DNA of 64,000 nucleotides, from IMG/VR virus record IMGVR_UViG_3300024239_000354. One strand, given 5' to 3'. Position numbers and translations under genes: made by a program. Shown here one piece after another: positions 1 to 64,000 of the stretch. How positions within the stretch are numbered: the first letter of the stretch is position 1; each line of letters begins with the position of its first letter. The notes under the pieces were generated by a model. It had not been told where the DNA came from. It ran no database searches and saw nothing but the letters and a program-made list of their open reading frames with translations. Source of the stretch: an uncultured virus (IMG/VR IMGVR_UViG_3300024239_000354) (lineage: Duplodnaviria; Heunggongvirae; Uroviricota; Caudoviricetes).

Positions 1-564
1 TTTGCGGGCAAAAAAAAAAAAAAAAAAAATGGGACATGTAATGTAATCGCGATTAAGCCCTCGTCCAATGAAATCATTTGCCGCACGCGACACGGCGCGA
101 CCGAGCATCACAAGATGTGGGCGCCCAATTCCAAGAACATGCGGTGGGCGGCATCCCTCCCCGGTGAGGGGTGGTACGTTTTCGTGGCTGAGTTGCTGAA
201 CAACAAGGTCACGGGTGGCACCAAGGACTGCAATTACGTCTTCGACATGCTGGTTGCCGATGGTATCTATTTGATCGGCAAGACCTTCGAGGATCGTCAG
301 CGCCAGTTGGGCGCGTTGTTCGGGGATCATATCACCGACGACGACTACAGCCATTTCATCATCGACCGCCATCTGTGGCTGGCGAAACCGTTCCGTGATG
401 GGTTGACCAACCTGTGGTGGGACATCAAGGAACGTGGCAACCCCGAAGATGAAGGATTGGTCCTGAAGAAAATGGACGCCAAGCTGAAGATGTGCGGCAG
501 CCAACACGCCAATGACGGATGGATGGTGAAGTGTCGTTTTTCCCACAAGAACTACAAGTGGTAA
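1..564 (+). CDS. ATP-dependent ligase-like nucleotidyltransferase (adenylation domain only), 5' truncated
   Basis: Frame 1 is open from base 1: KKNGT (motif I KxxG-like), CRTRHG, YVFDML (motif IIIa), EGLVLKK (motif IV), WMVKCR (motif V). No OB domain follows. Confidence 0.65.
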   Translation, partial: FAGKKKKKKNGTCNVIAIKPSSNEIICRTRHGATEHHKMWAPNSKNMRWAASLPGEGWYVFVAELLNNKVTGGTKDCNYVFDMLVADGIYLIGKTFEDRQRQLGALFGDHITDDDYSHFIIDRHLWLAKPFRDGLTNLWWDIKERGNPEDEGLVLKKMDAKLKMCGSQHANDGWMVKCRFSHKNYKW

Positions 565-567
565 CCC

Positions 568-705
568 ATGCGCTTCGGAAATGAAACCCATTGGATCGAT
601 TTCGGCAAAGGCGAGTGTTCGGGCGCTTTCCTTAAATCGGCAACTCGATATATGATGGTGTTCACATTGGGTGCCATTGTCGGGTCTTTCCTCAAGGGGG
701 CGTAA
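568..705 (+). CDS. small hypothetical membrane protein (45 aa)
   Basis: ATG at 568 to TAA at 705; hydrophobic C-terminus MMVFTLGAIVGSFL. Confidence 0.5.
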   Translation: MRFGNETHWIDFGKGECSGAFLKSATRYMMVFTLGAIVGSFLKGA

Positions 706-714
706 CGATGCTTT

Positions 715-1107
715 TTGCTGTCTGGTGGCTATCTCAGGATGCCCATGAACTCGCCCTTCGAATCAAGAAAGAATTCCGCAGTCGTGGGGGCGTCCCGGTC
801 AAGGGCGCCTGTGGGGTCCGAGGAAATTCGTGTCCTTGCCGAAGGTGGCGTTCCATGGCAAGACGGCACCCGTGTCTATGATCTGATTGGCGACCGCTGC
901 GGCGGTATCGTAATCAAGCCGGAAGACGTGAAGTATGTTCGCGGCTATCCCGGCTTCGTTGCGGACAGCAGGCATCCCCACGAGCAGCATATAACATGGA
1001 ACACCATGACCGAAGCTGAACGCATCATCGAAGAACAATCGGTCAACACGCTGCTGATCCTGGCAGAACATGCCAGAAAACCGATCCCAATTTGGCAGAG
1101 AAACTGA
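715..1107 (+). CDS. hypothetical protein (start uncertain)
   Basis: ORF track; continues the + strand run. Confidence 0.5.
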   Translation: MLSGGYLRMPMNSPFESRKNSAVVGASRSRAPVGSEEIRVLAEGGVPWQDGTRVYDLIGDRCGGIVIKPEDVKYVRGYPGFVADSRHPHEQHITWNTMTEAERIIEEQSVNTLLILAEHARKPIPIWQRN

Positions 1108-1169
1108 AGAGGCGGGCTTTCGCGCTTCTGATGTTAGGCATCCCAACACAGAAAGTGACCATCCATTAA

Positions 1170-1200
1170 AAAAGGGCGCCCGCTGGGCGCCCTTTGTTTT
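1170..1200. terminator. bidirectional intrinsic terminator
   Basis: AAAGGGCGCCC-gct-GGGCGCCCTTT hairpin with A/T tails between convergent genes. Confidence 0.75.
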
Positions 1201-1963
1201 ACTTACCGGTCCATCCCGCCGGGGGCTTGCAGCCCGTGTAGGCGGGGAAGGGATTGGGCTGGGCAGTCGGGACGGCTGCCTCGATCAGTTTGATCCCACG
1301 CGCTTCCAGCGCCTTGCGGCTGGCGTAGTACATCACCACCATCGCGCTCGGGTCGTCCTTGGACTCGAACGAAACGCGGCGCACCGAGGAATCCTGCTTG
1401 GCGCCGAAACCGGTACCCATGTCGAAATTGCCACCACGGGTCTGTTCGGCTTCCAGCCAATCAGTACCACCGCCTTTGGTCGCGATGCCCTTGGTCAGAC
1501 CACGGCTCCCAAGCATCGGGGAGGTATTGAAGGGGCGAATACTACGAAGGTGGATTTCCGGAACTTTTTCCTCGTACACCATGATGCCGATGACACCGCT
1601 GTTAGCGGTACCGGCACCCGAGAGGGCACCGTAGGACTCGCCCTTGTCACCGAAGACGAAGGCGGCAGTTTCACGGTCATTCAGGCGCCAGCCGTCGATT
1701 TCCAGGGTACCGAACGCCGGGACGATGTAGCCCTGCTTGTCCTGACCGGCGGGCTGACCATTCATCACGGACAGACCGTCCACGGACGTGACCGCGAGGA
1801 CACGCTTGGCGGAATGATTCTTGAAGTTGAGCTTGAACTTGGACCCGTCGCGACCTTCGATGTAGGTCTTGTCATCGGTATGATTGTACTCGAAGGCGGG
1901 TCGGAAAGTGTCGGTATTACGGCCAGCGACGACCACCGACACGGAATAATTACCGTGTTGCAT
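1199..1963 (-). CDS. hypothetical protein (254 aa)
   Basis: AGGAG RBS; protein-like sequence (SVDGLSVMNG, GYIV, IDGWR); TAAATA upstream at 2023-2028. Confidence 0.8.
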   Translation of the reverse strand: MQHGNYSVSVVVAGRNTDTFRPAFEYNHTDDKTYIEGRDGSKFKLNFKNHSAKRVLAVTSVDGLSVMNGQPAGQDKQGYIVPAFGTLEIDGWRLNDRETAAFVFGDKGESYGALSGAGTANSGVIGIMVYEEKVPEIHLRSIRPFNTSPMLGSRGLTKGIATKGGGTDWLEAEQTRGGNFDMGTGFGAKQDSSVRRVSFESKDDPSAMVVMYYASRKALEARGIKLIEAAVPTAQPNPFPAYTGCKPPAGWTGK

Positions 1964-2136
1964 ATGTTTTCTCTCCTTATAGGACTTATCCGCTTCAACC
2001 GCGAAGCACTGCCTAACAGTGTTATTTAGAACACAGAAAAATCCACTTTGTCAAATCATTTTTGCATAAGGAAAATTGACTTTGCATAAGCGGATATTGG
2101 ATCATCACTTAACTCATTCCTTATTGGGCGGTCTAA

Positions 2137-3741
2137 ATGAACGCATACGAAGAACTCAAACGAATCTACCAGCGAATAAATCGCCTGGGACATGTATCAG
2201 CCATTTGTGGCTGGGATGAAGCCGTGAATATGCCAAAGGGCGGTGGTGATTCCCGCTCTGATGCACTTACGGAATTGGGTCTTGTCATTCACGAGATTAT
2301 TACCGATCCGAAGACTGCCGATCTTGTGGAAGAAGCCCTAAAACTAGATGCTTCAAAACCTACGCGCGTTCTCAATGATTGGCAACAAGCTAATCTTGAA
2401 ATCATTGCTAAGGGTTTGAAGCGGTCTGCATGCATTCCAACCGATCTTCTGGAAGCGTCACAACGTGCTTCGATGAAATCTGAGCAGGCATGGCGTCTAC
2501 TGCGTTCCCAGAATGACTGGAAGAGCTTTGAGCCGTTCCTTACCGAGGTGGTCAACCTCGAACGGAAAACCGCTGAAGTTCTCAGTGAGACGTTTGGGAT
2601 GAGTAAGTATGATGCGTTGCTCGACGGATACCAAGATAATCTACGTTCAGATGAAATAGATGAAGTATTTGGCGAGTTGCGAAAGTTTCTTCCCGATTTC
2701 ATTACCAAGGTTGTTGAGAAACAAAAAGGGGAAACAGTCGTTAATTTTGAAGGTAATTACCCGATCTCAGCCCAGAAAAACCTTGGCGAAGAGGTAATGA
2801 AAAGAATTGGGTTTGATTTTGATCACGGTCGCCTAGACACCAGTCATCACCCATTCTGTGGCGGCGTCCCCCAGGACGTGCGTATGACTACGCGCTACAA
2901 TGAACGCAATTGGACTACGGCTTTGATGGGCGTAATCCATGAAACAGGGCATGGCAAGTATGAACAGGGACTTCCGCTGGAATGGATTGAACAGCCGGTG
3001 GGTAGTGCCGTGAGCATAGCGGTGCATGAGAGTCAGAGCTTGCTTATGGAAATGCAAGTTGGACGCAGCTATGAATTCATGCATTTTCTGTCGCCCATCG
3101 TGACCAAGTACCTGTTTGCGGACGACGATAATTTGGACGCTTATGGCGCTGATAATATGTTCAAATTGTATACGCGCGTTCGTCCAAGTTTCATCCGGGT
3201 TGATGCCGACGAAGTAACCTATCCATGCCATATTATTTTACGGTATGAAATCGAGCGCGACCTGATAGAAGGCAAGCTTGATGTTGCTGATCTACCGGAA
3301 GCCTGGGATGTCAAAATGCAGGAACTTCTTGGGTTGTCTACCAAGGACAACTATAAGGACGGCTGTATGCAGGATGTCCATTGGCCCAGCGGAAGATTTG
3401 GTTATTTCCCGTCCTACACATTAGGTGCTATGTATGCGGCACAGATGTTCGCAGCAGCCAAAAAAGAACATCCGAACATGCTGTCTCGTATTGAGAATGG
3501 CGACTTCACCACGCTCAATGATTGGTTGCGTAAAAGAGTTTGGTCTAAAGGGTCATCGGTAACGGTGGAAGAATTGCTTGAGCAATCCACAGGCGAGACA
3601 TTGAACATCAACTTTTTTAAAGATCACCTGATTTCCCGGTATCTCAATACTCCGGATCATGAACCATCCACGGCAACAGTGCTGCCGCAGAATGTGGTGG
3701 ATTTTCACCAACTTCAGAAGCTACGTCGGAGTTCTCGGTAA
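2137..3741 (+). CDS. carboxypeptidase, M32 (Taq) family
   Basis: HPF, HETGH (HExxH), HESQS, IRVDADE, GCMQDVHW and GYFPSYTLG motifs. Confidence 0.95.
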   Translation: MNAYEELKRIYQRINRLGHVSAICGWDEAVNMPKGGGDSRSDALTELGLVIHEIITDPKTADLVEEALKLDASKPTRVLNDWQQANLEIIAKGLKRSACIPTDLLEASQRASMKSEQAWRLLRSQNDWKSFEPFLTEVVNLERKTAEVLSETFGMSKYDALLDGYQDNLRSDEIDEVFGELRKFLPDFITKVVEKQKGETVVNFEGNYPISAQKNLGEEVMKRIGFDFDHGRLDTSHHPFCGGVPQDVRMTTRYNERNWTTALMGVIHETGHGKYEQGLPLEWIEQPVGSAVSIAVHESQSLLMEMQVGRSYEFMHFLSPIVTKYLFADDDNLDAYGADNMFKLYTRVRPSFIRVDADEVTYPCHIILRYEIERDLIEGKLDVADLPEAWDVKMQELLGLSTKDNYKDGCMQDVHWPSGRFGYFPSYTLGAMYAAQMFAAAKKEHPNMLSRIENGDFTTLNDWLRKRVWSKGSSVTVEELLEQSTGETLNINFFKDHLISRYLNTPDHEPSTATVLPQNVVDFHQLQKLRRSSR

Positions 3742-3747
3742 TAAATG

Positions 3748-3784
3748 ACTTTCAGAACTTGGTCACTGATCAAGTTCTGAAAGT
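3748..3784. terminator. hairpin/terminator between convergent genes
   Basis: ACTTTCAGAACTTG...CAAGTTCTGAAAGT 14-bp inverted repeat. Confidence 0.6.
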
Positions 3785-4089
3785 ATGATCTATCGGTTGG
3801 TAACGATTACCGCCATCACGAAAAGCGCCAGCAAGATGCTAATGTAGATGACTGGGACAATGGCACCCTGCATCACTTTGCGTCCTTATATACAGATGGG
3901 TTAGGCAGTTTATCCAGGGATGGAACATGACGAGCATTGGAATTACCTGGGCGTTCAACCCCCTTCGTGACCGAAATATTGGACATATGAGGGCAATTGT
4001 GCGGCATCAGCGGGGTCAAAAATACCGAAATCAATCGCCGGGGCGAGGCGTCACCTTGGTATGGTCGGTGGACATGACTTATCTCCCAA

Positions 4090-4569
4090 TTAGGGTGTGA
4101 TGGTTCTGATGTCGATGAAATCAACACCAAACTGACGGCATCCTGCTTCGACATCTTCCGGTTTATCGTCAATCATAACAGACAATTTTGCGTCATAGCA
4201 AACGCTGCCTTTCCATGTCCGGTATGCCTCAATTCCTGGCATGATTTTCGGAATTTCCAAACCCGCACGTCTGCGAATAAAAAGCTGATCTAGGTCATTA
4301 AGGTAATTTTCATACATTTCATTGGGGATATTGACAACCCCTTTGAACATGTCGCGTTTGATCCCCGTTTTACCATGTACCATTTCGAGGATGTGCCAAA
4401 TCTCGTTCTCCATTCCATGGGAACGGAAAGTTACAATGACGAAATCCGTCGTCTTGAAATTTTTGATGATATAATCAACAAGAATCGAACTTTTTGGCTC
4501 GTCAACCAACGTGCCATCAAAATCAACACCAACCCTTTTATGTCCATCAAGAACACGAATCGAAATCAT
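4090..4569 (-). CDS. HAD-superfamily phosphatase-like protein
   Basis: VGVDFDGTL motif I, VTFR motif II, MIDD motif IV. Confidence 0.7.
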   Translation of the reverse strand: MISIRVLDGHKRVGVDFDGTLVDEPKSSILVDYIIKNFKTTDFVIVTFRSHGMENEIWHILEMVHGKTGIKRDMFKGVVNIPNEMYENYLNDLDQLFIRRRAGLEIPKIMPGIEAYRTWKGSVCYDAKLSVMIDDKPEDVEAGCRQFGVDFIDIRTITP

Positions 4570-5522
4570 AGTGTGACATTCCTGAATTTGTTATTAAGTT
4601 GTCGGCTCCACGAATGACTACGTGGAATTAAAGAACCATTGACAAAAAGCTGGGTTAAACCGTCATAGAAAGGTTTGCTTGCACTTTCCAAACTATGATC
4701 TTCCAGGCTTCTTTGCTCATAATCTTGATGAATGATTGGCAAATCTAACGTAAAGTTTTGCACCACTTCATCCACACTTTCACCAGTATAAAGGAATTCG
4801 TCATAAGGTGCAACCCCGCCGAGAACTTCTACCGACAACTGGATACGTGCGACAATTGGTCGGTCTAATAGATGGGTAATAGGGGTATGACTGGCTCGAC
4901 GCCCCTTAATCGGGATGGATGCGGGAGCAAGCACCGTTTCCCGTACTTTGGAGCGTTTTTTGTTTCGTTTGGTCTTAGAAACGGTGGTCCAGATTGATGG
5001 TGGGATACCATCTTTGTCAACGTCGAAGCCCCATTTGGCCGCCTGACGCGATATCTCATCCGGACCCACGTCTACGGTGGTGTTCACCCCGCGAACCACT
5101 CTACCAACACCGCCACATTCACCAAGGATGCCCGACCCAATAATACGGTGTAGGGTGGGGGATTGTAATGCACGCGCAATCGCGTCTTGTTTACTTCCCA
5201 TACCCCAGACATCAAAGATGAAATCACCCAAGTCACTTGCTGCATCTCTTCCGCCGGTTTGTTCAAATGAATCTTCGGGAGCATCGTGACGCCAGAAGTA
5301 AATTGGCACGAGACCGCTCGTTGGCAATTTACGTTCAACAAAATTATGGGTTAATGCATAGGCATCCCACACCCAGACATCACCGTCTGCGGTTGTCCAC
5401 CCACGCAATGCTGGCTTTGATGCAAGTAGAGTAAGTAGATGTTGACGATTTTTCAATCTACGTGCGTATTCACGTCCAAATCGTATTGTGTCGGCTTCGG
5501 TCAAAATTTCGTGTATTCGCAT
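4566..5522 (-). CDS. leader-bearing multidomain protein (unknown domain A plus further unknown segments)
   Basis: Start reassigned to MRIHEILTE (GGAGG RBS, TAAATA at 5546-5551); LRG..WVWDA..H domain; GVNTTVDV..RQAAKWG segment. Confidence 0.75.
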   Translation of the reverse strand: MRIHEILTEADTIRFGREYARRLKNRQHLLTLLASKPALRGWTTADGDVWVWDAYALTHNFVERKLPTSGLVPIYFWRHDAPEDSFEQTGGRDAASDLGDFIFDVWGMGSKQDAIARALQSPTLHRIIGSGILGECGGVGRVVRGVNTTVDVGPDEISRQAAKWGFDVDKDGIPPSIWTTVSKTKRNKKRSKVRETVLAPASIPIKGRRASHTPITHLLDRPIVARIQLSVEVLGGVAPYDEFLYTGESVDEVVQNFTLDLPIIHQDYEQRSLEDHSLESASKPFYDGLTQLFVNGSLIPRSHSWSRQLNNKFRNVTL

Positions 5523-5584
5523 CAAACACCCTCCACGGTACCCAGTATTTATGGTAAATAGATATAGTTTAGTTGGAGAATGTG

Positions 5585-6103
5585 ATGTACCTACCGGAAA
5601 ATACAAAGCTCATTGATGAATTCAATGATACCGGACATTATATGATCGATGGAAATACCACCAACATCTTTCCGTTCATCGTCTACGGGAGCAAATTTAC
5701 ACGATTGGATTTTGCCCATAGCCGTTTTCATGACCGTCAACATCTGACACTGGAAATTTGGTTTAGTCGTGAACCTAATGGGGATGTGATCTTTGAACTT
5801 CCACCAAATTTCCAGCGATTTCATCCGACCGGCAACCAGACGACGTATATTTTTTATCCGGAAGACCTCGATTGGACAACCCGCGAAACAGAAATGACCG
5901 ATGTGTTGTTTACTGACGAGGTATCGTTTGACTATGACCGTATTGAAACGAATACCGTGAAGGGGCGAACAAAGGATTTCCAGCACGGCTATCGTATCGC
6001 CCGACTGAATCCGGTAGGTACATACTTCATCAATATTCGCAATTTGATGAATTTGGATAATGGGTATTTGTGTCGGATATCCCGCGACGAAATGCCACGC
6101 TAA
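5585..6103 (+). CDS. hypothetical protein
   Basis: GGAG RBS before ATG 5585; TAAATA at 5555-5560. Confidence 0.7.
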   Translation: MYLPENTKLIDEFNDTGHYMIDGNTTNIFPFIVYGSKFTRLDFAHSRFHDRQHLTLEIWFSREPNGDVIFELPPNFQRFHPTGNQTTYIFYPEDLDWTTRETEMTDVLFTDEVSFDYDRIETNTVKGRTKDFQHGYRIARLNPVGTYFINIRNLMNLDNGYLCRISRDEMPR

Positions 6104-6392
6104 ACCCACCTTTCCCCGCATTTATATAATAAATCGGAACTATCGCATCAGATCAGGTAGACCCCATAGGTAGTTTGGTTGATTCGACAAATGCTGGAAC
6201 ACTCGCCGTTCCACCAATATGGAGCGGTTCGACCTGATTTTGACCCAATCCATGGGTCGGCTGCTACCGTTCAAGTATCTGACGGCGAACTGAGCATCTT
6301 TGCTAAATAGAAATAGCGGTAATCATCGGACCTTCACCTCCGATGAAACCCCAGCAGATGTATGGGGCTGTCCCGCTTGACCTATTTAGCAG

Positions 6393-7595
6393 ATGATGAA
6401 AACACAGAAAGCATTCCGTCTACGCCTCTATCCAACCAAAAGCCAGACCGAACAGCTAAAGCAATTCGGTGGCAATTGCCGTTGGCTGTGGAATCATTTG
6501 CTTTATCTGAACCAAGAACGATATAAGACCGAGAAGAAATTCTTCTTCTACACAGACATGGCAAAGATGTTGCCGTCGATGAAGAAAGAAACGGCTTGGC
6601 TCGGTGCGGCACCCGCCTGTTCATTGCAGCGAGTGGCACGAAATCTTGACGGCGCATTGAAGGCATCCTTCCGTGGTGGCAAGGGCTTCCCTCGCTTCAA
6701 GAAGAAATCGAACTACCGAGATTCGTTCTACCTGACCAATCAGGTGTTTGAGATCGGCAATGGCGTTGTCCATTTGCCCAAAATGGAACCGATGCGGTTC
6801 CGTGCTGGTCGGTTGCCAGAAGGGCGGGTCTTGTCCGCCACCGTCAGCCAAGACGGCGATCACTTCGTTATGTCGGTGGTCTGTGAGATCGACATTTCCG
6901 ACCAACCCGTGGCTCCCGATTTCGATACCACGGTGGGCATCGACCTCGGGCTGAAGGAACTGGTCGTGACCAGTGATGGCGAAGTAGTGGCGAATCCCCG
7001 CCATCTGCGGAAAGCAGCCAAGCGGCTACGTCGCTTGCAACGCCGTTTGAGTAAGTCCCGTAAGGGCAGTGCCAATAGAAAGAAACGCCAATTACGGCTC
7101 TATCGGCAACACCGCAAGGTGCGAAATCAGAGAGCCGATCTAATTCACAAATTCACCAGTTCGATAACCAAGAACTACAGCGTGATTTGTGCCGAGAACC
7201 TGAACATCAAAGGGTTGATGCGGAACCATAAATTGGCGAAGGCGATAGCCGATGCCAGTTGGGGCGAAATCTTACGCCAATTGAGCTATAAATCAATTTG
7301 GCAAGGAAAACATTTCGTCCAAATCGACCGCTTTGACCCGAGTAGTCAGGTCTGTTCGTGTTGTGGTCATCGGCAGAAGATGCCGTTGGACCAACGAACC
7401 TACAACTGCCCCTCATGTGGATTACAAATGGATCGGGATGCGAATGCCGCCATGAACATCCGCAATTGGGGCTATTCGTATTTGGTAGGGCAAGGAATGC
7501 CCGAACCGACTGAGCAATCAGTCAACGCCTGTGGAGAGGCAACGCTTGCGTTGCCCAAAGATACCTCTGCCGGGATCAAGTCGCTCGCGGCTTGA
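6393..7595 (+). CDS. tnpB: RNA-guided endonuclease TnpB (IS200/IS605 OrfB family)
   Basis: N-terminal RLYPT HTH, RuvC-I GIDLG, RuvC-II ICAENL, zinc finger CSCCG..CPSCG, RuvC-III DRDANAA. Confidence 0.95.
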   Translation: MMKTQKAFRLRLYPTKSQTEQLKQFGGNCRWLWNHLLYLNQERYKTEKKFFFYTDMAKMLPSMKKETAWLGAAPACSLQRVARNLDGALKASFRGGKGFPRFKKKSNYRDSFYLTNQVFEIGNGVVHLPKMEPMRFRAGRLPEGRVLSATVSQDGDHFVMSVVCEIDISDQPVAPDFDTTVGIDLGLKELVVTSDGEVVANPRHLRKAAKRLRRLQRRLSKSRKGSANRKKRQLRLYRQHRKVRNQRADLIHKFTSSITKNYSVICAENLNIKGLMRNHKLAKAIADASWGEILRQLSYKSIWQGKHFVQIDRFDPSSQVCSCCGHRQKMPLDQRTYNCPSCGLQMDRDANAAMNIRNWGYSYLVGQGMPEPTEQSVNACGEATLALPKDTSAGIKSLAA

Positions 7596-7664
7596 TTAGG
7601 TATGTGTCGTTGAATCAGGAATGTCGCTCATCTGGTGTTTACCTGATCTGATGCGATAGTTCCG
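7480..7664 (+). ncRNA. putative TnpB omega/reRNA scaffold (boundaries approximate)
   Basis: Overlaps the tnpB 3' end; ACGCCTGTGGAG...GTCGTTGAATCAGGAA resembles typical tnpB 3' regions; hairpin ATCAAGTCGC/GCGGCTTGAT. Confidence 0.5.
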
Positions 7665-7764
7665 TAATAAATACTACCTGTCAGGCGGGTAATACTGCCT
7701 GTCTGAATTTATTGACGACAACACATGCCTATGAAAACTTAATGGCACAACACAGAGGCTCAGA

Positions 7765-10536
7765 ATGAAAGAGAATATCAAAGACGTACACCTCCACGAG
7801 GAACTAACGCGGTCCTATTTGGACTATGCAATGTCAACCATTGTGGCACGTTCCCTCCCTGATGTCCGTGATGGGTTTAAGCCGGTTCACCGTCGCATCC
7901 TTTTTGCGATGAAAGAGAACGGCTATGATTACGACAAGCCTTTCCGCAAATCCGCCCGCATTGTTGGTGACGTAATTGGTAAATACCACCCCCACGGCGA
8001 TTCTGCGGTGTATGAAGCCATGGTACGTATGGCACGTGATTGGTCGATGCGCCTGACCCTGGTCGAAGGTCAGGGCAACTTCGGTTCAATCGACGGCGAT
8101 CCCCCGGCAGCTATGAGGTACTGCGTCACCGGGGATACCCGAGTATGGGTTGATGGGCGACTTCCGCAAATCAACGGGTTGTCTGATACGATGGATGAAG
8201 CCGAGATCAACCTTAATGTCCTGTCGTATGATGGTCGGATCAATACCGCCACAAAATTCTTCAATTGCGGCGTCCATCCCGTTTGGAAACTGACGACTTA
8301 TGAAGGATTTAAGATTCGCGGTACTGGAAATCATCCAGTTTTGGTGATGGGTCAGTATGAAGGACTTCCCGTTATTGGGTGGAAATTATTGGATGAGGTG
8401 AAACCCGGCGATCTGGTCGCAATTCAGCGGGATTTCCCATCTACAAACATGGATGGGGATTTTGCCCAACTTCGCAAATACGCATTTTTGGCTGGGTGCT
8501 TGGTGTCTGAAGGATCATCACAGCCAAACCGCGTCACATTTAACAACACGGACAAAGAATTCTTTGATCGTTTTGTGGCGTATTATAAGGATGTGGTAGG
8601 TGGAGCATATTATATCAACGACCGTATTCTTCCGAGTGGCAAAACACTGTATGAATTTGACGTGCATAATCTCTCGCATTTCAATGATACTCCCTTGAAG
8701 GAAATCGTCGGTGATTATTCTGCTTACAAGCGGGTGCCGGAATTTATCTTCAATGCCCCTCGGGTTGCCCAAGTGGAATTTCTTCAAGCTTTGTTTGAAG
8801 GCGATGGTTCGGTATCCGTATTGGAACGAAATTCAATAACACTGACGTATTCAACGATCAGCCAGCAACTTGCCCAAGATATTCAACTTTTGTGCTTGGG
8901 GTTTGGTGTTGTCATGAAAATCGCACCATCAGAGAAACGGGACGAAACAAAAGTTTTCATCTCGAACTACCACACCTGTAAGCTTTTTGCAGAGCAAATT
9001 GGGTTTTACGGGACAAAACAAACCAAATTGACCCAAATTCTCAATGAGTTGGAACGCAGTCGGTCTGGGCGGTCGCTCAACCGAGATCGTATTCCCTATC
9101 TCAGCAATATTAAAAAATCGAACGAGCGTAATCGTTGGTTGCTTGAGAAAAAGAACATTGATACCTATGAGCGATTGGACCGTGATTACGATGAACTGTA
9201 TCAACTGTTTGATACAGTGAATAATGCTATTGTGGATCGTTATCGCCAACTAGGGTATTATTATGCCGAAGTCAAAACATGTGATCCGGACGGAGAGGAC
9301 AACGTGTATTCCATACGGGTAGATAGTCATTGCCACTCGTTCTTTGGAAATGGTTTTGTAAATCACAACACCGAAGCGCGTCTTGCTAAGGTAGCACAGT
9401 ATTTGGTGGGCGACCTTGAAAAGAATGCAGTCAACTGGCGTCCAAACTACGATGACAGTCAGCAGGAGCCAGAAGTCCTTCCGGCAGCGTTTCCTAATGT
9501 ATTAGTGAATGGTTCTGGTGGCATTGCGGTGGGCATGGCGACAAGTATCCCCACCCACAATTTAGTTGAAGTGATCGACGGTGTATGTGCTTATATTGAT
9601 AAGCCAAAAATTACGTTGTCCGATCTATTGAAAATTATCAAGGGTCCGGATTTCCCAACAGGTGGTAGTATTACCAACCCCGAAGCCATTCGTGAAATTT
9701 TTGAAACGGGTAAGGGCAGTGTAACCATGCGCGGCAAAGCGGTGGTTGAACAACTGACTCGTGCCCGGAAGGGTGTGGTGATCACGGAACTGCCTTATCA
9801 GGTGAATAAAAAAGCCATGATCGATAAAATCGTGGAACTAGCGAAAGACAAGAAGATTGAGGGTATCACCGATATTCGCGATGAATCTGACCGCGATGGT
9901 ATCCGGGTGGTGATTGAGATTCGCGCCGGGACGCCGCCGGATGATGTTCTTAGCAAGCTGTACAAGATGACTCCGCTTGAGTCGAATTTCGGCGTCAACA
10001 TGTTGGTTATCGATAAGGGGCGACCGGAGATTTACGGGCTTATTGATATCCTTCGCGTGTTTGTCGATTTCCGCAAGGAAGTGGTTACCCGCCGCTGCCA
10101 ATTTGATCTCGATGCTGCATCAAAACGCGCCCATGTATTGCTTGGTCTTTCGGTGGCAGTTGCAAATCTCGATCCAATCATCGACATGATCCGTGCTTCC
10201 GGTAGTCCCGCCGAAGCAAAAGAAAAATTGATGACGACGCCTTGGTCAGCTAAACATATTGAGCCGTTCTTAACCCTGGTCGAACCTACTGCTAAGCTGA
10301 GCCGTGGGAAATACACCCTGAGTGCGGAGCAGGCACAAGCCATTCTCGACCTTCGCTTGAACCGCCTGACCGGGTTGGAACGGGAAAAAATCGAGAAGGA
10401 ATTGAATGATCTAATCAGTTCTATTGCCAATTTGAATGCAATCCTGGGTTCTGAGAAAAAACTTCTCTCGGTCATCAAGGGGGAGCTTCAAGAAATCAAG
10501 AAGAACTATGGCACTCCCCGCCTAACCACGATTTGA
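7765..10536 (+). CDS. gyrA: type IIA topoisomerase subunit A (GyrA-like) with intein, lacking the C-terminal pinwheel
   Basis: [48 protein letters not shown]; extein is 507 aa ending YGTPRLTTI. Confidence 0.93.
8122..9369 (+). other. intein (416 aa) with LAGLIDADG homing endonuclease
   Basis: Starts CVTGDT immediately after catalytic Tyr119, ends VNHN|T; block [17 protein letters not shown] and [11 protein letters not shown] motifs. Confidence 0.93.
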
Positions 10537-10545
10537 GGGTAAAAC

Positions 10546-12009
10546 ATGCCTCTTTACGCATTTGGAAGCCGCGATTCATATGATCGCGTGACCACAAACG
10601 TTTGCGCCGGGGACGAAAAGGAAGCGTTTGCGGTATGGGTGAAAGAAGCTACCCATGCCTATGTGTTGAGAGGCATGCGCCCACAAATCGAAGAATACTT
10701 CGAGGCGTACCGTTCGACCACCGTTCTTGAATCGGTCAGCAGTCCAGAATTCAAGGGTCTGAAGCATGTCCGCATTTTCTCGCACATAGACGAACAGCAG
10801 CAAGCGCAGTTCATTGCGAAGCACGGTATCAAGATGCTCTCCAAGCAGAAATGTATGGAGTACCAGACCGCGATGTTCGAAGGGCGTCCTGAAGATCAGT
10901 GGATCAATGATACTGGGTTGGCGCCCGAAACGTCTGCCGAGCGCATTACCATCGGTGATGTCATTGGCGGCATACCAGAAAAACTCGCTGAGAAGCCCGT
11001 ACAGGGCGGAAAGACGCCAGACGCCTCCGTTGGTGGCGAAGAGAGCATCATGGGCGTCATGGATATCCGCAAGAGCGCCAATGAGGTTAATCTGATCGCG
11101 ACCTACAAGCCGATCAAGTTGATCGCAGTATTTGTGGACAACGTTACCGATGATGAATGCTGGCAGACCTTTATGGAGAAAACTGGCGGGGAATGCTGCT
11201 ATAACAAAAATTGTGTCGCCGTCCCCGAGCGCCATCTTAAAACCTTGAAGGAACTCTTCCCAGACGTTGAACCGGTTGAGATCATCAAAAAAGATCACAC
11301 CTGGGTTTACGACTACATCACCAAGAAGAACGAAGAGGCAAATACCAAGGCGGATGCCATCGTTGCCCAGAACCATGAGTTACGGCTGCAATCGAGCATC
11401 CAAAACGCCATGTCGGTACTGGGCGTTGATTCAATACCAGACGATACTACCACGTTGAGCGAAGAGGCAAAGATGCTGCTAGATGCGGTGTCGAAGCTGG
11501 TTCTCGATTTTCGTGGTCGGGCATCACAACCTCAAGTCGAGCATGCGGTATCGACTGCCGTTACCCTAGTGGATGGTAATGATACGACCGCTGTTCTCAA
11601 TAAAGCTCGTGACCTTCTGTTCGACATGCTGTTGGGTGCGAAGGAAGACCCCTCGGCACCAGACGCCGATGAGGTGTCATCGGTTGATGAAACTGCGCTG
11701 AACCGCACGATGTTGCACATGGACTACATGCCCGGCAGCGTGGTTGAATTTCTTGAATCCCGTGGTTATGCGGATCAGCGCATTGACTGCTACGATTACC
11801 CAGAAGAAGCAATGGTTGCTGGAAATATCACCCTACCTGCGGGGAAATACGAAATTCCGTTCGCGCAGAATGCCCGCCTCTGCGCTACGCTATCCATGGA
11901 CGGTGGGAATAAAACCATGATATACCGTCGTCGGAATTCTAACGAACCAGCACACATCGTGGTCTATCGCCCGAATACTGCTCGCCGGTTCGAAATCATC
12001 CGCGCGTGA
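10546..12009 (+). CDS. hypothetical protein (487 aa)
   Basis: GAGG RBS; tightly packed behind gyrA. Confidence 0.8.
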   Translation: MPLYAFGSRDSYDRVTTNVCAGDEKEAFAVWVKEATHAYVLRGMRPQIEEYFEAYRSTTVLESVSSPEFKGLKHVRIFSHIDEQQQAQFIAKHGIKMLSKQKCMEYQTAMFEGRPEDQWINDTGLAPETSAERITIGDVIGGIPEKLAEKPVQGGKTPDASVGGEESIMGVMDIRKSANEVNLIATYKPIKLIAVFVDNVTDDECWQTFMEKTGGECCYNKNCVAVPERHLKTLKELFPDVEPVEIIKKDHTWVYDYITKKNEEANTKADAIVAQNHELRLQSSIQNAMSVLGVDSIPDDTTTLSEEAKMLLDAVSKLVLDFRGRASQPQVEHAVSTAVTLVDGNDTTAVLNKARDLLFDMLLGAKEDPSAPDADEVSSVDETALNRTMLHMDYMPGSVVEFLESRGYADQRIDCYDYPEEAMVAGNITLPAGKYEIPFAQNARLCATLSMDGGNKTMIYRRRNSNEPAHIVVYRPNTARRFEIIRA

Positions 12010-12015
12010 GGAAAC

Positions 12016-12735
12016 ATGTCAAACGAACGTATTTTTTCTGCCGCCATTGCCGATGATCCGGTGAATTTGTCACCTTTTCATCAGCTTAATTTTGGGGCAG
12101 CGGCAATCCATTCAGTTCCCGTTAATGTTCTGCCAGATGTACTGCACGGGTTGGAACTTGATATAATCCGCTGCATTTACTTGTTGGAAAGCCATCAAAC
12201 CACGCTGATGGCGGATAGCGATTTCCTTTATTTTAGGTCGGTGATTGGTACTGCTATCAATGTCATTTCGCGGGCATGGGAGCGCGTCGATGGATGGTCC
12301 CGGTGGCAACCGATTACGCACACCCTTCCGCCGGTTCCGATACGAAATCTCGTTGAAGCGTATGTGTACACTGATAAACCCTGTGATGATTGGGGTGCGA
12401 ACCTGATCACCAAGGCTAACAATGCCTGGGCGGAACAGGCTGAAAAACCGATTGACCTTCGAGGGCATCTTGCGTGCGCCATTGCTCGCGCGGTGAATGT
12501 CCACCACTGGAATACCAATTATTGGCTCAAGCAAGCTGATGTTGTGGTTGCTGAATTCAGTACCGACACAGAAGTTCTGGCGCGTGCCCTGTGTGTTGCC
12601 AATGACGTTGACCCCGACAAGGAGTCGGAGGGAATTGGCGGTGTAATTCCAAAGGGGCAAAAATACAAGCTGTGGGAAGCTTGGGTGCCATATGCCCACG
12701 CCGCGAATGCGGTAATGGCGAAAGAGGACTCATGA
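12016..12735 (+). CDS. hypothetical protein
   Basis: GAGG RBS; operon packing. Confidence 0.75.
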   Translation: MSNERIFSAAIADDPVNLSPFHQLNFGAAAIHSVPVNVLPDVLHGLELDIIRCIYLLESHQTTLMADSDFLYFRSVIGTAINVISRAWERVDGWSRWQPITHTLPPVPIRNLVEAYVYTDKPCDDWGANLITKANNAWAEQAEKPIDLRGHLACAIARAVNVHHWNTNYWLKQADVVVAEFSTDTEVLARALCVANDVDPDKESEGIGGVIPKGQKYKLWEAWVPYAHAANAVMAKEDS

Positions 12736-13409
12736 CCTCTTCGATCCACGATTTTCTGGAATCGCTTGATCCTGTAAACGGTACCATCGACACAAGCACC
12801 ACCGATGGTACCGAGATTGCATACATTCGTCCGTGTCATGTATCGGCGGTGTTCTCTATCCCGCACAAGGTTGATGACAAGATTGTTAGCGACAGTCATT
12901 ACGTGATCAATTGGGATCACTTCACGTTTGAGTTTGGCGACAACCTTCACTCAGTTGACTTTGTGAACGATTGCCTCTGGTTTGATAATGGGGTACGGAC
13001 ATTCGCCACACTTGCCCCTAGTCTGTCCATCCAAACGCCATTAGTACGTGAAAAAATTGGCGCTCTATTGCGTAAACTGATCAGGAATGAAACCGTCGTA
13101 GAGGACATCCTTTCCCGATCCGAGGATGACATTGACTATTGCAGTGAAACAAACCGGAATTGCTTTAGTAGTGTTCATGATCATTGGTTTAATGATGAAG
13201 ATTTCCCCGATCACGGAACCATGGATGTTGCTGCCCTTCATTACCTGCCTGCACATCTGAAACTTGACAACCTTGAACCCTGGCACAACGTAAAAATGCT
13301 ATGGTGGTGTAATAATTTCTGCCGTGGAAAAGTTTACTTTGTTCATACTCACTGGTCGGTGTGGACAAAGAAGGATGATCTTGTGAGATTTCGCCTTACC
13401 TTCGCCTGA
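12732..13409 (+). CDS. hypothetical protein
   Basis: ATGA overlap with the upstream gene; GAGGA RBS. Confidence 0.75.
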   Translation: MTSSIHDFLESLDPVNGTIDTSTTDGTEIAYIRPCHVSAVFSIPHKVDDKIVSDSHYVINWDHFTFEFGDNLHSVDFVNDCLWFDNGVRTFATLAPSLSIQTPLVREKIGALLRKLIRNETVVEDILSRSEDDIDYCSETNRNCFSSVHDHWFNDEDFPDHGTMDVAALHYLPAHLKLDNLEPWHNVKMLWWCNNFCRGKVYFVHTHWSVWTKKDDLVRFRLTFA

Positions 13410-13430
13410 TAAATATTGGTGAGGTGAACC

Positions 13431-14189
13431 ATGGCTGACCGTAATGATGAATATGAAGGCGATCTTCCTGAGGATAATTCCCAGGATACCGGCACTGAAA
13501 ACATAGATACCGATATCCCGGAGGATCAGGATGATTCAACAGATAGTAGGGATGATCAACGTGGCTCGTTGGATGGCGAAAGACTGACCAGATCATTAAG
13601 GGGATTGGCTTCCACCATAGAACATGGCGCGACGGTTTTAAGCGCCACTCGTAAGAAAAAACCATCTTTGATGGCGTTTGATACGCCATCAATTAATCCA
13701 GTTCCACAATCCACCGTTACACAAAAACCACGGTCGCGAATTGTCATTTGGATTTTATTACCAATTTTCTTTGCTATGGGTGTAACCCTTGGTATGGCAC
13801 TGCCGGATTTTCAAGCACAAACCCCAACACCGCAAAAAGTTACTTCACCGACGACGCCCAAAAAAACACCAGTTGAATATCCAGAAACGGTAACTGAAAA
13901 ATATTTTACCGTAGATCACATTGAAACCAACCTCGCGGGTGGTCAGAAGGTGGTTAACCTTGATGTATTACTTCGTTATGATGCGGTCAGAGATCAAAAA
14001 GACCTTGAACGTAACAAAGTAAAACTTCGTGCGGTGCTAGTTGAAATCTGTCACGGAACTACGCCGAGTCAATTGAATACCCAAAAAGGCTTAAAGCAAT
14101 TCTCAGATAAAATTGCAGTAGAGTTTGAAAAGATAGTTGGGCACAAAATCATTGAAGAAGTTTTAATCACTTCAATTCTTGTGAAATAG
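13431..14189 (+). CDS. FliL-like membrane protein
   Basis: Acidic N-terminus, single TM helix, C-terminal IETNL..LRAVLVE..LNTQKG..FSDKI..IEEVLITSILV matching the FliL pattern. Confidence 0.7.
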   Translation: MADRNDEYEGDLPEDNSQDTGTENIDTDIPEDQDDSTDSRDDQRGSLDGERLTRSLRGLASTIEHGATVLSATRKKKPSLMAFDTPSINPVPQSTVTQKPRSRIVIWILLPIFFAMGVTLGMALPDFQAQTPTPQKVTSPTTPKKTPVEYPETVTEKYFTVDHIETNLAGGQKVVNLDVLLRYDAVRDQKDLERNKVKLRAVLVEICHGTTPSQLNTQKGLKQFSDKIAVEFEKIVGHKIIEEVLITSILVK

Positions 14190-14245
14190 AAATTGAAGTG
14201 ATTTTACCCGCTGAGTAAAATCCCGCGTAACAAGAGGGATTTGTA

Positions 14246-14443
14246 ATGGACCGTATCGGCATCATACTTCAAATAATTTTGATTATTGGAAAGCTCACCG
14301 GGTTTCTTACGTTTTCTTGGTGGTGGATTTTTACGCCAATTTACTGTGTAGTGGTTTTTTGGGTAATTTTCATGATCGTAGCGTTGTGGGATGTGGAGTT
14401 CGATGGCTTAGATTTCACGTTCGATAAACGGGAGCGTTGGTAA
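14246..14443 (+). CDS. small membrane protein
   Basis: KLTG..FSWWWIFTP, two hydrophobic segments. Confidence 0.7.
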   Translation: MDRIGIILQIILIIGKLTGFLTFSWWWIFTPIYCVVVFWVIFMIVALWDVEFDGLDFTFDKRERW

Positions 14444-14701
14444 ATGGCGGTTTTTGAGATTGATATTGATGATGTCGATGCCATTGACCGTATCATCCTG
14501 ACCGCTTGTGGGATGTCGTTCTATCCCAAACATGAAATTCAGGGCAAGGTCATACCAAATGAAGACGCAAAGGAAATCCTGAAGCGATTGCTCAAGGATG
14601 CACCAGATGATAGTGTTCTGACAGTATGCGACCTCGGAAAATACACCCTCAAGGTTTCAGCGGGCGAGTATATCTTTTATGCTACTCTTGAAGCAATTTG
14701 A
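14444..14701 (+). CDS. hypothetical protein
   Basis: Abuts the upstream stop; GGAG RBS. Confidence 0.65.
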   Translation: MAVFEIDIDDVDAIDRIILTACGMSFYPKHEIQGKVIPNEDAKEILKRLLKDAPDDSVLTVCDLGKYTLKVSAGEYIFYATLEAI

Positions 14702-14911
14702 TACACTGTACCCAACCCCAAGTGATCCTATTACCGCAGCAACCGCCATACCAATTTGGGATAGCCGCGCGATAAGGCAGATCATATCATCGCGTTGGTG
14801 GGTGTAATCAAGAATGCTTTGCACCCCAAAGATACTGGCAAGCGATATGGCGACAACCACCAGTGTTGCCCATATCGCTATCCCAGTCTTATCATCCACC
14901 ACCAGTGTCAC
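14657..14911 (-). CDS. small membrane protein
   Basis: Two hydrophobic segments; GTGA overlap with the upstream gene. Confidence 0.5.
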   Translation of the reverse strand: MTLVVDDKTGIAIWATLVVVAISLASIFGVQSILDYTHQRDDMICLIARLSQIGMAVAAVIGSLGVGYSVSNCFKSSIKDILAR

Positions 14912-15453
14912 CGAATGTTCAAATAGTGGGCGAAATAGTCCACCAATGCGGTATCTTTGAGAGCCGCCACGGTCTGTGCCGCACCGGTATTGGTACGTTC
15001 GATCTTTCGTGCCTCTTCATCGGTCACAAACCGTTTGCCTTTCTCACGACGTTCAGTGTTCTGCGAAACTGCCTGTTCGACCGGCGCATCAATGTACGCG
15101 AGAATGGTGGTATATCCCATCATTTTCGCGTAGTGCAGTCGGTTTATAGCATTACCGAGATTACTCGACGTACCCATGGCGATGAGACATTCCTTGCGTC
15201 CCATCATCATGTCGATCTCTTTGCCGATGATCTGCATGGCGTGGTGAAACTGCACACCGGTGTAATCGGTGTAGCTCATCCGCTCCATGACATCATCCAC
15301 ATCCATGATCTTGATGGAATGGATATGTTCCTTCACCACGTGGTTCTTTCCGGAGGCGATACCGCCAGCGATCATCACGTAGCGAGGGCGCGATTGCAGA
15401 TTATCAATCTGCCAGAGGTGTATTGCTTTGCTCATAGTGTTATTACGGTACAA
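14908..15453 (-). CDS. P-loop kinase (AAA_33/zeta-toxin-like)
   Basis: Walker A GGIASGKN, DVDD, RREKGKRFV lid-like motif. Confidence 0.75.
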   Translation of the reverse strand: MYRNNTMSKAIHLWQIDNLQSRPRYVMIAGGIASGKNHVVKEHIHSIKIMDVDDVMERMSYTDYTGVQFHHAMQIIGKEIDMMMGRKECLIAMGTSSNLGNAINRLHYAKMMGYTTILAYIDAPVEQAVSQNTERREKGKRFVTDEEARKIERTNTGAAQTVAALKDTALVDYFAHYLNIR

Positions 15454-15469
15454 TGAGATACACGAAACG

Positions 15470-16840
15470 TCAATCCTTCAACGCCATTAATTGCCCAAGA
15501 CACCGCTCAACAGATTTTTGCTGTATCCACATAGCTCGTTCTTTTTGCTTGGTTATTTTCCCAGGTGTGGCGAGACGCTGAACAAGGTATTGAACCATCG
15601 CAACAATCACTCGACGGGCATCAAACAGAAGAGGGTGAAGGTATTTAAGCATTTGAACGGTGACTTCTATTTGCTGTAAGAAATCCTCAGCAATACGGTC
15701 ATCTGTAAATTTATTCTCGGTGGTATCTACCACATCTTTGACCGCTTCAATAATCTGGTTATTGATTGCACGAAGGGTGGGGTGATTTTTAAACTTATCC
15801 AGCAGCGCCGGTTTGATACGAACCATTGCAGCAATGTCGTTCAAAATAGCAGAATGTGTCATCACCCAAAAATGATGGTGATTGCTGACCAATGGCTCCG
15901 GTGTCCATTGACTAATAAGTGATTTAAACTTTGCCTCCATCCCGGTGGCACGGTGGCTGTATGCTCGCAACTGTTTGAGTGGTACGTGAATGCGTTCACC
16001 TTTGTAAATCAAGTTCCCAGAATCTTTATCAATGTATTTCTCGACAAATTTGTGAACCAAAGGCAATTCCCACACCACATCGTCGCTGAAAGGTGTCCCA
16101 ACTTTGAACAGTTTCGCCACATCATCATCGGACTTGACCAATGACGGTAACAAATCACGCCCAAATGCATCAAGGTCTGGTTTTGAAACTTTGCGATCCA
16201 GCCAACGGTGGATAAAGTCGTTTGTTAGGGCGTCAAGTGTAGTGATCTGTGTAGTTAGGGTTTCCCGCCACGTTTCCTTGGTCAACGGATAAAAAATCTC
16301 AACGGCAACAACTGGAATTTCTCCCTTTAGAATAATCTCTTGTTCAAGGCTGTAGGGAGGTTTGCGCCACTGTGGATTAACCTTGGTTTCGTCACCATCC
16401 TTGTACGTCTTCACAATGACCTGTTCTGGGGATGGACGCAACGACACCAATGCAGAACCAAAAAGTCCAGCCGAGCCGCGCTCAATGGCGTCTTTCAGTT
16501 CCCACATCATGGACATTTCATCGTATGACTTGACGTATAGTGCAAAAGACATTGCTTCGCTGTAATTATGGCTGGCGGATTCGAGATTTAATGGAAGTGT
16601 TCCCCCATTGGACTTGATTTTCTCAAGTCGTTCAAGCAGATCGCGATTATTAATCTTGAGTCCACGATATACCGTACCAACCGGAACGTTACCGTATTTA
16701 CTCCTAGCTTCCTCGATTTCAGACGCAGACCACCCAAGATATTGCTCGTTCCGTACCCAATTATAAATGTCACGGTCGATGCCAGTATATTTCTCGGCGC
16801 CTTCAAAGTCGTAGGCTTCAAACAGATCACGAATTTTCAT
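15470..16840 (-). CDS. leader-bearing ADP-ribosyltransferase-like protein (R-S-E clade)
   Basis: MKIRDLFE leader; VYRGL, ESAS, EQEIIL motifs; TAAATA on the minus strand at 16878-16883. Confidence 0.7.
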   Translation of the reverse strand: MKIRDLFEAYDFEGAEKYTGIDRDIYNWVRNEQYLGWSASEIEEARSKYGNVPVGTVYRGLKINNRDLLERLEKIKSNGGTLPLNLESASHNYSEAMSFALYVKSYDEMSMMWELKDAIERGSAGLFGSALVSLRPSPEQVIVKTYKDGDETKVNPQWRKPPYSLEQEIILKGEIPVVAVEIFYPLTKETWRETLTTQITTLDALTNDFIHRWLDRKVSKPDLDAFGRDLLPSLVKSDDDVAKLFKVGTPFSDDVVWELPLVHKFVEKYIDKDSGNLIYKGERIHVPLKQLRAYSHRATGMEAKFKSLISQWTPEPLVSNHHHFWVMTHSAILNDIAAMVRIKPALLDKFKNHPTLRAINNQIIEAVKDVVDTTENKFTDDRIAEDFLQQIEVTVQMLKYLHPLLFDARRVIVAMVQYLVQRLATPGKITKQKERAMWIQQKSVERCLGQLMALKD

Positions 16841-16882
16841 GTGCTAAATATTCCGGTATGGCTTTGCTAACGAGGAATATTT

Positions 16883-17404
16883 ATGCATATTGCAATCTTC
16901 TGTGGGGCGTCTGATAAGGCACTTCCTGAATATAAGAAACTTGCGTTCAATATTGGGTCTACTCTTGGTGCTGCTGGACATAACTTGGTGTATGGCGGTG
17001 GTATAAGTGGATTAATGGGTGAGGTTTCAAAGGGGTTCCGTCAGCACGGCGCCACCGTTTTAGGCGTAACATTGAAGGAATTCCATTCGCCGCTGGATAT
17101 GGATCACGCCGATGAAATGGTGATTGCATTAGACATCATTCACCGAAAAACGTTGATGTGTGAACGGGCAGAAGCATATGTTGTGCTGCCCGGCAGTTTT
17201 GGAACGTTCGATGAAGTCACGTGGGTTATGGCCGAAGCGCAATATGGAACGGAAACGAAGCCAATTATTTGCGTAACTGATTTTTTCTCTCCTGTGAAAG
17301 ATTTGATAGAACGTATGATTGAAGCCCGTCTTGCGCCGATTTCACTGCGAGACAGAATTCAATTTGTCGAAACCCCCGAAGAAGTTCTTGCGGCATTGCA
17401 TTGA
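16883..17404 (+). CDS. LOG family nucleotide phosphoribohydrolase
   Basis: IFCGAS, LVYGGG..GLMG, RK, LPGSFGTFDE. Confidence 0.9.
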   Translation: MHIAIFCGASDKALPEYKKLAFNIGSTLGAAGHNLVYGGGISGLMGEVSKGFRQHGATVLGVTLKEFHSPLDMDHADEMVIALDIIHRKTLMCERAEAYVVLPGSFGTFDEVTWVMAEAQYGTETKPIICVTDFFSPVKDLIERMIEARLAPISLRDRIQFVETPEEVLAALH

Positions 17405-17459
17405 CATGTTTGTCGTGGCTGGGTAGGATAAACCCCTTCGCAACCACGGATTCAATCAG

Positions 17460-18557
17460 GTGTCGCATTCGAGTAACGTGGCGGTTTACCGATCCGCCCT
17501 AGCTAATATCGGTATTGCCATCTTCAAAATTGGCGGTGGTATCGCATGTCAATCATCCGTCATGATTGGCGAGGGTATCCACTCCATCGTTGACACCCTC
17601 AATCAGCTTCTTCTTCTGGTGGGTCGTTGGATGGCGAAGAAACCCGCCAGTGAGAAAAACCCACTAGGACATCATAAGGCGCCATTTTTCTTCGGTGTGA
17701 TCATTGCGACGTTCATCTTCTATATGGGGTCGATGTTCACCGGGTATGAAGGCATTCATTCATGGATGCATCCAGAACCGATCAACTATGCGCCGGTCAT
17801 GGTCGTAGGTTTTGAAATCCCCCGTCTGGTGATTTTGCTTTGCATCATCATTGGGGCAATGGCATTTGAAGCCTGGGCGCTCAAGGGTGCCATTGACGAA
17901 GTTCAAGAAAAATTTCCCGGATTGTCATTAGTAGGTGCGGTACGCGCATCAAAAGACCCGGCTGACATCATCCTCGTTTTTGAGGATACTGCTGCATTGG
18001 TCGGACTTACCATCGCATTTGTCGGCGTTTCCATGGCATATTATACCGGCAACCCGTTGTGGGATGCAGGCGGTACGATCATGATTTCCGTCCTACTGCT
18101 TGTGGTATCAGCGGTGTTGCTGCGGAAACTGTACAGCCTGGAAATAGGTGAATCGGCTGATCCGGTCACGCTGGAACGTATTCGTGGCGTGGTATTGAAT
18201 GCCAACTATTTTAAATTCGAGCAGGATGGCGAACCGCTTCGCGAACGACCCGGCATCGAACGTATCAATGAACTGGTGACCATTCATCATGGTCCGAACC
18301 AAATCATCGTCCTCGTTTCACTGGACTTCAAGGACAAAATCGGCAGCAAACATATTGAAGCTTTGGTGTCCCAGATCGACCGCGATCTGAAGGAAATATC
18401 GTCGGTTATAAAGGTTTTCGTGGAAGCGCAGAATTACGTTTCCCACCTCGATATCCTCAATGAGGATGGTGATGACGATGAGGATGGCGAGAAGCGGTTT
18501 GAAGCCTTTGAGCCGGATACCGACGACAGCACGGTTGCGAATGGCACTCACGGGTAA
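17460..18557 (+). CDS. cation diffusion facilitator (CDF) transporter
   Basis: About six TM segments, HSIVD and FEDTAA metal-site motifs, C-terminal dimerisation domain; TTGACA-17-TAGGAT at 17401-17429. Confidence 0.9.
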   Translation: MSHSSNVAVYRSALANIGIAIFKIGGGIACQSSVMIGEGIHSIVDTLNQLLLLVGRWMAKKPASEKNPLGHHKAPFFFGVIIATFIFYMGSMFTGYEGIHSWMHPEPINYAPVMVVGFEIPRLVILLCIIIGAMAFEAWALKGAIDEVQEKFPGLSLVGAVRASKDPADIILVFEDTAALVGLTIAFVGVSMAYYTGNPLWDAGGTIMISVLLLVVSAVLLRKLYSLEIGESADPVTLERIRGVVLNANYFKFEQDGEPLRERPGIERINELVTIHHGPNQIIVLVSLDFKDKIGSKHIEALVSQIDRDLKEISSVIKVFVEAQNYVSHLDILNEDGDDDEDGEKRFEAFEPDTDDSTVANGTHG

Positions 18558-18567
18558 ACGCCCTCGT

Positions 18568-18882
18568 ATGGACCTGTGCGAGTGTTGTAAGGGCTATCTT
18601 GCACACTCGTACATGGTTCATGACCATTTGTGGGAAGGGATTGGACTTTCCACCGAAATCCTTTGCTTGAAATGTCTGGAAGCCCGCCTGGGACGTTCTC
18701 TAACCGTCGATGACTTCGTTGTCGGACTTCCGATTAATGATTTTATTTTTGATACCATAGCAATACTTGGTATCCACCCAGACCTCTGTGTCGAACACAT
18801 GAAAGCACGGCGTGAACATTTACGAATAATGAAATTAAGATATCCTGATTACTTTGCCTCATTCAATTTCCACGAAAATTGA
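18568..18882 (+). CDS. hypothetical Cys-rich protein
   Basis: CECC..YMVHD.LW..LCLKCLEARLGR.L...DF. Confidence 0.65.
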   Translation: MDLCECCKGYLAHSYMVHDHLWEGIGLSTEILCLKCLEARLGRSLTVDDFVVGLPINDFIFDTIAILGIHPDLCVEHMKARREHLRIMKLRYPDYFASFNFHEN

Positions 18883-18940
18883 CCCAATCCTGATCCTGAC
18901 ATATGCTACCTTGAACAAGAGCAATGTAGGTATGGTAACG

Positions 18941-19126
18941 ATGAGCGCATTCAAATTTGGTGAGACTGACGATCCGTTTGAGGAATTACTTTCCCGCGAG
19001 ATCACATATGCCCATTGGTCGGATCAGGAACGCAAGGGACTTAATTTAGCCCTAAAATGGTATGAGGAATATAAACGGGACAAAGCGATTTACGAGGCTG
19101 AAAACAAAACACCTAAGGAAAGATAG
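18941..19126 (+). CDS. hypothetical protein (start uncertain)
   Basis: ORF track frame. Confidence 0.5.
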   Translation: MSAFKFGETDDPFEELLSREITYAHWSDQERKGLNLALKWYEEYKRDKAIYEAENKTPKER

Positions 19127-19685
19127 GCGTCAAATGATGCATATCGGTCGTCACCTTTATGGCTGGAACCGCTTCAACCTTAGTAATGATTTTTGGGTTG
19201 AAAATCACCACAATGGTTTGGTCGGAGAACCCACCGTAACCATGTGACACTAGATAATCCGCGCCTTGATCAACGATGAATTGGCGCACGTCAGAAGATG
19301 TACCCGGTGTCATGCTTTCAAAATTGATCATTAGGTTCATCAACTGTTCAAGGTTGATGGTGCCTTCATATTTGCGTTTAATGTACGCCACCAAGTCACT
19401 CTTCTTCGCTAGTCGATGACGCTTGATGAATTCAAATGCGGTTTCAAGTGAGATGTTCACCGTGTCAATGCTGGTGCCGCTACGAAAAGTCACCAAGAAA
19501 GTCTTTCCACCACCCTTTGCGTATTTGTACGCGGTGGAATAATAATTTGTTAGGTACAAGCCGGGTCCATATTCCATTTGCTTGCTCTTATTTCCGAGCA
19601 TTTCGCGATAAGAATACTCAAGTTCGCGCCCACCATGCCACATAGTAATCAAGTCGCGTTTCTGCTCTATCTCGACTAATCGCAT
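19113..19685 (-). CDS. leader-bearing ART-like protein
   Basis: MRLVEIE leader; MWHGG, YGPGLYLT, AYKYA, VIFNP motifs. Confidence 0.7.
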   Translation of the reverse strand: MRLVEIEQKRDLITMWHGGRELEYSYREMLGNKSKQMEYGPGLYLTNYYSTAYKYAKGGGKTFLVTFRSGTSIDTVNISLETAFEFIKRHRLAKKSDLVAYIKRKYEGTINLEQLMNLMINFESMTPGTSSDVRQFIVDQGADYLVSHGYGGFSDQTIVVIFNPKIITKVEAVPAIKVTTDMHHLTPIFP

Positions 19686-19686
19686 A

Positions 19687-20058
19687 TTATTCATCCGCCA
19701 ATTTATAAAAAATATCAATCGATTTGGATTTGTAACCGATGTTCACAAACACAATATCATCTGTATATGGATTTGGATCACTAGGTTTTTCATCCCCGGA
19801 AACTGCTGGTACCAGAACGTTATAAATCCATCCACCGACCAACTCATGGTTTGGTATCCCCGACTTGGGTTCGACAAAAATATCCAAGTCTTTGGTAGAA
19901 AACCCACGTTGTTTTACCGAACCAACAATGGTTGCCGTCAGATCATACTCTGAAAGTAGCGCGGAAATAGTCTTTAAAAACATATTGGCATCATGGATGT
20001 CCCAATGATGTTTGTTTTCAAGAAGTTGTGCAAAATAGCGCATTTCGTCAGCAGACAT
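19687..20058 (-). CDS. leader-bearing Pol-beta-type nucleotidyltransferase-like protein
   Basis: MSADEMRYFAQLLE leader; IVGSV..KDLDIFV, later IDIF. Confidence 0.7.
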   Translation of the reverse strand: MSADEMRYFAQLLENKHHWDIHDANMFLKTISALLSEYDLTATIVGSVKQRGFSTKDLDIFVEPKSGIPNHELVGGWIYNVLVPAVSGDEKPSDPNPYTDDIVFVNIGYKSKSIDIFYKLADE

Positions 20059-20074
20059 GGATACCTCCTAATCT

Positions 20075-21295
20075 TCACCATGCCTTTACGCGGTGAATCT
20101 GGAAATTGGAAATCTGATCAAGATTTCCTTCAGTCGGGAGTGGGTCAAATCCATGGTACTGTTTAAATTGGACGCGGCTATCCCAATTAAAACTGAGCGA
20201 TCCTTTGGTACCAGACGAATTCCAATTAAATTTAGCCGTTATATCCACACCGTTCAACGTGTAGGTGGCTTCTTTATCATTGTGATCGAACAATGCAACA
20301 CAGAGCGGGTTATGTTCAGCAATGAAATACTCTTGATCATTGATTATGATGTCGTCATTGGTGAATCTGTAGTCGTCCGGAATGCGAATGATGTATTCCC
20401 GCTCGTTCTTGTTTGACACATAATCCTTACCACCAATCCGTTCCGGATCATGCACTTCAGACGTGAGAATATGCACCTTGCGTGGATCAACACGAAGGAT
20501 AAACCCTTCACCATTCGAGAAGTATTTTGCCACTGGAATTGAAGCCGTAAATGAGAAGATGCGTCCTTCTGCAATCTTATTCAAACCATTCTTAATAATG
20601 TAGTCACATAGTGCATTGATTACATCCCGGCGATTCATTTCTCGGCTTTGATCACGCTTCCAGATTTCCCCAACAATGTCTTTTAAGTTTGCATGCTGCC
20701 ATAAATCATGAGCGCGGACACCACGATAAATGAAGCTTGGAAGCTTTACTTTCGTGGTCGTTTGCTTGTGGTGATTGTAAAAATTGTAAAGATAGAGAAT
20801 TTGAAGGAATTGGGTGAGGATTTTATCTTCAGTTGTTAACGCATGCTCCCCTCGTACCATAAGAAATGGTTTGTCAGTTTGATCGGAGTTCTTGATGAAT
20901 TGAATGTGAAATTTTCCTATTAATTTTTCACGCACAAGCATGGCGATAAACCGTGTTTGCCACATCACGTCAGGAAACACTTGTTGCCCCGCGCGAGGTT
21001 GATCGAGGTTGATATGGGCAATGCCATGGAGTAACGAAGTAGATGTACTGTCACGCCAATTATTGATTGCGGTTTGAACCACTCGTTGGTAACGCGGGTA
21101 TTCCAATCCAACATAACCACAAAGCTCTTCCTCAGTAGTGAACCCATGTGTCACTGCTTGCTTTATCGCATCGATGAAAAGTGTCCAATCGGTGAATTTC
21201 ACCGCACCGTTGAAGGGGGTAAAGTCATTTTCCATTAAATAATTATTGGCGGTTTCAAGAAGCTTTACAAAGCGACGCATTTCATCAGCAGACAT
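20075..21295 (-). CDS. leader-bearing ADP-ribosyltransferase-like protein (R-S-E clade)
   Basis: MSADEMRRFVKLLE leader; IYRGV, FSFT..VAKYFS, NEREYII. Confidence 0.72.
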   Translation of the reverse strand: MSADEMRRFVKLLETANNYLMENDFTPFNGAVKFTDWTLFIDAIKQAVTHGFTTEEELCGYVGLEYPRYQRVVQTAINNWRDSTSTSLLHGIAHINLDQPRAGQQVFPDVMWQTRFIAMLVREKLIGKFHIQFIKNSDQTDKPFLMVRGEHALTTEDKILTQFLQILYLYNFYNHHKQTTTKVKLPSFIYRGVRAHDLWQHANLKDIVGEIWKRDQSREMNRRDVINALCDYIIKNGLNKIAEGRIFSFTASIPVAKYFSNGEGFILRVDPRKVHILTSEVHDPERIGGKDYVSNKNEREYIIRIPDDYRFTNDDIIINDQEYFIAEHNPLCVALFDHNDKEATYTLNGVDITAKFNWNSSGTKGSLSFNWDSRVQFKQYHGFDPLPTEGNLDQISNFQIHRVKAW

Positions 21296-21336
21296 AGATT
21301 CTTCCTAATAATTCATCAACGATGCCTTATACGCAA

Positions 21337-21564
21337 TTATTGTGGCAGGCGAGGCACACCAATTTCCTCATTTTTTGCCTTAACAAATACTGCCGTTGCG
21401 GCGAGAACTGCCTGTGCCAGATCGTGTAGTTCTTCCCTCTCGTGGAGGTCTGGATGTGTACGCTTCACTGCATCTATAAGCTCTTTTAACGCATCGGTTG
21501 TGGATATGTGATGGTTGTTATCACTTTCTAAAAGATTGATTAATTTTCGCATCTGCTCGCGCAT
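21337..21564 (-). CDS. small leader-bearing protein
   Basis: MREQMRKLINLLES; TAAATA at 21593-21598. Confidence 0.7.
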   Translation of the reverse strand: MREQMRKLINLLESDNNHHISTTDALKELIDAVKRTHPDLHEREELHDLAQAVLAATAVFVKAKNEEIGVPRLPQ

Positions 21565-21640
21565 GTAATTTTCCTTCACAATACATTTGATGTATTTATC
21601 CAACAGATGTGCAGTGACCGGATGCGTACTAAATAGGATC

Positions 21641-22552
21641 ATGCGTATTGTAGAAATCACCACCAAAGCAAAGCCCGGTTTCGTCACACTTTTTCGTGGC
21701 GATTCACAGGGCATCAAAACCTTCAGTTTGAGCAAAGCCGATCCGATGGCTTTGTTTGGGCAAGGCATCTACCTGACTGACAATAAGCGCGTGGCCAACG
21801 ACTATATGGCGAAAGGCGCTCAAACTGGCGGTGACATCATCTATAAATTTGCGGGTGGATCAAAAACCACAAAGCAAGAAGCCATTGACCACTGGATTTA
21901 TGAGAAAGCCAAGTGGATGAATCTTGATGGAACCCTTGAAACAGGAATACACACCTGGGGTCGGAACGGGTTGGAATTCTCAAACGGCACTAAATGGGGT
22001 AATTTAACCAACAACGTGGCGCAGGAAGAATACGCAAAGCGTATCGAACTTGCCACTGAGCTATGGAAGAAACTTGCCCCCACCGTGGAGGTACGTAAAC
22101 AACTGGACGGTGATATAGTCATCCGTAAGAAGAAACATAGTGGTCAAGTTGCGGTATTCGAGCTACCTGAGGCGATAGTCAACAACTGTCTCAATGCTGA
22201 TGAGGAAATCCCCGAAAAAGTCGTTGATCTCTTGAATGATATTCTTGTGCGGGTAGGGGATCGCGGCACTGCCCGCGCCATGATGGATTTCATCAAGCAG
22301 TACGAGCGGCAAGGTATTGAAGACGACCCTGATAGTGGAAGTGGATTCCTCCCGTCATTCCGGCGTGTATGGACATCCATCACCGCTGATAGTCCATTGC
22401 ACGACAATCAGACGGGCATTCGGCGCGGTTTGAAAGACCTCGGCTACACCGGGATAAAATACCTTGGGGGCATTAGTATGGGCGGTGGTTACAAGCACAG
22501 CGCCTATGTGTTCTGGGATGAGAACCAGATCAACAAATTCCGGGTGAAGTAA
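21641..22552 (+). CDS. leader-bearing ART-like protein
   Basis: MRIVEI leader; LFRGD, FGQGIYLTD, GYTGIKY, YVFWD; TAAATA 5 nt upstream. Confidence 0.72.
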   Translation: MRIVEITTKAKPGFVTLFRGDSQGIKTFSLSKADPMALFGQGIYLTDNKRVANDYMAKGAQTGGDIIYKFAGGSKTTKQEAIDHWIYEKAKWMNLDGTLETGIHTWGRNGLEFSNGTKWGNLTNNVAQEEYAKRIELATELWKKLAPTVEVRKQLDGDIVIRKKKHSGQVAVFELPEAIVNNCLNADEEIPEKVVDLLNDILVRVGDRGTARAMMDFIKQYERQGIEDDPDSGSGFLPSFRRVWTSITADSPLHDNQTGIRRGLKDLGYTGIKYLGGISMGGGYKHSAYVFWDENQINKFRVK

Positions 22553-22635
22553 GTTTCTCTTGCCAACGATTTTTTCCCATGGCAACGTAGTGGGGCGATG
22601 CATACTCGTGTCGCCAGACTTGTGGAGAGATTTTG

Positions 22636-22839
22636 ATGGCTTCTGGTACGGTTAAGTGGTTCAATACCACCAAGGGTTTTGGTTTCATTCAGCCTTCTGA
22701 CGGCGGTAATGATGTTTTCGTTCACATCACGGCGGTGCAGAAAGCCGGTCTGACCGACCTGAAGGAAGGGCAGAAGCTCTCCTATGAATTGGAAACCTCG
22801 CGGGGTAAGACCTCGGCAGGCAACCTCAAGCTGGCTTGA
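22636..22839 (+). CDS. cspA: cold-shock protein
   Basis: GTVKWFN, KGFGFI (RNP1), VFVH (RNP2); GGAG RBS. Confidence 0.95.
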
Positions 22840-22905
22840 TGCGAAACGCATGATCCGGTATAAGTAATACCTCGATCATGCTCACCGCAGTTGGCGTGTG
22901 GAAAA

Positions 22906-22936
22906 GTGGCGAAGTTGCAACTTCGCCACCTTTTTA
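22906..22936 (+). terminator. intrinsic terminator
   Basis: GTGGCGAAGTTG/CAACTTCGCCAC followed by a T-run. Confidence 0.75.
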
Positions 22937-23031
22937 TTGCCTAAAATAATTCATGAATTACAAAACTCAGACTTGCCCACTTATATAATCCATGGTAGTA
23001 ACCACTTTCTAACTCACTAGGGGAACGCCAG

Positions 23032-23526
23032 ATGATTACGCTCGGTTCTGTGGTAAGGGATTCGATCACCAAGTTCGAGGGTGTCGCGGTTCGACGCATC
23101 CGCTGGCTCTATGGATGTATCCATATCGCGGTACAGCCGACCGAACTGAAGGACGGGTCGCCCGTTCTGGATGAATTGTTCGATGAGCAGCGCATCGAAG
23201 TCATTACCGCCGCTGGAACCAATGACGGGTTCGCCAAGCTCTATGAGCGTATCAGCGACGCCGAGACTGAGAACCTGATGGGTTCGGTCATGCGTGACAC
23301 GATCACGGGTTTCCAGGGCATGGCTATCGGCGTTGCCGAGTATCTGAATGGTATGCGCCGTTATGCCATTCAGCCCCAGGAACTTCGTGACGGCAAGCTG
23401 ATCGATGCGGTGTGGTTCGATGAAGGGCGCCTGGAACTTCTGGAAAAGAAGGAACCTCAGGTCAGTAAGGACAGCACTGCCACGTCGGGATGCGTGGTGG
23501 TGCGGAACGCGGCTCCCCGTGATTAA
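23032..23526 (+). CDS. hypothetical protein with tandem internal duplication
   Basis: Two copies of GSVxRDxITxFxGxA..QPxELxDG..FDExR. Confidence 0.8.
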   Translation: MITLGSVVRDSITKFEGVAVRRIRWLYGCIHIAVQPTELKDGSPVLDELFDEQRIEVITAAGTNDGFAKLYERISDAETENLMGSVMRDTITGFQGMAIGVAEYLNGMRRYAIQPQELRDGKLIDAVWFDEGRLELLEKKEPQVSKDSTATSGCVVVRNAAPRD

Positions 23527-23540
23527 ACATGGGGCAAACG

Positions 23541-23568
23541 AAGGGCGGGAGATTTCTCCCGCCCTTTT
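23541..23568. terminator. intrinsic terminator
   Basis: AAGGGCGGGAG-attt-CTCCCGCCCTTTT. Confidence 0.75.
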
Positions 23569-23707
23569 CATTTATATCACCCGAACTATTGAGTTATTCG
23601 CTAATGGGGATGCCCTGGGAATTTTGACATCCGGAATTGATACGATCTTATAACGAGCGGATAACGTACCGTGATAAAGCGGGGCATCTCGCCCCTCGGT
23701 AATTACC

Positions 23708-24319
23708 TCATTCATTTTCATCGGACATCTCGTCATTGAGGTCAAAACAATACCGCGCCTGAATTACCGCTTTGCTGAATACACACATCTGCCCGCTACC
23801 ATCCTCATCAGTCTGAACGAATAACGCCTTGGCGTTCCGCTTGATGGTCTTAACCACCTTGGACATGATCGGGGCTTGTTCGCGGATGGAATCGCTATGG
23901 GCTTCCAGGCGTTTCTTCAGCAGCCCGCCAGCCGTATTCTCATCACCATTCACAAAGTCCATGTGGTTGATGTGCAAAATAGACTCCGGATCAACTGACG
24001 ATACGACAATTGTTGACCCATACCGCTTTGCCCAATCAAGACGGTTGGTCACATAAACACCGAACCCCCAATTGGACATACCCTCATAAGTGCGGCGGAT
24101 AGTGAATTCGAAGTTTGAGGTAATTCGATAAATGCGGTTGGTATACTTAAACAGAGCATTGATTTCGTCCGGAAGGTCTGCCGAAGGGCGTGACCACACA
24201 TTACCCAGAAACCGCGTGGACATTCCGTTAGACTGACCTCGGAACCAGAAATTCCCGAAGGCGGGTTCCGCCCCCGCATTTTCCAATAACATCACAAGAC
24301 GGCGCATTTCATCAGACAC
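23708..24319 (-). CDS. leader-bearing ART-like protein
   Basis: GTG start with GGAG RBS gives MSDEMRRLVMLLENAG; WFRGQ, WGFGVYVT, WAKRYG. Confidence 0.7.
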   Translation of the reverse strand: MSDEMRRLVMLLENAGAEPAFGNFWFRGQSNGMSTRFLGNVWSRPSADLPDEINALFKYTNRIYRITSNFEFTIRRTYEGMSNWGFGVYVTNRLDWAKRYGSTIVVSSVDPESILHINHMDFVNGDENTAGGLLKKRLEAHSDSIREQAPIMSKVVKTIKRNAKALFVQTDEDGSGQMCVFSKAVIQARYCFDLNDEMSDENE

Positions 24320-25505
24320 GATTAGTCTCCACTTTGTTGATCTTAATATGTTGATCATCGAAGATGACATAATTGTATGTCCCCCGTCCGAAACCACGGC
24401 TGATCGCATCAAGGTATTTAATGCCAGGGACGCCAACATCCAACAGCGCCAATGATGCCGCCTTGTCCGACCCAACCGCTTTGGACAATGCATTGTAAGC
24501 GTCCTCGCCCGTCGCCGAAAATCCAATTCGGGTAATACCGTGTTGATGTAGGAGATCAGTTACTTTATCAAAACATGATTGCTTGTCGAGCGGGTCATTC
24601 CAATACAGGAAATCCTCCGAATCTGGTAGATTGACGTGATACAAATACTTTTGCATATTGGCACGTTCATCCATTAGTCTATCGTATTCGGCGGCCAACT
24701 CATACCCACGCGGATCACTATATTGGCGGTACCCTTTCTCATACTTTCGCATTTCCCGCACAAGATCGCCCATTTTTTTGTTAATCGCCGCAAGTGCATC
24801 CATATCATAGACTTCATCACGATAGTATTCTGCGACCTCCTTGGCAGTGGCGAAATATAAACCCCATCCGTAATGTTGATTACCTTCCCCGCTACCAATT
24901 TTACTGGTACTGAATTGATCCACTCTATGGGGACTACCATGCCAGAGGTCTTCCGAGAGCCACGGAGGGTTATATCGCCCGGTCTTGATAAAACGTTCAA
25001 TTGTTTCCGGGTTATCGATCATGAAGTAAACCTGATCCGCTAGTTTTCCGTGTATTTGTTTCACTTGGTGAGGTTGCTCTAAATCAATGGAAATTATACG
25101 AACATCACCAAACATATCAGCCAAAATACGCGCACCTTTATGTGCGTCACGCATAGTCAATGCATCAATAGATATTTCTTTTTTTCGCGATCCATAATAC
25201 GCACGAACCCAGCCGCGTTCTCCTAATTCTTTAGTGATTAACGCAAACCAATTAGCGGGATAACTTCCCTTACCGCTTTCAATTTTGGTACGAATTTTCT
25301 CTGGAATGAGAGAGGTGAAATCAACACCAAATAAATCCTGATTTGCAAGCACGAACCGGTTATGTTCGGGGTCACACTTGATCATACGCCCGTCTCGAAT
25401 GTTGATCCAAAATTTGTTATGCAATGCAGGTTTTTCAGTGGTTTCCTCTACTCGGGTAATTCCTTCGAGCAGGGTTATCATCTTACGAATTTCTTCAGCA
25501 GACAT
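24312..25505 (-). CDS. leader-bearing two-domain protein (unknown domain B plus polyvalent-protein ART-like domain)
   Basis: MSAEEIRKMITLLE; FWIN..H..GWVR; WHGSPH..GEGNQHYGWGLYFA..GIKYLD..NYVIFD. Confidence 0.8.
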   Translation of the reverse strand: MSAEEIRKMITLLEGITRVEETTEKPALHNKFWINIRDGRMIKCDPEHNRFVLANQDLFGVDFTSLIPEKIRTKIESGKGSYPANWFALITKELGERGWVRAYYGSRKKEISIDALTMRDAHKGARILADMFGDVRIISIDLEQPHQVKQIHGKLADQVYFMIDNPETIERFIKTGRYNPPWLSEDLWHGSPHRVDQFSTSKIGSGEGNQHYGWGLYFATAKEVAEYYRDEVYDMDALAAINKKMGDLVREMRKYEKGYRQYSDPRGYELAAEYDRLMDERANMQKYLYHVNLPDSEDFLYWNDPLDKQSCFDKVTDLLHQHGITRIGFSATGEDAYNALSKAVGSDKAASLALLDVGVPGIKYLDAISRGFGRGTYNYVIFDDQHIKINKVETNRV

Positions 25506-25649
25506 TCAAATACCTCCAAGCGTCTGGGTATTTAGCTCGAAATGCTTCTCTGAGAAAGAAATTGCATGACCAAAAGGATGACGGATACAACCACCAAGAC
25601 AGCGCGATAATTTCAGGGCTGTAGCCACGATAACTTCAATGGTGAAACC

Positions 25650-26315
25650 ATGCGTGATCTACGCGACGCCTTCAAAGGCACCAATCCAGCAATGCCCCCG
25701 TTGACGTTAGTCAACACCGTCATCGACCGAATCTTCAAGCATCCCGACGCCGAATTTGTGGCTACCTGTGCGGTAAATGATACCGGTAAATCCTTTGTCG
25801 ATCTTCGAGAAGACGTGTGCGGGTTGTTAGTTCAACCGGTGTACCGTCTCGGGTTCCGGATGTACTTCATCAACCTAATGCTGAAACATCAGAACCAGCT
25901 TGCGACCAACTATAAGGATTTCTACAGCTTCCTGGCTTACGTCGTACATACGTACACTACCAACAAACATGAAATGAACGATGATTTGCGGGGCGCATGC
26001 AAGGTATTCATGAATGCATTGTATGGATGTATTAATCATCCACAATGCCTCCTGAAATCACGTCCAGATTTTCGCACTTTTGTGTCAAAAGCGGGAGCAA
26101 CCATCACGGAGCAACTGTTTGGAATGCGGCACGCAATCTACGCGGATTGCGATGAAGTGTTCTTCACTGGTTGTCGCCCGGACGATATCCAACGTGGTGC
26201 CGAAGGTTTTGGTATCCGGTTCGACATCGATACGTTTAAGAATGGCGTGTTCTTCCAAAAGAAGAAATTTTGCCTGAACGTAGGGGAAGCACACGGCTTC
26301 CGCCGCTACAACTGA
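25650..26315 (+). CDS. family B DNA polymerase-like fragment (degenerate palm/fingers)
   Basis: KVFMNALYG resembles KxxxNSxYG; YADCDEVF resembles YGDTDS; KKKF; only 221 aa. Confidence 0.6.
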   Translation: MRDLRDAFKGTNPAMPPLTLVNTVIDRIFKHPDAEFVATCAVNDTGKSFVDLREDVCGLLVQPVYRLGFRMYFINLMLKHQNQLATNYKDFYSFLAYVVHTYTTNKHEMNDDLRGACKVFMNALYGCINHPQCLLKSRPDFRTFVSKAGATITEQLFGMRHAIYADCDEVFFTGCRPDDIQRGAEGFGIRFDIDTFKNGVFFQKKKFCLNVGEAHGFRRYN

Positions 26316-26495
26316 GGTTCCCGTGACCAAGAATTTAGCTCACATCATCGTCATCGCGTGCATGCTTATTCAGGGTTTGATGGGCGTATTCTTCGCATAC
26401 GTATTTGGCCCATATGAGGACAATATTCGTATGTTTGGTTTCACGATGCTCGCCCTTGGGGCGGGTGCCGCATGGTTCTCCTGGGTGAACAGAAA

Positions 26496-27056
26496 ATGAC
26501 CGGAAATTATCACACCAAACATCAAGCATACTTCGACCTCGACAAAGAGCAGGAAGCCTTGGTTGACAGCCTGGGTGACCAACTCCGTGATGCCATGGAT
26601 GCGGTACCGTGCTTCAAAACCTCTGATGAGGTGAAAACCTTCATCAGTGATTACGCAGCCCGCCATCATATCTCCGAAGAGATCATGACCAGTGCGCTAA
26701 ATTTCGCGGTCAATCGAAAACACGGTGGTGAATATTATCCGGCGCGTTACATTGAACGTGTAGTTGTTCAATCCTACGGGCGTAGAGTGCTGATGCTTAC
26801 GACGATCTGGTACCTCGCATTACCGGTCGGCGCCTTCCTTCAAGGGGCTGGATGGTATTCGTTGCTGGCGCTGCTGGCGGCATGGCTATTGCCTGCACTA
26901 TATCTGCTAGGCATAGCGGCACTACTAGGGACAAATCGTAATTTCTACGGGCAGTTGGCTTACGCACAAGGTATATATGCGTTGATCCCGTTTGTAGGTA
27001 CTTATCTCGCCGTTACATCCCGATTAATGTGGCGTTGGCGAGAAAATCCCCACTGA
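26496..27056 (+). CDS. hypothetical membrane protein
   Basis: Three hydrophobic C-terminal segments. Confidence 0.7.
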   Translation: MTGNYHTKHQAYFDLDKEQEALVDSLGDQLRDAMDAVPCFKTSDEVKTFISDYAARHHISEEIMTSALNFAVNRKHGGEYYPARYIERVVVQSYGRRVLMLTTIWYLALPVGAFLQGAGWYSLLALLAAWLLPALYLLGIAALLGTNRNFYGQLAYAQGIYALIPFVGTYLAVTSRLMWRWRENPH

Positions 27057-27058
27057 CA

Positions 27059-27085
27059 AAAACGCCCGGTATTACCGGGCGTTTT
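27059..27085. terminator. bidirectional terminator
   Basis: AAAACGCCCGGTA-t-TACCGGGCGTTTT at convergent gene ends. Confidence 0.75.
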
Positions 27086-27629
27086 CCCATTTCTCGCGCC
27101 ACTCGGCGGCGCGTTGTGACACATCTTTGAGGTGCTGTTTCACCATTGATGGTTTCCAATTTACTAGATATCGGTCATCGGTCACTGGTGTAACAATTAC
27201 AGGTTCCCACCCAAATTGATCGGCTGTCAAATCAATAATGGTCGCACCATCAGTCAACCAATAATGATCGTGCCATTTCCCGTTCTTATCAATCATTCCG
27301 CCTACACCATCTTCTGCTGCAAACGCGGTTGCCGGTCTACCGTTCTTTTTGTCCCATCCGGGATCAAGTAGATGAAAATCTGCAAAACCTGCAACAACCG
27401 ACCATTTGTGCCCGGTCATTTCATCCAAAATCGGTTTCAAAAATGCGGCAGTGAAACGGCACATTCCAAGTGCTACTCTTTCACGATTTTCCCAACCAGA
27501 ACGACGTGAGGTTTTCCATGCACCCCATAACGGTTCAAGAAAATTTCGAACCATACGAAGCGTTTCCATATCAACACTACCCGCATTTTCCACCAATAGA
27601 GCCAGACGACGCATATCTTCAACAGACAT
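27072..27629 (-). CDS. leader-bearing Cys-His-Asp (papain/transglutaminase-like) protein
   Basis: MSVEDMRRLALLVE; GMCRF, DHYW, IIDLTADQF. Confidence 0.7.
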   Translation of the reverse strand: MSVEDMRRLALLVENAGSVDMETLRMVRNFLEPLWGAWKTSRRSGWENRERVALGMCRFTAAFLKPILDEMTGHKWSVVAGFADFHLLDPGWDKKNGRPATAFAAEDGVGGMIDKNGKWHDHYWLTDGATIIDLTADQFGWEPVIVTPVTDDRYLVNWKPSMVKQHLKDVSQRAAEWREKWENAR

Positions 27630-27697
27630 ACTCACCCCCATCATAATTTATTGCATATTTCATAAAAATATTACTATCTGGGCGCCCAGGTTGATTT

Positions 27698-28162
27698 TTA
27701 ATACAGGGTATCGGGATCAACACGAGCGCGGAACTCGACCATTTTGATCCGGGCTGCTTCCAAACCTTTCATCAGGATCGGATAGAAAGCACTTTCCTCA
27801 AGGGGACCGGCGTTCTGGGCAAAGAACCCAAACCCCCCACCACCCTGTCGGGTAAAGCAGGATTCCGTCCCAAACCCGCATTCAAATGTGGTGATCTCAT
27901 ACCGGTCCAACTGCAACTGCTGGACTAATTCTTGATGGATTGCATGATGTCCGTCCCATAGATATGGTGTTCCATCCTTCACGAGAATGCCACGAAGCGA
28001 CACGCTGTCGATGTCACAATTGTTCTTGTACAATGGGATTAGAATGCGGTTACATTCTCCTTCAATTACCTTGGCTGATGGTTTCGTGAGCAATCGCATC
28101 CAATTATTCCCAATATGTAGGGTGTCAACCGTTTTTTCAGTAAGTATTTCAGCTAGTTTCAT
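27698..28162 (-). CDS. leader-bearing protein, unknown domain A (alternative start 28177)
   Basis: MKLAEILTE; LRGIL..YLWDG..IH; TAAATA at 28185-28190. Confidence 0.7.
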   Translation of the reverse strand: MKLAEILTEKTVDTLHIGNNWMRLLTKPSAKVIEGECNRILIPLYKNNCDIDSVSLRGILVKDGTPYLWDGHHAIHQELVQQLQLDRYEITTFECGFGTESCFTRQGGGGFGFFAQNAGPLEESAFYPILMKGLEAARIKMVEFRARVDPDTLY

Positions 28163-28204
28163 CCGATGCCTCTTCATTTACACATATTTAGGCGCTACCT
28201 AGCC

Positions 28205-28235
28205 TTGACAAATACCATAAAAACTGTATATTAAT
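28205..28235 (+). promoter_or_regulatory. sigma70-like promoter
   Basis: TTGACA followed by TATATT/TATTAA at -10 spacing. Confidence 0.6.
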
Positions 28236-28239
28236 GCCT

Positions 28240-28325
28240 GTAACCGAGAAGCCCCTGCCGGGGTCGCAAGATACGGTTGGTCAACGCATCTCACGATGCA
28301 GATCAACCCAACCGCACTCGGTTAA
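28240..28325 (+). ncRNA. candidate structured small RNA
   Basis: Nested stems TAACCGAG/CTCGGTTA, GCCCC/GGGGT, CGGTTGG/CCAACCG, GCATC/GATGC between a promoter and a terminator; no convincing ORF. Confidence 0.55.
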
Positions 28326-28327
28326 AG

Positions 28328-28361
28328 AAAACCCCAGGTCGATGCATCGACCTGGGGTTTT
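28328..28361. terminator. bidirectional terminator (perfect 34-nt palindrome)
   Basis: AAAACCCCAGGTCGATGCATCGACCTGGGGTTTT. Confidence 0.85.
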
Positions 28362-28410
28362 CGCTTTGTTGAACTTGTGGATTTGTTTGTAATTTGTAAG
28401 CTAAAATCCC

Positions 28411-28860
28411 TCAGTACGTATGCTCTATTCGTTTTTCTTGTAATGACGAATCATATGGATCATAGGGGTATAACTCAACTGTTTTTCCAGCATACAAACG
28501 CTGAAGGAATGGACACGTTTTCAAGATGTTCATTTCCTCAGTAATTAACTGATCATCTGAACGTGGTGGTAAACCACTACCAATAGAAGTTATTCCAAGA
28601 ATTAGACGACTACACAGACCAATATCCAACCCGAGTTCGGGCGCCATTTGCTCGTGATGATCGTCGTAACTGTCCCAAATGAAAAAATCTTTACCACCAT
28701 CCCACAACCCGCGTACTTCTTTATACGCGGAACGAGTAAGATAGTTCCAAAACTCGGCGGAAGATGGGTTTCGAAGTACGCGAATAGTTCCGATAAACCC
28801 TTCAACCCGAAGGACGCTTTCTGCAAGCGTAATCAAACGCCGCATTTCTTCTGTTGCCAT
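28411..28860 (-). CDS. leader-bearing protein, unknown domain A
   Basis: MATEEMRRLITLAE; RNPS..EVRGL..FIWDS..H. Confidence 0.75.
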   Translation of the reverse strand: MATEEMRRLITLAESVLRVEGFIGTIRVLRNPSSAEFWNYLTRSAYKEVRGLWDGGKDFFIWDSYDDHHEQMAPELGLDIGLCSRLILGITSIGSGLPPRSDDQLITEEMNILKTCPFLQRLYAGKTVELYPYDPYDSSLQEKRIEHTY

Positions 28861-28865
28861 TTCTC

Positions 28866-29114
28866 TCACCGACGTAGGTTGCGATCAACGTGATTCCGCA
28901 GATCGGTAAGATAGGCGATGATCGCCTTCATGGCATCCGCGTGCTGCCGTTCCACCGATGGCGGTCGGGGCAACGTATCGAGTTTATGCTTCAACTCATT
29001 AGCAGCGTTTAGAACATCGTTCACCTTGTTGCCGAACTCGGCTTCGCGGTAGGAACTGTAATCGTTCTCGGTGAGCAGACCAGCAAGCTCTTTTACGCGG
29101 TCAAGATCATTCAT
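28866..29114 (-). CDS. small helical protein with LxRxxxLAG motif
   Basis: MNDLDRVKELAGLLTE; GAGG RBS. Confidence 0.7.
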   Translation of the reverse strand: MNDLDRVKELAGLLTENDYSSYREAEFGNKVNDVLNAANELKHKLDTLPRPPSVERQHADAMKAIIAYLTDLRNHVDRNLRR

Positions 29115-29115
29115 T

Positions 29116-29421
29116 TCATTCCTCATAGTAGCTGGCGTCGATACCGGTGATCTCAACGGTTACCCGGTCACTACCGTCACCGTCGATGGCGCTTTCCTTT
29201 TTGCCGCCGCCGTTCTTGATGCAGATTTCGGTGTAGGCTCCACCATTGGCGCTTTCCATATATTTCATGGCACGCAAGAAAGATTTCTTGTTCTCGAAAT
29301 CCTTGTTAATTGTGATGGTGACGGTGATTTCCGCTTCGTCCAGTTCGGTCTTCTCTGGCTTGCTGGTATCCACATCTTCATTCACGATCTGGCGATACCG
29401 CTTGATGTCATCAATACTCAT
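29116..29421 (-). CDS. small leader-bearing protein
   Basis: MSIDDIKRYRQIVNE. Confidence 0.7.
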   Translation of the reverse strand: MSIDDIKRYRQIVNEDVDTSKPEKTELDEAEITVTITINKDFENKKSFLRAMKYMESANGGAYTEICIKNGGGKKESAIDGDGSDRVTVEITGIDASYYEE

Positions 29422-29450
29422 CTGCATTCCTTTGCGAGCGTTGCAGATAG

Positions 29451-29458
29451 TATTTATA
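29451..29458 (-). promoter_or_regulatory. T4-type late promoter TATAAATA
   Basis: Exact T4 gp55 late consensus upstream of a leader-gene operon. Confidence 0.65.
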
Positions 29459-29518
29459 GCATTTGGTGACGGTTTCTATTTTATTGACTAGAAAATTTTT
29501 CTTACTTAGAAACAGTAC

Positions 29519-31507
29519 ATGGCTCGACGTTTTTCGACGCGACAACGAATCAAACTACTGTTGTTGGCAGACTACCAATGTTCAGAATGCGGTATTGATC
29601 TGACCGAGGACAATTTCCACGCAGATCACGTCACACCATATGCATGTGGTGGACCATCTGACATATCTAACGGGCAAGCATTATGTAAAACATGTAACCT
29701 CATGAAAGGCTCAAAAATGGCATCAACTGATTACAAGACGTTTACTTTACGTCCATGGCAAAGTACCTGCATTGATCTGATCAAAAATTCATACGTACTG
29801 GGAAAGCGCGATTTTCTGGTTGAAGCATGTCCGGGCGCAGGTAAAACCCCACTCACCCTAGAGCTTTTACATGCATTTAAACAACTCTGTGGGAACATCA
29901 ACGTTCTGATTGTTGTTCCTACGCTCCAAGTAAAAAATCAATGGCTCGAAAATGCAGCGGAGTTCGGGATTTCCCTCGAAGGTGACATCACCCCACAAAA
30001 GTTGGCATTTGCGCGCAATTTTGAAAAAGATGGATATGTGGTAACATATTCATTCATTGCTACCGGTGACAACGCTAAATTGCTTGGGCGGCTTGTTTCA
30101 AGCAATCGGACGCTTATTATTTGTGACGAAATCCATCATGTAGCTGATGGTGCAGATTGGGGAAAGGCATTAGTAACTGCAATCGACAATGCAGTATTTA
30201 GATTGTTGCTTAGCGGTACACCTTTCCGTTCAGACAATCTCCAAATACCATATGTGACATATCGTGACGGTGTTAATGTATCGGACTATGCTTACTCGTA
30301 TAAGAGTGCAATAGTGGATGGTGTGTGTCGTCGTGTTCACTGCTCATCATATGTTGGCACTACAACATGGGAAGATGAGGATGGCACTCATCAACATACG
30401 TTTACCGATTTTCTGTCTGAAAAAGAACGGCGGTATCGGTACAACACTGCTATCATTGCCGAGAGTGATATCATAAGCAAGATGATCACCGATGCAGATG
30501 CAAAGCTAAACGAGTTGCGCAAAATCCACTATCGGGCTGGTGGGTTAATAATTGCACGCGATATTAAGCATGCAACGGAAATCCAAAGAAAAGTTCAACA
30601 AATTACCGGTGAATGCCCATCTTTAATCTCATCAGACGATGAAGATGCTCTACAAAAAATCAAACAATTCCGTCAAGGAAACCAGAAATGGGTTGTGGCA
30701 ATCAAAATGATTGCCGAGGGCGTAGACATTCCTCGTCTACGCGCAATCGTCTATGCAAGTAATATCAAGACTTCGATGTTCATTCGTCAGGTAATTGGGC
30801 GAATTGTTCGTTTCGATTTTGATAAACAAACCACAAATGGCATCCCTCTTGATTCCATGCATCAACAGCATAGCTATTTCTATTTTCCTAAAGACCCTGA
30901 TCTTTACGAAGAAATACTCAAGATCGAAGAGGAAGTCCGGTTGGCAACAACCGTAAAGGGTGAAACCCCACTGACCGAAACTACTGAAGTCCAATCTGCT
31001 GAAAATAAGGGTTTTTTTATCCCCTTGTATGCCACCAATGCCGAAGATGGTGGACATGTGTACGCATCAGAAGAATTCACATCTGCTGAATTCCAAATGG
31101 CATGCACGCTAAAAGCACAAATCCCCGCATTTCAAAACGTAGCAGAAGGCGAACTGATTAAACTGATTCGCAGCGGGATTGTCCAACTTCCATCTATTTC
31201 GGTTCCGCAAACACCAAGCACCGATGGTGGGCGCCAATTAAAAGTTAATGCCAAGACACCGGACCAGATCAAGAAAGAACACAAATTTCAAACCAAGAAA
31301 GTAGTGGACAATATGTTCCGGATTGTCAAGTCCCATGGAGTAGATGACAAGACTTTTTATCCACGAATCAATTCAGTATTGAACAAAATGGTCGGTATAC
31401 AATCCGTGGTAACTGCCACCGAAGTTCAACTAAAAAAACGCCATGACCATGCGTTAGAACTTCTTCGCCAGATAAATCAGAATCCAGCGTTTTTCCACAC
31501 CATGTAA
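29519..31507 (+). CDS. HNH endonuclease-SF2 (ResIII-like) helicase fusion
   Basis: CSEC..ADHVTP..GG..NGQALCKTCN; PGAGKT, DEIHH, SGTP, EGVDIP, QVIGR. Confidence 0.88.
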   Translation: MARRFSTRQRIKLLLLADYQCSECGIDLTEDNFHADHVTPYACGGPSDISNGQALCKTCNLMKGSKMASTDYKTFTLRPWQSTCIDLIKNSYVLGKRDFLVEACPGAGKTPLTLELLHAFKQLCGNINVLIVVPTLQVKNQWLENAAEFGISLEGDITPQKLAFARNFEKDGYVVTYSFIATGDNAKLLGRLVSSNRTLIICDEIHHVADGADWGKALVTAIDNAVFRLLLSGTPFRSDNLQIPYVTYRDGVNVSDYAYSYKSAIVDGVCRRVHCSSYVGTTTWEDEDGTHQHTFTDFLSEKERRYRYNTAIIAESDIISKMITDADAKLNELRKIHYRAGGLIIARDIKHATEIQRKVQQITGECPSLISSDDEDALQKIKQFRQGNQKWVVAIKMIAEGVDIPRLRAIVYASNIKTSMFIRQVIGRIVRFDFDKQTTNGIPLDSMHQQHSYFYFPKDPDLYEEILKIEEEVRLATTVKGETPLTETTEVQSAENKGFFIPLYATNAEDGGHVYASEEFTSAEFQMACTLKAQIPAFQNVAEGELIKLIRSGIVQLPSISVPQTPSTDGGRQLKVNAKTPDQIKKEHKFQTKKVVDNMFRIVKSHGVDDKTFYPRINSVLNKMVGIQSVVTATEVQLKKRHDHALELLRQINQNPAFFHTM

Positions 31508-31546
31508 AAGATTACCCACGGTACGTATCCGTGGGTAAATCTAAGG

Positions 31547-31795
31547 ATGTACATGAAAGTAATTGTAATCGAAACCTATCGGGGTGGGCGTGATCCAGAT
31601 GAATACGCCCACATCGTTACGCCCGACCTTGCGGCGGAACTAGACCGACGTGATCCATGGAAGACATTGGGAAATTACGAAACCCAAGAGGATGACCGTA
31701 TCCTTCATGCATATATCGGTCTTGATGTCATCGAGAAAATCTGTCTCGATGAAGGATATGACATAGTAGACACGATAGAGGCGGTGGGGTACTAG
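31547..31795 (+). CDS. hypothetical protein
   Basis: ORF track; AAGGA RBS. Confidence 0.6.
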   Translation: MYMKVIVIETYRGGRDPDEYAHIVTPDLAAELDRRDPWKTLGNYETQEDDRILHAYIGLDVIEKICLDEGYDIVDTIEAVGY

Positions 31796-31814
31796 AAATA
31801 TTTACGCTGCACTA

Positions 31815-31842
31815 TTGACAAGTCAAAGCTGTATGGTAGTAT
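31815..31842 (+). promoter_or_regulatory. sigma70-like promoter
   Basis: TTGACA-16-TAGTAT with upstream TG. Confidence 0.6.
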
Positions 31843-31872
31843 TAACGTCGAAACAAGAGACGAGAGACGATC

Positions 31873-32277
31873 ATGAGCAGCGTTCGCGAGAAAATCAATG
31901 CCGGTGCCTACAAGACCACTCTGCCCTATCCGAGCCGTGTGGTGGAACCCGCCGTTCTGCGCAAGTCGGCGCGTGATCTGACCGCCGACGAAATGGCTTC
32001 GCTGTCCGCGACCAAGCAGAAGTTCGAACAGGACAAGGAAGCCGAGCGCACCGCCAAGGTCGCCTACAACACCGACACCGAGCGCCTGAAAGCCCAGTTC
32101 AAGGCGGACCTGTTCGCGGAACACGGGGTCACGCTGGGGGATGCGCTGGGCGAGGTGGTGTGGCGGAAGGCGTGGGAAGATGGTCACTCGGCTGGTTACG
32201 GCGAGATCGCCACCCATTTCGAATACCTGACCGATATTATCGACACCGTGAACATGTATTACGTCCGCAAGGCGTAA
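31873..32277 (+). CDS. hypothetical protein
   Basis: GC-rich third positions; own promoter and terminator. Confidence 0.8.
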   Translation: MSSVREKINAGAYKTTLPYPSRVVEPAVLRKSARDLTADEMASLSATKQKFEQDKEAERTAKVAYNTDTERLKAQFKADLFAEHGVTLGDALGEVVWRKAWEDGHSAGYGEIATHFEYLTDIIDTVNMYYVRKA

Positions 32278-32293
32278 TCAATCACCACACACA

Positions 32294-32325
32294 AAAGGGC
32301 GGCAAGAATTGCCGCCCTTTTTGTT
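32294..32325 (+). terminator. intrinsic terminator
   Basis: AAAAGGGCGGCAA-gaa-TTGCCGCCCTTTT. Confidence 0.8.
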
Positions 32326-32379
32326 TTAAATTGCCATTAAATAAACGACCATGGCATCCTCTAAGAAATGGAGGATAAT

Positions 32380-32862
32380 ATGGGACGCGGACCAACTGAA
32401 CTTGAAAAGTGGTTCTGTGAAACGTTTCGGTATGACGTGTTTATACCGGAGCGAGAAATGCTCAATCCACTTGACATCACACTCCCCACGGGTCAGGAGA
32501 TTACAGATTGGTTGACCGAAAACGGCTATACCAAGTCGCTACTAGGTAATGACATCAATTGGGCAGATACCCCAAAAGAGAAATTTTTGGAGCATGACCA
32601 TGTGATCACGCTCGATCATGGCGGGTGTACGTATAGCTTCAAAGAAGACATCGCCGGGCGCATGGATGAACACTTCAATATGAAGTATCGAAAGAAACCC
32701 ATGCGTAAGGGAATGACCGATGTTCAGTGGGAAATGTTTTTGCGAGAGTGCGAGAACAACGGTCTGGCGCCAAAAGAAAATGAAGAGTTTGGAAGCGATG
32801 TAATTACTGCCAAATACTGGTTCATGCTTGGCTGGGATGCGTGCAAGGAAGCTGTCGAATGA
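32380..32862 (+). CDS. hypothetical protein
   Basis: GGAGG RBS. Confidence 0.75.
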   Translation: MGRGPTELEKWFCETFRYDVFIPEREMLNPLDITLPTGQEITDWLTENGYTKSLLGNDINWADTPKEKFLEHDHVITLDHGGCTYSFKEDIAGRMDEHFNMKYRKKPMRKGMTDVQWEMFLRECENNGLAPKENEEFGSDVITAKYWFMLGWDACKEAVE

Positions 32863-33395
32863 CCACCATCACTGATCTCATTCTGAAATTTGCCGACCCC
32901 ACTAAACAGCTTTATATTAGCTATAACGATCATTGGTCGGTGTACGAAACCATCGAGCAATGCTATCGCCACGCCAGTGCTGATAAATGGGTCGATTATG
33001 AGGCTGCGGTGGAGCGCAACGCCGTTTGGGAGGTAGTCGTGTACGATGGCGACACCCGGACGTATCACCGCCTTGCATCTACGCTGGCGAGCGCGCTCGG
33101 CGGACCAGAAAATGGCGAACCATGCGCGGTCGCGGAACTGATTGAACGCGCCCTTCGTGGTCTACCGAATAGTTTCTACATTAATTTCAACGAGCATTCG
33201 CCCGAAATCTACGGCGATCTGATTCTTGAACATGCGGAGCATGACGCACGGGAGTGGATCAGCGACGATGATTACCTTCAGGCGCTCATGACCAACCACG
33301 TGTGGGAAGTGCGATACTACCCAGACACCCCGGTTGGTTTCTGCTCTACTAAAGGCGCCACCCTTGAAAATGCACTCAAGGTCATGCTGGCATGA
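32859..33395 (+). CDS. hypothetical protein with internal duplication
   Basis: Two copies of YIxxNxH..W..A...NxVWEVxxY..T; ATGA overlap. Confidence 0.75.
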   Translation: MTTITDLILKFADPTKQLYISYNDHWSVYETIEQCYRHASADKWVDYEAAVERNAVWEVVVYDGDTRTYHRLASTLASALGGPENGEPCAVAELIERALRGLPNSFYINFNEHSPEIYGDLILEHAEHDAREWISDDDYLQALMTNHVWEVRYYPDTPVGFCSTKGATLENALKVMLA

Positions 33396-33466
33396 AAGTC
33401 AACTGCCATACAAAGCGATTGTGAAGGCGGGAAGCGAGATCACGGCTGTGGTTCGCACCGCCGAGA

Positions 33467-33757
33467 TTATCCCTCTCGTAAGAAATCGTACATCTTGGCG
33501 CCGTTCTTGAAACAGTCACAGCCGTTGCCTTCGGTGTCAGGCACCTTGCCATCGGCATAGTCAAATACCGGGCAGGCGCGGGAACAGGACGAATGGACAC
33601 TATTGCAGGTTTCCGCGAGTTCGTTCTTGATATCCTGCTCGGTAGCGTCGCAGCGCACATACTTGATGATGAATGCACGGGTCAGGTCGGAAAACGCGAG
33701 GGCGTCATCGGACACCTTGCGACCGTGGGCGATCTGGGTGAGGACGTGGCGGGTCAT
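33467..33757 (-). CDS. hypothetical Cys-rich protein
   Basis: GGAG RBS; CxxxHxxCxxxCP..CDC. Confidence 0.7.
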   Translation of the reverse strand: MTRHVLTQIAHGRKVSDDALAFSDLTRAFIIKYVRCDATEQDIKNELAETCNSVHSSCSRACPVFDYADGKVPDTEGNGCDCFKNGAKMYDFLREG

Positions 33758-33768
33758 TCATTTCTCCC

Positions 33769-34100
33769 TTAGCGAACGTTCAGGTAATCATCGTCGTGGT
33801 ACCGCTCACCCACCCGCAGGGTGGAAGCAATCTGCCAGTAATCGAATCCTTCCGGGATGTTGTATTTCGGGCGACGACTGCCGTACTTCTCGTGACGCAC
33901 ATGCATCAACCCATCCTGCTCGTCGTTATGTATTTGGTGCATCAAAGCAATATCTTGAAGAGTTGCGAGAATTTGGGATAAATCACGGGTTTGTTGCACC
34001 AATTCACGACCGTCGCAAAATCCTTTATCTTCTGCGTCAGCAATCAGATGGCAAACATTGGAAAGCCCACCAAAACCAATTGCGACGTAGGTTGTTGGGG
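33769..34100 (-). CDS. hypothetical protein (start unresolved)
   Basis: 3' part of ORF 33769..34374 looks protein-like and precedes the next gene's RBS. Confidence 0.4.
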
Positions 34101-34159
34101 TTAATCCAACCCGCTTTGCATGAAGTAAATGATGCGGCAAGCGACGCACCAATTGACCA

Positions 34160-34551
34160 ATGGACAACCAAAGGTTTATAGCAGAGCATCCCGGTGGTTG
34201 TACCATTGCATCGCCATGATCATCGGGCGGTACTACGCTGACACGCTCGCTCGGTATTGGCCGGATTGGGACGGTGATGGCTTGTCCCCGCATGAATTCG
34301 ATCCGGTGCTGATCGAACATGGTTGGGCGTGGCAGGACAAACGCGGGAAACAACCACCGTGGGCAGATATCCACCTCGTGCGATCAGACGACCACATGGT
34401 GGTGATGCTCGCGGATGGTCAGGTATTAGACCCCGGTCGGGATGTGGCAGGATGCCTTGCCGATTACGAAACCGTATCGTATATTCGGGGGTTGTTCAAA
34501 CTCCAACGATCCATCAATCCCACCATGGACCGCCAAATGGCCTCTTTGTAA
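34160..34551 (+). pseudogene. frameshifted peptidase C39-like gene (or sequence error)
   Basis: Frame A MDNQRFIAEHPGGCTIA joins frame B CIAMIIG..DHMVV..VLDP across a break near 34210. Confidence 0.5.
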
Positions 34552-35515
34552 TCTTAACAACGTTTACTGGCGTTTCGTCAAAAATGGTAATCTCATCTTC
34601 GTCTTGATCGCACGTCATATGATGAAGAACCGTTGTTTCCCAATCTATACTTTGTTCCGGGATGTCGGCTTCGATGACATACAAATGCGTATCATCACGA
34701 TAATCATAAGGGATCGCTTTTTTCTTGGTGTAAGTCCAACTTGTGCCAAGGTGACGTTGGTTAGGTTGCCAATCATCAGGCGCAACAATTGCACGCCAAC
34801 ATTTGACTACACCACCACTGACCATAGAATGCAAACTATTGTACCATTCAACTGCTTCGGTCGTAAGATAGGTGTTCAACCACTGTCGATACGGAGCGAA
34901 AGCCATAGGATTAAAGGAAAAATTCGATGGCAACGACCCATCGTAGTTATCTTCAAAATTCTCTACGTATTCGTCGTCGGAAGTGACAACACCTTGTCGA
35001 ATTTCGGATAAGACTTCATCTGCGACGGCTTCCGCGTCGAACCCCACACCACCTTCGTGCGCTTCGTGTAATCCCTCGACTTGCCAGATTGCGGAATCGT
35101 CAAAAACGATCCATGTAACACCACCCTCTTGTCCTCGGATACAATACCCATCATATCCTTGATCCCGCGCTTCACGGGGAGACAACCCTTCTGCATTGCC
35201 CCATTGATTGGCGGTAACAAGGTAGGGGTTAGTCACTCGTAAATATGCCACCACAATCCTGCCATCACGTGCATACCGGGATGCCATTCGTTTACGGGAC
35301 GTAAAGTAAAACCCAAGTTCATCGTCAATCCCGTCATTACTTCCAGACATATAAAACGCTGGATCAAATCTCGTGAATTGAGCGCGAGTACCATGGTACA
35401 TTTTCAAAGGTTTACCATTACGATCTACGACATGACTACCATCAAACCAGTCGGCAAATTGCGGCGTTCCCGCGCTTTCAATCAAGCGAATATAGTGGCG
35501 AAGGTCTTCCGTCAT
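34514..35515 (-). CDS. leader-bearing double ART-like protein
   Basis: MTEDLRHYIRLIE; FADWF..VVD..GKPL.MYHGT..GFYFT..GYDG; second domain CWRAI..GTSWT..DEDEI. Confidence 0.8.
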   Translation of the reverse strand: MTEDLRHYIRLIESAGTPQFADWFDGSHVVDRNGKPLKMYHGTRAQFTRFDPAFYMSGSNDGIDDELGFYFTSRKRMASRYARDGRIVVAYLRVTNPYLVTANQWGNAEGLSPREARDQGYDGYCIRGQEGGVTWIVFDDSAIWQVEGLHEAHEGGVGFDAEAVADEVLSEIRQGVVTSDDEYVENFEDNYDGSLPSNFSFNPMAFAPYRQWLNTYLTTEAVEWYNSLHSMVSGGVVKCWRAIVAPDDWQPNQRHLGTSWTYTKKKAIPYDYRDDTHLYVIEADIPEQSIDWETTVLHHMTCDQDEDEITIFDETPVNVVKITKRPFGGPWWD

Positions 35516-36354
35516 TGAACCACCCCGTATTTGATGAAAGTATCAGCTTCAGTCCCCACCAACGTGGTCATTTTTCCGCCGTAGCCAATCTCAACATTGA
35601 TCTTGTAGGGCAACCAGTCTTTCTTCCGTAGCCACAACAATCCTCGCTGAATCGCCCGTATGGTGTCGGCATTCACGTACCCAATATCTTCAACCGATAA
35701 CCCGGCAAGCATGGCATCGCTGCCGGTGGCAACTCGCACCCAGCCATTCGCCATGGCACTTCGCAACATGTGGTCTTCCATATCATCACCACAATCCTCA
35801 CGGGACAACCCGTATAGCCGTGGGTTTTCGCGAATTTTGTTCTCGTGGCTCTCGTAGGGATCGAACACAATTTCGCGCCCGGTAGATGGGTTCAACCACG
35901 CTTTGATGAATGGGGTATCGGTTTCGATAGTTTCCGTAACCGGTGTCCTATCATCTACTGAAACCTTCCCTTCGCCATTGACCCAAATGCGCTGGCGGGA
36001 CATCTGCACACCCTGACCACGCAGGGTTTGGATCAAGCTTCCATGGGTCATCCACCATGCATCAACAAAATAACGGTTTCCGTCAACATCTTCCGCACCA
36101 CGAAGGGCATCATCGCCACCGTCCACGTACCCATTCATCCAGGGATCGCCACCCACATTCTCACCACGTAGGAACCGTTGATTCATACTATTGGCAGCAA
36201 ATTGTCGTATTTCTGTTTCCGTGGGGTTGATGATTGGAACGTCCCGCGCAGGCATGTCGTTGGGATAGACTCGTTCTTTGTGGAAGACGCGAAGTTCACA
36301 GATGGTTTGTGCCCCTTCGATAAGAGTAATGTAGCGGCGGATGTCGTCGGTCAT
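35512..36354 (-). CDS. leader-bearing protein, unknown domains A and B
   Basis: MTDDIRRYITLIE at 36354 with GGAG RBS; INPT..LRG..VDA..H; PVTE linker; AWLNP..H..GWVRV. Confidence 0.8.
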   Translation of the reverse strand: MTDDIRRYITLIEGAQTICELRVFHKERVYPNDMPARDVPIINPTETEIRQFAANSMNQRFLRGENVGGDPWMNGYVDGGDDALRGAEDVDGNRYFVDAWWMTHGSLIQTLRGQGVQMSRQRIWVNGEGKVSVDDRTPVTETIETDTPFIKAWLNPSTGREIVFDPYESHENKIRENPRLYGLSREDCGDDMEDHMLRSAMANGWVRVATGSDAMLAGLSVEDIGYVNADTIRAIQRGLLWLRKKDWLPYKINVEIGYGGKMTTLVGTEADTFIKYGVVQ

Positions 36355-36471
36355 CGTGGCACAATCTCCCTCTTGACGAACGCATCCACGTTCATCTGAT
36401 CGAGGATGAAGCTCTTGGTCGGACCATCCCCGCGTATCTCCACGAATGTATTTTCGAATATCATTGGTCAT
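36351..36471 (-). pseudogene. internally deleted leader gene relic
   Basis: MTNDIRKYIR fused out of frame to VEIRGDGPTKSFILDQMNVDAFVKREIVPR*, which resembles domain B C-termini. Confidence 0.65.
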
Positions 36472-36926
36472 GGTATAACCCTTGGAACTTTACCTTTGGT
36501 GATGAAAAATTCAAGATGATTACCAAATAGTTCAAAATCGTGTTTTCCAGCTTGAATGGTCACTGACGAAATAAGAAGGTGTTCCTTGACCAATTCACGA
36601 AGACACAAATGAACGTTCCTTATCGTTTTGCCATCCAGATAAACAATTGATCCATCTGGACTAGACATTATACCACCTCGCACCGCGTTCTTATGCATGA
36701 TGAAATATCGGTTAACCTCTTCTGCGGTGTCACCAAGGTAATAAATGTCATCGTCTTCATCACCGGTAGACATACTTTCATAGTATTCCATAACGTAATC
36801 CGCATGAGCCTGATCATCTAACATAATGAATTCATTATCAACCCACCAAAACCGATCAAACGCTTTATCACGAAGGGTCGAAGCACTCTCGATCAAGTAA
36901 ATATAGCGGCGTATATCGTCAGTCAT
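36468..36926 (-). CDS. leader-bearing protein, divergent domain B
   Basis: MTDDIRRYIYLIE; FWWV..H..AVRG..FITKGKVPR. Confidence 0.75.
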   Translation of the reverse strand: MTDDIRRYIYLIESASTLRDKAFDRFWWVDNEFIMLDDQAHADYVMEYYESMSTGDEDDDIYYLGDTAEEVNRYFIMHKNAVRGGIMSSPDGSIVYLDGKTIRNVHLCLRELVKEHLLISSVTIQAGKHDFELFGNHLEFFITKGKVPRVIP

Positions 36927-36956
36927 TTTAAAGCCCTTGGGTTTGTATACTGGTCA

Positions 36957-37514
36957 TCACCCTACCGGGTCGATTAGCACGTAGGTATCGTCACGAAACA
37001 TTACGTTTTGCTTGCAAATATCGTCACAGCACTCGCCTAATTCACGACCAAGTGCTTGAAGAACATCACGTAATTCGGGATGGTTAGCACCCCATATACG
37101 AGCATTATCTGGTAGCATACTGTACTCACCGTTGTAATACCGCAAATTGAGTGCCATATAGTAGATATCTTTTTCAATTTTTGGTCCGGGTGGTAATGGA
37201 GACAGTTTTTCCATCCGAATAGCCGCGTAATCAGAAGTCACGCGCATAAATTTTCCTCGGAATATAGGAAGATGCGGTGACTCATACCGACCACAAAAAT
37301 CAACGAATTTTTTATAAGCGTGGTCGCGGGTCGCTACCAATTTCAACACCCACCGATCACCAACGCGATGATATACGTCGGCATAATAACCACTACCGAT
37401 TTTTTCGTAACCCGCATTGGTAAGAATAATCGCTGCCTCTTCTTGAGCCGGGCGCTGTAATTCCATTAATGTATTTTCAACCAATCGAATGTATTTTCGA
37501 ATATCATCGGTCAT
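36957..37514 (-). CDS. leader-bearing protein kinase-like protein
   Basis: MTDDIRKYIRLVE; IGSGYYADVY, VLK, DICKQNVM, LIDP. Confidence 0.75.
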   Translation of the reverse strand: MTDDIRKYIRLVENTLMELQRPAQEEAAIILTNAGYEKIGSGYYADVYHRVGDRWVLKLVATRDHAYKKFVDFCGRYESPHLPIFRGKFMRVTSDYAAIRMEKLSPLPPGPKIEKDIYYMALNLRYYNGEYSMLPDNARIWGANHPELRDVLQALGRELGECCDDICKQNVMFRDDTYVLIDPVG

Positions 37515-38122
37515 CGTTTGTCTCTGAATGATAGTGGATCGGTCAACACCATTGTTGATCCACGTGCCATGATATTTCCGCTGTGTAAATCAACCGTAGC
37601 GTCGGGAAACCGACGAACAAGTGCTACATATGCTTTAAGGAAATCTTTATTCCATGATCTCCATCGTTTAAGAAAATTATCTAAGTCTTTTACTTTTGCG
37701 CCATTCCGCACCCATTTATCCAATGCACGTAATCTTTCTGCATACATATTTGCTTCGCTGGAATGCTTAAGACGTTCAATCGGGACGAGATAAAATTTTC
37801 TCCCGCGTTTATCGGCATACCACCGGATTTTTCCCACCCTAGGGAAATGCGGATTAGCTGCTTGAGTGCGAATCCATTCAACATAATCCACCCATGGATC
37901 GTTTTCGGGTCTGTCGTGTCCGACTTTGATTACAATATTGTCACCTGGACGCCCAAACACAACAGAGTAAATCCCACTACCTAACTCGGTATATCCACTC
38001 TGTTCCAACCACGTTGTCAATGCCGCTGGATAATCCCATTGCCCTTTAAAAATCTTACGATAATGAGATGGTGAATTTAACTCAGCAAGCATTGATATGT
38101 AGTGACAGATGTCATCGGTCAT
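37511..38122 (-). CDS. leader-bearing protein kinase-like protein
   Basis: MTDDICHYISMLAE; LGSGIYSVVF, VIK, DLHSGNIM, LTDP. Confidence 0.8.
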   Translation of the reverse strand: MTDDICHYISMLAELNSPSHYRKIFKGQWDYPAALTTWLEQSGYTELGSGIYSVVFGRPGDNIVIKVGHDRPENDPWVDYVEWIRTQAANPHFPRVGKIRWYADKRGRKFYLVPIERLKHSSEANMYAERLRALDKWVRNGAKVKDLDNFLKRWRSWNKDFLKAYVALVRRFPDATVDLHSGNIMARGSTMVLTDPLSFRDKR

Positions 38123-38733
38123 TTCGTTTCGTTGCCTTTTAATTCCTGCTCGGTTTTTGCCATCCAGCGTTTTACTCCCGCTGGCATATTAGGCACACGC
38201 CAACTATCGTGTGGATTACCAATAAATTCCACAACCCGCGCCCGATATGTACGATATTCCCATGACAACGGTTTTTTGATATTGTGTTCAATAAGATCAC
38301 ATGGTTCACCAGACCAGTATTTTTCTGCCCAGCCAAGCATAACATCCATATCGGCCAACTCGGGATCATCCGGACCATAAGCGTTCACACTGCGGTTAAT
38401 AAGCTGCCACCAACCAAGATGGTTACGCTCGAACCGATCAAGTGGGGCGACTCGGTATAGATAGTTGGTATATCCGCCACTGGCGGCGATAACGTTGGGG
38501 TTGTCGGTGTCCGTCATGTAGACACTATCACCACGCCGCAACATATCTTTGGGACGCCGTTGTTCCAAAATAGATTCTGTTTGGCGCATTGCGGGTCGTG
38601 ATGAATGTACCAACCCATCACGATGTGGCGTAAGAACCGCACCTAATGGTAATTTCCATGCACTACCATGTACAAACGTATTAGTAAATTGACTTTCTAC
38701 CAAATTGATATAGTGGCGGATGTCATCGGTCAT
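38119..38733 (-). CDS. leader-bearing ART-like protein (Arr-like motifs)
   Basis: MTDDIRHYINLVE; FVHGS..LPLGAVLTP, VYMT, YLYRVAP, WEY. Confidence 0.65.
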   Translation of the reverse strand: MTDDIRHYINLVESQFTNTFVHGSAWKLPLGAVLTPHRDGLVHSSRPAMRQTESILEQRRPKDMLRRGDSVYMTDTDNPNVIAASGGYTNYLYRVAPLDRFERNHLGWWQLINRSVNAYGPDDPELADMDVMLGWAEKYWSGEPCDLIEHNIKKPLSWEYRTYRARVVEFIGNPHDSWRVPNMPAGVKRWMAKTEQELKGNETK

Positions 38734-39746
38734 TTATTTGACGCTTTCATTGCTTTGTACCGCGCCGCAATGTCTTCCAGGGTTGCTTCGATCTGTTGAA
38801 GATCAGTCATACCCTTAAGCTTGGCGAATTCTGCAACCATGTAGTCCAGAGTATCAGCGTCTTCCGAGAAAGTGACTGTTGGACCCATCGACACGCGCTT
38901 GTACTTCTGATAGATGCCGTTGATCGACCACGCCCCCTGGCGCATCAATGTCATGCGATAGACAAGCAAACGCAGATCACCACCGAGCGGCATGTTGTAG
39001 AAATCGTTGTCCTGGCGTTTCATCCCAAGCTCTTTTTCGAACGCCAGGATGAAATCGCGTTTAGCCACTTTGCGCTGTTCGGTGTTCGACACCATCTTCA
39101 ACAACTTGGCACGCGGGAACATCAACGACGGATCGGTGAATGCAGTAGCATCTTGTGTGAACTCATAGTCACGTTGTTTCATCTTGAATTTACGCAGGTT
39201 ATGTAATACCGAAGTATTGACATATGTAGGGAGAGTCATACCCGCTAGACCGAGGTAGTTCTTATTCACGTCCACGCCTTGGGTAGAGACTTGGTAGCGA
39301 ATATCGATCATCGTCTTCTTGTCATCTGACGTAAACTCGGCAGTAATATTGGCATAGCCATAGTAACTGGTTGTCGTAAGTTTGGACTTAACGTCGTAGG
39401 TGAAAGTCTTACCAATGGTCTTCTCGAAATATGCTTTGAACACCTCTGGGTCAAACTTGGTCTGAAGGTCAGCGAGAACCACCTTGGCAATCTGCTCGTG
39501 TTTCTGTTTATGATCATCCCAATCGAAACGTTGCCCCGATGCAGATGCCGAACGGTTCTTCAGGACTTCGTGGGCAGCATTGACCTGAAGCATTGCTTCA
39601 TTACTACCACCGGCATCAGGGTGATTAGTCAGGCTGGCCTTGCGATATGCGCGTTTGAGCGCATCAGCATCACCTAACTCATCTTTAGTCAACCCAAGAA
39701 CCTTAAGCGCATCACCAACGCTCATCGCAACTTCAAAAATCTTCAT
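38730..39746 (-). CDS. DnaJ (J-domain) protein with short leader
   Basis: MKIFE; ALKVLGL..LKRAYRK..NHPDAGG..VNAAHEVL; TAAATA at 39776-39781. Confidence 0.85.
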   Translation of the reverse strand: MKIFEVAMSVGDALKVLGLTKDELGDADALKRAYRKASLTNHPDAGGSNEAMLQVNAAHEVLKNRSASASGQRFDWDDHKQKHEQIAKVVLADLQTKFDPEVFKAYFEKTIGKTFTYDVKSKLTTTSYYGYANITAEFTSDDKKTMIDIRYQVSTQGVDVNKNYLGLAGMTLPTYVNTSVLHNLRKFKMKQRDYEFTQDATAFTDPSLMFPRAKLLKMVSNTEQRKVAKRDFILAFEKELGMKRQDNDFYNMPLGGDLRLLVYRMTLMRQGAWSINGIYQKYKRVSMGPTVTFSEDADTLDYMVAEFAKLKGMTDLQQIEATLEDIAARYKAMKASNK

Positions 39747-39814
39747 GGAATCCCTCGTGATCCGCCGGTTTTCTGTATTTATTCACTTCAATGGAATTAC
39801 TTTTGTCCGTGCCA

Positions 39815-39843
39815 TTGACAATTGAAGATTGTTCTGTTATACT
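39815..39843 (+). promoter_or_regulatory. sigma70-like promoter
   Basis: TTGACA-17-TATACT. Confidence 0.7.
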
Positions 39844-39869
39844 TAGTCAAATCTTGCGAGGAACGTGCC

Positions 39870-40418
39870 ATGACCAGCCTCAATGCTAAGCGCACTTCTG
39901 TCTCCGAAAACGGCGACGTGCATTACACCATCTACGCTGATGGCGTAATGGTGGGTCGTGCTTACTATGACGCTACCGCCAATAAGGCGCGTGCGGGCTG
40001 GTCTGGTTTGCTCACCGAAGAATTCGATACCATGACGGCGGCGCTGGCGCACTTCCGTACCGTGTACGAAGCCGATCCGGTTGTGTTCCGTGATAGTTTC
40101 ATCACCTACCACAAGAGCGGTATTGCTCGCCGGGATATTGGTGATTCGATCCGCTGGGAAATGGTCACCTTCCGCTACAGCGTCAACGGCACGTATGCCA
40201 TTCCCGAAGGGTGTAAGGGCTACGAAAAGAAGTTCTGCCATTCGGTCAATTTGTCAGGCGATCTACCGTTGATGGTGTTTGCGCCGAAATACGGCGAAGT
40301 GCCCGGCTTCTACGTCGCGGAATGCCCGATGTTGTTGTTGGAAGATGGCGGCAAGATCATCGAACGCGAATTGTATTACAACAGCCGCGTGGATGAAACA
40401 ATCAAGGCAGCCGCCTAA
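39870..40418 (+). CDS. hypothetical protein
   Basis: GAGG RBS before ATG 39870. Confidence 0.75.
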   Translation: MTSLNAKRTSVSENGDVHYTIYADGVMVGRAYYDATANKARAGWSGLLTEEFDTMTAALAHFRTVYEADPVVFRDSFITYHKSGIARRDIGDSIRWEMVTFRYSVNGTYAIPEGCKGYEKKFCHSVNLSGDLPLMVFAPKYGEVPGFYVAECPMLLLEDGGKIIERELYYNSRVDETIKAAA

Positions 40419-40747
40419 ATTTGATATTGTCATCAGATGTCGATGCTACAGTATTCTCGTAAAACTTCCCACAATCAGAAAATTTGATCGTGAGGGTTTC
40501 CGCTCTGAAACGGCATTTGAGACGCGATGCGCTCAATGCCACAGGGCACGCGCATGCTGGATCGTCGCACCTACCCCGAGTTCATGGTACTGCGATTTGC
40601 CCATGGGTCGATTACCATGAACATGGAAACGGGCGTTGCGGTCATGGTGGACCCTGCCGGTACGGCAACATCGAAGGTGAAATCTTCGAAGTGATGTATC
40701 GCAACTTACCAAATGGACACGTAGTATCGTCTACGTGCCTTACTGGC

Positions 40748-41704
40748 TTACCGTTGCGCCCATTGGGGGATCGGCGTACCTTTACGGTCGGGGTAGTCCA
40801 TCCGAAACTTGCGGGTGCTGGTTTCCACTTCCATATAACCATGCTCGGAGATCGACCGGGCATCCCGCGCCATACCACTCACCAGCCTCAACATCGCGAC
40901 ATACATTTCGCCGTAAGAGTTGTACCGGTCGTGCGAGCGGCTATTGATGTAGGCATACCAGTAGCCGTCCTCGCGGAACTCCACATAATGCGGGGTCACG
41001 TCATCGGATAACCCGCCCGCTGCGAAATACAGCTTGTCACCGTAGCGATGGGGCGGATGGTAGCCGAAATTCGGCACTCCCATCAATTCATGGCGCTCCC
41101 AATCGCCGCCATTCTGAATGCGCTCCATGTGCATATGGAGCGGGCGAAACTTGAAATAGCGAACGTAGGTGGTTTCCGTCATCCGTTCGATGAATTGACG
41201 ACGAAGTTCCTCCTGACGCTCGGGGGAATTCCATGCTTCTTTGTATACCGGACGACGCGGTACAGCTTGCACGGGTTGACTCGTCACCGGCTTAGGCGTC
41301 TCAACGCGCTTCGGCTCCACCACATTCGGGACTTGGAATTTACACGGGTACTGCGCCAACGCGCGATCAGCGTCACGCATCAGATCAAATTTCTCACTGA
41401 TGATAACAATGTTCGTGTCGGGCTGGTGATCCTTAAGGATGCGGCGCACCGAGCGCACGGCTTCCTTGGTCACTGCCTCACGGTCGAACGACACGTCAAA
41501 GCCACAATTATTATTGGCGAAAGTGATACGCGCCCACCCACGATCTTCTGCTTCGTAGTCAGCACGCTTCATATGACCGATGAATTCATCACCATGTAGA
41601 TGCGTGGCAATCCACGAGGCGTGGGCTTGCCATTCGGTCATGGCGTGAATAGTACCATCCGGCTCAATCCAATAACCATTTTCGCTGAACTTGTAGTCCA
41701 CCAT
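40748..41704 (-). CDS. hypothetical protein with N-terminal domain B and no leader
   Basis: GGAG RBS; GYWIEPDG..H..GWARI. Confidence 0.75.
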   Translation of the reverse strand: MVDYKFSENGYWIEPDGTIHAMTEWQAHASWIATHLHGDEFIGHMKRADYEAEDRGWARITFANNNCGFDVSFDREAVTKEAVRSVRRILKDHQPDTNIVIISEKFDLMRDADRALAQYPCKFQVPNVVEPKRVETPKPVTSQPVQAVPRRPVYKEAWNSPERQEELRRQFIERMTETTYVRYFKFRPLHMHMERIQNGGDWERHELMGVPNFGYHPPHRYGDKLYFAAGGLSDDVTPHYVEFREDGYWYAYINSRSHDRYNSYGEMYVAMLRLVSGMARDARSISEHGYMEVETSTRKFRMDYPDRKGTPIPQWAQR

Positions 41705-41726
41705 GACGTTTCTCCGCACAAAAATA

Positions 41727-41756
41727 ATTATACACGCGGAAATAAGTAATTGTCAA
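41727..41756 (-). promoter_or_regulatory. consensus sigma70 promoter
   Basis: TTGACA-18-TATAAT on the minus strand. Confidence 0.75.
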
Positions 41757-41836
41757 GTCCGTTCCTTGATGTACTTCAACCACCATTTGCGGTGGGTTGG
41801 GCGCATATTTTTTACCGGAAAGCGCATCGTCCATGG

Positions 41837-42511
41837 TTACGACCATTCGTACCGCACCCGGCGGGCTTGTGATGGATCGAAGATCACCAGGGTTTCCGTG
41901 GTCCGTCCCATGGCACCTTCGTCGCTGACCACGTTCAATCCATCATGTCCGTGATCACGGATAAAAGCGGTAGCGATTTTTCGCGCAAGCGGGGCGACCT
42001 TGTGGCAAATGTGGTCATAATAATCCGCGAGTTTCTGCATGTGTTCTTGCTCAGCGTCCCACCAATTACCTTGTCGAGTAATAATGGTTTGCTCGAACTC
42101 AGTCAGAGCCGCATGTAAGCGTTTGTATCTGGTGTCCTGGCAGAGATACGCGACCAGTTCTTTACGGGTATCCACTACCAACGGGTTTTTGATTGAAAGC
42201 ACGAACGGTAGCTGGGCGGTTGCTTGCTGACCCAACCGAATTTGCTCATTACTCGGTTTGAAAAACACCCCGATGGGCATTTCAAAATCTGCCGCCGCTG
42301 CTACTGCACGATTCAACTCAAATCCATGTGCATCAATAGAATCGACGTTCTCTGGTTTGGTCTGGTGGTAGACCACACGCGGGTTGCCCTGCTCATCGAC
42401 AATTTTGCTATCGGCAAACCAAACCTTGAAAGCATCGTCCATAACCAAACCGTTTTTGTGAATAACGGACGCTTCGATTAAATCTATGATGCGGCGAATA
42501 TCGGTGGTCAT
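41837..42511 (-). CDS. leader-bearing polyvalent-type ART-like protein
   Basis: MTTDIRRIIDLIE; FKVWF..SKIVD..G.P.VVYHQT, GHDG, VIFDP. Confidence 0.78.
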   Translation of the reverse strand: MTTDIRRIIDLIEASVIHKNGLVMDDAFKVWFADSKIVDEQGNPRVVYHQTKPENVDSIDAHGFELNRAVAAAADFEMPIGVFFKPSNEQIRLGQQATAQLPFVLSIKNPLVVDTRKELVAYLCQDTRYKRLHAALTEFEQTIITRQGNWWDAEQEHMQKLADYYDHICHKVAPLARKIATAFIRDHGHDGLNVVSDEGAMGRTTETLVIFDPSQARRVRYEWS

Positions 42512-43059
42512 GACGGGATAATTCCCTTGCGGGCAAAATCTTCCATTGCCATGGCATCAAGGGTGATATGTCGCCGCTCGCCAAAATCAATCTCCACGTA
42601 TTCGATGGCGGGCCAACGGCGCATGATTGCTGCAACTGCACGACGACAACCCTCTTTCGAACCTTGTAGATAGATACCGCCTTCGTGCCGAATTTGTCCG
42701 CGTTCATGGTAATCCATCAGGTCGATGATATGACCGCCCCGTACCCAACCTTGCTCAATGGCGTGCTTGGTAACACGGTCGTCATTATCGGCATCTTCCT
42801 CTGTCCATGCATCTTCATCTTCATCCGGATCACCGAAATAATTCGGGCTACCATCAACATAGGGGTTGCTTTTGATACGATCATATTCCAGACCAAGCCG
42901 CTGGTAATCCTGCGCCGCAACCTTGACGTGGTGAGTGTCGATATCATGGGTGATGAACTCGCCGGTCTTTGGGTTGAACCAGAACTTCATTTCGTCCGGA
43001 TCGTGGTGATCCATGGCACTTTCAACAAGCTTCATGTGTTTGCGGATTTGGTCAATCAT
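42508..43059 (-). CDS. leader-bearing protein, domain B
   Basis: MIDQIRKHMKLVE; GAGG RBS; FWFNP..H..GWVRG. Confidence 0.78.
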   Translation of the reverse strand: MIDQIRKHMKLVESAMDHHDPDEMKFWFNPKTGEFITHDIDTHHVKVAAQDYQRLGLEYDRIKSNPYVDGSPNYFGDPDEDEDAWTEEDADNDDRVTKHAIEQGWVRGGHIIDLMDYHERGQIRHEGGIYLQGSKEGCRRAVAAIMRRWPAIEYVEIDFGERRHITLDAMAMEDFARKGIIPS

Positions 43060-43172
43060 TTGATACCTCTCCATTGGTTGTCAATACCTGCCCGATGCGT
43101 GGTACACCGGCTGACCACCAAACTGGTCAAAGCTTTCCACAAGAGTAATGATATGACGGGTGTCCTCTGCCA

Positions 43173-44819
43173 TTATTCGTCCCCTATCCGCAACCGAATA
43201 TTACCAAATAGGCGTTTCATAATCGGATGTTGTTCGGCAAACGCCTTCTGGTATCGAAACACATCGCCGGGATCAGTCTCGTCGTCGTCCGCCCAATCAA
43301 TGTTAACGCGAATGATGAAAGGTCCAGTAGCGTCAATATGAAGGTTAACGCAATCAAAGATACCTTGTCTCTCCCGCTCCCCACGCATCAGCTTGCATGC
43401 ATAATCCTCAGGACGAATGTATTCCGCCGGAAAATCATGGTGGGCAAATGCCCCAGCATCCCACACATACAAATTCGTCGCCAATAATCCACGCAACTCA
43501 TGGAACTTAGCTTCCTTTATCAACTTCGCCAATTCTTGGCGGGACGGATTGATATGGATATGACACGGATCATCGGTACCATATCCATGACTACCAACCC
43601 ATGCTTCAGTTACTACCTTGATATTGAGTAGTCCACGCACCAAGGCATGAAGGTTTTCATCCTCCATCCCGTTCGGGGCTACCCACGTACCATCGTTGTT
43701 GTCAATGCGAATGATTTTGGCGGGGTCAACATCCGGTCCCCAGAAAATTACCTCTTCGTCCTCATCACCGCTGTGATAGGTATGGACACCGTTCGCTTGG
43801 AACAGCAGGGCGGTACTGCCGTAAAAATCATCGGCGCCCCATACCCATGTCTCGAAACTATCGGCAAGAAATGCGAAATTGAAACCACCCACGGAACGTT
43901 CACTCCCAAAAGTCGCATAAAGGTCGTGCGGGTCTGGACTTTCGGTACCAAGAAAACCATTTTCAAGAATGGAATCTGCATTGTCGGTAAAATGGATCAA
44001 CCATGCATTTTCAAGCGGACGGGGACGAACCATGTGCAGCCCCATGTTGTATCGGTTGGAGTTTGGAACCCCTGACCGGGTTGCCATAAATTCAACCCAC
44101 AAACCATCTGGTACTTTGAACAAAACATCACGGGTTAATTTTTGTCGAACAATCTGTTCTTTCTCAGTATCCGGAAGATACCAGAATTTATTAGGATTTT
44201 CATATCCAATGAAGTGTGCAAAACGCATGGCATGCTTTGCATCAGCTTGAATTACCCAATCTTGGAATTGCTTAAGTAACACGGGATTGCGAATAGTCAG
44301 TTGATGATCATGAGGATTGTGCTGATAGAGGCGTGAGAATGCATCACGGTTCTCATGTACCGGCTTCCTAATACCAAAATGCTCGGGGAAATGATCGAGG
44401 ATCGCCTCTGCCCATCCGAAATAGCCTTCTGGTCCGTCGTTGGTGATTTCGACCGGGTTACACGGACGTATTTTTCCTTTGCGCACGCTGTACTTGGTAC
44501 GCGCCCAATCTCCCGGATGTACCCCATTGATGTCTACCGCGCATCCCTGTGGGTTAATACAAAAAGAATGACCCCACTCCTCATTTTCTTCTTCTACAAA
44601 AATCGGCCAACCGGTGCGCTTATGAAGGGCTAGGGCAAATTGCCCACATCCACCTGTAGTGAATTCAGTGCGAACAAAATAGTCAATTCCGCGTCCTGGG
44701 TTCCACGGACCCTGGAAATCGGGATGATCCTCTTGCCATGCCATATCCCGGTGGAGTTCCCATGGCTCTTTTTGAACACTTTCGATAAGATTGATAATGT
44801 GGCGAATGTCGGAAGTCAT
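43173..44819 (-). CDS. leader-bearing three-domain protein (Cys-His-Asp, ART-like, domain A)
   Basis: MTSDIRHIINLIE; GGCGQFALAL..GHS..VDING; LIHFT..GF..FAF..EEVIF; INPS..LRGL..VWDA..H. Confidence 0.78.
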   Translation of the reverse strand: MTSDIRHIINLIESVQKEPWELHRDMAWQEDHPDFQGPWNPGRGIDYFVRTEFTTGGCGQFALALHKRTGWPIFVEEENEEWGHSFCINPQGCAVDINGVHPGDWARTKYSVRKGKIRPCNPVEITNDGPEGYFGWAEAILDHFPEHFGIRKPVHENRDAFSRLYQHNPHDHQLTIRNPVLLKQFQDWVIQADAKHAMRFAHFIGYENPNKFWYLPDTEKEQIVRQKLTRDVLFKVPDGLWVEFMATRSGVPNSNRYNMGLHMVRPRPLENAWLIHFTDNADSILENGFLGTESPDPHDLYATFGSERSVGGFNFAFLADSFETWVWGADDFYGSTALLFQANGVHTYHSGDEDEEVIFWGPDVDPAKIIRIDNNDGTWVAPNGMEDENLHALVRGLLNIKVVTEAWVGSHGYGTDDPCHIHINPSRQELAKLIKEAKFHELRGLLATNLYVWDAGAFAHHDFPAEYIRPEDYACKLMRGERERQGIFDCVNLHIDATGPFIIRVNIDWADDDETDPGDVFRYQKAFAEQHPIMKRLFGNIRLRIGDE

Positions 44820-46165
44820 GGCGTTGCCTTTCGTTTTGACATCAACCATGACACCGCTTTACGCACACAATTCCCATCTTCACTATAATATTCGGCAATA
44901 CTTGAAGACCCACGCCCAGATTCTAATGTTATTCCATCGATAAGGTAAGTGTCGTCAAGATAATTGCACAAATCACTAAAATTGGTGATTGTTGTCATTG
45001 CGAGCGATGCAAACGGAGATATTTCCACATATAACCATAGTGGGTCTCGGTCTATACTTCGTTTGGCACAAGTAATACGTATCCATCCATCTTCCAATGC
45101 CGCAACCGTACCACGCAATGTATGTGATGCATGATCTTGGCGTCCAATCACCGGGATTTGCTCACCCCATGCGGTGATCCAAAATCCATATGGTAATTGC
45201 TCTTTCGGTTTTTTCATGGGGGCATCATCGTACCAATCATCGTCGTCAATACTTTCAATACTTTCCCCCACCCAATTCTTCTCACACCGCCGGGCATATT
45301 TGTTATAACGACGCCCATCCCAATGGTTGTGCATCCCCTTAAATTCCTTGGTGATTCGTTTTAGTTCTGCGAATATTTTATCTTCGTCATCAGTAACAAA
45401 GACATCACCGGTAGCAAATTCATAATGGACTTTGTTGGGGTCTATCCGCCCCCGAATATCATAGTAACGATCACCCACGTTCACACCAACATGTGCCCAA
45501 CTATTCCATGGATCGTCGTCGGCATCATGGAACAACACCAACTTGGCCGCGATGCCACGAGACTTTAAATGCCGGAACAGTGCGAGCGCGAACGTTCCAC
45601 AAAGCCCTGTTGTGGCAATGTCTTCATCATCTTTGGTGTATTTGGAATTTTTGATCAGTTCATCTATAGGATCACGGGTCTCTATATCTTCGTTAACAGC
45701 ACGGGCACGCGCATACGGCGGGTTTTTAGATAGGAGGCGCACTGCTTTGGACGGATTATGCATCAGTTCCTCTGTCCCCTCATGGTCGAGGTACCCTTGC
45801 CTACCGCCGAAATCGGCACTGGTGGTAGTGATTTCATCCAAATTGACGATGTTCTGGTCAACGAGGATGCGCAATGCTCGCCCGGCAATACTGGCACTCT
45901 TCCCGTTGAGAACAAGTTGGGTATAGAAAAGAAGAACTCGCACCCAACCATCATCAATTGCCATATAATTAAGATCACGAATATCATCAAGAGTGAAGGG
46001 GTCAAAATCGTACCCAAATTCTTCGGGGTGATTAAGAATATACTCGTGATGCTCGGTATCTACCCGAATGACTTTTTCGGTTGCCGGATGAATCCATAAC
46101 CCATGACCCAAATCTCGGGGGCGCATTTCAAGCAAATTAATGTAATATCGTAAATCTTCAGTCAT
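44816..46165 (-). CDS. leader-bearing three-domain protein (B, Cys-His-Asp, B)
   Basis: MTEDLRYYINLLE; LWIHP..GWVRV; GLCGTFALAL..AHV..YDIRG; GFWIT..GWIRI; TAAATA at 46189-46194. Confidence 0.78.
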   Translation of the reverse strand: MTEDLRYYINLLEMRPRDLGHGLWIHPATEKVIRVDTEHHEYILNHPEEFGYDFDPFTLDDIRDLNYMAIDDGWVRVLLFYTQLVLNGKSASIAGRALRILVDQNIVNLDEITTTSADFGGRQGYLDHEGTEELMHNPSKAVRLLSKNPPYARARAVNEDIETRDPIDELIKNSKYTKDDEDIATTGLCGTFALALFRHLKSRGIAAKLVLFHDADDDPWNSWAHVGVNVGDRYYDIRGRIDPNKVHYEFATGDVFVTDDEDKIFAELKRITKEFKGMHNHWDGRRYNKYARRCEKNWVGESIESIDDDDWYDDAPMKKPKEQLPYGFWITAWGEQIPVIGRQDHASHTLRGTVAALEDGWIRITCAKRSIDRDPLWLYVEISPFASLAMTTITNFSDLCNYLDDTYLIDGITLESGRGSSSIAEYYSEDGNCVRKAVSWLMSKRKATP

Positions 46166-46204
46166 TATGACCCCGCATTGTGACGAAATATTTAGCCCAG
46201 CGCC

Positions 46205-46233
46205 TTGACAATCAGTATCACAAACTATACAAT
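46205..46233 (+). promoter_or_regulatory. sigma70-like promoter
   Basis: TTGACA-17-TACAAT. Confidence 0.7.
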
Positions 46234-46260
46234 TGAATTTCCAAGCGAATGGAGCGGATC

Positions 46261-46440
46261 ATGTGCGATTGCTATCGTATTGGTGGACCCTTTATTGGGG
46301 AAGACCCAAACTGCCCGATCCATGGTATTCGGTCGCACGGTCGTGAAGAACGCCTTGATGAAATTCTTCGTCGGGTGCAAGTGGGCGAAATCACCATCGA
46401 AAGTGCCGTTGAAGAAATCCTGTCGGAATTTCAGGGGTAA
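46261..46440 (+). CDS. small hypothetical protein
   Basis: GGAG RBS; CDC..CPIHG. Confidence 0.7.
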   Translation: MCDCYRIGGPFIGEDPNCPIHGIRSHGREERLDEILRRVQVGEITIESAVEEILSEFQG

Positions 46441-46445
46441 TTGTT

Positions 46446-46682
46446 GTGACCGACGATCAACCCAAGATCACCCTTGACCAACTTATCGGGCTGAACATGT
46501 TCACCGATATGGTGTTTCATGGCAAGCGAGTGCGCTGGGAGGCTCTTGCTGATGACATGCCTGCTGATTTGATCGATGCATGGAAAGCCCATGTCGAAGC
46601 GGCGGCAGCAACTAGGGTGGCGCGGGAAAAGCTGGGTGAAGTGGCGAAGAAATACGGCATCGAGCCGTCGCCGTTGTCGTGA
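46446..46682 (+). CDS. hypothetical protein
   Basis: Operon packing. Confidence 0.7.
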   Translation: MTDDQPKITLDQLIGLNMFTDMVFHGKRVRWEALADDMPADLIDAWKAHVEAAAATRVAREKLGEVAKKYGIEPSPLS

Positions 46683-46692
46683 GAAAGCAGCC

Positions 46693-47172
46693 ATGTCGGA
46701 TATCAAAACTCCTGAAGACGTGATCGCATGGTTTACGCAGGACCGTCCCAATGGTCCACCGACCCATCGCCGTGAGGACATCGAACTGCTGGTTACCGGG
46801 ATGCTCACGCGCCCCGACCCGCTGTACCCCGACCGTGAGGAATTCCTGACGCCGGGGATGATGTGGAATCAGGTCTACAATTACGGCTACATGTACGATG
46901 GTAGCTACAGTGGTTGGATCACCCGCGAAGGGCGCATCCTGGGTGCAAGCTACGCTGCCCACGAAAAGCTGCTATATTGGCTGGGTGTCGATACCAAGGT
47001 GGCGGAAGCTGCGGGTTGGTGTCGATACAGCCGCCAGCGCGGATACCAATGCCTGTTTCGCCTATCGCTGCCGCAGAAACGCATTCTGAAAGCGCAGGGA
47101 CACATCGTGGACAGTGGTGCCGAACGCATGAAGCCGGTGTGGAACGGCAATCCGATCAAGCTGGGAGAGTAA
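46693..47172 (+). CDS. hypothetical protein with domain B-like segment and no leader
   Basis: GWITREG..AHE..GWCR. Confidence 0.7.
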   Translation: MSDIKTPEDVIAWFTQDRPNGPPTHRREDIELLVTGMLTRPDPLYPDREEFLTPGMMWNQVYNYGYMYDGSYSGWITREGRILGASYAAHEKLLYWLGVDTKVAEAAGWCRYSRQRGYQCLFRLSLPQKRILKAQGHIVDSGAERMKPVWNGNPIKLGE

Positions 47173-47174
47173 TC

Positions 47175-47570
47175 ATGGGTTTCCATGTCATGACCGTTCG
47201 TGGTTTCGTCCAACATCAGGGCAAATTACCTAATGGATTGGATGGCACAGACATCGAGGTGTTTTTCAGCACTGAATGGTGGGAAGAGTTCTGCCAGAAG
47301 TTTGGCAGCCTGTCACCGGAACTGGGTGTCTACCTGAACAAGCTTGGCTTGTCGTGGGTCGAATGCGCAGTGCAATCGCCGGTTCACCCGACCTATCATG
47401 ATCGTCGGGGGCATTCGGTGTTTGTGCGGTTGACGGCAGAAGAATGCCGGGAGGTATTTCGTCTCCTGACCGAACTCAGCGAGGGCGGTCAGCTTAAAGT
47501 GGTGGATTTCTGGCAGTTCACCGCGATGGTCTGCCACGGGATCATCGAAGAAGGTTTGACCGTCATCTAA
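47175..47570 (+). CDS. hypothetical protein
   Basis: GGAG RBS before ATG 47175. Confidence 0.7.
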   Translation: MGFHVMTVRGFVQHQGKLPNGLDGTDIEVFFSTEWWEEFCQKFGSLSPELGVYLNKLGLSWVECAVQSPVHPTYHDRRGHSVFVRLTAEECREVFRLLTELSEGGQLKVVDFWQFTAMVCHGIIEEGLTVI

Positions 47571-47582
47571 AGGAAATATGCC

Positions 47583-47882
47583 ATGAAGCTCGTCTATGTG
47601 ATCACCGTCAAAAGGACCGAGCCGGGCGAACCGGACGACTCGCAAGACGAATTGTTGTTCACGAAGATCGTTCCCGATCTGACGGATGCCTCCATCGACC
47701 TGATCAATTCGGCAATCAGCAAGCGGGTCAACACCTTGCCCAAGCATTTTGGTTTCGATTCCACCCGAAACCACGGTTGGTTCAAGTACGCGCATGTGAA
47801 CATCTACTTCATCGCCCGCCCGGCGTTGGAAATCGATGGCAGATACTATAAGCTCGAAGAGCTTAAGTTGAAAGAGGGCTGA
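47583..47882 (+). CDS. hypothetical protein
   Basis: AAGGA RBS. Confidence 0.7.
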   Translation: MKLVYVITVKRTEPGEPDDSQDELLFTKIVPDLTDASIDLINSAISKRVNTLPKHFGFDSTRNHGWFKYAHVNIYFIARPALEIDGRYYKLEELKLKEG

Positions 47883-47885
47883 ATC

Positions 47886-48134
47886 ATGGAAGGCTCCAAG
47901 TATCCCTGGAAATTCACCCACAACATCATGGGCAGTATGTCGGTGTACGCCCTGCGGATTGGCTGGCTCGTGTTCTTCGCCTACGTCGAGGACGGCAAGG
48001 TGGGCATGCTCGAACGGGCGGGTGAAGCTGGTGGTATGGAATTCACCCCTGGCATTGCCCCCGTCGAAACCGACATTCACATCCAGCGCGTGATGGAGAA
48101 GATCACGTCGGCGTGGAGCCAGATGAACGGCTAA
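47886..48134 (+). CDS. hypothetical protein
   Basis: GAGG RBS. Confidence 0.7.
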   Translation: MEGSKYPWKFTHNIMGSMSVYALRIGWLVFFAYVEDGKVGMLERAGEAGGMEFTPGIAPVETDIHIQRVMEKITSAWSQMNG

Positions 48135-49179
48135 GTGACTTGAACACCTGGGAAGGCTTCATTTCGGAAGGAACATAGCCCTCACGGGGAATGAGCAGGT
48201 CATCGTCCACGTCGTGGCTATATTGGGCGCTCCCGTTGTTCCGTGCATTCATGTACACGAGAACGTAAGCCGGGAGTTCTTCGATGCCGAGCTTGAGGGC
48301 AGCATCGACGCGATGATTACCTTCGCCGTTGTAAGCGTGGCGATCCTTCTTCCCTACGACGATCTTGATGGGTGATTTCAGCCCTTCTTCTTTAATCTTC
48401 CCCACCAATTCGTCATCAGTGTTGTACCGAAGGTCGTTGCCTTTCAGCCGCGCCAGCCATTTGGTCGGAACCATTTCCACCAACCCTTCCAGTTCTGGGT
48501 GGTGGCGCCGCCATGCGTTCCGGCGTTCTTCTGCACGCTTATTGTAAGCGTCAATACGATGCTGGATCAGCGACAGCATCTTGGCGTAGCTGTCCGCGAC
48601 GTTCGCAAACTTCTCGCCATTTACGTACCAATCAATGACTTCCCGATTCATCCGCTTCATTTCGGCGTACATCGCCTTGAACTCATCTGCGGTCACGGTG
48701 TCCGGATCAAAGGTGATTTCCATATCACCCTTGACTTGGTTGTACGTGGCACCCTCGGTAACCGGCTTAATCCCGCAGCCACGAAGGTATTGTAGTACCT
48801 CGCGCTGATGGATGTACGTCTTATAGGTATTTTCGTTGTTACCACGCGGGCTGATCACCCACCGCTTGAACTCCCCAAGCGCACGCACGATCTGGCAACC
48901 GATCCGAATGGCAGTCTTGGTCACCCGCCGATCATCGAAGTAAATCTGGAATTCGTCTGGATTGATTTCATTGATTTCGGTAGCGAGCCACCCAGCTTCG
49001 ACCGCTGCATCACTAGCATCAAGCAAACGTACATCTGGAAAATACTGATGGGCAACATCAGTATGTCCCATGATGTCCGGTACGGGGATAATTTCACCCG
49101 TGGCGGTAACCCACCAGCCATAGGCGTTATGATCCACTTGGTCGATTTGGCGGGATTGTTCGATCTCGAAGATTTTCAT
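48103..49179 (-). CDS. leader-bearing protein: domain B, helical segment, ParB/sulfiredoxin-like domain
   Basis: MKIFEIE; YGWWVTATG..H..GWL; PVTE linker; EGLKSPIKI..EGNHRVDAALKLG. Confidence 0.78.
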   Translation of the reverse strand: MKIFEIEQSRQIDQVDHNAYGWWVTATGEIIPVPDIMGHTDVAHQYFPDVRLLDASDAAVEAGWLATEINEINPDEFQIYFDDRRVTKTAIRIGCQIVRALGEFKRWVISPRGNNENTYKTYIHQREVLQYLRGCGIKPVTEGATYNQVKGDMEITFDPDTVTADEFKAMYAEMKRMNREVIDWYVNGEKFANVADSYAKMLSLIQHRIDAYNKRAEERRNAWRRHHPELEGLVEMVPTKWLARLKGNDLRYNTDDELVGKIKEEGLKSPIKIVVGKKDRHAYNGEGNHRVDAALKLGIEELPAYVLVYMNARNNGSAQYSHDVDDDLLIPREGYVPSEMKPSQVFKSLSRSSGSTPT

Positions 49180-49183
49180 GAAC

Positions 49184-49200
49184 GTATTTAGGCTAAATAC
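49184..49200. promoter_or_regulatory. divergent pair of late-type TAAATA promoters
   Basis: GTATTTAG-G-CTAAATAC inverted repeat; each hexamer lies 5 nt from an ATG. Confidence 0.7.
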
Positions 49201-49204
49201 GCGC

Positions 49205-49978
49205 ATGAAAATACGCGACATCTTGGGCGAAGACGTATGGCACGGATCGCCCCATCGGCATCAGCAATTCAAGCTCGACAACGTTGGTACTGGCGAAGGG
49301 AACATCGCCTATGGTTGGGGACTATACTTCGCGGGTGCCCGTGAAGTCGCGGAATATTATCGCAATGGGCTGTCCCCAGGCGAATGGGTAATCCACGGCA
49401 AGCGCGTGCGCCCGAAGAATAATGCCGAAGGTTGGTTACTGAACCACATGACCACGATGATGCGGGACAAGGGGCATGCGGGGGATGTTGTTGAAGAAGT
49501 AAGCCAGGAAATCGATACCGTGTCCTTCCTAGCCCCAAAGCAAAAACAAGTGGCCAAAACCGCGTTAGCCGCGTGGATCGAAGCTGGCATCGAATGGAAA
49601 TCGCATGGGCATGTCTACCACGCTCAAATCCCGGATGAAGGCTCATACCTTCTGTGGGACGAACCCTACAAGAACCAGCCACGGGCGGTGAAGAGTGCTT
49701 TGCGGAAGTTGACTGACAAATATAAACCCCATATGTCCCAGGTCATCAAAGACAACGATACCGGGGAAGTCATTTACCGTCACATGGGGAATTATAACCG
49801 CAATGTCGCTCGCATATTCGATGAGCAACAGATCAATCGTAAAAGCTCAATGGATTTGGCAAGCGTGGGGATTGCTGGCATCAAGTACCTTGATGGTATG
49901 AGTCGGTATGCCGGGACGGGGACTTACAACTATGTTGTTTTTGATGAGAACGCCGTTCAAATTAAGAACGTAGAGTAA
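49205..49978 (+). CDS. leader-bearing polyvalent-type ART-like protein
   Basis: MKIRDILGE|DVWHGSPH..GEGNIAYGWGLYFA..GIKYLD..NYVVFD; paralog of the C-terminal domain of 24312..25505. Confidence 0.8.
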   Translation: MKIRDILGEDVWHGSPHRHQQFKLDNVGTGEGNIAYGWGLYFAGAREVAEYYRNGLSPGEWVIHGKRVRPKNNAEGWLLNHMTTMMRDKGHAGDVVEEVSQEIDTVSFLAPKQKQVAKTALAAWIEAGIEWKSHGHVYHAQIPDEGSYLLWDEPYKNQPRAVKSALRKLTDKYKPHMSQVIKDNDTGEVIYRHMGNYNRNVARIFDEQQINRKSSMDLASVGIAGIKYLDGMSRYAGTGTYNYVVFDENAVQIKNVE

Positions 49979-50444
49979 TTCGTCCTATCAACTCCAAATA
50001 TGTGGGATTGAAAAAGCCGAACTCGGGAATGCCGTCCCCAAGCGTGGAATCGGTCACAACACCATCGAACCCCTGCTCGATTAATACCTCTTGTATGTGC
50101 CATCCACGTTCCAAATAGGCAGCCACGACGCCATCGGGGTCTTTCAGTACATCCAATCCGAATACCGTCCACAGGTTCCCGTGACGGTACCCTCGAAGGT
50201 CCGCGAGGGTGCATTCGGGGTAATGGTACATCAGCACCTCGGCACGCCCGCCGCCGAATTTGGCAAATGATCTGGCATACCGAGCAGCAACCATTGACGA
50301 CGGGGATAGCCAGGGAACGACCAGTCCGGACCCTTTTTTGGATATGCTGGGACCGATACCCGTTTGAACCACGGCGTCACCGTTATTGGTGCCATGAAAA
50401 AGGTTTCTAGGCGGCGTTTCGGTGAAGCGTGGGGCGGTTTTCAT
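49962..50444 (-). CDS. ART-like protein without leader
   Basis: LFHGT, WLSPS..AARYA, GFDGV, FFNP. Confidence 0.55.
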   Translation of the reverse strand: MKTAPRFTETPPRNLFHGTNNGDAVVQTGIGPSISKKGSGLVVPWLSPSSMVAARYARSFAKFGGGRAEVLMYHYPECTLADLRGYRHGNLWTVFGLDVLKDPDGVVAAYLERGWHIQEVLIEQGFDGVVTDSTLGDGIPEFGFFNPTYLELIGRITLRS

Positions 50445-50474
50445 TACACAAAGATAATCGGTCGCCTTGAAAAA

Positions 50475-50500
50475 GAAAAGGCGCCCTAGGGCGCCTTTTC
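50475..50500 (-). terminator. intrinsic terminator
   Basis: GAAAAGGCGCCCTAGGGCGCCTTTTC palindrome. Confidence 0.8.
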
Positions 50501-50517
50501 CGATGAAGGGAAGTGGG

Positions 50518-51564
50518 TTACTTCCGCTTGGCGTCGTACCGCGCCCAGTTGAGGGCGGTGTTGCCGTTCACATCATCCACGTCCTGCCAGGACGGGTGGG
50601 TGCCCAGAGCCTCACGCATTTCCGGAACCCACTTCTCGAAGCAGCCCCGCAGGGTGGCAAGCGCCTGCTGCTTGGACGCCGACTTGTAGTCGCGGACGAA
50701 AAGCTGGTTCTTCACGCTGATCGCCCACGTGCCCTGTGCATTCAGGTTCGGGTAGACCAACTGGCTCGCGAAGTAGGGGCTGCCCAGCTTCTTGACGAAC
50801 CCCTCGTCCTTCATCGGCGCGCTGACCAGCACGAATTCGCTGGCGGTCAGCTTACCGAAGGACTTGCTGGGGTCTTTCTTGTCCTCGGCACCCTCCGTGA
50901 TCCACGGCAGAGGCATGCCACCCATCGCCATGATCGCGGCGACCTTACCCGCCTTCAGGTCCGCCATTGCTTCAGTGATCGACTTGTATTCGTTCACGAT
51001 CATGCCCATGGCGGCGCGGTCGTCGGTGTTGTACGCGGTGACGTAGCCGCTACCCACGGCGGCGACCGGCAGACCCTTGAGGTCCATCAGCGTGCGGATG
51101 GATTTCTTGCTCTCGACGGTATCGGTGATCGTCTCGCCCTTCTCGTAGAACTTCGCCGGGCGCGTGACTTCGGTCTTGTAGGCGAAATCCTTCACCAGCG
51201 CCACGATGTGCAGATGGTTGGTGTGCAGGGTCGCCAGCGACTTCAGCGCGGCGATCTTGGGATTGGTCGTGCCCAGCAGTTGCACCACGTCGTCCTGGGC
51301 GATGCCGCCGTCCACGAGGTTCGCCAGGATGTTGTTGATGTTGTCCATGCCGCCGCTAGTCTGGACTTCCTTCGATTGCGGCACCGCGACGTTGGCGCAG
51401 GTATTGTCGTTGCGCTTCTTCACGAAGTCCTGATAATCCGCGAACATCTTGGAGTAGACGAACGCCTCGGGACCGGTGCCGATCTTGAGCGACGCTTCCT
51501 GGGCACTGGCGACAGTCGCCATCATCACACCGACCAGGGCGGCGAGAGCAAACTTGATATTCAT
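50518..51564 (-). CDS. TAXI-type/PBP2 periplasmic solute-binding protein
   Basis: Signal peptide ending ASA; IGTG..YS, TSGGMDNI, GIAQDD, LHIVA, DLKG. Confidence 0.7.
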   Translation of the reverse strand: MNIKFALAALVGVMMATVASAQEASLKIGTGPEAFVYSKMFADYQDFVKKRNDNTCANVAVPQSKEVQTSGGMDNINNILANLVDGGIAQDDVVQLLGTTNPKIAALKSLATLHTNHLHIVALVKDFAYKTEVTRPAKFYEKGETITDTVESKKSIRTLMDLKGLPVAAVGSGYVTAYNTDDRAAMGMIVNEYKSITEAMADLKAGKVAAIMAMGGMPLPWITEGAEDKKDPSKSFGKLTASEFVLVSAPMKDEGFVKKLGSPYFASQLVYPNLNAQGTWAISVKNQLFVRDYKSASKQQALATLRGCFEKWVPEMREALGTHPSWQDVDDVNGNTALNWARYDAKRK

Positions 51565-51577
51565 TTGGAAGTTTCCC

Positions 51578-51772
51578 TTAACCACAGTTGAATTTGCAAG
51601 CGGGCTTGACGGGAGCCGCACCCGGAGCGGGCTGGATCACGACGGGGGCTTTCTTGGAGCCACCCAGGTCCAGCACAATGAACCCACCGGCAACCAGGGC
51701 ACCGATCACACAGATCACCGCCACGATAGTGCCGAACTTTTGCCACCGCGCACGTGGATCGAAATCAGTCAT
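51578..51772 (-). CDS. small membrane protein
   Basis: Single TM helix; GGAGG RBS; C-terminal CKFNC. Confidence 0.7.
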   Translation of the reverse strand: MTDFDPRARWQKFGTIVAVICVIGALVAGGFIVLDLGGSKKAPVVIQPAPGAAPVKPACKFNCG

Positions 51773-52548
51773 TACTTCCTCCCCACGGTTTCATGGTGAG
51801 CCACCGAAGCTGGCGGCATAACGGTGCTGGGCTGGTAAGCGATTGCCGAGGTATCCACCACCACCATACCTTCGCGACGAGCCTTGAGACGATTGCTCAG
51901 AGCCGCGACATTCGCCCGGCTACGCACCGCGTTCTCACGCACCGCGTTCAGTGCCTCATCAGCAAGGATGCCTTGCCGCTCAGTAGTGACCGACCGACCG
52001 ATCTGACGACCCAGCGCATTGTTAAAGCTGGTGGTCGCACGATACTCGCTCTTGGCACGCTTGATTTCGTGGTTGAATGCCTTCAAGTTGTCATGGGCTT
52101 CCACAATACTGGCGCGCGTTTCGGTCGCGAGTTCCTGCATGACGGCGAGCGTGGCATCCATATTGGCGAGCGTGTCGGTGTCTTCCGGGAAATCGCGCTT
52201 GTGTTCGCGATAATGCTCGGCGGATACGGCGACATCGCCCAAGAACGCTTGTTCGTCACGTTCCAACGCGGCGATTTCGTTCTTGATTTCCGCAGCCATG
52301 GTTTCCAGAGTTTCGATGGGCTTCCGACGCGCTTCGTCCTTCTGCCACACGAGAACCTGATTATCGAAACGCATCACCAGATACGGCATCAACTTTCCGA
52401 TAAGAGCGGCAATGGGACCAGCGGCAATCAAGCCGTAAATGCCCAATACCGTCCAGCCCACGCCAAACAGCGAGGCACAGAGCAGGATGATCCCCGCCAT
52501 GCCCACCATTTGGTAGGGCGTGAGTTTCGTACTTCCGTTCACATCCAC
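51772..52548 (-). CDS. membrane-anchored coiled-coil protein
   Basis: Two N-terminal TM segments and a long heptad region. Confidence 0.75.
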   Translation of the reverse strand: MDVNGSTKLTPYQMVGMAGIILLCASLFGVGWTVLGIYGLIAAGPIAALIGKLMPYLVMRFDNQVLVWQKDEARRKPIETLETMAAEIKNEIAALERDEQAFLGDVAVSAEHYREHKRDFPEDTDTLANMDATLAVMQELATETRASIVEAHDNLKAFNHEIKRAKSEYRATTSFNNALGRQIGRSVTTERQGILADEALNAVRENAVRSRANVAALSNRLKARREGMVVVDTSAIAYQPSTVMPPASVAHHETVGRK

Positions 52549-52645
52549 CTCCCTGTTTCATCCCCGTATCAAAACGTGGGCGTTTGGGTGTCAGTAGTAA
52601 TAACCGGTGGAAATGGATGTGTCAATAGGGTTGTAAAGGGGTAAA

Positions 52646-53668
52646 TTACTTTTCTGGGAAAGGTAAACTGCGCAAGAATGAAAAGTCATTCTGATATTCG
52701 GCCAAAGTTGCTTCCGCAACAACACTTGAACTGGAAGAAACACCAAGGTATTGGAGGCAGGCGGGTTCCGCTACGAATTCCATCGGTGCAACTTCGGTCG
52801 CATTCCCCAGAATGTCGTTTGCGTCGTTAGCTCTCCGTTCCTTAGTTTTTGACCAAGTAAGATGATAAGTCCCACCGTCCGGACGACGTGTCGAACCATT
52901 GACTTCTACGATCAATGCTTCAAGTGACCCATCATCAACGTATCCGACTACACACAACGTGGCAGAAGGCGGTACATCTTGTTCAGATACACCAAATTCA
53001 TGGGTCACATGGTGGGCGACCAAATTGTATTTGGGTTGAAACACCTTCATTAACTTACGGCGATTGGCACGGTCAAGAAGGTAACAGCTATAGTATGTAC
53101 CGGTATGTTCCATGATCTTAGAGCTATTAGGGTCAAAGGTCTTAGCATATACACTTTTTACCTGCCATGGGTCAAATGGAACCCAGCTATCAGCGTCTCC
53201 CTCAACCGCGTTCCGATACACCAAGCCGTCATATCCCAACTGTTTAAGGTGACTGAACAGGCGCCGTTTGGCGATACCCGGCGAACCCGTATCGCAAATT
53301 GCAAGATGATCTTCGGTGGTAATACCCCTGGCTTCCAAAACAGCACGGGAGAGGTCAAAACCATCATCCAACCCACGATCATCGACAATTCGAAGTGGGT
53401 TCTGGATCGACAAGAATACCGGCATAATCGCCCCATCATGGGACCACCATACGCCACGCTCCCCAGATTTCAAAGTATTGGTGATGCGCTGGTTTGCAGC
53501 GTCGTGATCACCGAAGTGTGAGCCGGAATAGAACTCATCAAAATCTCGGAACGTCCCGTGATAGACCACAAGCGGTTTACCCTGTGTGTCTACCACCTTG
53601 CTTTGACGAAACCATGCCGCGAAATTGTTTTGTTCGATCAGACTGATCCAGTGGCGAATGTCGGTCAT
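52646..53668 (-). CDS. leader-bearing ART-like plus 2H phosphoesterase protein
   Basis: MTDIRHWISLIE; FAAWF..SKVVD..GKPLVVYHGT..GYDG; HVT and HLT motifs. Confidence 0.78.
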   Translation of the reverse strand: MTDIRHWISLIEQNNFAAWFRQSKVVDTQGKPLVVYHGTFRDFDEFYSGSHFGDHDAANQRITNTLKSGERGVWWSHDGAIMPVFLSIQNPLRIVDDRGLDDGFDLSRAVLEARGITTEDHLAICDTGSPGIAKRRLFSHLKQLGYDGLVYRNAVEGDADSWVPFDPWQVKSVYAKTFDPNSSKIMEHTGTYYSCYLLDRANRRKLMKVFQPKYNLVAHHVTHEFGVSEQDVPPSATLCVVGYVDDGSLEALIVEVNGSTRRPDGGTYHLTWSKTKERRANDANDILGNATEVAPMEFVAEPACLQYLGVSSSSSVVAEATLAEYQNDFSFLRSLPFPEK

Positions 53669-55374
53669 GTTGTTTTTCTCGGGAGAATGCCGCGATCAAC
53701 GAACGCATAGAGGGCTTCAAGGTCCATGCGCCACCAATCACCGTCGTAAATTTCTAACATTGCATCTTTAACTTGTGGGTATAACTTCAACGCATCCTTT
53801 GCTGCTATTCGCAGGCTTTTGGTGTCCATGGCTTCGGCGTGCAAATCCCAGTTCATTTGGACACGGATGCGGACCCAACCGGCTTTGAACATCGCTTTTT
53901 TGCGAGCATCATAGGACTCAGGGTCGATGCGCACACCAGGGTATAAATCCTTCCGACGCGCAAGGTGGTTCACATGTTCACCATCATCGTCCACGAAAAC
54001 ACGGCGTCCAGTGGGGACATGATACCACCATGCGTGATCGTCGCTCAAATGCGGATCGAAGTGGTCATTTGGACCAAGCGCCAACCCTTCAGATAGGTGT
54101 CCCTCTAAAATCCGCTTTATTTCCAGATGAAGTTTATAAAGGCGTTTGATCAAAGATTTACGACGGTTATCATTAAGCCAACGAATAAATCCACGCAAAG
54201 CTTGACGATTTGGACGAAGAATAGTTTTAACCGTTTCTCGGAAATCGGTGCTAACTCCGTAGAGTTCGGCGTAGTCCTTGATCATATCTGGTTCAGCGGT
54301 AGCACGTCGGATGAATGACAGTAACCCACCAACAAGATCATGATAATATGCATTGAATTCTGCGGGGTCATTGTAATACTCAGAACCACTGTCATGGGTT
54401 TCACGGTTTGGACTTCTATTACCACGCGACCGCACTTTATCAAAATAATGCAAGAACTCGTGAGAAAGCACTTCAAGAGCTTCCACCGAACCAACTTTTT
54501 TCTTAACCATGCTTTTGTCAGCATAAGAATCAATTGTGTGATTTGGTGGGAGGCAATTTAGGATTATTCCCATCGAATATCCTTTGTGCGGTGGATCAAA
54601 CACCGCAACCATCCCATGCATACCAATTGCATTTGTATTTACCGTTCCTACCATAACGACAAGATCATCAATACCGAGATCGGCAGTCAGCCCAATCTTG
54701 TCTGGGTAAAATACAAGATATTCCCCAAACTCATCAAACACCCAATGGGCATCAGCAAGTCCATCACGGTTCCACACGTATTGCGTGGTTAATTGAGCAG
54801 CCTTTTTGGCAATCGCATCTACGTTTACATCATCCGCAACAGTTTCAGTAATGGGCGCATTTCCGGTTGCGACCAAAATGTACCGACCATTACTGTAGAT
54901 GCGCGTGGCATCCGGGTCGAATTTATCGTAGGTGAGATCATATGGGATCAATTTAATGCCGGGGTCGCGCCCCAGCGATGCCCAGAGTTTCTTGGCATGG
55001 GTCTGGTGGGATGTATCACTGACCAGTGCAATCCCAAGTTCCTTAATCATGAACAGGTACAGTGCTTTACCAATTCCGGTGTTTCGTAGTTTGCGAGCAA
55101 CAACAACCCGCTTGATTTGCCATGCATTTTCACCGCAATCCGGATACCGGCGCATATCGACAAGTGCAACTGCCTTACCATCCTCCCCGACCAAATACAG
55201 ATCAGCACAACTGGTAATGTCATCGTGGGCGAACCAGATCGCATCATATCCCTGAACCTTGCCCTTCTGAACAGCAGAAATGCCGGGCAGTGCCCGGCGC
55301 TTCTTCATGTCGGTATTAGGATCGATGGTCGTAAAGTTGCGGGCTTTACTATCCCAAATCTCGTTCGTCTTCAT
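53665..55374 (-). CDS. leader-bearing three-domain protein (GNAT, HExxH metallopeptidase, domain B)
   Basis: MKTNEI; VVVARKLRNTGIGKALY; SHEFLH..YYNDPAEFNAY; AWWY..H..GWVRI; TAAATA at 55381-55386. Confidence 0.8.
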   Translation of the reverse strand: MKTNEIWDSKARNFTTIDPNTDMKKRRALPGISAVQKGKVQGYDAIWFAHDDITSCADLYLVGEDGKAVALVDMRRYPDCGENAWQIKRVVVARKLRNTGIGKALYLFMIKELGIALVSDTSHQTHAKKLWASLGRDPGIKLIPYDLTYDKFDPDATRIYSNGRYILVATGNAPITETVADDVNVDAIAKKAAQLTTQYVWNRDGLADAHWVFDEFGEYLVFYPDKIGLTADLGIDDLVVMVGTVNTNAIGMHGMVAVFDPPHKGYSMGIILNCLPPNHTIDSYADKSMVKKKVGSVEALEVLSHEFLHYFDKVRSRGNRSPNRETHDSGSEYYNDPAEFNAYYHDLVGGLLSFIRRATAEPDMIKDYAELYGVSTDFRETVKTILRPNRQALRGFIRWLNDNRRKSLIKRLYKLHLEIKRILEGHLSEGLALGPNDHFDPHLSDDHAWWYHVPTGRRVFVDDDGEHVNHLARRKDLYPGVRIDPESYDARKKAMFKAGWVRIRVQMNWDLHAEAMDTKSLRIAAKDALKLYPQVKDAMLEIYDGDWWRMDLEALYAFVDRGILPRKTT

Positions 55375-55415
55375 AGACCATATTTAGGTCAATAGAAGAT
55401 GTCGTGGTTCCTCCC

Positions 55416-55724
55416 TCAGGCGAATTGGAAGAAGTAGTGCTTGCTGAACGCCGCGCCGACGATGACGTTGGCGTCCAGCTTGCCCGCTTCCATCAGCATC
55501 TTATGGATTTCCGCACCGGTCAGGGTGACCACCTGGGTGACCGACTTGCCTTCGGCGGCAACGACGGCGGTGAATGCGCGCTTGGAGAACTCCACGTCCA
55601 CCCAGCGCGGGGACTTGTCCAGATCGAAGCCCAGGTCTTCTTGCCACGCCAGGGTGGCGCCTTCCGGAGCCAGCTTGTCCGCCAGGGTGTTCATGACGCC
55701 GAGTTGAATGAGGTGACCGGACAT
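55416..55724 (-). CDS. hypothetical protein
   Basis: GGAG RBS; TTGACA upstream on the minus strand. Confidence 0.7.
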   Translation of the reverse strand: MSGHLIQLGVMNTLADKLAPEGATLAWQEDLGFDLDKSPRWVDVEFSKRAFTAVVAAEGKSVTQVVTLTGAEIHKMLMEAGKLDANVIVGAAFSKHYFFQFA

Positions 55725-55823
55725 GGCAGTGTCTCCCGCGTTGATGAGAAGATATTACCGCAAAACACATCCCATGTCAATACGGCCAAGAAATAAATAT
55801 CTAGTATTTCTACGAGGTGTTTT

Positions 55824-56567
55824 ATGGATAAGCTAATTGAAAAAATGAAAGTGGTGCTGGCGTCAGCATCTACTCTCTACCTCAAATCTCAATTCTGTCA
55901 CTGGAACGTTACCGGTCCCAATTTCCCACAATTGCACGACCTGTTCGGGAAGCAATATGACGAAATCTGGAATTCCCTTGATGCCACCGCTGAAGCTATC
56001 CGCACTCTGAAATCCTTTGCACCGGGATCATACGCCCGACTGACAAAGCTCTCTCGCATCAAAAGCGTTTCCACAGTTCCGGAATCGAAAGCTATGGTGA
56101 GCATACTCACCCAGGATCACGAAACCCTGATTGAGCTTCTGAAGGATGCCCTCAAGGAAGCCGAGAAGGTCAACAACCAGGGGATCATGAACCATCTAGG
56201 GGACCGCATCGAAGCTCACGAGAAGCATGCGTGGATGTTGCGCTCGACCGCGACCACCGACATCGACATGAGCGAAGACCTTCAAGTGGTCCTGAAGAAC
56301 GCAGGTATTCTCAAGGAATACGGCAGCCAGATGGATCGGCTGGCGCGTATTGCCCATGACCAACTACATGGGCGTACCATGGATGGTCATCGCATCCCCG
56401 GTTGGGGCATGGATGGCACGCCAAATGAAGCAAAACCGATGCCTTCACTACCTTCCGTAATCACGGATAGTAATGGCGGGGTTACAATTACTGCACAGGG
56501 GAAGAGCATCACCATACCCGCCGAGCATGTGAACATGATCATCAAGGCGTTGACAGATGCGGCTTAA
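55824..56567 (+). CDS. dps: Dps (ferritin-like) protein with C-terminal extension
   Basis: HWNVTGPNFPQLHDLF, LDATAEAIR, EKHAWML; about 100 extra C-terminal residues; TAAATA at 55794-55799. Confidence 0.85.
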   Translation: MDKLIEKMKVVLASASTLYLKSQFCHWNVTGPNFPQLHDLFGKQYDEIWNSLDATAEAIRTLKSFAPGSYARLTKLSRIKSVSTVPESKAMVSILTQDHETLIELLKDALKEAEKVNNQGIMNHLGDRIEAHEKHAWMLRSTATTDIDMSEDLQVVLKNAGILKEYGSQMDRLARIAHDQLHGRTMDGHRIPGWGMDGTPNEAKPMPSLPSVITDSNGGVTITAQGKSITIPAEHVNMIIKALTDAA

Positions 56568-56725
56568 ACCACGTCCTGTCCTCGACATCACAGACGGTAT
56601 CGGTAGCAACTCGGTTGAAGATCGCACCGCTGCCGACGTGATGCGCCGGATGGGTTGTGATGAGGAAGAAATTCAATGGGCGTTCGGGTATATCCCCGCA
56701 TCGTTTCAAAATGGATGTACTACGC

Positions 56726-57451
56726 ATGAAAATTAACGAAATCATAGTCGAACGACGCCAAGTGCTTGACCCAGAACGTTCGTTGATCGTTTGGGAAAAC
56801 CCATCGTATTCCGAGTTGCGCGATCTAATAAACCAATTCGGAGAATTGCGCGGCGGTGCCGATGCAAATGGTCCACTCGTGGTATGGGATGCCGCGTCCT
56901 GGGTTCATTCGACGGTCGGCCAATATTATCATTATGGCTATCCGTTTGAGTTCTACTACTATTTCTCAAAGACACCAACCGTGCAAGCAGAGGAATGGGC
57001 ATCGTATATGCGCAAGGTGGGTGATGTGTTTGTTGGGGTAAAAAATCCCGATGAAAAAGGACGCAACAAACCAAAGCCTGCCCTTGAGCATCCCCGCGTG
57101 ATTGCTGCGCTACGCCGATCTCGCCCAGTTGTTGAGACAACAACCCATACAGCCATAATTTATCGTGCGATGAATCAAGAAGAAGCGGATCGAACTTTGT
57201 TGTTACAACAACCTTCATTTAAAAAACGTTTTAAATTCTTCAGTACGGATTATAGATTTATAGAAAATCGAGTACGCGATGGGAAATTCGCACATTCGCA
57301 ATATAAAGATGAACCATACCGGCATATTTTACAATTTGAAATATTGTCGGGGTTCGATCAATTTGTCCATTTGAACAGTAAAGAGTTGATGTTGGATGTT
57401 CGTAAGACACCATTAATAAACTTTGGTAATATTTCTAAGATCAACGCTTAA
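56726..57451 (+). CDS. leader-bearing protein: domain A plus possible ART-like domain
   Basis: MKINEIIVE; ENPS..ELRG..VWDA..H; PVVE linker; IYRAM..FFST. Confidence 0.72.
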   Translation: MKINEIIVERRQVLDPERSLIVWENPSYSELRDLINQFGELRGGADANGPLVVWDAASWVHSTVGQYYHYGYPFEFYYYFSKTPTVQAEEWASYMRKVGDVFVGVKNPDEKGRNKPKPALEHPRVIAALRRSRPVVETTTHTAIIYRAMNQEEADRTLLLQQPSFKKRFKFFSTDYRFIENRVRDGKFAHSQYKDEPYRHILQFEILSGFDQFVHLNSKELMLDVRKTPLINFGNISKINA

Positions 57452-58176
57452 GCAGTTATATCGGGATCATTGTTGTCCCAGTTGCCAGAATTATTGACAG
57501 ATTTGATCTGATTAGCCTTGAACACGGCATACACATCCGCCGGAACATTCCGATAAAGATGAGAATCGCTGGTTGGGCTATCGATGATGTCCTTGAAGAT
57601 CACCCCATCATATCCGAGTTTGCGCGCCCGCTTGACTATCTCATCGGTGCTTGCATCTTCATCGGTCACCAATTCCAGTCCAAACCCGTCCAGTTCGTGA
57701 GCATCATCGGGAATTTTGGACTTGGGTTCAAAAACCTGCCGTTCACCTTCATCCCATTCGGTGAAGTCCGAAAGAAGGTCAGCCCATTCTTTTGCCCGCT
57801 TCTGATGATGGATACGGAGGGGATCGGTTATTCGACCGCCTATCCGGGTCTTACCGTCGAGCATTGTCCATCGCTTACCGTCGCCATGGACGATCAGCGG
57901 GTTCTCAATGCGCAAATAGACGCTGTACACCTTGACGCCGTATTCGCCCGCAAGTTCTTTGGACGACGAGAAGAAAGCTGCACCGCGACCACTTGCCGGG
58001 AGTGTGTGGAAAATATCAATCTCACCACCGATATAGGCGTGTGAATTTGATCCATGATATACAACCAATGGGTTGCCATTGGGTGATGTAATCTTGGAAT
58101 TACCAAACCACCGCCAGAAGGCGTCATTCAGATGATTTGTTTGGGCAGCTTCGATCAGATTGATATATTCACGCAT
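57448..58176 (-). CDS. leader-bearing polyvalent-type ART-like protein
   Basis: MREYINLIE; FWRWFGNSKI..PLVVYHGS..FFSS..YL.IENP..GYDGV..QIKSV. Confidence 0.8.
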   Translation of the reverse strand: MREYINLIEAAQTNHLNDAFWRWFGNSKITSPNGNPLVVYHGSNSHAYIGGEIDIFHTLPASGRGAAFFSSSKELAGEYGVKVYSVYLRIENPLIVHGDGKRWTMLDGKTRIGGRITDPLRIHHQKRAKEWADLLSDFTEWDEGERQVFEPKSKIPDDAHELDGFGLELVTDEDASTDEIVKRARKLGYDGVIFKDIIDSPTSDSHLYRNVPADVYAVFKANQIKSVNNSGNWDNNDPDITA

Positions 58177-58180
58177 GCTT

Positions 58181-58801
58181 TTATTTATCGCCTACGGCTT
58201 TTTCCATCTCGATCTTAGTCATGATAAATGCTGCCAAAACTTCATGCGGTTTGAAAGTCAACGTTTTCTTCCGCCCGTTAAAGGCATATACCTCGCGCCC
58301 AAGTTCTTTATTGGCTTGTGCCACATTCTTCTTTGCATTAGGGATAGCGTACATAGGGAAATGCATCTTAACTTCCACGGAGATCGTCCCATCAGGCATT
58401 TCACCCTTGAACATCCAATCTCCATCGTCCCCGTAATCCCGAATATTTTGGATGATGGTAACGGTGAAGGATGGGTTATCAATCTCATCGCCAAACAACA
58501 TCTTCTCATTGATCGGGTACCAATAGTCATACTTAGACCCAATCAAGATGGAAAGCATGGTCATCATGTCGAATCGGTAATAACTGGCAACTGACATGAC
58601 AAACCGATCAAAATCCCGATTGACCCGTTCGTAATCACTCAGAACCATGCGCATCTTGAACGTATTACATGACATTCGGGCTACGGTTTGACCAAAACGA
58701 AGAAAATCATCAAAAATTTCACTCACCAAACCATCGTGGCAGGTATGGAGGGGCATCCGGGCATCGCCGTCACAAATCAACATCGTGCAATGAGTGGTCA
58801 T
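58181..58801 (-). CDS. hypothetical protein
   Basis: GAGG RBS. Confidence 0.7.
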   Translation of the reverse strand: MTTHCTMLICDGDARMPLHTCHDGLVSEIFDDFLRFGQTVARMSCNTFKMRMVLSDYERVNRDFDRFVMSVASYYRFDMMTMLSILIGSKYDYWYPINEKMLFGDEIDNPSFTVTIIQNIRDYGDDGDWMFKGEMPDGTISVEVKMHFPMYAIPNAKKNVAQANKELGREVYAFNGRKKTLTFKPHEVLAAFIMTKIEMEKAVGDK

Positions 58802-58817
58802 AATTTCCTCTTATGAC

Positions 58818-59291
58818 TTAGGGATTATATTCTTCCCGTTTCACAATAGTGAGCTTAGTCGGGTTGAATACAATGATGGAAGGGCGACGTTCTTCGCCCT
58901 CGTGCATGTTCTTATAGATCACACCCTCATACCCCAGCGTCAACAACTGTTGACGAATGGCGCTATCACTCATGGACCCATACCAGCGAAGATGCGAGAG
59001 CTTGGGATGGCGGCGCAGTTGCTCGACAAAGCTATCGCCGTACCATCCGCCTTCATCTTGCAGACGAATGAGATTGCTCACATCTGCGCGGACATGGAGG
59101 ATGAAGCCGGGTTCGTCACCCAACCGCCATTCCGCTTGTTCACGCGACCCAAGGTGGATTCCGAGTTGCCCTGCGGTATAAGCCAGACTAAAACGCGAGA
59201 ACTTGGCGGTGGTGCCGTGGTACCACGTTGACGACCGAACCGTTTCACATAGGAACGTGAAGTCGCTAACAATATTGATGAAATCGCGCAT
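58818..59291 (-). CDS. leader-bearing ART-like protein
   Basis: MRDFINIVSD..LCE; WYHGT, GIHLG, GYEGVIY.N..E, IVFNP; TAAATA at 59318-59323. Confidence 0.75.
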   Translation of the reverse strand: MRDFINIVSDFTFLCETVRSSTWYHGTTAKFSRFSLAYTAGQLGIHLGSREQAEWRLGDEPGFILHVRADVSNLIRLQDEGGWYGDSFVEQLRRHPKLSHLRWYGSMSDSAIRQQLLTLGYEGVIYKNMHEGEERRPSIIVFNPTKLTIVKREEYNP

Positions 59292-59332
59292 TCATACCCT
59301 CAGAAAAACCTTTCGGGTATTTAGGCGCCTTC

Positions 59333-59578
59333 TTACTTGGTACGACGCGGACACCAATCCGGAACCTCGCATTCCTTCTTGATGTTGTAGGGGCGGCACG
59401 CCACCGTGATCGTGCGAAATTCGCTGTGGTCGGCGCGATGGATGGATGTGGTATCGCGCTTCGGGTTCAGCGTCATGGTGCAGACTACCGCCGCGTCATC
59501 ATCACAAAACCAGTCATGGGGATCGGGGTCCGCGATAACCTTGTGGCTGCTGCATTCGGTGCAGTTATTCATCATCAT
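59333..59578 (-). CDS. small Cys-rich protein
   Basis: CTEC..DWFCDDD..C..PDWCP. Confidence 0.7.
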   Translation of the reverse strand: MMMNNCTECSSHKVIADPDPHDWFCDDDAAVVCTMTLNPKRDTTSIHRADHSEFRTITVACRPYNIKKECEVPDWCPRRTK

Positions 59579-60035
59579 CCCCCGTGATCTGTTCGATCTT
59601 GGCGATCAACCAGTCGAGATCATCCATCATCTGCTTGGTCTGTTGCGGCACACACCCACCACGGTCGAACAGCGTTTGTTCGACCTCACGGGCTACCTTC
59701 AAGCGGTGCTTGATGCCATCCAAGCGAAGGTTGTTATAGAGAATTTCGGCTTCCCACTGCGATTCGCCCGTCTCCGTCTCGTCGTTGATCACTCGTTCCA
59801 AGTGTTCCAACGTATCCGGTGGTAATTTGTTGAACGGGATGAGCGATAGCGCATGGATCAGAGTGCCGCGTGCGCCCTTGGTTGTTTCGAACCCGAGCAT
59901 GGAAAGGATCGTGAGCGCCACATCTGGGTCGCCCGCTTCCGCGAGTTCGATGGCTAACGCATTGCGCTCATGCGCATCTGTAGTCACGATGAACCGTTGC
60001 AGGCGAGGGTTCATCATGCATTCTCCATGGACCAC
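59565..60035 (-). CDS. hypothetical protein (start probably near 60014-60017)
   Basis: Operon packing; GGAG RBS. Confidence 0.65.
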   Translation of the reverse strand: MVHGECMMNPRLQRFIVTTDAHERNALAIELAEAGDPDVALTILSMLGFETTKGARGTLIHALSLIPFNKLPPDTLEHLERVINDETETGESQWEAEILYNNLRLDGIKHRLKVAREVEQTLFDRGGCVPQQTKQMMDDLDWLIAKIEQITGDDDE

Positions 60036-60331
60036 CCATTACGGGTGATTAGGAAGATGCCGTGTCCCCACATGTCCCGCATTTCCAGTGCAAGATCACA
60101 CGACGGGCGATTGAACCATTCCAGGGGACCGTCTTGCTTGTATCCCTTGGTCCACCGCCCGTCATTGTAATAATCCACGGTATTGTCGTGAACCAGGGTC
60201 AGCAACTCTTCCTTGGTATCTGCGGCTGCTGCCACCAATTTAGCTTCGGTGCGATCCGTCATCGGGTTGAGGATCAACACATACGCCTGGGTGACTTCAC
60301 CGGGGATGGCGTCAACGGACGAATATATCAT
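60014..60331 (-). CDS. hypothetical protein
   Basis: ATGA overlaps on both sides. Confidence 0.7.
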   Translation of the reverse strand: MIYSSVDAIPGEVTQAYVLILNPMTDRTEAKLVAAAADTKEELLTLVHDNTVDYYNDGRWTKGYKQDGPLEWFNRPSCDLALEMRDMWGHGIFLITRNGWSMENA

Positions 60332-60573
60332 GCTGCCCGAAACTCCTTCAGACCGGCATCCGTCAATTCACTGCTGTTAACAAACAGCGGGAATAACGTC
60401 TTCACCGGGATTGGGTTGCCATGCACGTCGATAGGCTGCTTGCCCAGGCGTTTGGTCTTCCACGGGCGATGTTTGAAAGCGTCCTGTGTCACATTGCCCA
60501 TGTACACCTCACCCTTGCGGATTTCCGGATGCGTCCCCTGATAAGGCTGCTGAACTTTCCCCCGAATCGCCAT
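60328..60573 (-). CDS. hypothetical protein
   Basis: GAGG RBS. Confidence 0.7.
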   Translation of the reverse strand: MAIRGKVQQPYQGTHPEIRKGEVYMGNVTQDAFKHRPWKTKRLGKQPIDVHGNPIPVKTLFPLFVNSSELTDAGLKEFRAA

Positions 60574-60764
60574 TTGTACAGTTTCCCCTCAAAGACAAAT
60601 TTTCGATCAAAATCTACATCACCCCAATCTAGAGTCAAGGAAAACAATTTGACAGTTTCCACCCGACAAGCGATGGTTGGCCGTTAATGTATTGTTCTAT
60701 AACCGCCGTCAACCGAATATAATTTACCAATATCATTTCTCTACTAACGCGAAAAGGGTAATAG

Positions 60765-62027
60765 ATGAACCTTACCACTCTAGATAATGGGTTCCGCGTT
60801 GTTTTTGACCATCTTCCGCATGTGGAAACCGTGACTATCGGTGTCTGGTGTGGCGTTGGAGCGCGTAATGAGCCTACCCACTTGTCGGGAATTTCTCATT
60901 TCATTGAACATTGTATGTTCAAGGGGACAACCAATCGTACCCTGGATCAGATCATCAATGATGGGGCAGATATCGGTGGGCGTATGAATGCTTACACCGA
61001 TTATGATACAACCTGTTATTACATTGAATGTCTTGCGGAATATGCCAGCCATGGTTTAGACCTCATCACTGACATGGTAATGAACCCGATTTATCCGCAG
61101 GATGAACTTGATCGGGAACGCGGTGTCGTAATTCAAGAAATCATGATGTATGACGATCAGCCCGATTATGTAGCGGATGAAGCTGCGCGGTCGTCCGCAC
61201 TGCCCAATCAAGCACTTGGTCGCCCGATTTTGGGATCGGTTGATATCATCAAGTCTCTCTCGCGGGATGATCTTCTCACCTACTACAAGTCCAACTATGG
61301 ACCGGATAAAATGGTGTTGGTGATTAGCGGAAAGGTGCCACCTACCTGTCAGGAAATTTTGCTAGAATACATCAAATCCACCTTTGGTACCATGACCAAT
61401 CTCAGCACCGCCACTACCGAGCCGTTTGTGTTCTCGTCCAGTGAAGCGCGTGTTGAGAAAGACGTAAATCAGGTTAACGTGGTGATGTTGTTTCCGTCTT
61501 GCGCAGGTAACAACCCCGACCGGTATGCGACCCGTGTACTGGCAAACATCCTGGGTGGTGGGTTGTCAAGCCGTTTGTTCCGCGAAGTCCGTGAAAAACG
61601 TGGTCTGTGCTACGGTATTGGCGCCCATGTGGAACAGAACCCGGATGGCGGCATGCTCTGTATTAGTTCGGGAACTGAGAATGGGAATGAACTGATTGAA
61701 GCGACGTGCGCCGAGATTGTGAAGATTACCCGCGAACCGGTCACTGATGATGAAATGAAACGCGCTCGCGCGAGTACGAAAATGAATATGGTTTCAGCAC
61801 TGGAAAAAACCATGGGACGTGCGAGCTACACGGCGGCATACCTTCTACGGTACAATCGTCTGTTCGATATTCAGCATGAAATTGACCAGTTCGATAAAGT
61901 AACAATTGAAGATGTTAGTCGCGTAGCACACACCATTTTCACAAACAAACCAACACTTGGTCTATCTGGTCGAGAAATCAACGATGTAATCAGTTACGAT
62001 ACCATCGTTGATTCGCTGGCGGTGTAA
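60765..62027 (+). CDS. M16 family zinc peptidase (pitrilysin/MPP-like)
   Basis: GISHFIEHCMFKGT (HxxEH), NAYT, ERGVVIQEI, SSRLFREVREKRGLCY. Confidence 0.95.
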   Translation: MNLTTLDNGFRVVFDHLPHVETVTIGVWCGVGARNEPTHLSGISHFIEHCMFKGTTNRTLDQIINDGADIGGRMNAYTDYDTTCYYIECLAEYASHGLDLITDMVMNPIYPQDELDRERGVVIQEIMMYDDQPDYVADEAARSSALPNQALGRPILGSVDIIKSLSRDDLLTYYKSNYGPDKMVLVISGKVPPTCQEILLEYIKSTFGTMTNLSTATTEPFVFSSSEARVEKDVNQVNVVMLFPSCAGNNPDRYATRVLANILGGGLSSRLFREVREKRGLCYGIGAHVEQNPDGGMLCISSGTENGNELIEATCAEIVKITREPVTDDEMKRARASTKMNMVSALEKTMGRASYTAAYLLRYNRLFDIQHEIDQFDKVTIEDVSRVAHTIFTNKPTLGLSGREINDVISYDTIVDSLAV

Positions 62028-62029
62028 AT

Positions 62030-62060
62030 GATAAAGGGGAGCCACTGGCTCCCCTTTATC
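62030..62060. terminator. bidirectional terminator
   Basis: GATAAAGGGGAGCCA-c-TGGCTCCCCTTTATC. Confidence 0.8.
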
Positions 62061-62238
62061 CCGGATACACATCTCGGAGTTCGATTTCCCGCACACCGGA
62101 GGTATCTTTGATGCGCAAATGTTGGTATCCCAACCGACTCGCACACATCAGTACAATGTCGCGGTACGGCAAAGGATGGGGGAAAACTACCCACCCATGA
62201 ACATCTTTGTACCACGCTTCGATATGAATATCAGTCAT
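62056..62238 (-). CDS. small hypothetical protein
   Basis: GGGGTG RBS; TAAATA at 62254-62259. Confidence 0.55.
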   Translation of the reverse strand: MTDIHIEAWYKDVHGWVVFPHPLPYRDIVLMCASRLGYQHLRIKDTSGVREIELRDVYPG

Positions 62239-62405
62239 GGGTCACCCCTTACTTATTTACTTATGGTACAAATAGACTATTTAAATGCCAATTACTCTTT
62301 AGGGTTGGATACATCCCTCATCCGTATACAACAACCTTAAAAATTGCCGTTCGTTTGGATCAATGGGAGAATACCCAAACTACTCTGGACTAGGGTGAAA
62401 ACTCG

Positions 62406-62666
62406 ATGACATTTTCTGACAAGCCCGTAGGTATCACGGCAACTCCGTATTTGGTGCTTATTGACGGACAACCGCATCCACGTCGTTGCATACAGGTTGA
62501 AGATGCAGTTGACTTGTTGATTGAAACTGCAACTTCACTTGCGACCGCGACATATGCCGTCAAGTATGGTATAGAGTGTATTGAATTTACGCTCGCAGAA
62601 ATTCGCGATAGTGTAAAATCACATCTTGTGCAAAAAGTCGCATCATTGAAGAAGGATAACATCTAA
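62406..62666 (+). CDS. hypothetical protein
   Basis: ORF track; abuts the next gene. Confidence 0.6.
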   Translation: MTFSDKPVGITATPYLVLIDGQPHPRRCIQVEDAVDLLIETATSLATATYAVKYGIECIEFTLAEIRDSVKSHLVQKVASLKKDNI

Positions 62667-62667
62667 T

Positions 62668-63261
62668 ATGCTGTGGGAACTTATCGCCGTTGGCGGTTTC
62701 CTGTTCTGGGGCGTCATTGCCCTGGCGTTTGCCGCCATCATCGCCGCGCTCGAATATGAGAACGGTAAAGCTGCCACTGTGGTCGCCGTCATATTCGCCC
62801 TTGCTATGACGCTATTCAGTGATTTCAAGCCCATCGAGTGGCTAACACTGAATTGGAAGTCGCTGATCTGGTATGCGGCTGCCTACGTTGGTATTGGCAT
62901 CCTATGGGGTGTTATCAAGTGGCGGTTCTACGTCATGAATCGCGTGGATCGTTATGACGATCTTAAGGCGAAATTCCTTGATGACAACAACATCAAGGAG
63001 AAGAACATTCCGGATGAATATAAGAAGCAGTGGGCAGCCCACTGCCGCAATGAATTCGGATATGGCTTCCGCATTCCGATGCAGGTTTCCCACTACAAGT
63101 CCACCATCATCATGTGGATGTCCTATTGGCCCTTTAGCGGCTTCTGGACCCTGCTGAACGATCCGGTAAAGCGCATTTTCCGCTTCTGCTACCGCCACAT
63201 GGCGGGTGGTCTTCAGAAGATTTCCGACCATGCGTTTGCGGACGCCAAGGCGGATTTCTAA
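62668..63261 (+). CDS. hypothetical membrane protein
   Basis: Three N-terminal TM segments; AAGGA RBS. Confidence 0.8.
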   Translation: MLWELIAVGGFLFWGVIALAFAAIIAALEYENGKAATVVAVIFALAMTLFSDFKPIEWLTLNWKSLIWYAAAYVGIGILWGVIKWRFYVMNRVDRYDDLKAKFLDDNNIKEKNIPDEYKKQWAAHCRNEFGYGFRIPMQVSHYKSTIIMWMSYWPFSGFWTLLNDPVKRIFRFCYRHMAGGLQKISDHAFADAKADF

Positions 63262-63467
63262 TGGCAACGCCCTTGAATGAAAAGCCACATCATACCCGTT
63301 GTCCAAAATGCGGGCATGTCTGATCAGTCAAGGTCGAGCTATCGGAGTTCAACCGCATTGTGATGAGTGCGGCTGGGACTCGTCAGGATAATGAAGTCCA
63401 CCGCGTCATTGAGGCACTGGTGGAAATTCCGAAAGGGTAAATAGCCGGGATAACCGGCTAGGAACCT

Positions 63468-63755
63468 ATGAACTCGCTTGAGAAACTACAGAAGTTGCTA
63501 CGTGAGGGGCGTCGCTATACGGACATAAAGTCCTCGGACTATGCACCGTATAGCGACGCCTACCGCATTACACATCGGTTGTGGATCAAGCAGCTAAACG
63601 CAGCCCTGGCGGAAGCTGGGGCTACGGACTTGTTTCTGGATAAGCTCAAAACCGTGATGGAAATGCCCCTTCAAAACCATGAGCGTCCGAAACATGATTG
63701 GGAATGGCGGTTATTATGCCACGCCCTTGATTGGGTTCTTATGGAATTTTATTGA
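63468..63755 (+). CDS. hypothetical protein
   Basis: AGGA RBS; TAAATA at 63438-63443; N-terminus MNSLEKLQKLLRE is weakly leader-like. Confidence 0.7.
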   Translation: MNSLEKLQKLLREGRRYTDIKSSDYAPYSDAYRITHRLWIKQLNAALAEAGATDLFLDKLKTVMEMPLQNHERPKHDWEWRLLCHALDWVLMEFY

Positions 63756-64000
63756 TGCCAAAATTAACCATCTATACCGATGGCGCGTGCCTCGGAAACC
63801 CCGGACCCGGTGGTTGGGGAGTTGTAATCCAGAATGAAGCTGGATCGGTGGAACTGTCGGGGAACCACCACGATACCACCAATAATCGCATGGAAGTCCT
63901 CGCGGTTATTAAAGCCCTAGAAGCCGTTCCGGGGGATAGCTACGATCTGACCATTTACTCAGATAGCCAGTACATGATCAAAGGCATCACAGAGTGGATT
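63755..64000 (+). CDS. rnhA: ribonuclease HI (3' truncated)
   Basis: IYTDGACLGNPGPGGWG, TTNNRME, IYSDSQYMIKGITEW. Confidence 0.95.
   Translation, partial: MPKLTIYTDGACLGNPGPGGWGVVIQNEAGSVELSGNHHDTTNNRMEVLAVIKALEAVPGDSYDLTIYSDSQYMIKGITEWI

Follow-up and report, generated by a model that had tools for sequence, protein, structure and literature searches.

At least 31 genes within the stretch of DNA analysed here (64,000 nucleotides; the 64-kb window) open with one of two short leader peptides. These tags are real and N-terminal, and end sharply at a Glu residue; it is their peptide sequence, not their DNA, that is conserved. Our best reading, a tentative one, is capsid targeting followed by cleavage after this Glu. 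The two amphipathic peptides would serve as portable address tags by which cargo proteins (ADP-ribosyltransferases (ARTs), GNAT proteins, kinase-like and YunG-like proteins, and numerous unassigned bodies) become attached to the core or scaffold of the head during assembly. A prohead protease of the T4 type would then sever the tag behind its terminal Glu, leaving mature cargo to pass into the next host along with the DNA. Late transcription, head docking, cleavage and injection are all steps that we infer by analogy.

The long leader has the 13-residue consensus M-[TS]-x-[DE]-[IML]-R-x-phi-phi-x-L-[ILV]-E. All 22 positions listed for it in the preliminary description are start codons of minus-strand ORFs (Table 1), 21 of them ATG and one, at 24319, GTG. 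The full motif is present in 18 of the 22, and in the Glu-anchored alignment Arg at -7 and Leu at -2 occur in 18 of 18 rows. Four copies (29421, 38122, 59291 and 36471) are degenerate, as had been noted for some; the decayed leader at 36471 shares one ORF with the intact leader at 36354 and lies 39 codons upstream of it. A further copy, absent from the earlier list, starts at 43173. A strict regular expression applied to all six frames returned 12 matches, each immediately after a Met, and none in 50 shuffles; a looser core expression gave 17, 16 of them N-terminal, against a shuffle mean of 0.38. Scanning with a leader HMM yielded 23 N-terminal sites of at least 8.7 bits, 21 of which were training rows of that HMM, and a best background site of 5.7 bits. 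Over start codons, a long-type expression matched 21 of 516 in the window but none of the 923 in T4 or the 1608 in Aeromonas phage CC2. The long leader is private to this lineage. Since codons vary synonymously at constant residues (eight close leaders use two to three codons for each of the invariant T, D, I, R, L and E), the peptide and not the DNA is the conserved entity. The longest stretch of exact DNA identity between two leaders is usually ≤15 nt, and the DNA upstream of the leaders is not conserved except for a promoter hexamer.

In the alignment of 18 long leaders, the information per column ranges from 1.15 to 3.7 bits from -12 through the Glu and is 1.5 bits at +1, where residues are small or polar; past +1 it is ~1 bit or less, the noise level for 18 rows. 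The earlier statement that similarity stops near the Glu holds. The leader has a helical hydrophobic moment of 0.65, compared with 0.41 ± 0.15 for body windows. A Sec signal is ruled out, as the longest hydrophobic run in the five leaders checked is only 2 residues. Short amphipathic helices are generic protein-binding elements, and bacterial microcompartment encapsulation peptides and encapsulin cargo-loading peptides are comparable. The leader might then be an uncleaved helix that docks onto a shared partner other than the head core, such as a chaperone, an adaptor, a compartment built by the phage or a host target common to the cargos, and a J-domain protein does head one leader operon. Such a helix, however, needs neither the invariant L-x-E with a following small residue nor a loss of conservation exactly there, both of which are as a cleavage site predicts, and no candidate partner was identified; we regard this alternative as possible but rather doubtful.

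The short leader has the 9-residue form M-[KR]-phi-x-[ED]-phi-phi-x-E, and all ten positions given for it earlier are ATG starts, opening ORFs of 154 to 569 aa. For this low-information motif, the six-frame search returned 11 matches (shuffle mean 0.94), with 10 opening an ORF of at least 100 aa (shuffle mean 0.02). Over starts it matched 10 of 420 in the window and just one in each of the two phages (of 802 in T4, of 1273 in CC2), a 30-fold enrichment over these phages. At least one member, the DnaJ-like protein at 39746, may match the motif only through its own family's N-terminus; its homologue in Klebsiella phage Roth22 adjoins a gp46-like gene and has a start that is not tag-like. The presence of two distinct tags demands a second explanation, which counts against the reading we favour.

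Table 1. Leader genes and promoter-like motifs in the window, in order of position.
Position	Strand	Feature	Remark
4566..5522	-	Short leader, 318 aa, no domain assigned	Leader end I-L-T-E
15470..16840	-	Short leader, 456 aa, no domain assigned	Regex
19113..19685	-	Short leader, 190 aa, weakly ART-like	
19687..20058	-	Long leader, 123 aa, no domain assigned	HMM 21.6 bits
20075..21295	-	Long leader, 406 aa, no domain assigned	Near-identical P0010 on other contigs
21337..21564	-	Long leader, 75 aa	TAAATA 28 nt upstream
21641..22552	+	Short leader, 303 aa, ART-like	TAAATA 5 nt before ATG
23708..24319	-	Long leader, GTG start, 203 aa	Regex and HMM
24312..25505	-	Long leader, 397 aa, extra N-terminal domain, then ART-like C-terminal half	
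27072..27629	-	Long leader, 185 aa, YunG domain	28.7 bits, cut-off 27
27698..28162	-	Short leader, 154 aa, no domain assigned	Leader end I-L-T-E
28411..28860	-	Long leader, 149 aa, no domain assigned	HMM
29116..29421	-	Degenerate long leader, 101 aa	HMM 19.4 bits
34514..35515	-	Long leader, 333 aa, ART-PolyVal	70 bits
35512..36471	-	ORF with decayed leader (36471) and intact leader (36354; 280-aa body, no domain assigned)	P0015 matches in two stretches
36468..36926	-	Long leader, 152 aa, no domain assigned	Regex and HMM
36957..37514	-	Long leader, 185 aa, kinase-like, paralog of 38122	
37511..38122	-	Degenerate long leader, 203 aa, T7 gp0.7-like protein kinase family	phrog_15752, E 1.3e-13
38119..38733	-	Long leader, 204 aa, no domain assigned	31.4 bits; other cargo from leader codon 7 in sister strains
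38730..39746	-	DnaJ-domain protein, 338 aa, doubtful short-class member	Heads 39746-34514 operon
39776..39781	-	ATAAATA promoter-like motif	Heads 39746-34514 operon
41837..42511	-	Long leader, 224 aa, ART-like	Strain breakpoint one codon before leader Glu
42508..43059	-	Long leader, 183 aa, no domain assigned	HMM
43081..43173	-	30-aa remnant, leader and truncated ART start	17.7 bits; not an HMM training row
43173..44819	-	Long leader, 548 aa, N-terminal part YunG-like fold	
44816..46165	-	Long leader, 449 aa, weak YunG-like match	First of operon; TAAATA 23 nt upstream
46189..46195	-	CTAAATA promoter-like motif	Heads 46165-41837 leader operon
48103..49179	-	Short leader, 358 aa, no domain assigned	TAAATA 5 nt before ATG
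49185..49199	.	Back-to-back CTAAATA pair	Each 5 nt before a diverging short-leader gene
49205..49978	+	Short leader, 257 aa, ART-like	Body homologous to long-leader 25505
52646..53668	-	Long leader, 340 aa, ART-PolyVal and phrog_36523 domain	55.9 bits
53665..55374	-	Short class, 569 aa, GNAT acetyltransferase domain	
56726..57451	+	Short leader, 241 aa, leader end I-I-V-E	C-terminus matches phrog_22386
57448..58176	-	Shortened long leader (9 aa), 242 aa, ART-PolyVal	73.7 bits
58818..59291	-	Degenerate shortened leader, 157 aa, ART-like	

Among 31 leader genes, the bodies comprise ~9 ART-PolyVal-like, 3 YunG-like and 2 kinase-like proteins, and 14 without assignable function; a recognisable domain is present in 16 to 17 of the 31, and a GNAT domain occurs in one short-class gene (55374). 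Three ARTs score above the Pfam ART-PolyVal cut-off; another six have weaker matches or BLASTP links. The preliminary description spoke of about 32 unrelated genes sharing leaders. The sharing is borne out, but the bodies are only partly unrelated, and the idea of an enzyme arsenal is overstated because of the 14 bodies without assignable function. The portability claimed there is supported at the sequence level: the leader sits on at least 14 bodies without detectable mutual similarity, homologous ART bodies are found under either tag (25505, long, and 49205, short; 32% identity over 240 aa), and cargo is swapped in sister strains. The earlier interpretation is also supported by the replication genes of the window (topoisomerase and HNH-helicase), which lack the leader. 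Many of the cargos are potentially toxic modifiers (ARTs, kinases), and N-terminal degrons exist in bacteria. It is nevertheless unlikely that the leader acts as a degradation or timing signal by which a host or phage protease would keep toxic enzymes short-lived in the cell that makes them; a degron leaves the sharp Glu boundary and the T4-like ending unexplained, and nothing in the window ties the leader to Clp or Lon.

In sister metagenome strains, among the matches listed, homology ends inside leaders, with different cargo beyond. In each of two runs, a contig follows the window across the DnaJ-like gene and into the 38733 leader, where agreement ends after 19 nt; the 30 letters beyond this break, translated in frame, correspond to residues 7–16 of P0016, an 85-aa protein with two leader copies that is absent from the window and encoded on a separate 21,479-bp contig. 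Leader-coding stretches make up 4.3% of the region and hold 4 of the 11 distinct strain breakpoints among the matches listed, as read from contigs of four runs, all of one study, with one joint having only 26 letters on one side. The leaders evidently mark boundaries of cargo exchange between strains. This clustering, the decayed duplicate leaders at 36471 and 43173 and the two copies in P0016 could also be read as signs of a shared 5' segment kept for DNA-level reasons, as a cassette-shuffling recombination site or a translation-initiation element, the peptide being functionless. Given the differing codons behind constant amino acids, the short exact matches between leaders and the lack of upstream conservation described above, we consider this highly improbable, and recombination at leaders is more plausibly an effect than the cause.

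TAAATA is the most enriched intergenic hexamer of the window (24 of 36 copies are intergenic), and 20 copies lie 5–37 nt upstream of gene starts in the correct orientation. Every leader operon is headed by [C/A]TAAATA at T4 late promoter spacing; in T4, the late genes 18, 20, 22, 24 and e have TATAAATA 26–28 nt ahead of their ATG, and the sequence also precedes alt. A conserved -35 box was not found upstream of the TAAATA motifs. The motif is not specific to leader genes, since Dps-like, LOG-like and other genes without a leader have it upstream too. Late timing of the operons behind it is assumed from T4.

We take the window to be part of a very large uncultured phage-like genome. Within its 64 kb we found no capsid, portal, scaffold or prohead protease gene, nor a gp21-like or gp22-like gene, so that we infer both the phage identity and the Glu-specific protease. 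These proteins are reported on a contig of 869,618 bp, which exceeds the largest phage genome described as of 2020 (735 kb, PMC7162821) and leaves room for a non-phage element. Cell-like genes for an M32 peptidase, an M16 peptidase, a CDF transporter and an RNase H are present in the window. The genome might therefore be non-phage, or the tag might load another injector, namely a contractile injection system or another secretion apparatus, belonging to a bacterium or to a large extrachromosomal element; payloads of Photorhabdus virulence cassettes use N-terminal loading regions. We judge this quite unlikely, as the window has PHROG matches to a T7-type kinase, a phage helicase, topoisomerase II and several phage-only families, a short topoisomerase A subunit and an HNH-helicase, and its promoter motif and spacing are T4-late-like. 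In addition, only ~1/3 of the window genes have a Pfam match, and the closest bacterial match to the M32 peptidase is only 52–53% identical.

The M16 gene (60765-62027), 1.5 kb away from the final leader gene, has an intact HxxEH motif (HFIEH at residue 45), and giant phages G and MaAM05 also encode M16 homologues. Mitochondrial processing peptidase, likewise of the M16 family, recognises Arg-containing amphipathic presequences, and the leader Arg is invariant. That this pitrilysin/MPP-type peptidase, rather than a prohead protease, removes the leader as a presequence is nonetheless very unlikely: what connects the two is proximity, the conserved boundary is at the Glu, 7 residues past the Arg, and the usual substrates of single-gene M16B enzymes are free peptides.

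Capsid targeting, our preferred reading, has a counterpart in T4, where gp21 removes propeptides by cleavage C-terminal to Glu and these peptides serve as capsid-targeting sequences (CTS; PMC5694885). As in the window, the T4 peptides (the CTS of IPI, IPII, IPIII and Alt, and the gp24 and gp22 propeptides) are short and N-terminal on otherwise unrelated proteins. The leaders here end in L-[ILV]-E plus a small residue and the T4 peptides in [LI]-x-E plus a small residue (in the T4 record, gp24 ..LLRE/S, gp22 ..LIAE/A, IPII/IPIII ..FIAE/A and Alt ..LFDE/D). Both cargo sets include an ADP-ribosyltransferase, of the ART-PolyVal family in the window and of the Alt family in T4, and both have a TAAATA-type promoter some 25 nt upstream of the ATG. 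Both are also polymorphic between strains, the T-even internal proteins being described as a highly diverse set in which only the targeting sequence is conserved (PMC3012670). Unlike T4, which has a handful of tagged genes, the window has at least 31 in 64 kb, and neither T4 nor CC2 has a sequence resembling its 13-residue form with an invariant Arg. The short class bears a weak likeness of only 6–7 bits to the T4 tag; its HMM ranks gp24 first among 1158 T4 ATG starts, and an ungapped matrix ranks IPI first. An expression derived from T4 propeptides matches 4 of 516 window starts and 6 of 1608 in CC2, only a ~two-fold difference. The head-packaging tag proposed in the preliminary description is partly supported: the N-terminal position, the portability, the T4-like L-x-E end and the polyvalent-type ARTs speak for it, but the window lacks a head, scaffold or protease gene and the T4 likeness of the short class is weak.

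Polyvalent proteins (Iyer et al. 2017, PMC5512222) share with the window the ART-PolyVal domain and also, going by the Pfam names, YunG-type phage domains. That paper predicts them to be packaged in the head and injected, and the cargo here has the same predicted role of effectors delivered with DNA. In other elements, the ART-PolyVal domain resides within polyvalent proteins of 1262–1915 aa, in up to 8 copies, and in phage Tunturi_5 such a protein adjoins the portal gene. Polyvalent proteins fuse 2–15 domains into a single chain, and portal or MuF genes are often their neighbours, whereas in the window each domain has a separate gene and leader, and no portal or MuF gene is seen there. Ejection and inner-body proteins of the giant phages SPN3US and phiKZ carry N-terminal propeptides cut after Glu by a T4-related prohead protease, and the paralogs gp53 and gp54 have an identical 15-residue N-terminus; only 8 of ~50 SPN3US head proteins are reported as cleaved (PMC5694885). 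Their motif is A/S/G-x-E and most of their propeptides exceed 100 residues, whereas the leaders described here have Leu at P3 and a length of 9–13 residues.

The preliminary description had placed 22 long and ten short leaders at gene starts, and these placements hold. All 22 long-class positions are start codons of minus-strand open reading frames (ORFs), 21 of them ATG and one GTG (at 24319; genes are named by their start-codon positions), and all ten short-class positions are the ATG of ORFs of 154–569 amino acids. The complete 13-residue pattern M-[TS]-x-[DE]-[IML]-R-x-φ-φ-x-L-[ILV]-E (φ, hydrophobic) is present in 18 long leaders, while those at 29421, 38122, 59291 and 36471 are degenerate. 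A further copy, absent from that list, lies at 43173; it and the copy at 36471 are decayed and are signs of turnover through duplication and recombination (see table). Every leader match begins at Met1, with tag lengths of 9–13 residues. A hidden Markov model (HMM) of the leader recovered 23 N-terminal sites in the window at 8.7 bits or more (21 of these being training rows), the best background score being 5.7 bits. The strict long-class pattern yielded 12 six-frame matches, all on the minus strand directly after a Met, and none in 50 shuffles; a looser core gave 17 matches, of which 16 are N-terminal; shuffles averaged 0.38. Among phage proteomes, neither the 923 starts of T4 nor the 1608 of Aeromonas phage CC2 show the long pattern, which 21 of the 516 window starts have. 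The nine-residue short motif, M-[KR]-φ-x-[ED]-φ-φ-x-E, was found at 10 of 420 window starts and only once each among 802 T4 starts and 1273 CC2 starts, and its ten ORF-opening sites compare with 0.02 in shuffles.

In an alignment of the 18 full long leaders anchored at the terminal Glu, the Arg seven residues before it and the Leu two residues before it proved invariant. Conservation extends from Met to Glu, the next position is small or polar (Ser, Asn, Gly, Ala or Thr in 16 of 18), and the later columns are noise, which bears out the earlier statement that similarity stops near the Glu. All 18 end in L-[ILVA]-E, and four of the ten short leaders in [IL]-x-E. Prohead-protease sites follow the consensus [LI]-x-E, with the cut after the Glu.

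A purely DNA-level role of these segments is very hard to credit, and the codon data speak against it. Among eight close leaders, each invariant residue is encoded by two or three different codons, the longest exact DNA match between any two leaders is mostly 15 nucleotides or less, and the DNA upstream of the leader genes is unrelated save for a promoter-like hexamer. The object of selection is therefore the peptide. Upstream of 19 of the 23 leader starts, a loose pattern finds a purine-rich, Shine–Dalgarno-like stretch. The leader has a hydrophobic moment of 0.65, as expected for an amphipathic helix, versus 0.41 ± 0.15 for windows from the bodies (the protein parts after the leader). The longest hydrophobic run in five leaders checked is two residues, which rules out a Sec signal. 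AlphaFold2 placed the leader in a helix at low confidence both in the 38733 protein, modelled as a single sequence (mean pLDDT 36.6), and in the 58176 ADP-ribosyltransferase (ART), modelled with a nine-row alignment (mean pLDDT 47.2); the quality of both models is too low for interpretation. A helix of this kind might also serve as a non-cleaved docking element for a partner other than the head core, which we regard as unlikely, and a function of the conserved N-terminal peptide as a degron is improbable.

The bodies behind the leaders had been described as unrelated enzymes. The leader is clearly portable across bodies, as judged from their sequences; the wording "unrelated enzymes" needs correction for three kin groups, ART, kinase-like and YunG-like, and for 14 bodies that have no assignable family, relative or domain. 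BLASTP among the bodies of 31 proteins (residue 19 to the end) found only 12 related pairs. These include two ART groups (35515/53668/58176/42511/59291 and 25505/49205/21641) and a kinase-like pair (37514/38122), and the homologous ART bodies 25505 and 49205 bear different leader classes. Three proteins exceed the gathering cut-off (31.2 bits) of the Pfam ART-PolyVal family (PF18760), namely 35515 (70.0 bits), 58176 (73.7 bits) and 53668 (55.9 bits). Six weaker ARTs, five at 20–26 bits and one at 13, are tied in by BLASTP or by PHROG 21376. The PHROG and Pfam matches of the ARTs start only beyond the leader. The 38122 body matches a T7 gp0.7-type kinase PHROG, 27629 contains a YunG domain, which 46165 also matches weakly, the N-terminal fold of 44819 is YunG-like in its ESM Atlas model, and GNAT and J domains were found in 55374 and 39746, respectively; NCBIfam added nothing further for the cargo proteins. 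The ART, kinase and YunG bodies are separate ORFs of 123–569 amino acids each, not fused into one polypeptide. A minus-strand ORF of 160 residues at 49962–50444 has an ART-like "LFHGT" start and no leader, and is possibly an untagged paralog.

Searches beyond the window covered DNA, peptide pattern and profile. Megablast queries of 12 kb each, taken from two regions of the window, gave no match among 50,697 phage records, and a back-translated DNA pattern that matches four window leaders had no hits in the viral, metagenome and genome contig collections. A word-index protein search with residues 1–40 of the 38733 protein returned two candidates, neither of which was scored. Related-locus searches with a 487-residue topoisomerase neighbour (viral contigs) and with the 21295 protein (metagenome contigs) found nothing, nor did tblastn of the former against phages. 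The leader profile, run against 1.84 billion representative proteins, gave four matches, all of the window's lineage. One of these four, P0016, is encoded outside the window on a contig of its own, of 21,479 bp, and has 85 residues and two leader copies; an IMG/VR locus returned by a related-locus search with it has 25% GC and no leaders, and was rejected as a false positive. Word-index profile searching otherwise retrieved only polyvalent proteins of 1380–1915 residues, which match the start of the ART and not the leader. Since the pattern, word-index and profile searches gave no outside matches, the long leader is, in the sequence collections searched, private to this lineage. In the main texts of open-access papers, we found no description of a comparable leader set from huge phages.

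The region is contained in four metagenome runs of one study, all of DNA, with no RNA run among those listed. We compared their contigs with window positions 34400–46300, taking breakpoints from the matches listed. In runs X2 and X4, the contig matches the window up to the end of the DnaJ-like gene and over the 19 opening nucleotides of the 38733 leader, beyond which 253 and 159 letters, respectively, are unlike the window. Translated by hand in the leader frame, the first 30 of these letters read R-F-I-R-L-I-E-S-V-N, which is identical to residues 7–16 of P0016. A contig of run X3 departs from the window within the 36354 leader, at codon 9, and another X3 contig joins the 42511 ART body to a different upstream sequence one codon before the leader Glu. 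A joint between 36354 and 38715 connects two leaders, with one side comprising only 26 letters. Leader-coding sequence accounts for 4.3% of the region and contains four of the 11 distinct breakpoints listed; the chance of this is below one in a thousand in a binomial calculation made post hoc on contigs of one study. None of the 40 single-letter differences listed (75 more exist) falls in a leader, but with about 1.7 expected these numbers allow no conclusion. Recombination at leaders is also in keeping with the decayed copies at 36471 and 43173 and with the doubled leader of P0016.

The most enriched intergenic hexamer of the window is TAAATA, with 24 of its 36 copies intergenic, and the heptamer CTAAATA has 13 copies versus 4.3 expected. 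Twenty TAAATA copies stand in the correct orientation 5–37 nucleotides upstream of gene starts, clustering at 5–6 and 22–32 nucleotides, with no conserved −35 element at these sites. The motif stands at the head of each transcription unit with leader genes and also precedes some genes without a leader. The T4 record shows TATAAATA at 26–28 nucleotides upstream of the ATG in late genes 18, 20, 22, 24 and e, and at about 25 nucleotides upstream of alt; the window motif and its spacing thus match T4 late promoters as read from that record. By analogy, this suggests T4-type late transcription of the leader operons, and transcripts begun from the sites 5–6 nucleotides before the ATG would lack a 5′ untranslated region altogether or nearly so. 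The CC2 homologue of the J-domain gene has CTAAATAC upstream, starts with a T4-propeptide-like peptide and follows homologues of gp3, gp1 and 57A, the position of T4 ipI. In Klebsiella phage Roth22, the DnaJ-like homologue is found at another place and without CTAAATAC, and no CC2 family of N-termini resembles the start of the CC2 gene.

Coordinates of features of the window
Feature	Position	Remarks
M32 (Taq-type) carboxypeptidase	2137–3741	full-length
IS605-family TnpB (OrfB) gene	6393–7595	flanked by CTAAATA motifs at 6303 and 6383
Topoisomerase II A subunit	7765–10536	GyrA/ParC type without C-terminal domain; LAGLIDADG intein at residues ~135–535
FliL-like gene	13431–14189	among cargo operons
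LOG-family (TIGR00730) gene	16883–17404	among cargo operons, behind TAAATA motif
Cation-efflux gene	17460–18557	among cargo operons
Decayed leader	36440–36471	one ORF with the intact 36354 leader, fused upstream
J-domain protein	38730–39746 (window); 1483–2496 (L017)	family across T4-like phages, 202 records
Decayed leader	43081–43173	heads a 30-residue ORF stopping within an apparent ART-like domain start
Dps/ferritin-like gene	55824–56567	among cargo operons, behind TAAATA motif
M16 (pitrilysin/MPP-type) peptidase	60765–62027	intact HFIEH; 1.5 kb from last leader gene
[C/A]TAAATA[C/T] motif	within 5545–63443	16844–16850, 21629–21635, 25529–25535, 28185–28191
[C/A]TAAATA[C/T] motif, further examples		46189–46195, 49185–49199, 55381–55387, 59318–59324

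We assign the source genome to a huge phage with some reserve, because the contigs to which window proteins are assigned reach 869,618 bp and because the region comes from four DNA runs of one study. Near-identical copies of window proteins occur on contigs of 21–54 kb in the protein collection. Phage-type features comprise the short topoisomerase II A subunit, an HNH-helicase, TnpB and several PHROG-only families; the window contains no tRNA genes or Rfam families. A genome of non-phage origin, or a leader that acts as the loading signal of a non-phage injector, would accommodate the large contigs and is, against these features, quite improbable. The best bacterial matches of the M32 carboxypeptidase, in metagenome-assembled genomes of Sorangium and Gemmatimonadales, are only 52–53% identical. 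Homologues of the M16 peptidase, 30% identical, are encoded by the giant phages G of Bacillus (gp2) and MaAM05 of Microcystis; this gene keeps its HFIEH motif and lies near the leader genes; processing of the leader by its product is a slim prospect. Two stretches, 50400–52650 and 22550–23700, are without a convincing gene call. The former is GC-rich (0.557 in the 48–52 kb bin) and has overlapping long ORFs at 50467–51591 (plus strand) and 50518–51621 (minus strand).

The mechanism that we favour for the leaders follows the T4 model. The cargo genes would be switched on late from the TAAATA promoters, the amphipathic leader would bind each cargo protein to the head core, the prohead protease would then cleave after the leader Glu, and the mature cargo would enter the next host together with the DNA. 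We rate this sequence of events, taken as one mechanism, at slightly below an even chance. The ART-PolyVal cargo, which elsewhere occurs in polyvalent proteins predicted to be injected, lends this mechanism indirect support. A more tentative proposal, rather doubtful as it stands, is that of a giant phage in which the polyvalent protein has been unbundled into dozens of separate effectors with private 13-residue packaging and cleavage tags, the tag DNA forming the junction for cassette swaps. If true, the head would be a programmable, fast-evolving delivery vehicle with cargo types far beyond those of any studied phage. Were the leaders packaging tags, the head-borne and injected proteins of an uncultured giant phage could be listed from N-termini alone, among them many with no assigned function that would be candidates for host takeover or anti-defence. 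The T4 principle of a small constant address and fast-changing cargo would then scale to dozens of enzymes, the address would double as a cassette boundary in evolution, and a tag of 9–13 residues with a built-in release site would be of practical use in the loading of capsids with foreign proteins. Should the capsid reading prove wrong, a lineage-private leader that is under strong selection as a peptide, on at least 21 unrelated bodies, still demands a common recognition partner.

The T4 record provides the N-termini for comparison: MKTYQEFIAE followed by Ala in IPII and IPIII, MAKINELLRE followed by Ser in gp24, MLKEQLIAE followed by Ala in gp22, and MELITELFDE followed by Asp in Alt. Passages of PMC5694885, PMC9958956 and PMC3012670 describe T4 peptides of 10–20 residues that direct proteins to the scaffolding core and are cut by gp21 C-terminal to Glu, and T-even internal proteins as a diverse set with only the tag in common. 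Like the T4 capsid targeting sequence, the window leaders are N-terminal, 9–13 residues long and common to mostly unrelated proteins, and they end in the same way as far as the motif is compared, with Leu or Ile in position P3 and, in P1, a Glu that is followed by a small residue. Among 1158 T4 ATG starts, gp24 ranks first with the short-class HMM and IPI with an ungapped matrix, each at only 6–7 bits; a pattern built on the T4 peptides occurs at window starts only about twice as often as in CC2, and the long leader has no T4 counterpart in sequence. The long leader also differs from the propeptides of phiKZ and SPN3US ejection proteins, for which a passage of PMC5694885 gives an A/S/G-x-E cut motif and more than 100 residues, as it has Leu at P3 in 18 of 18 cases and a length of 13 residues. 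Polyvalent proteins (Iyer et al. 2017) combine several effector domains in one polypeptide, in contrast to one gene per body in the window. Examples from other elements are P0001, P0009 and P0013, of 1380–1915 residues with two to eight tandem ART-PolyVal domains; in phage Tunturi_5, an ART-PolyVal polyvalent protein adjoins the portal gene. A passage of PMC5512222 presents such proteins as predicted to be packaged and injected. The principle is thus already known from T4. What is new is its scale, the 64 kb containing at least 31 genes with a tag, together with a 13-residue tag with an invariant Arg, unbundled cargo of the polyvalent type and strain-level exchange of cargo at the tag.
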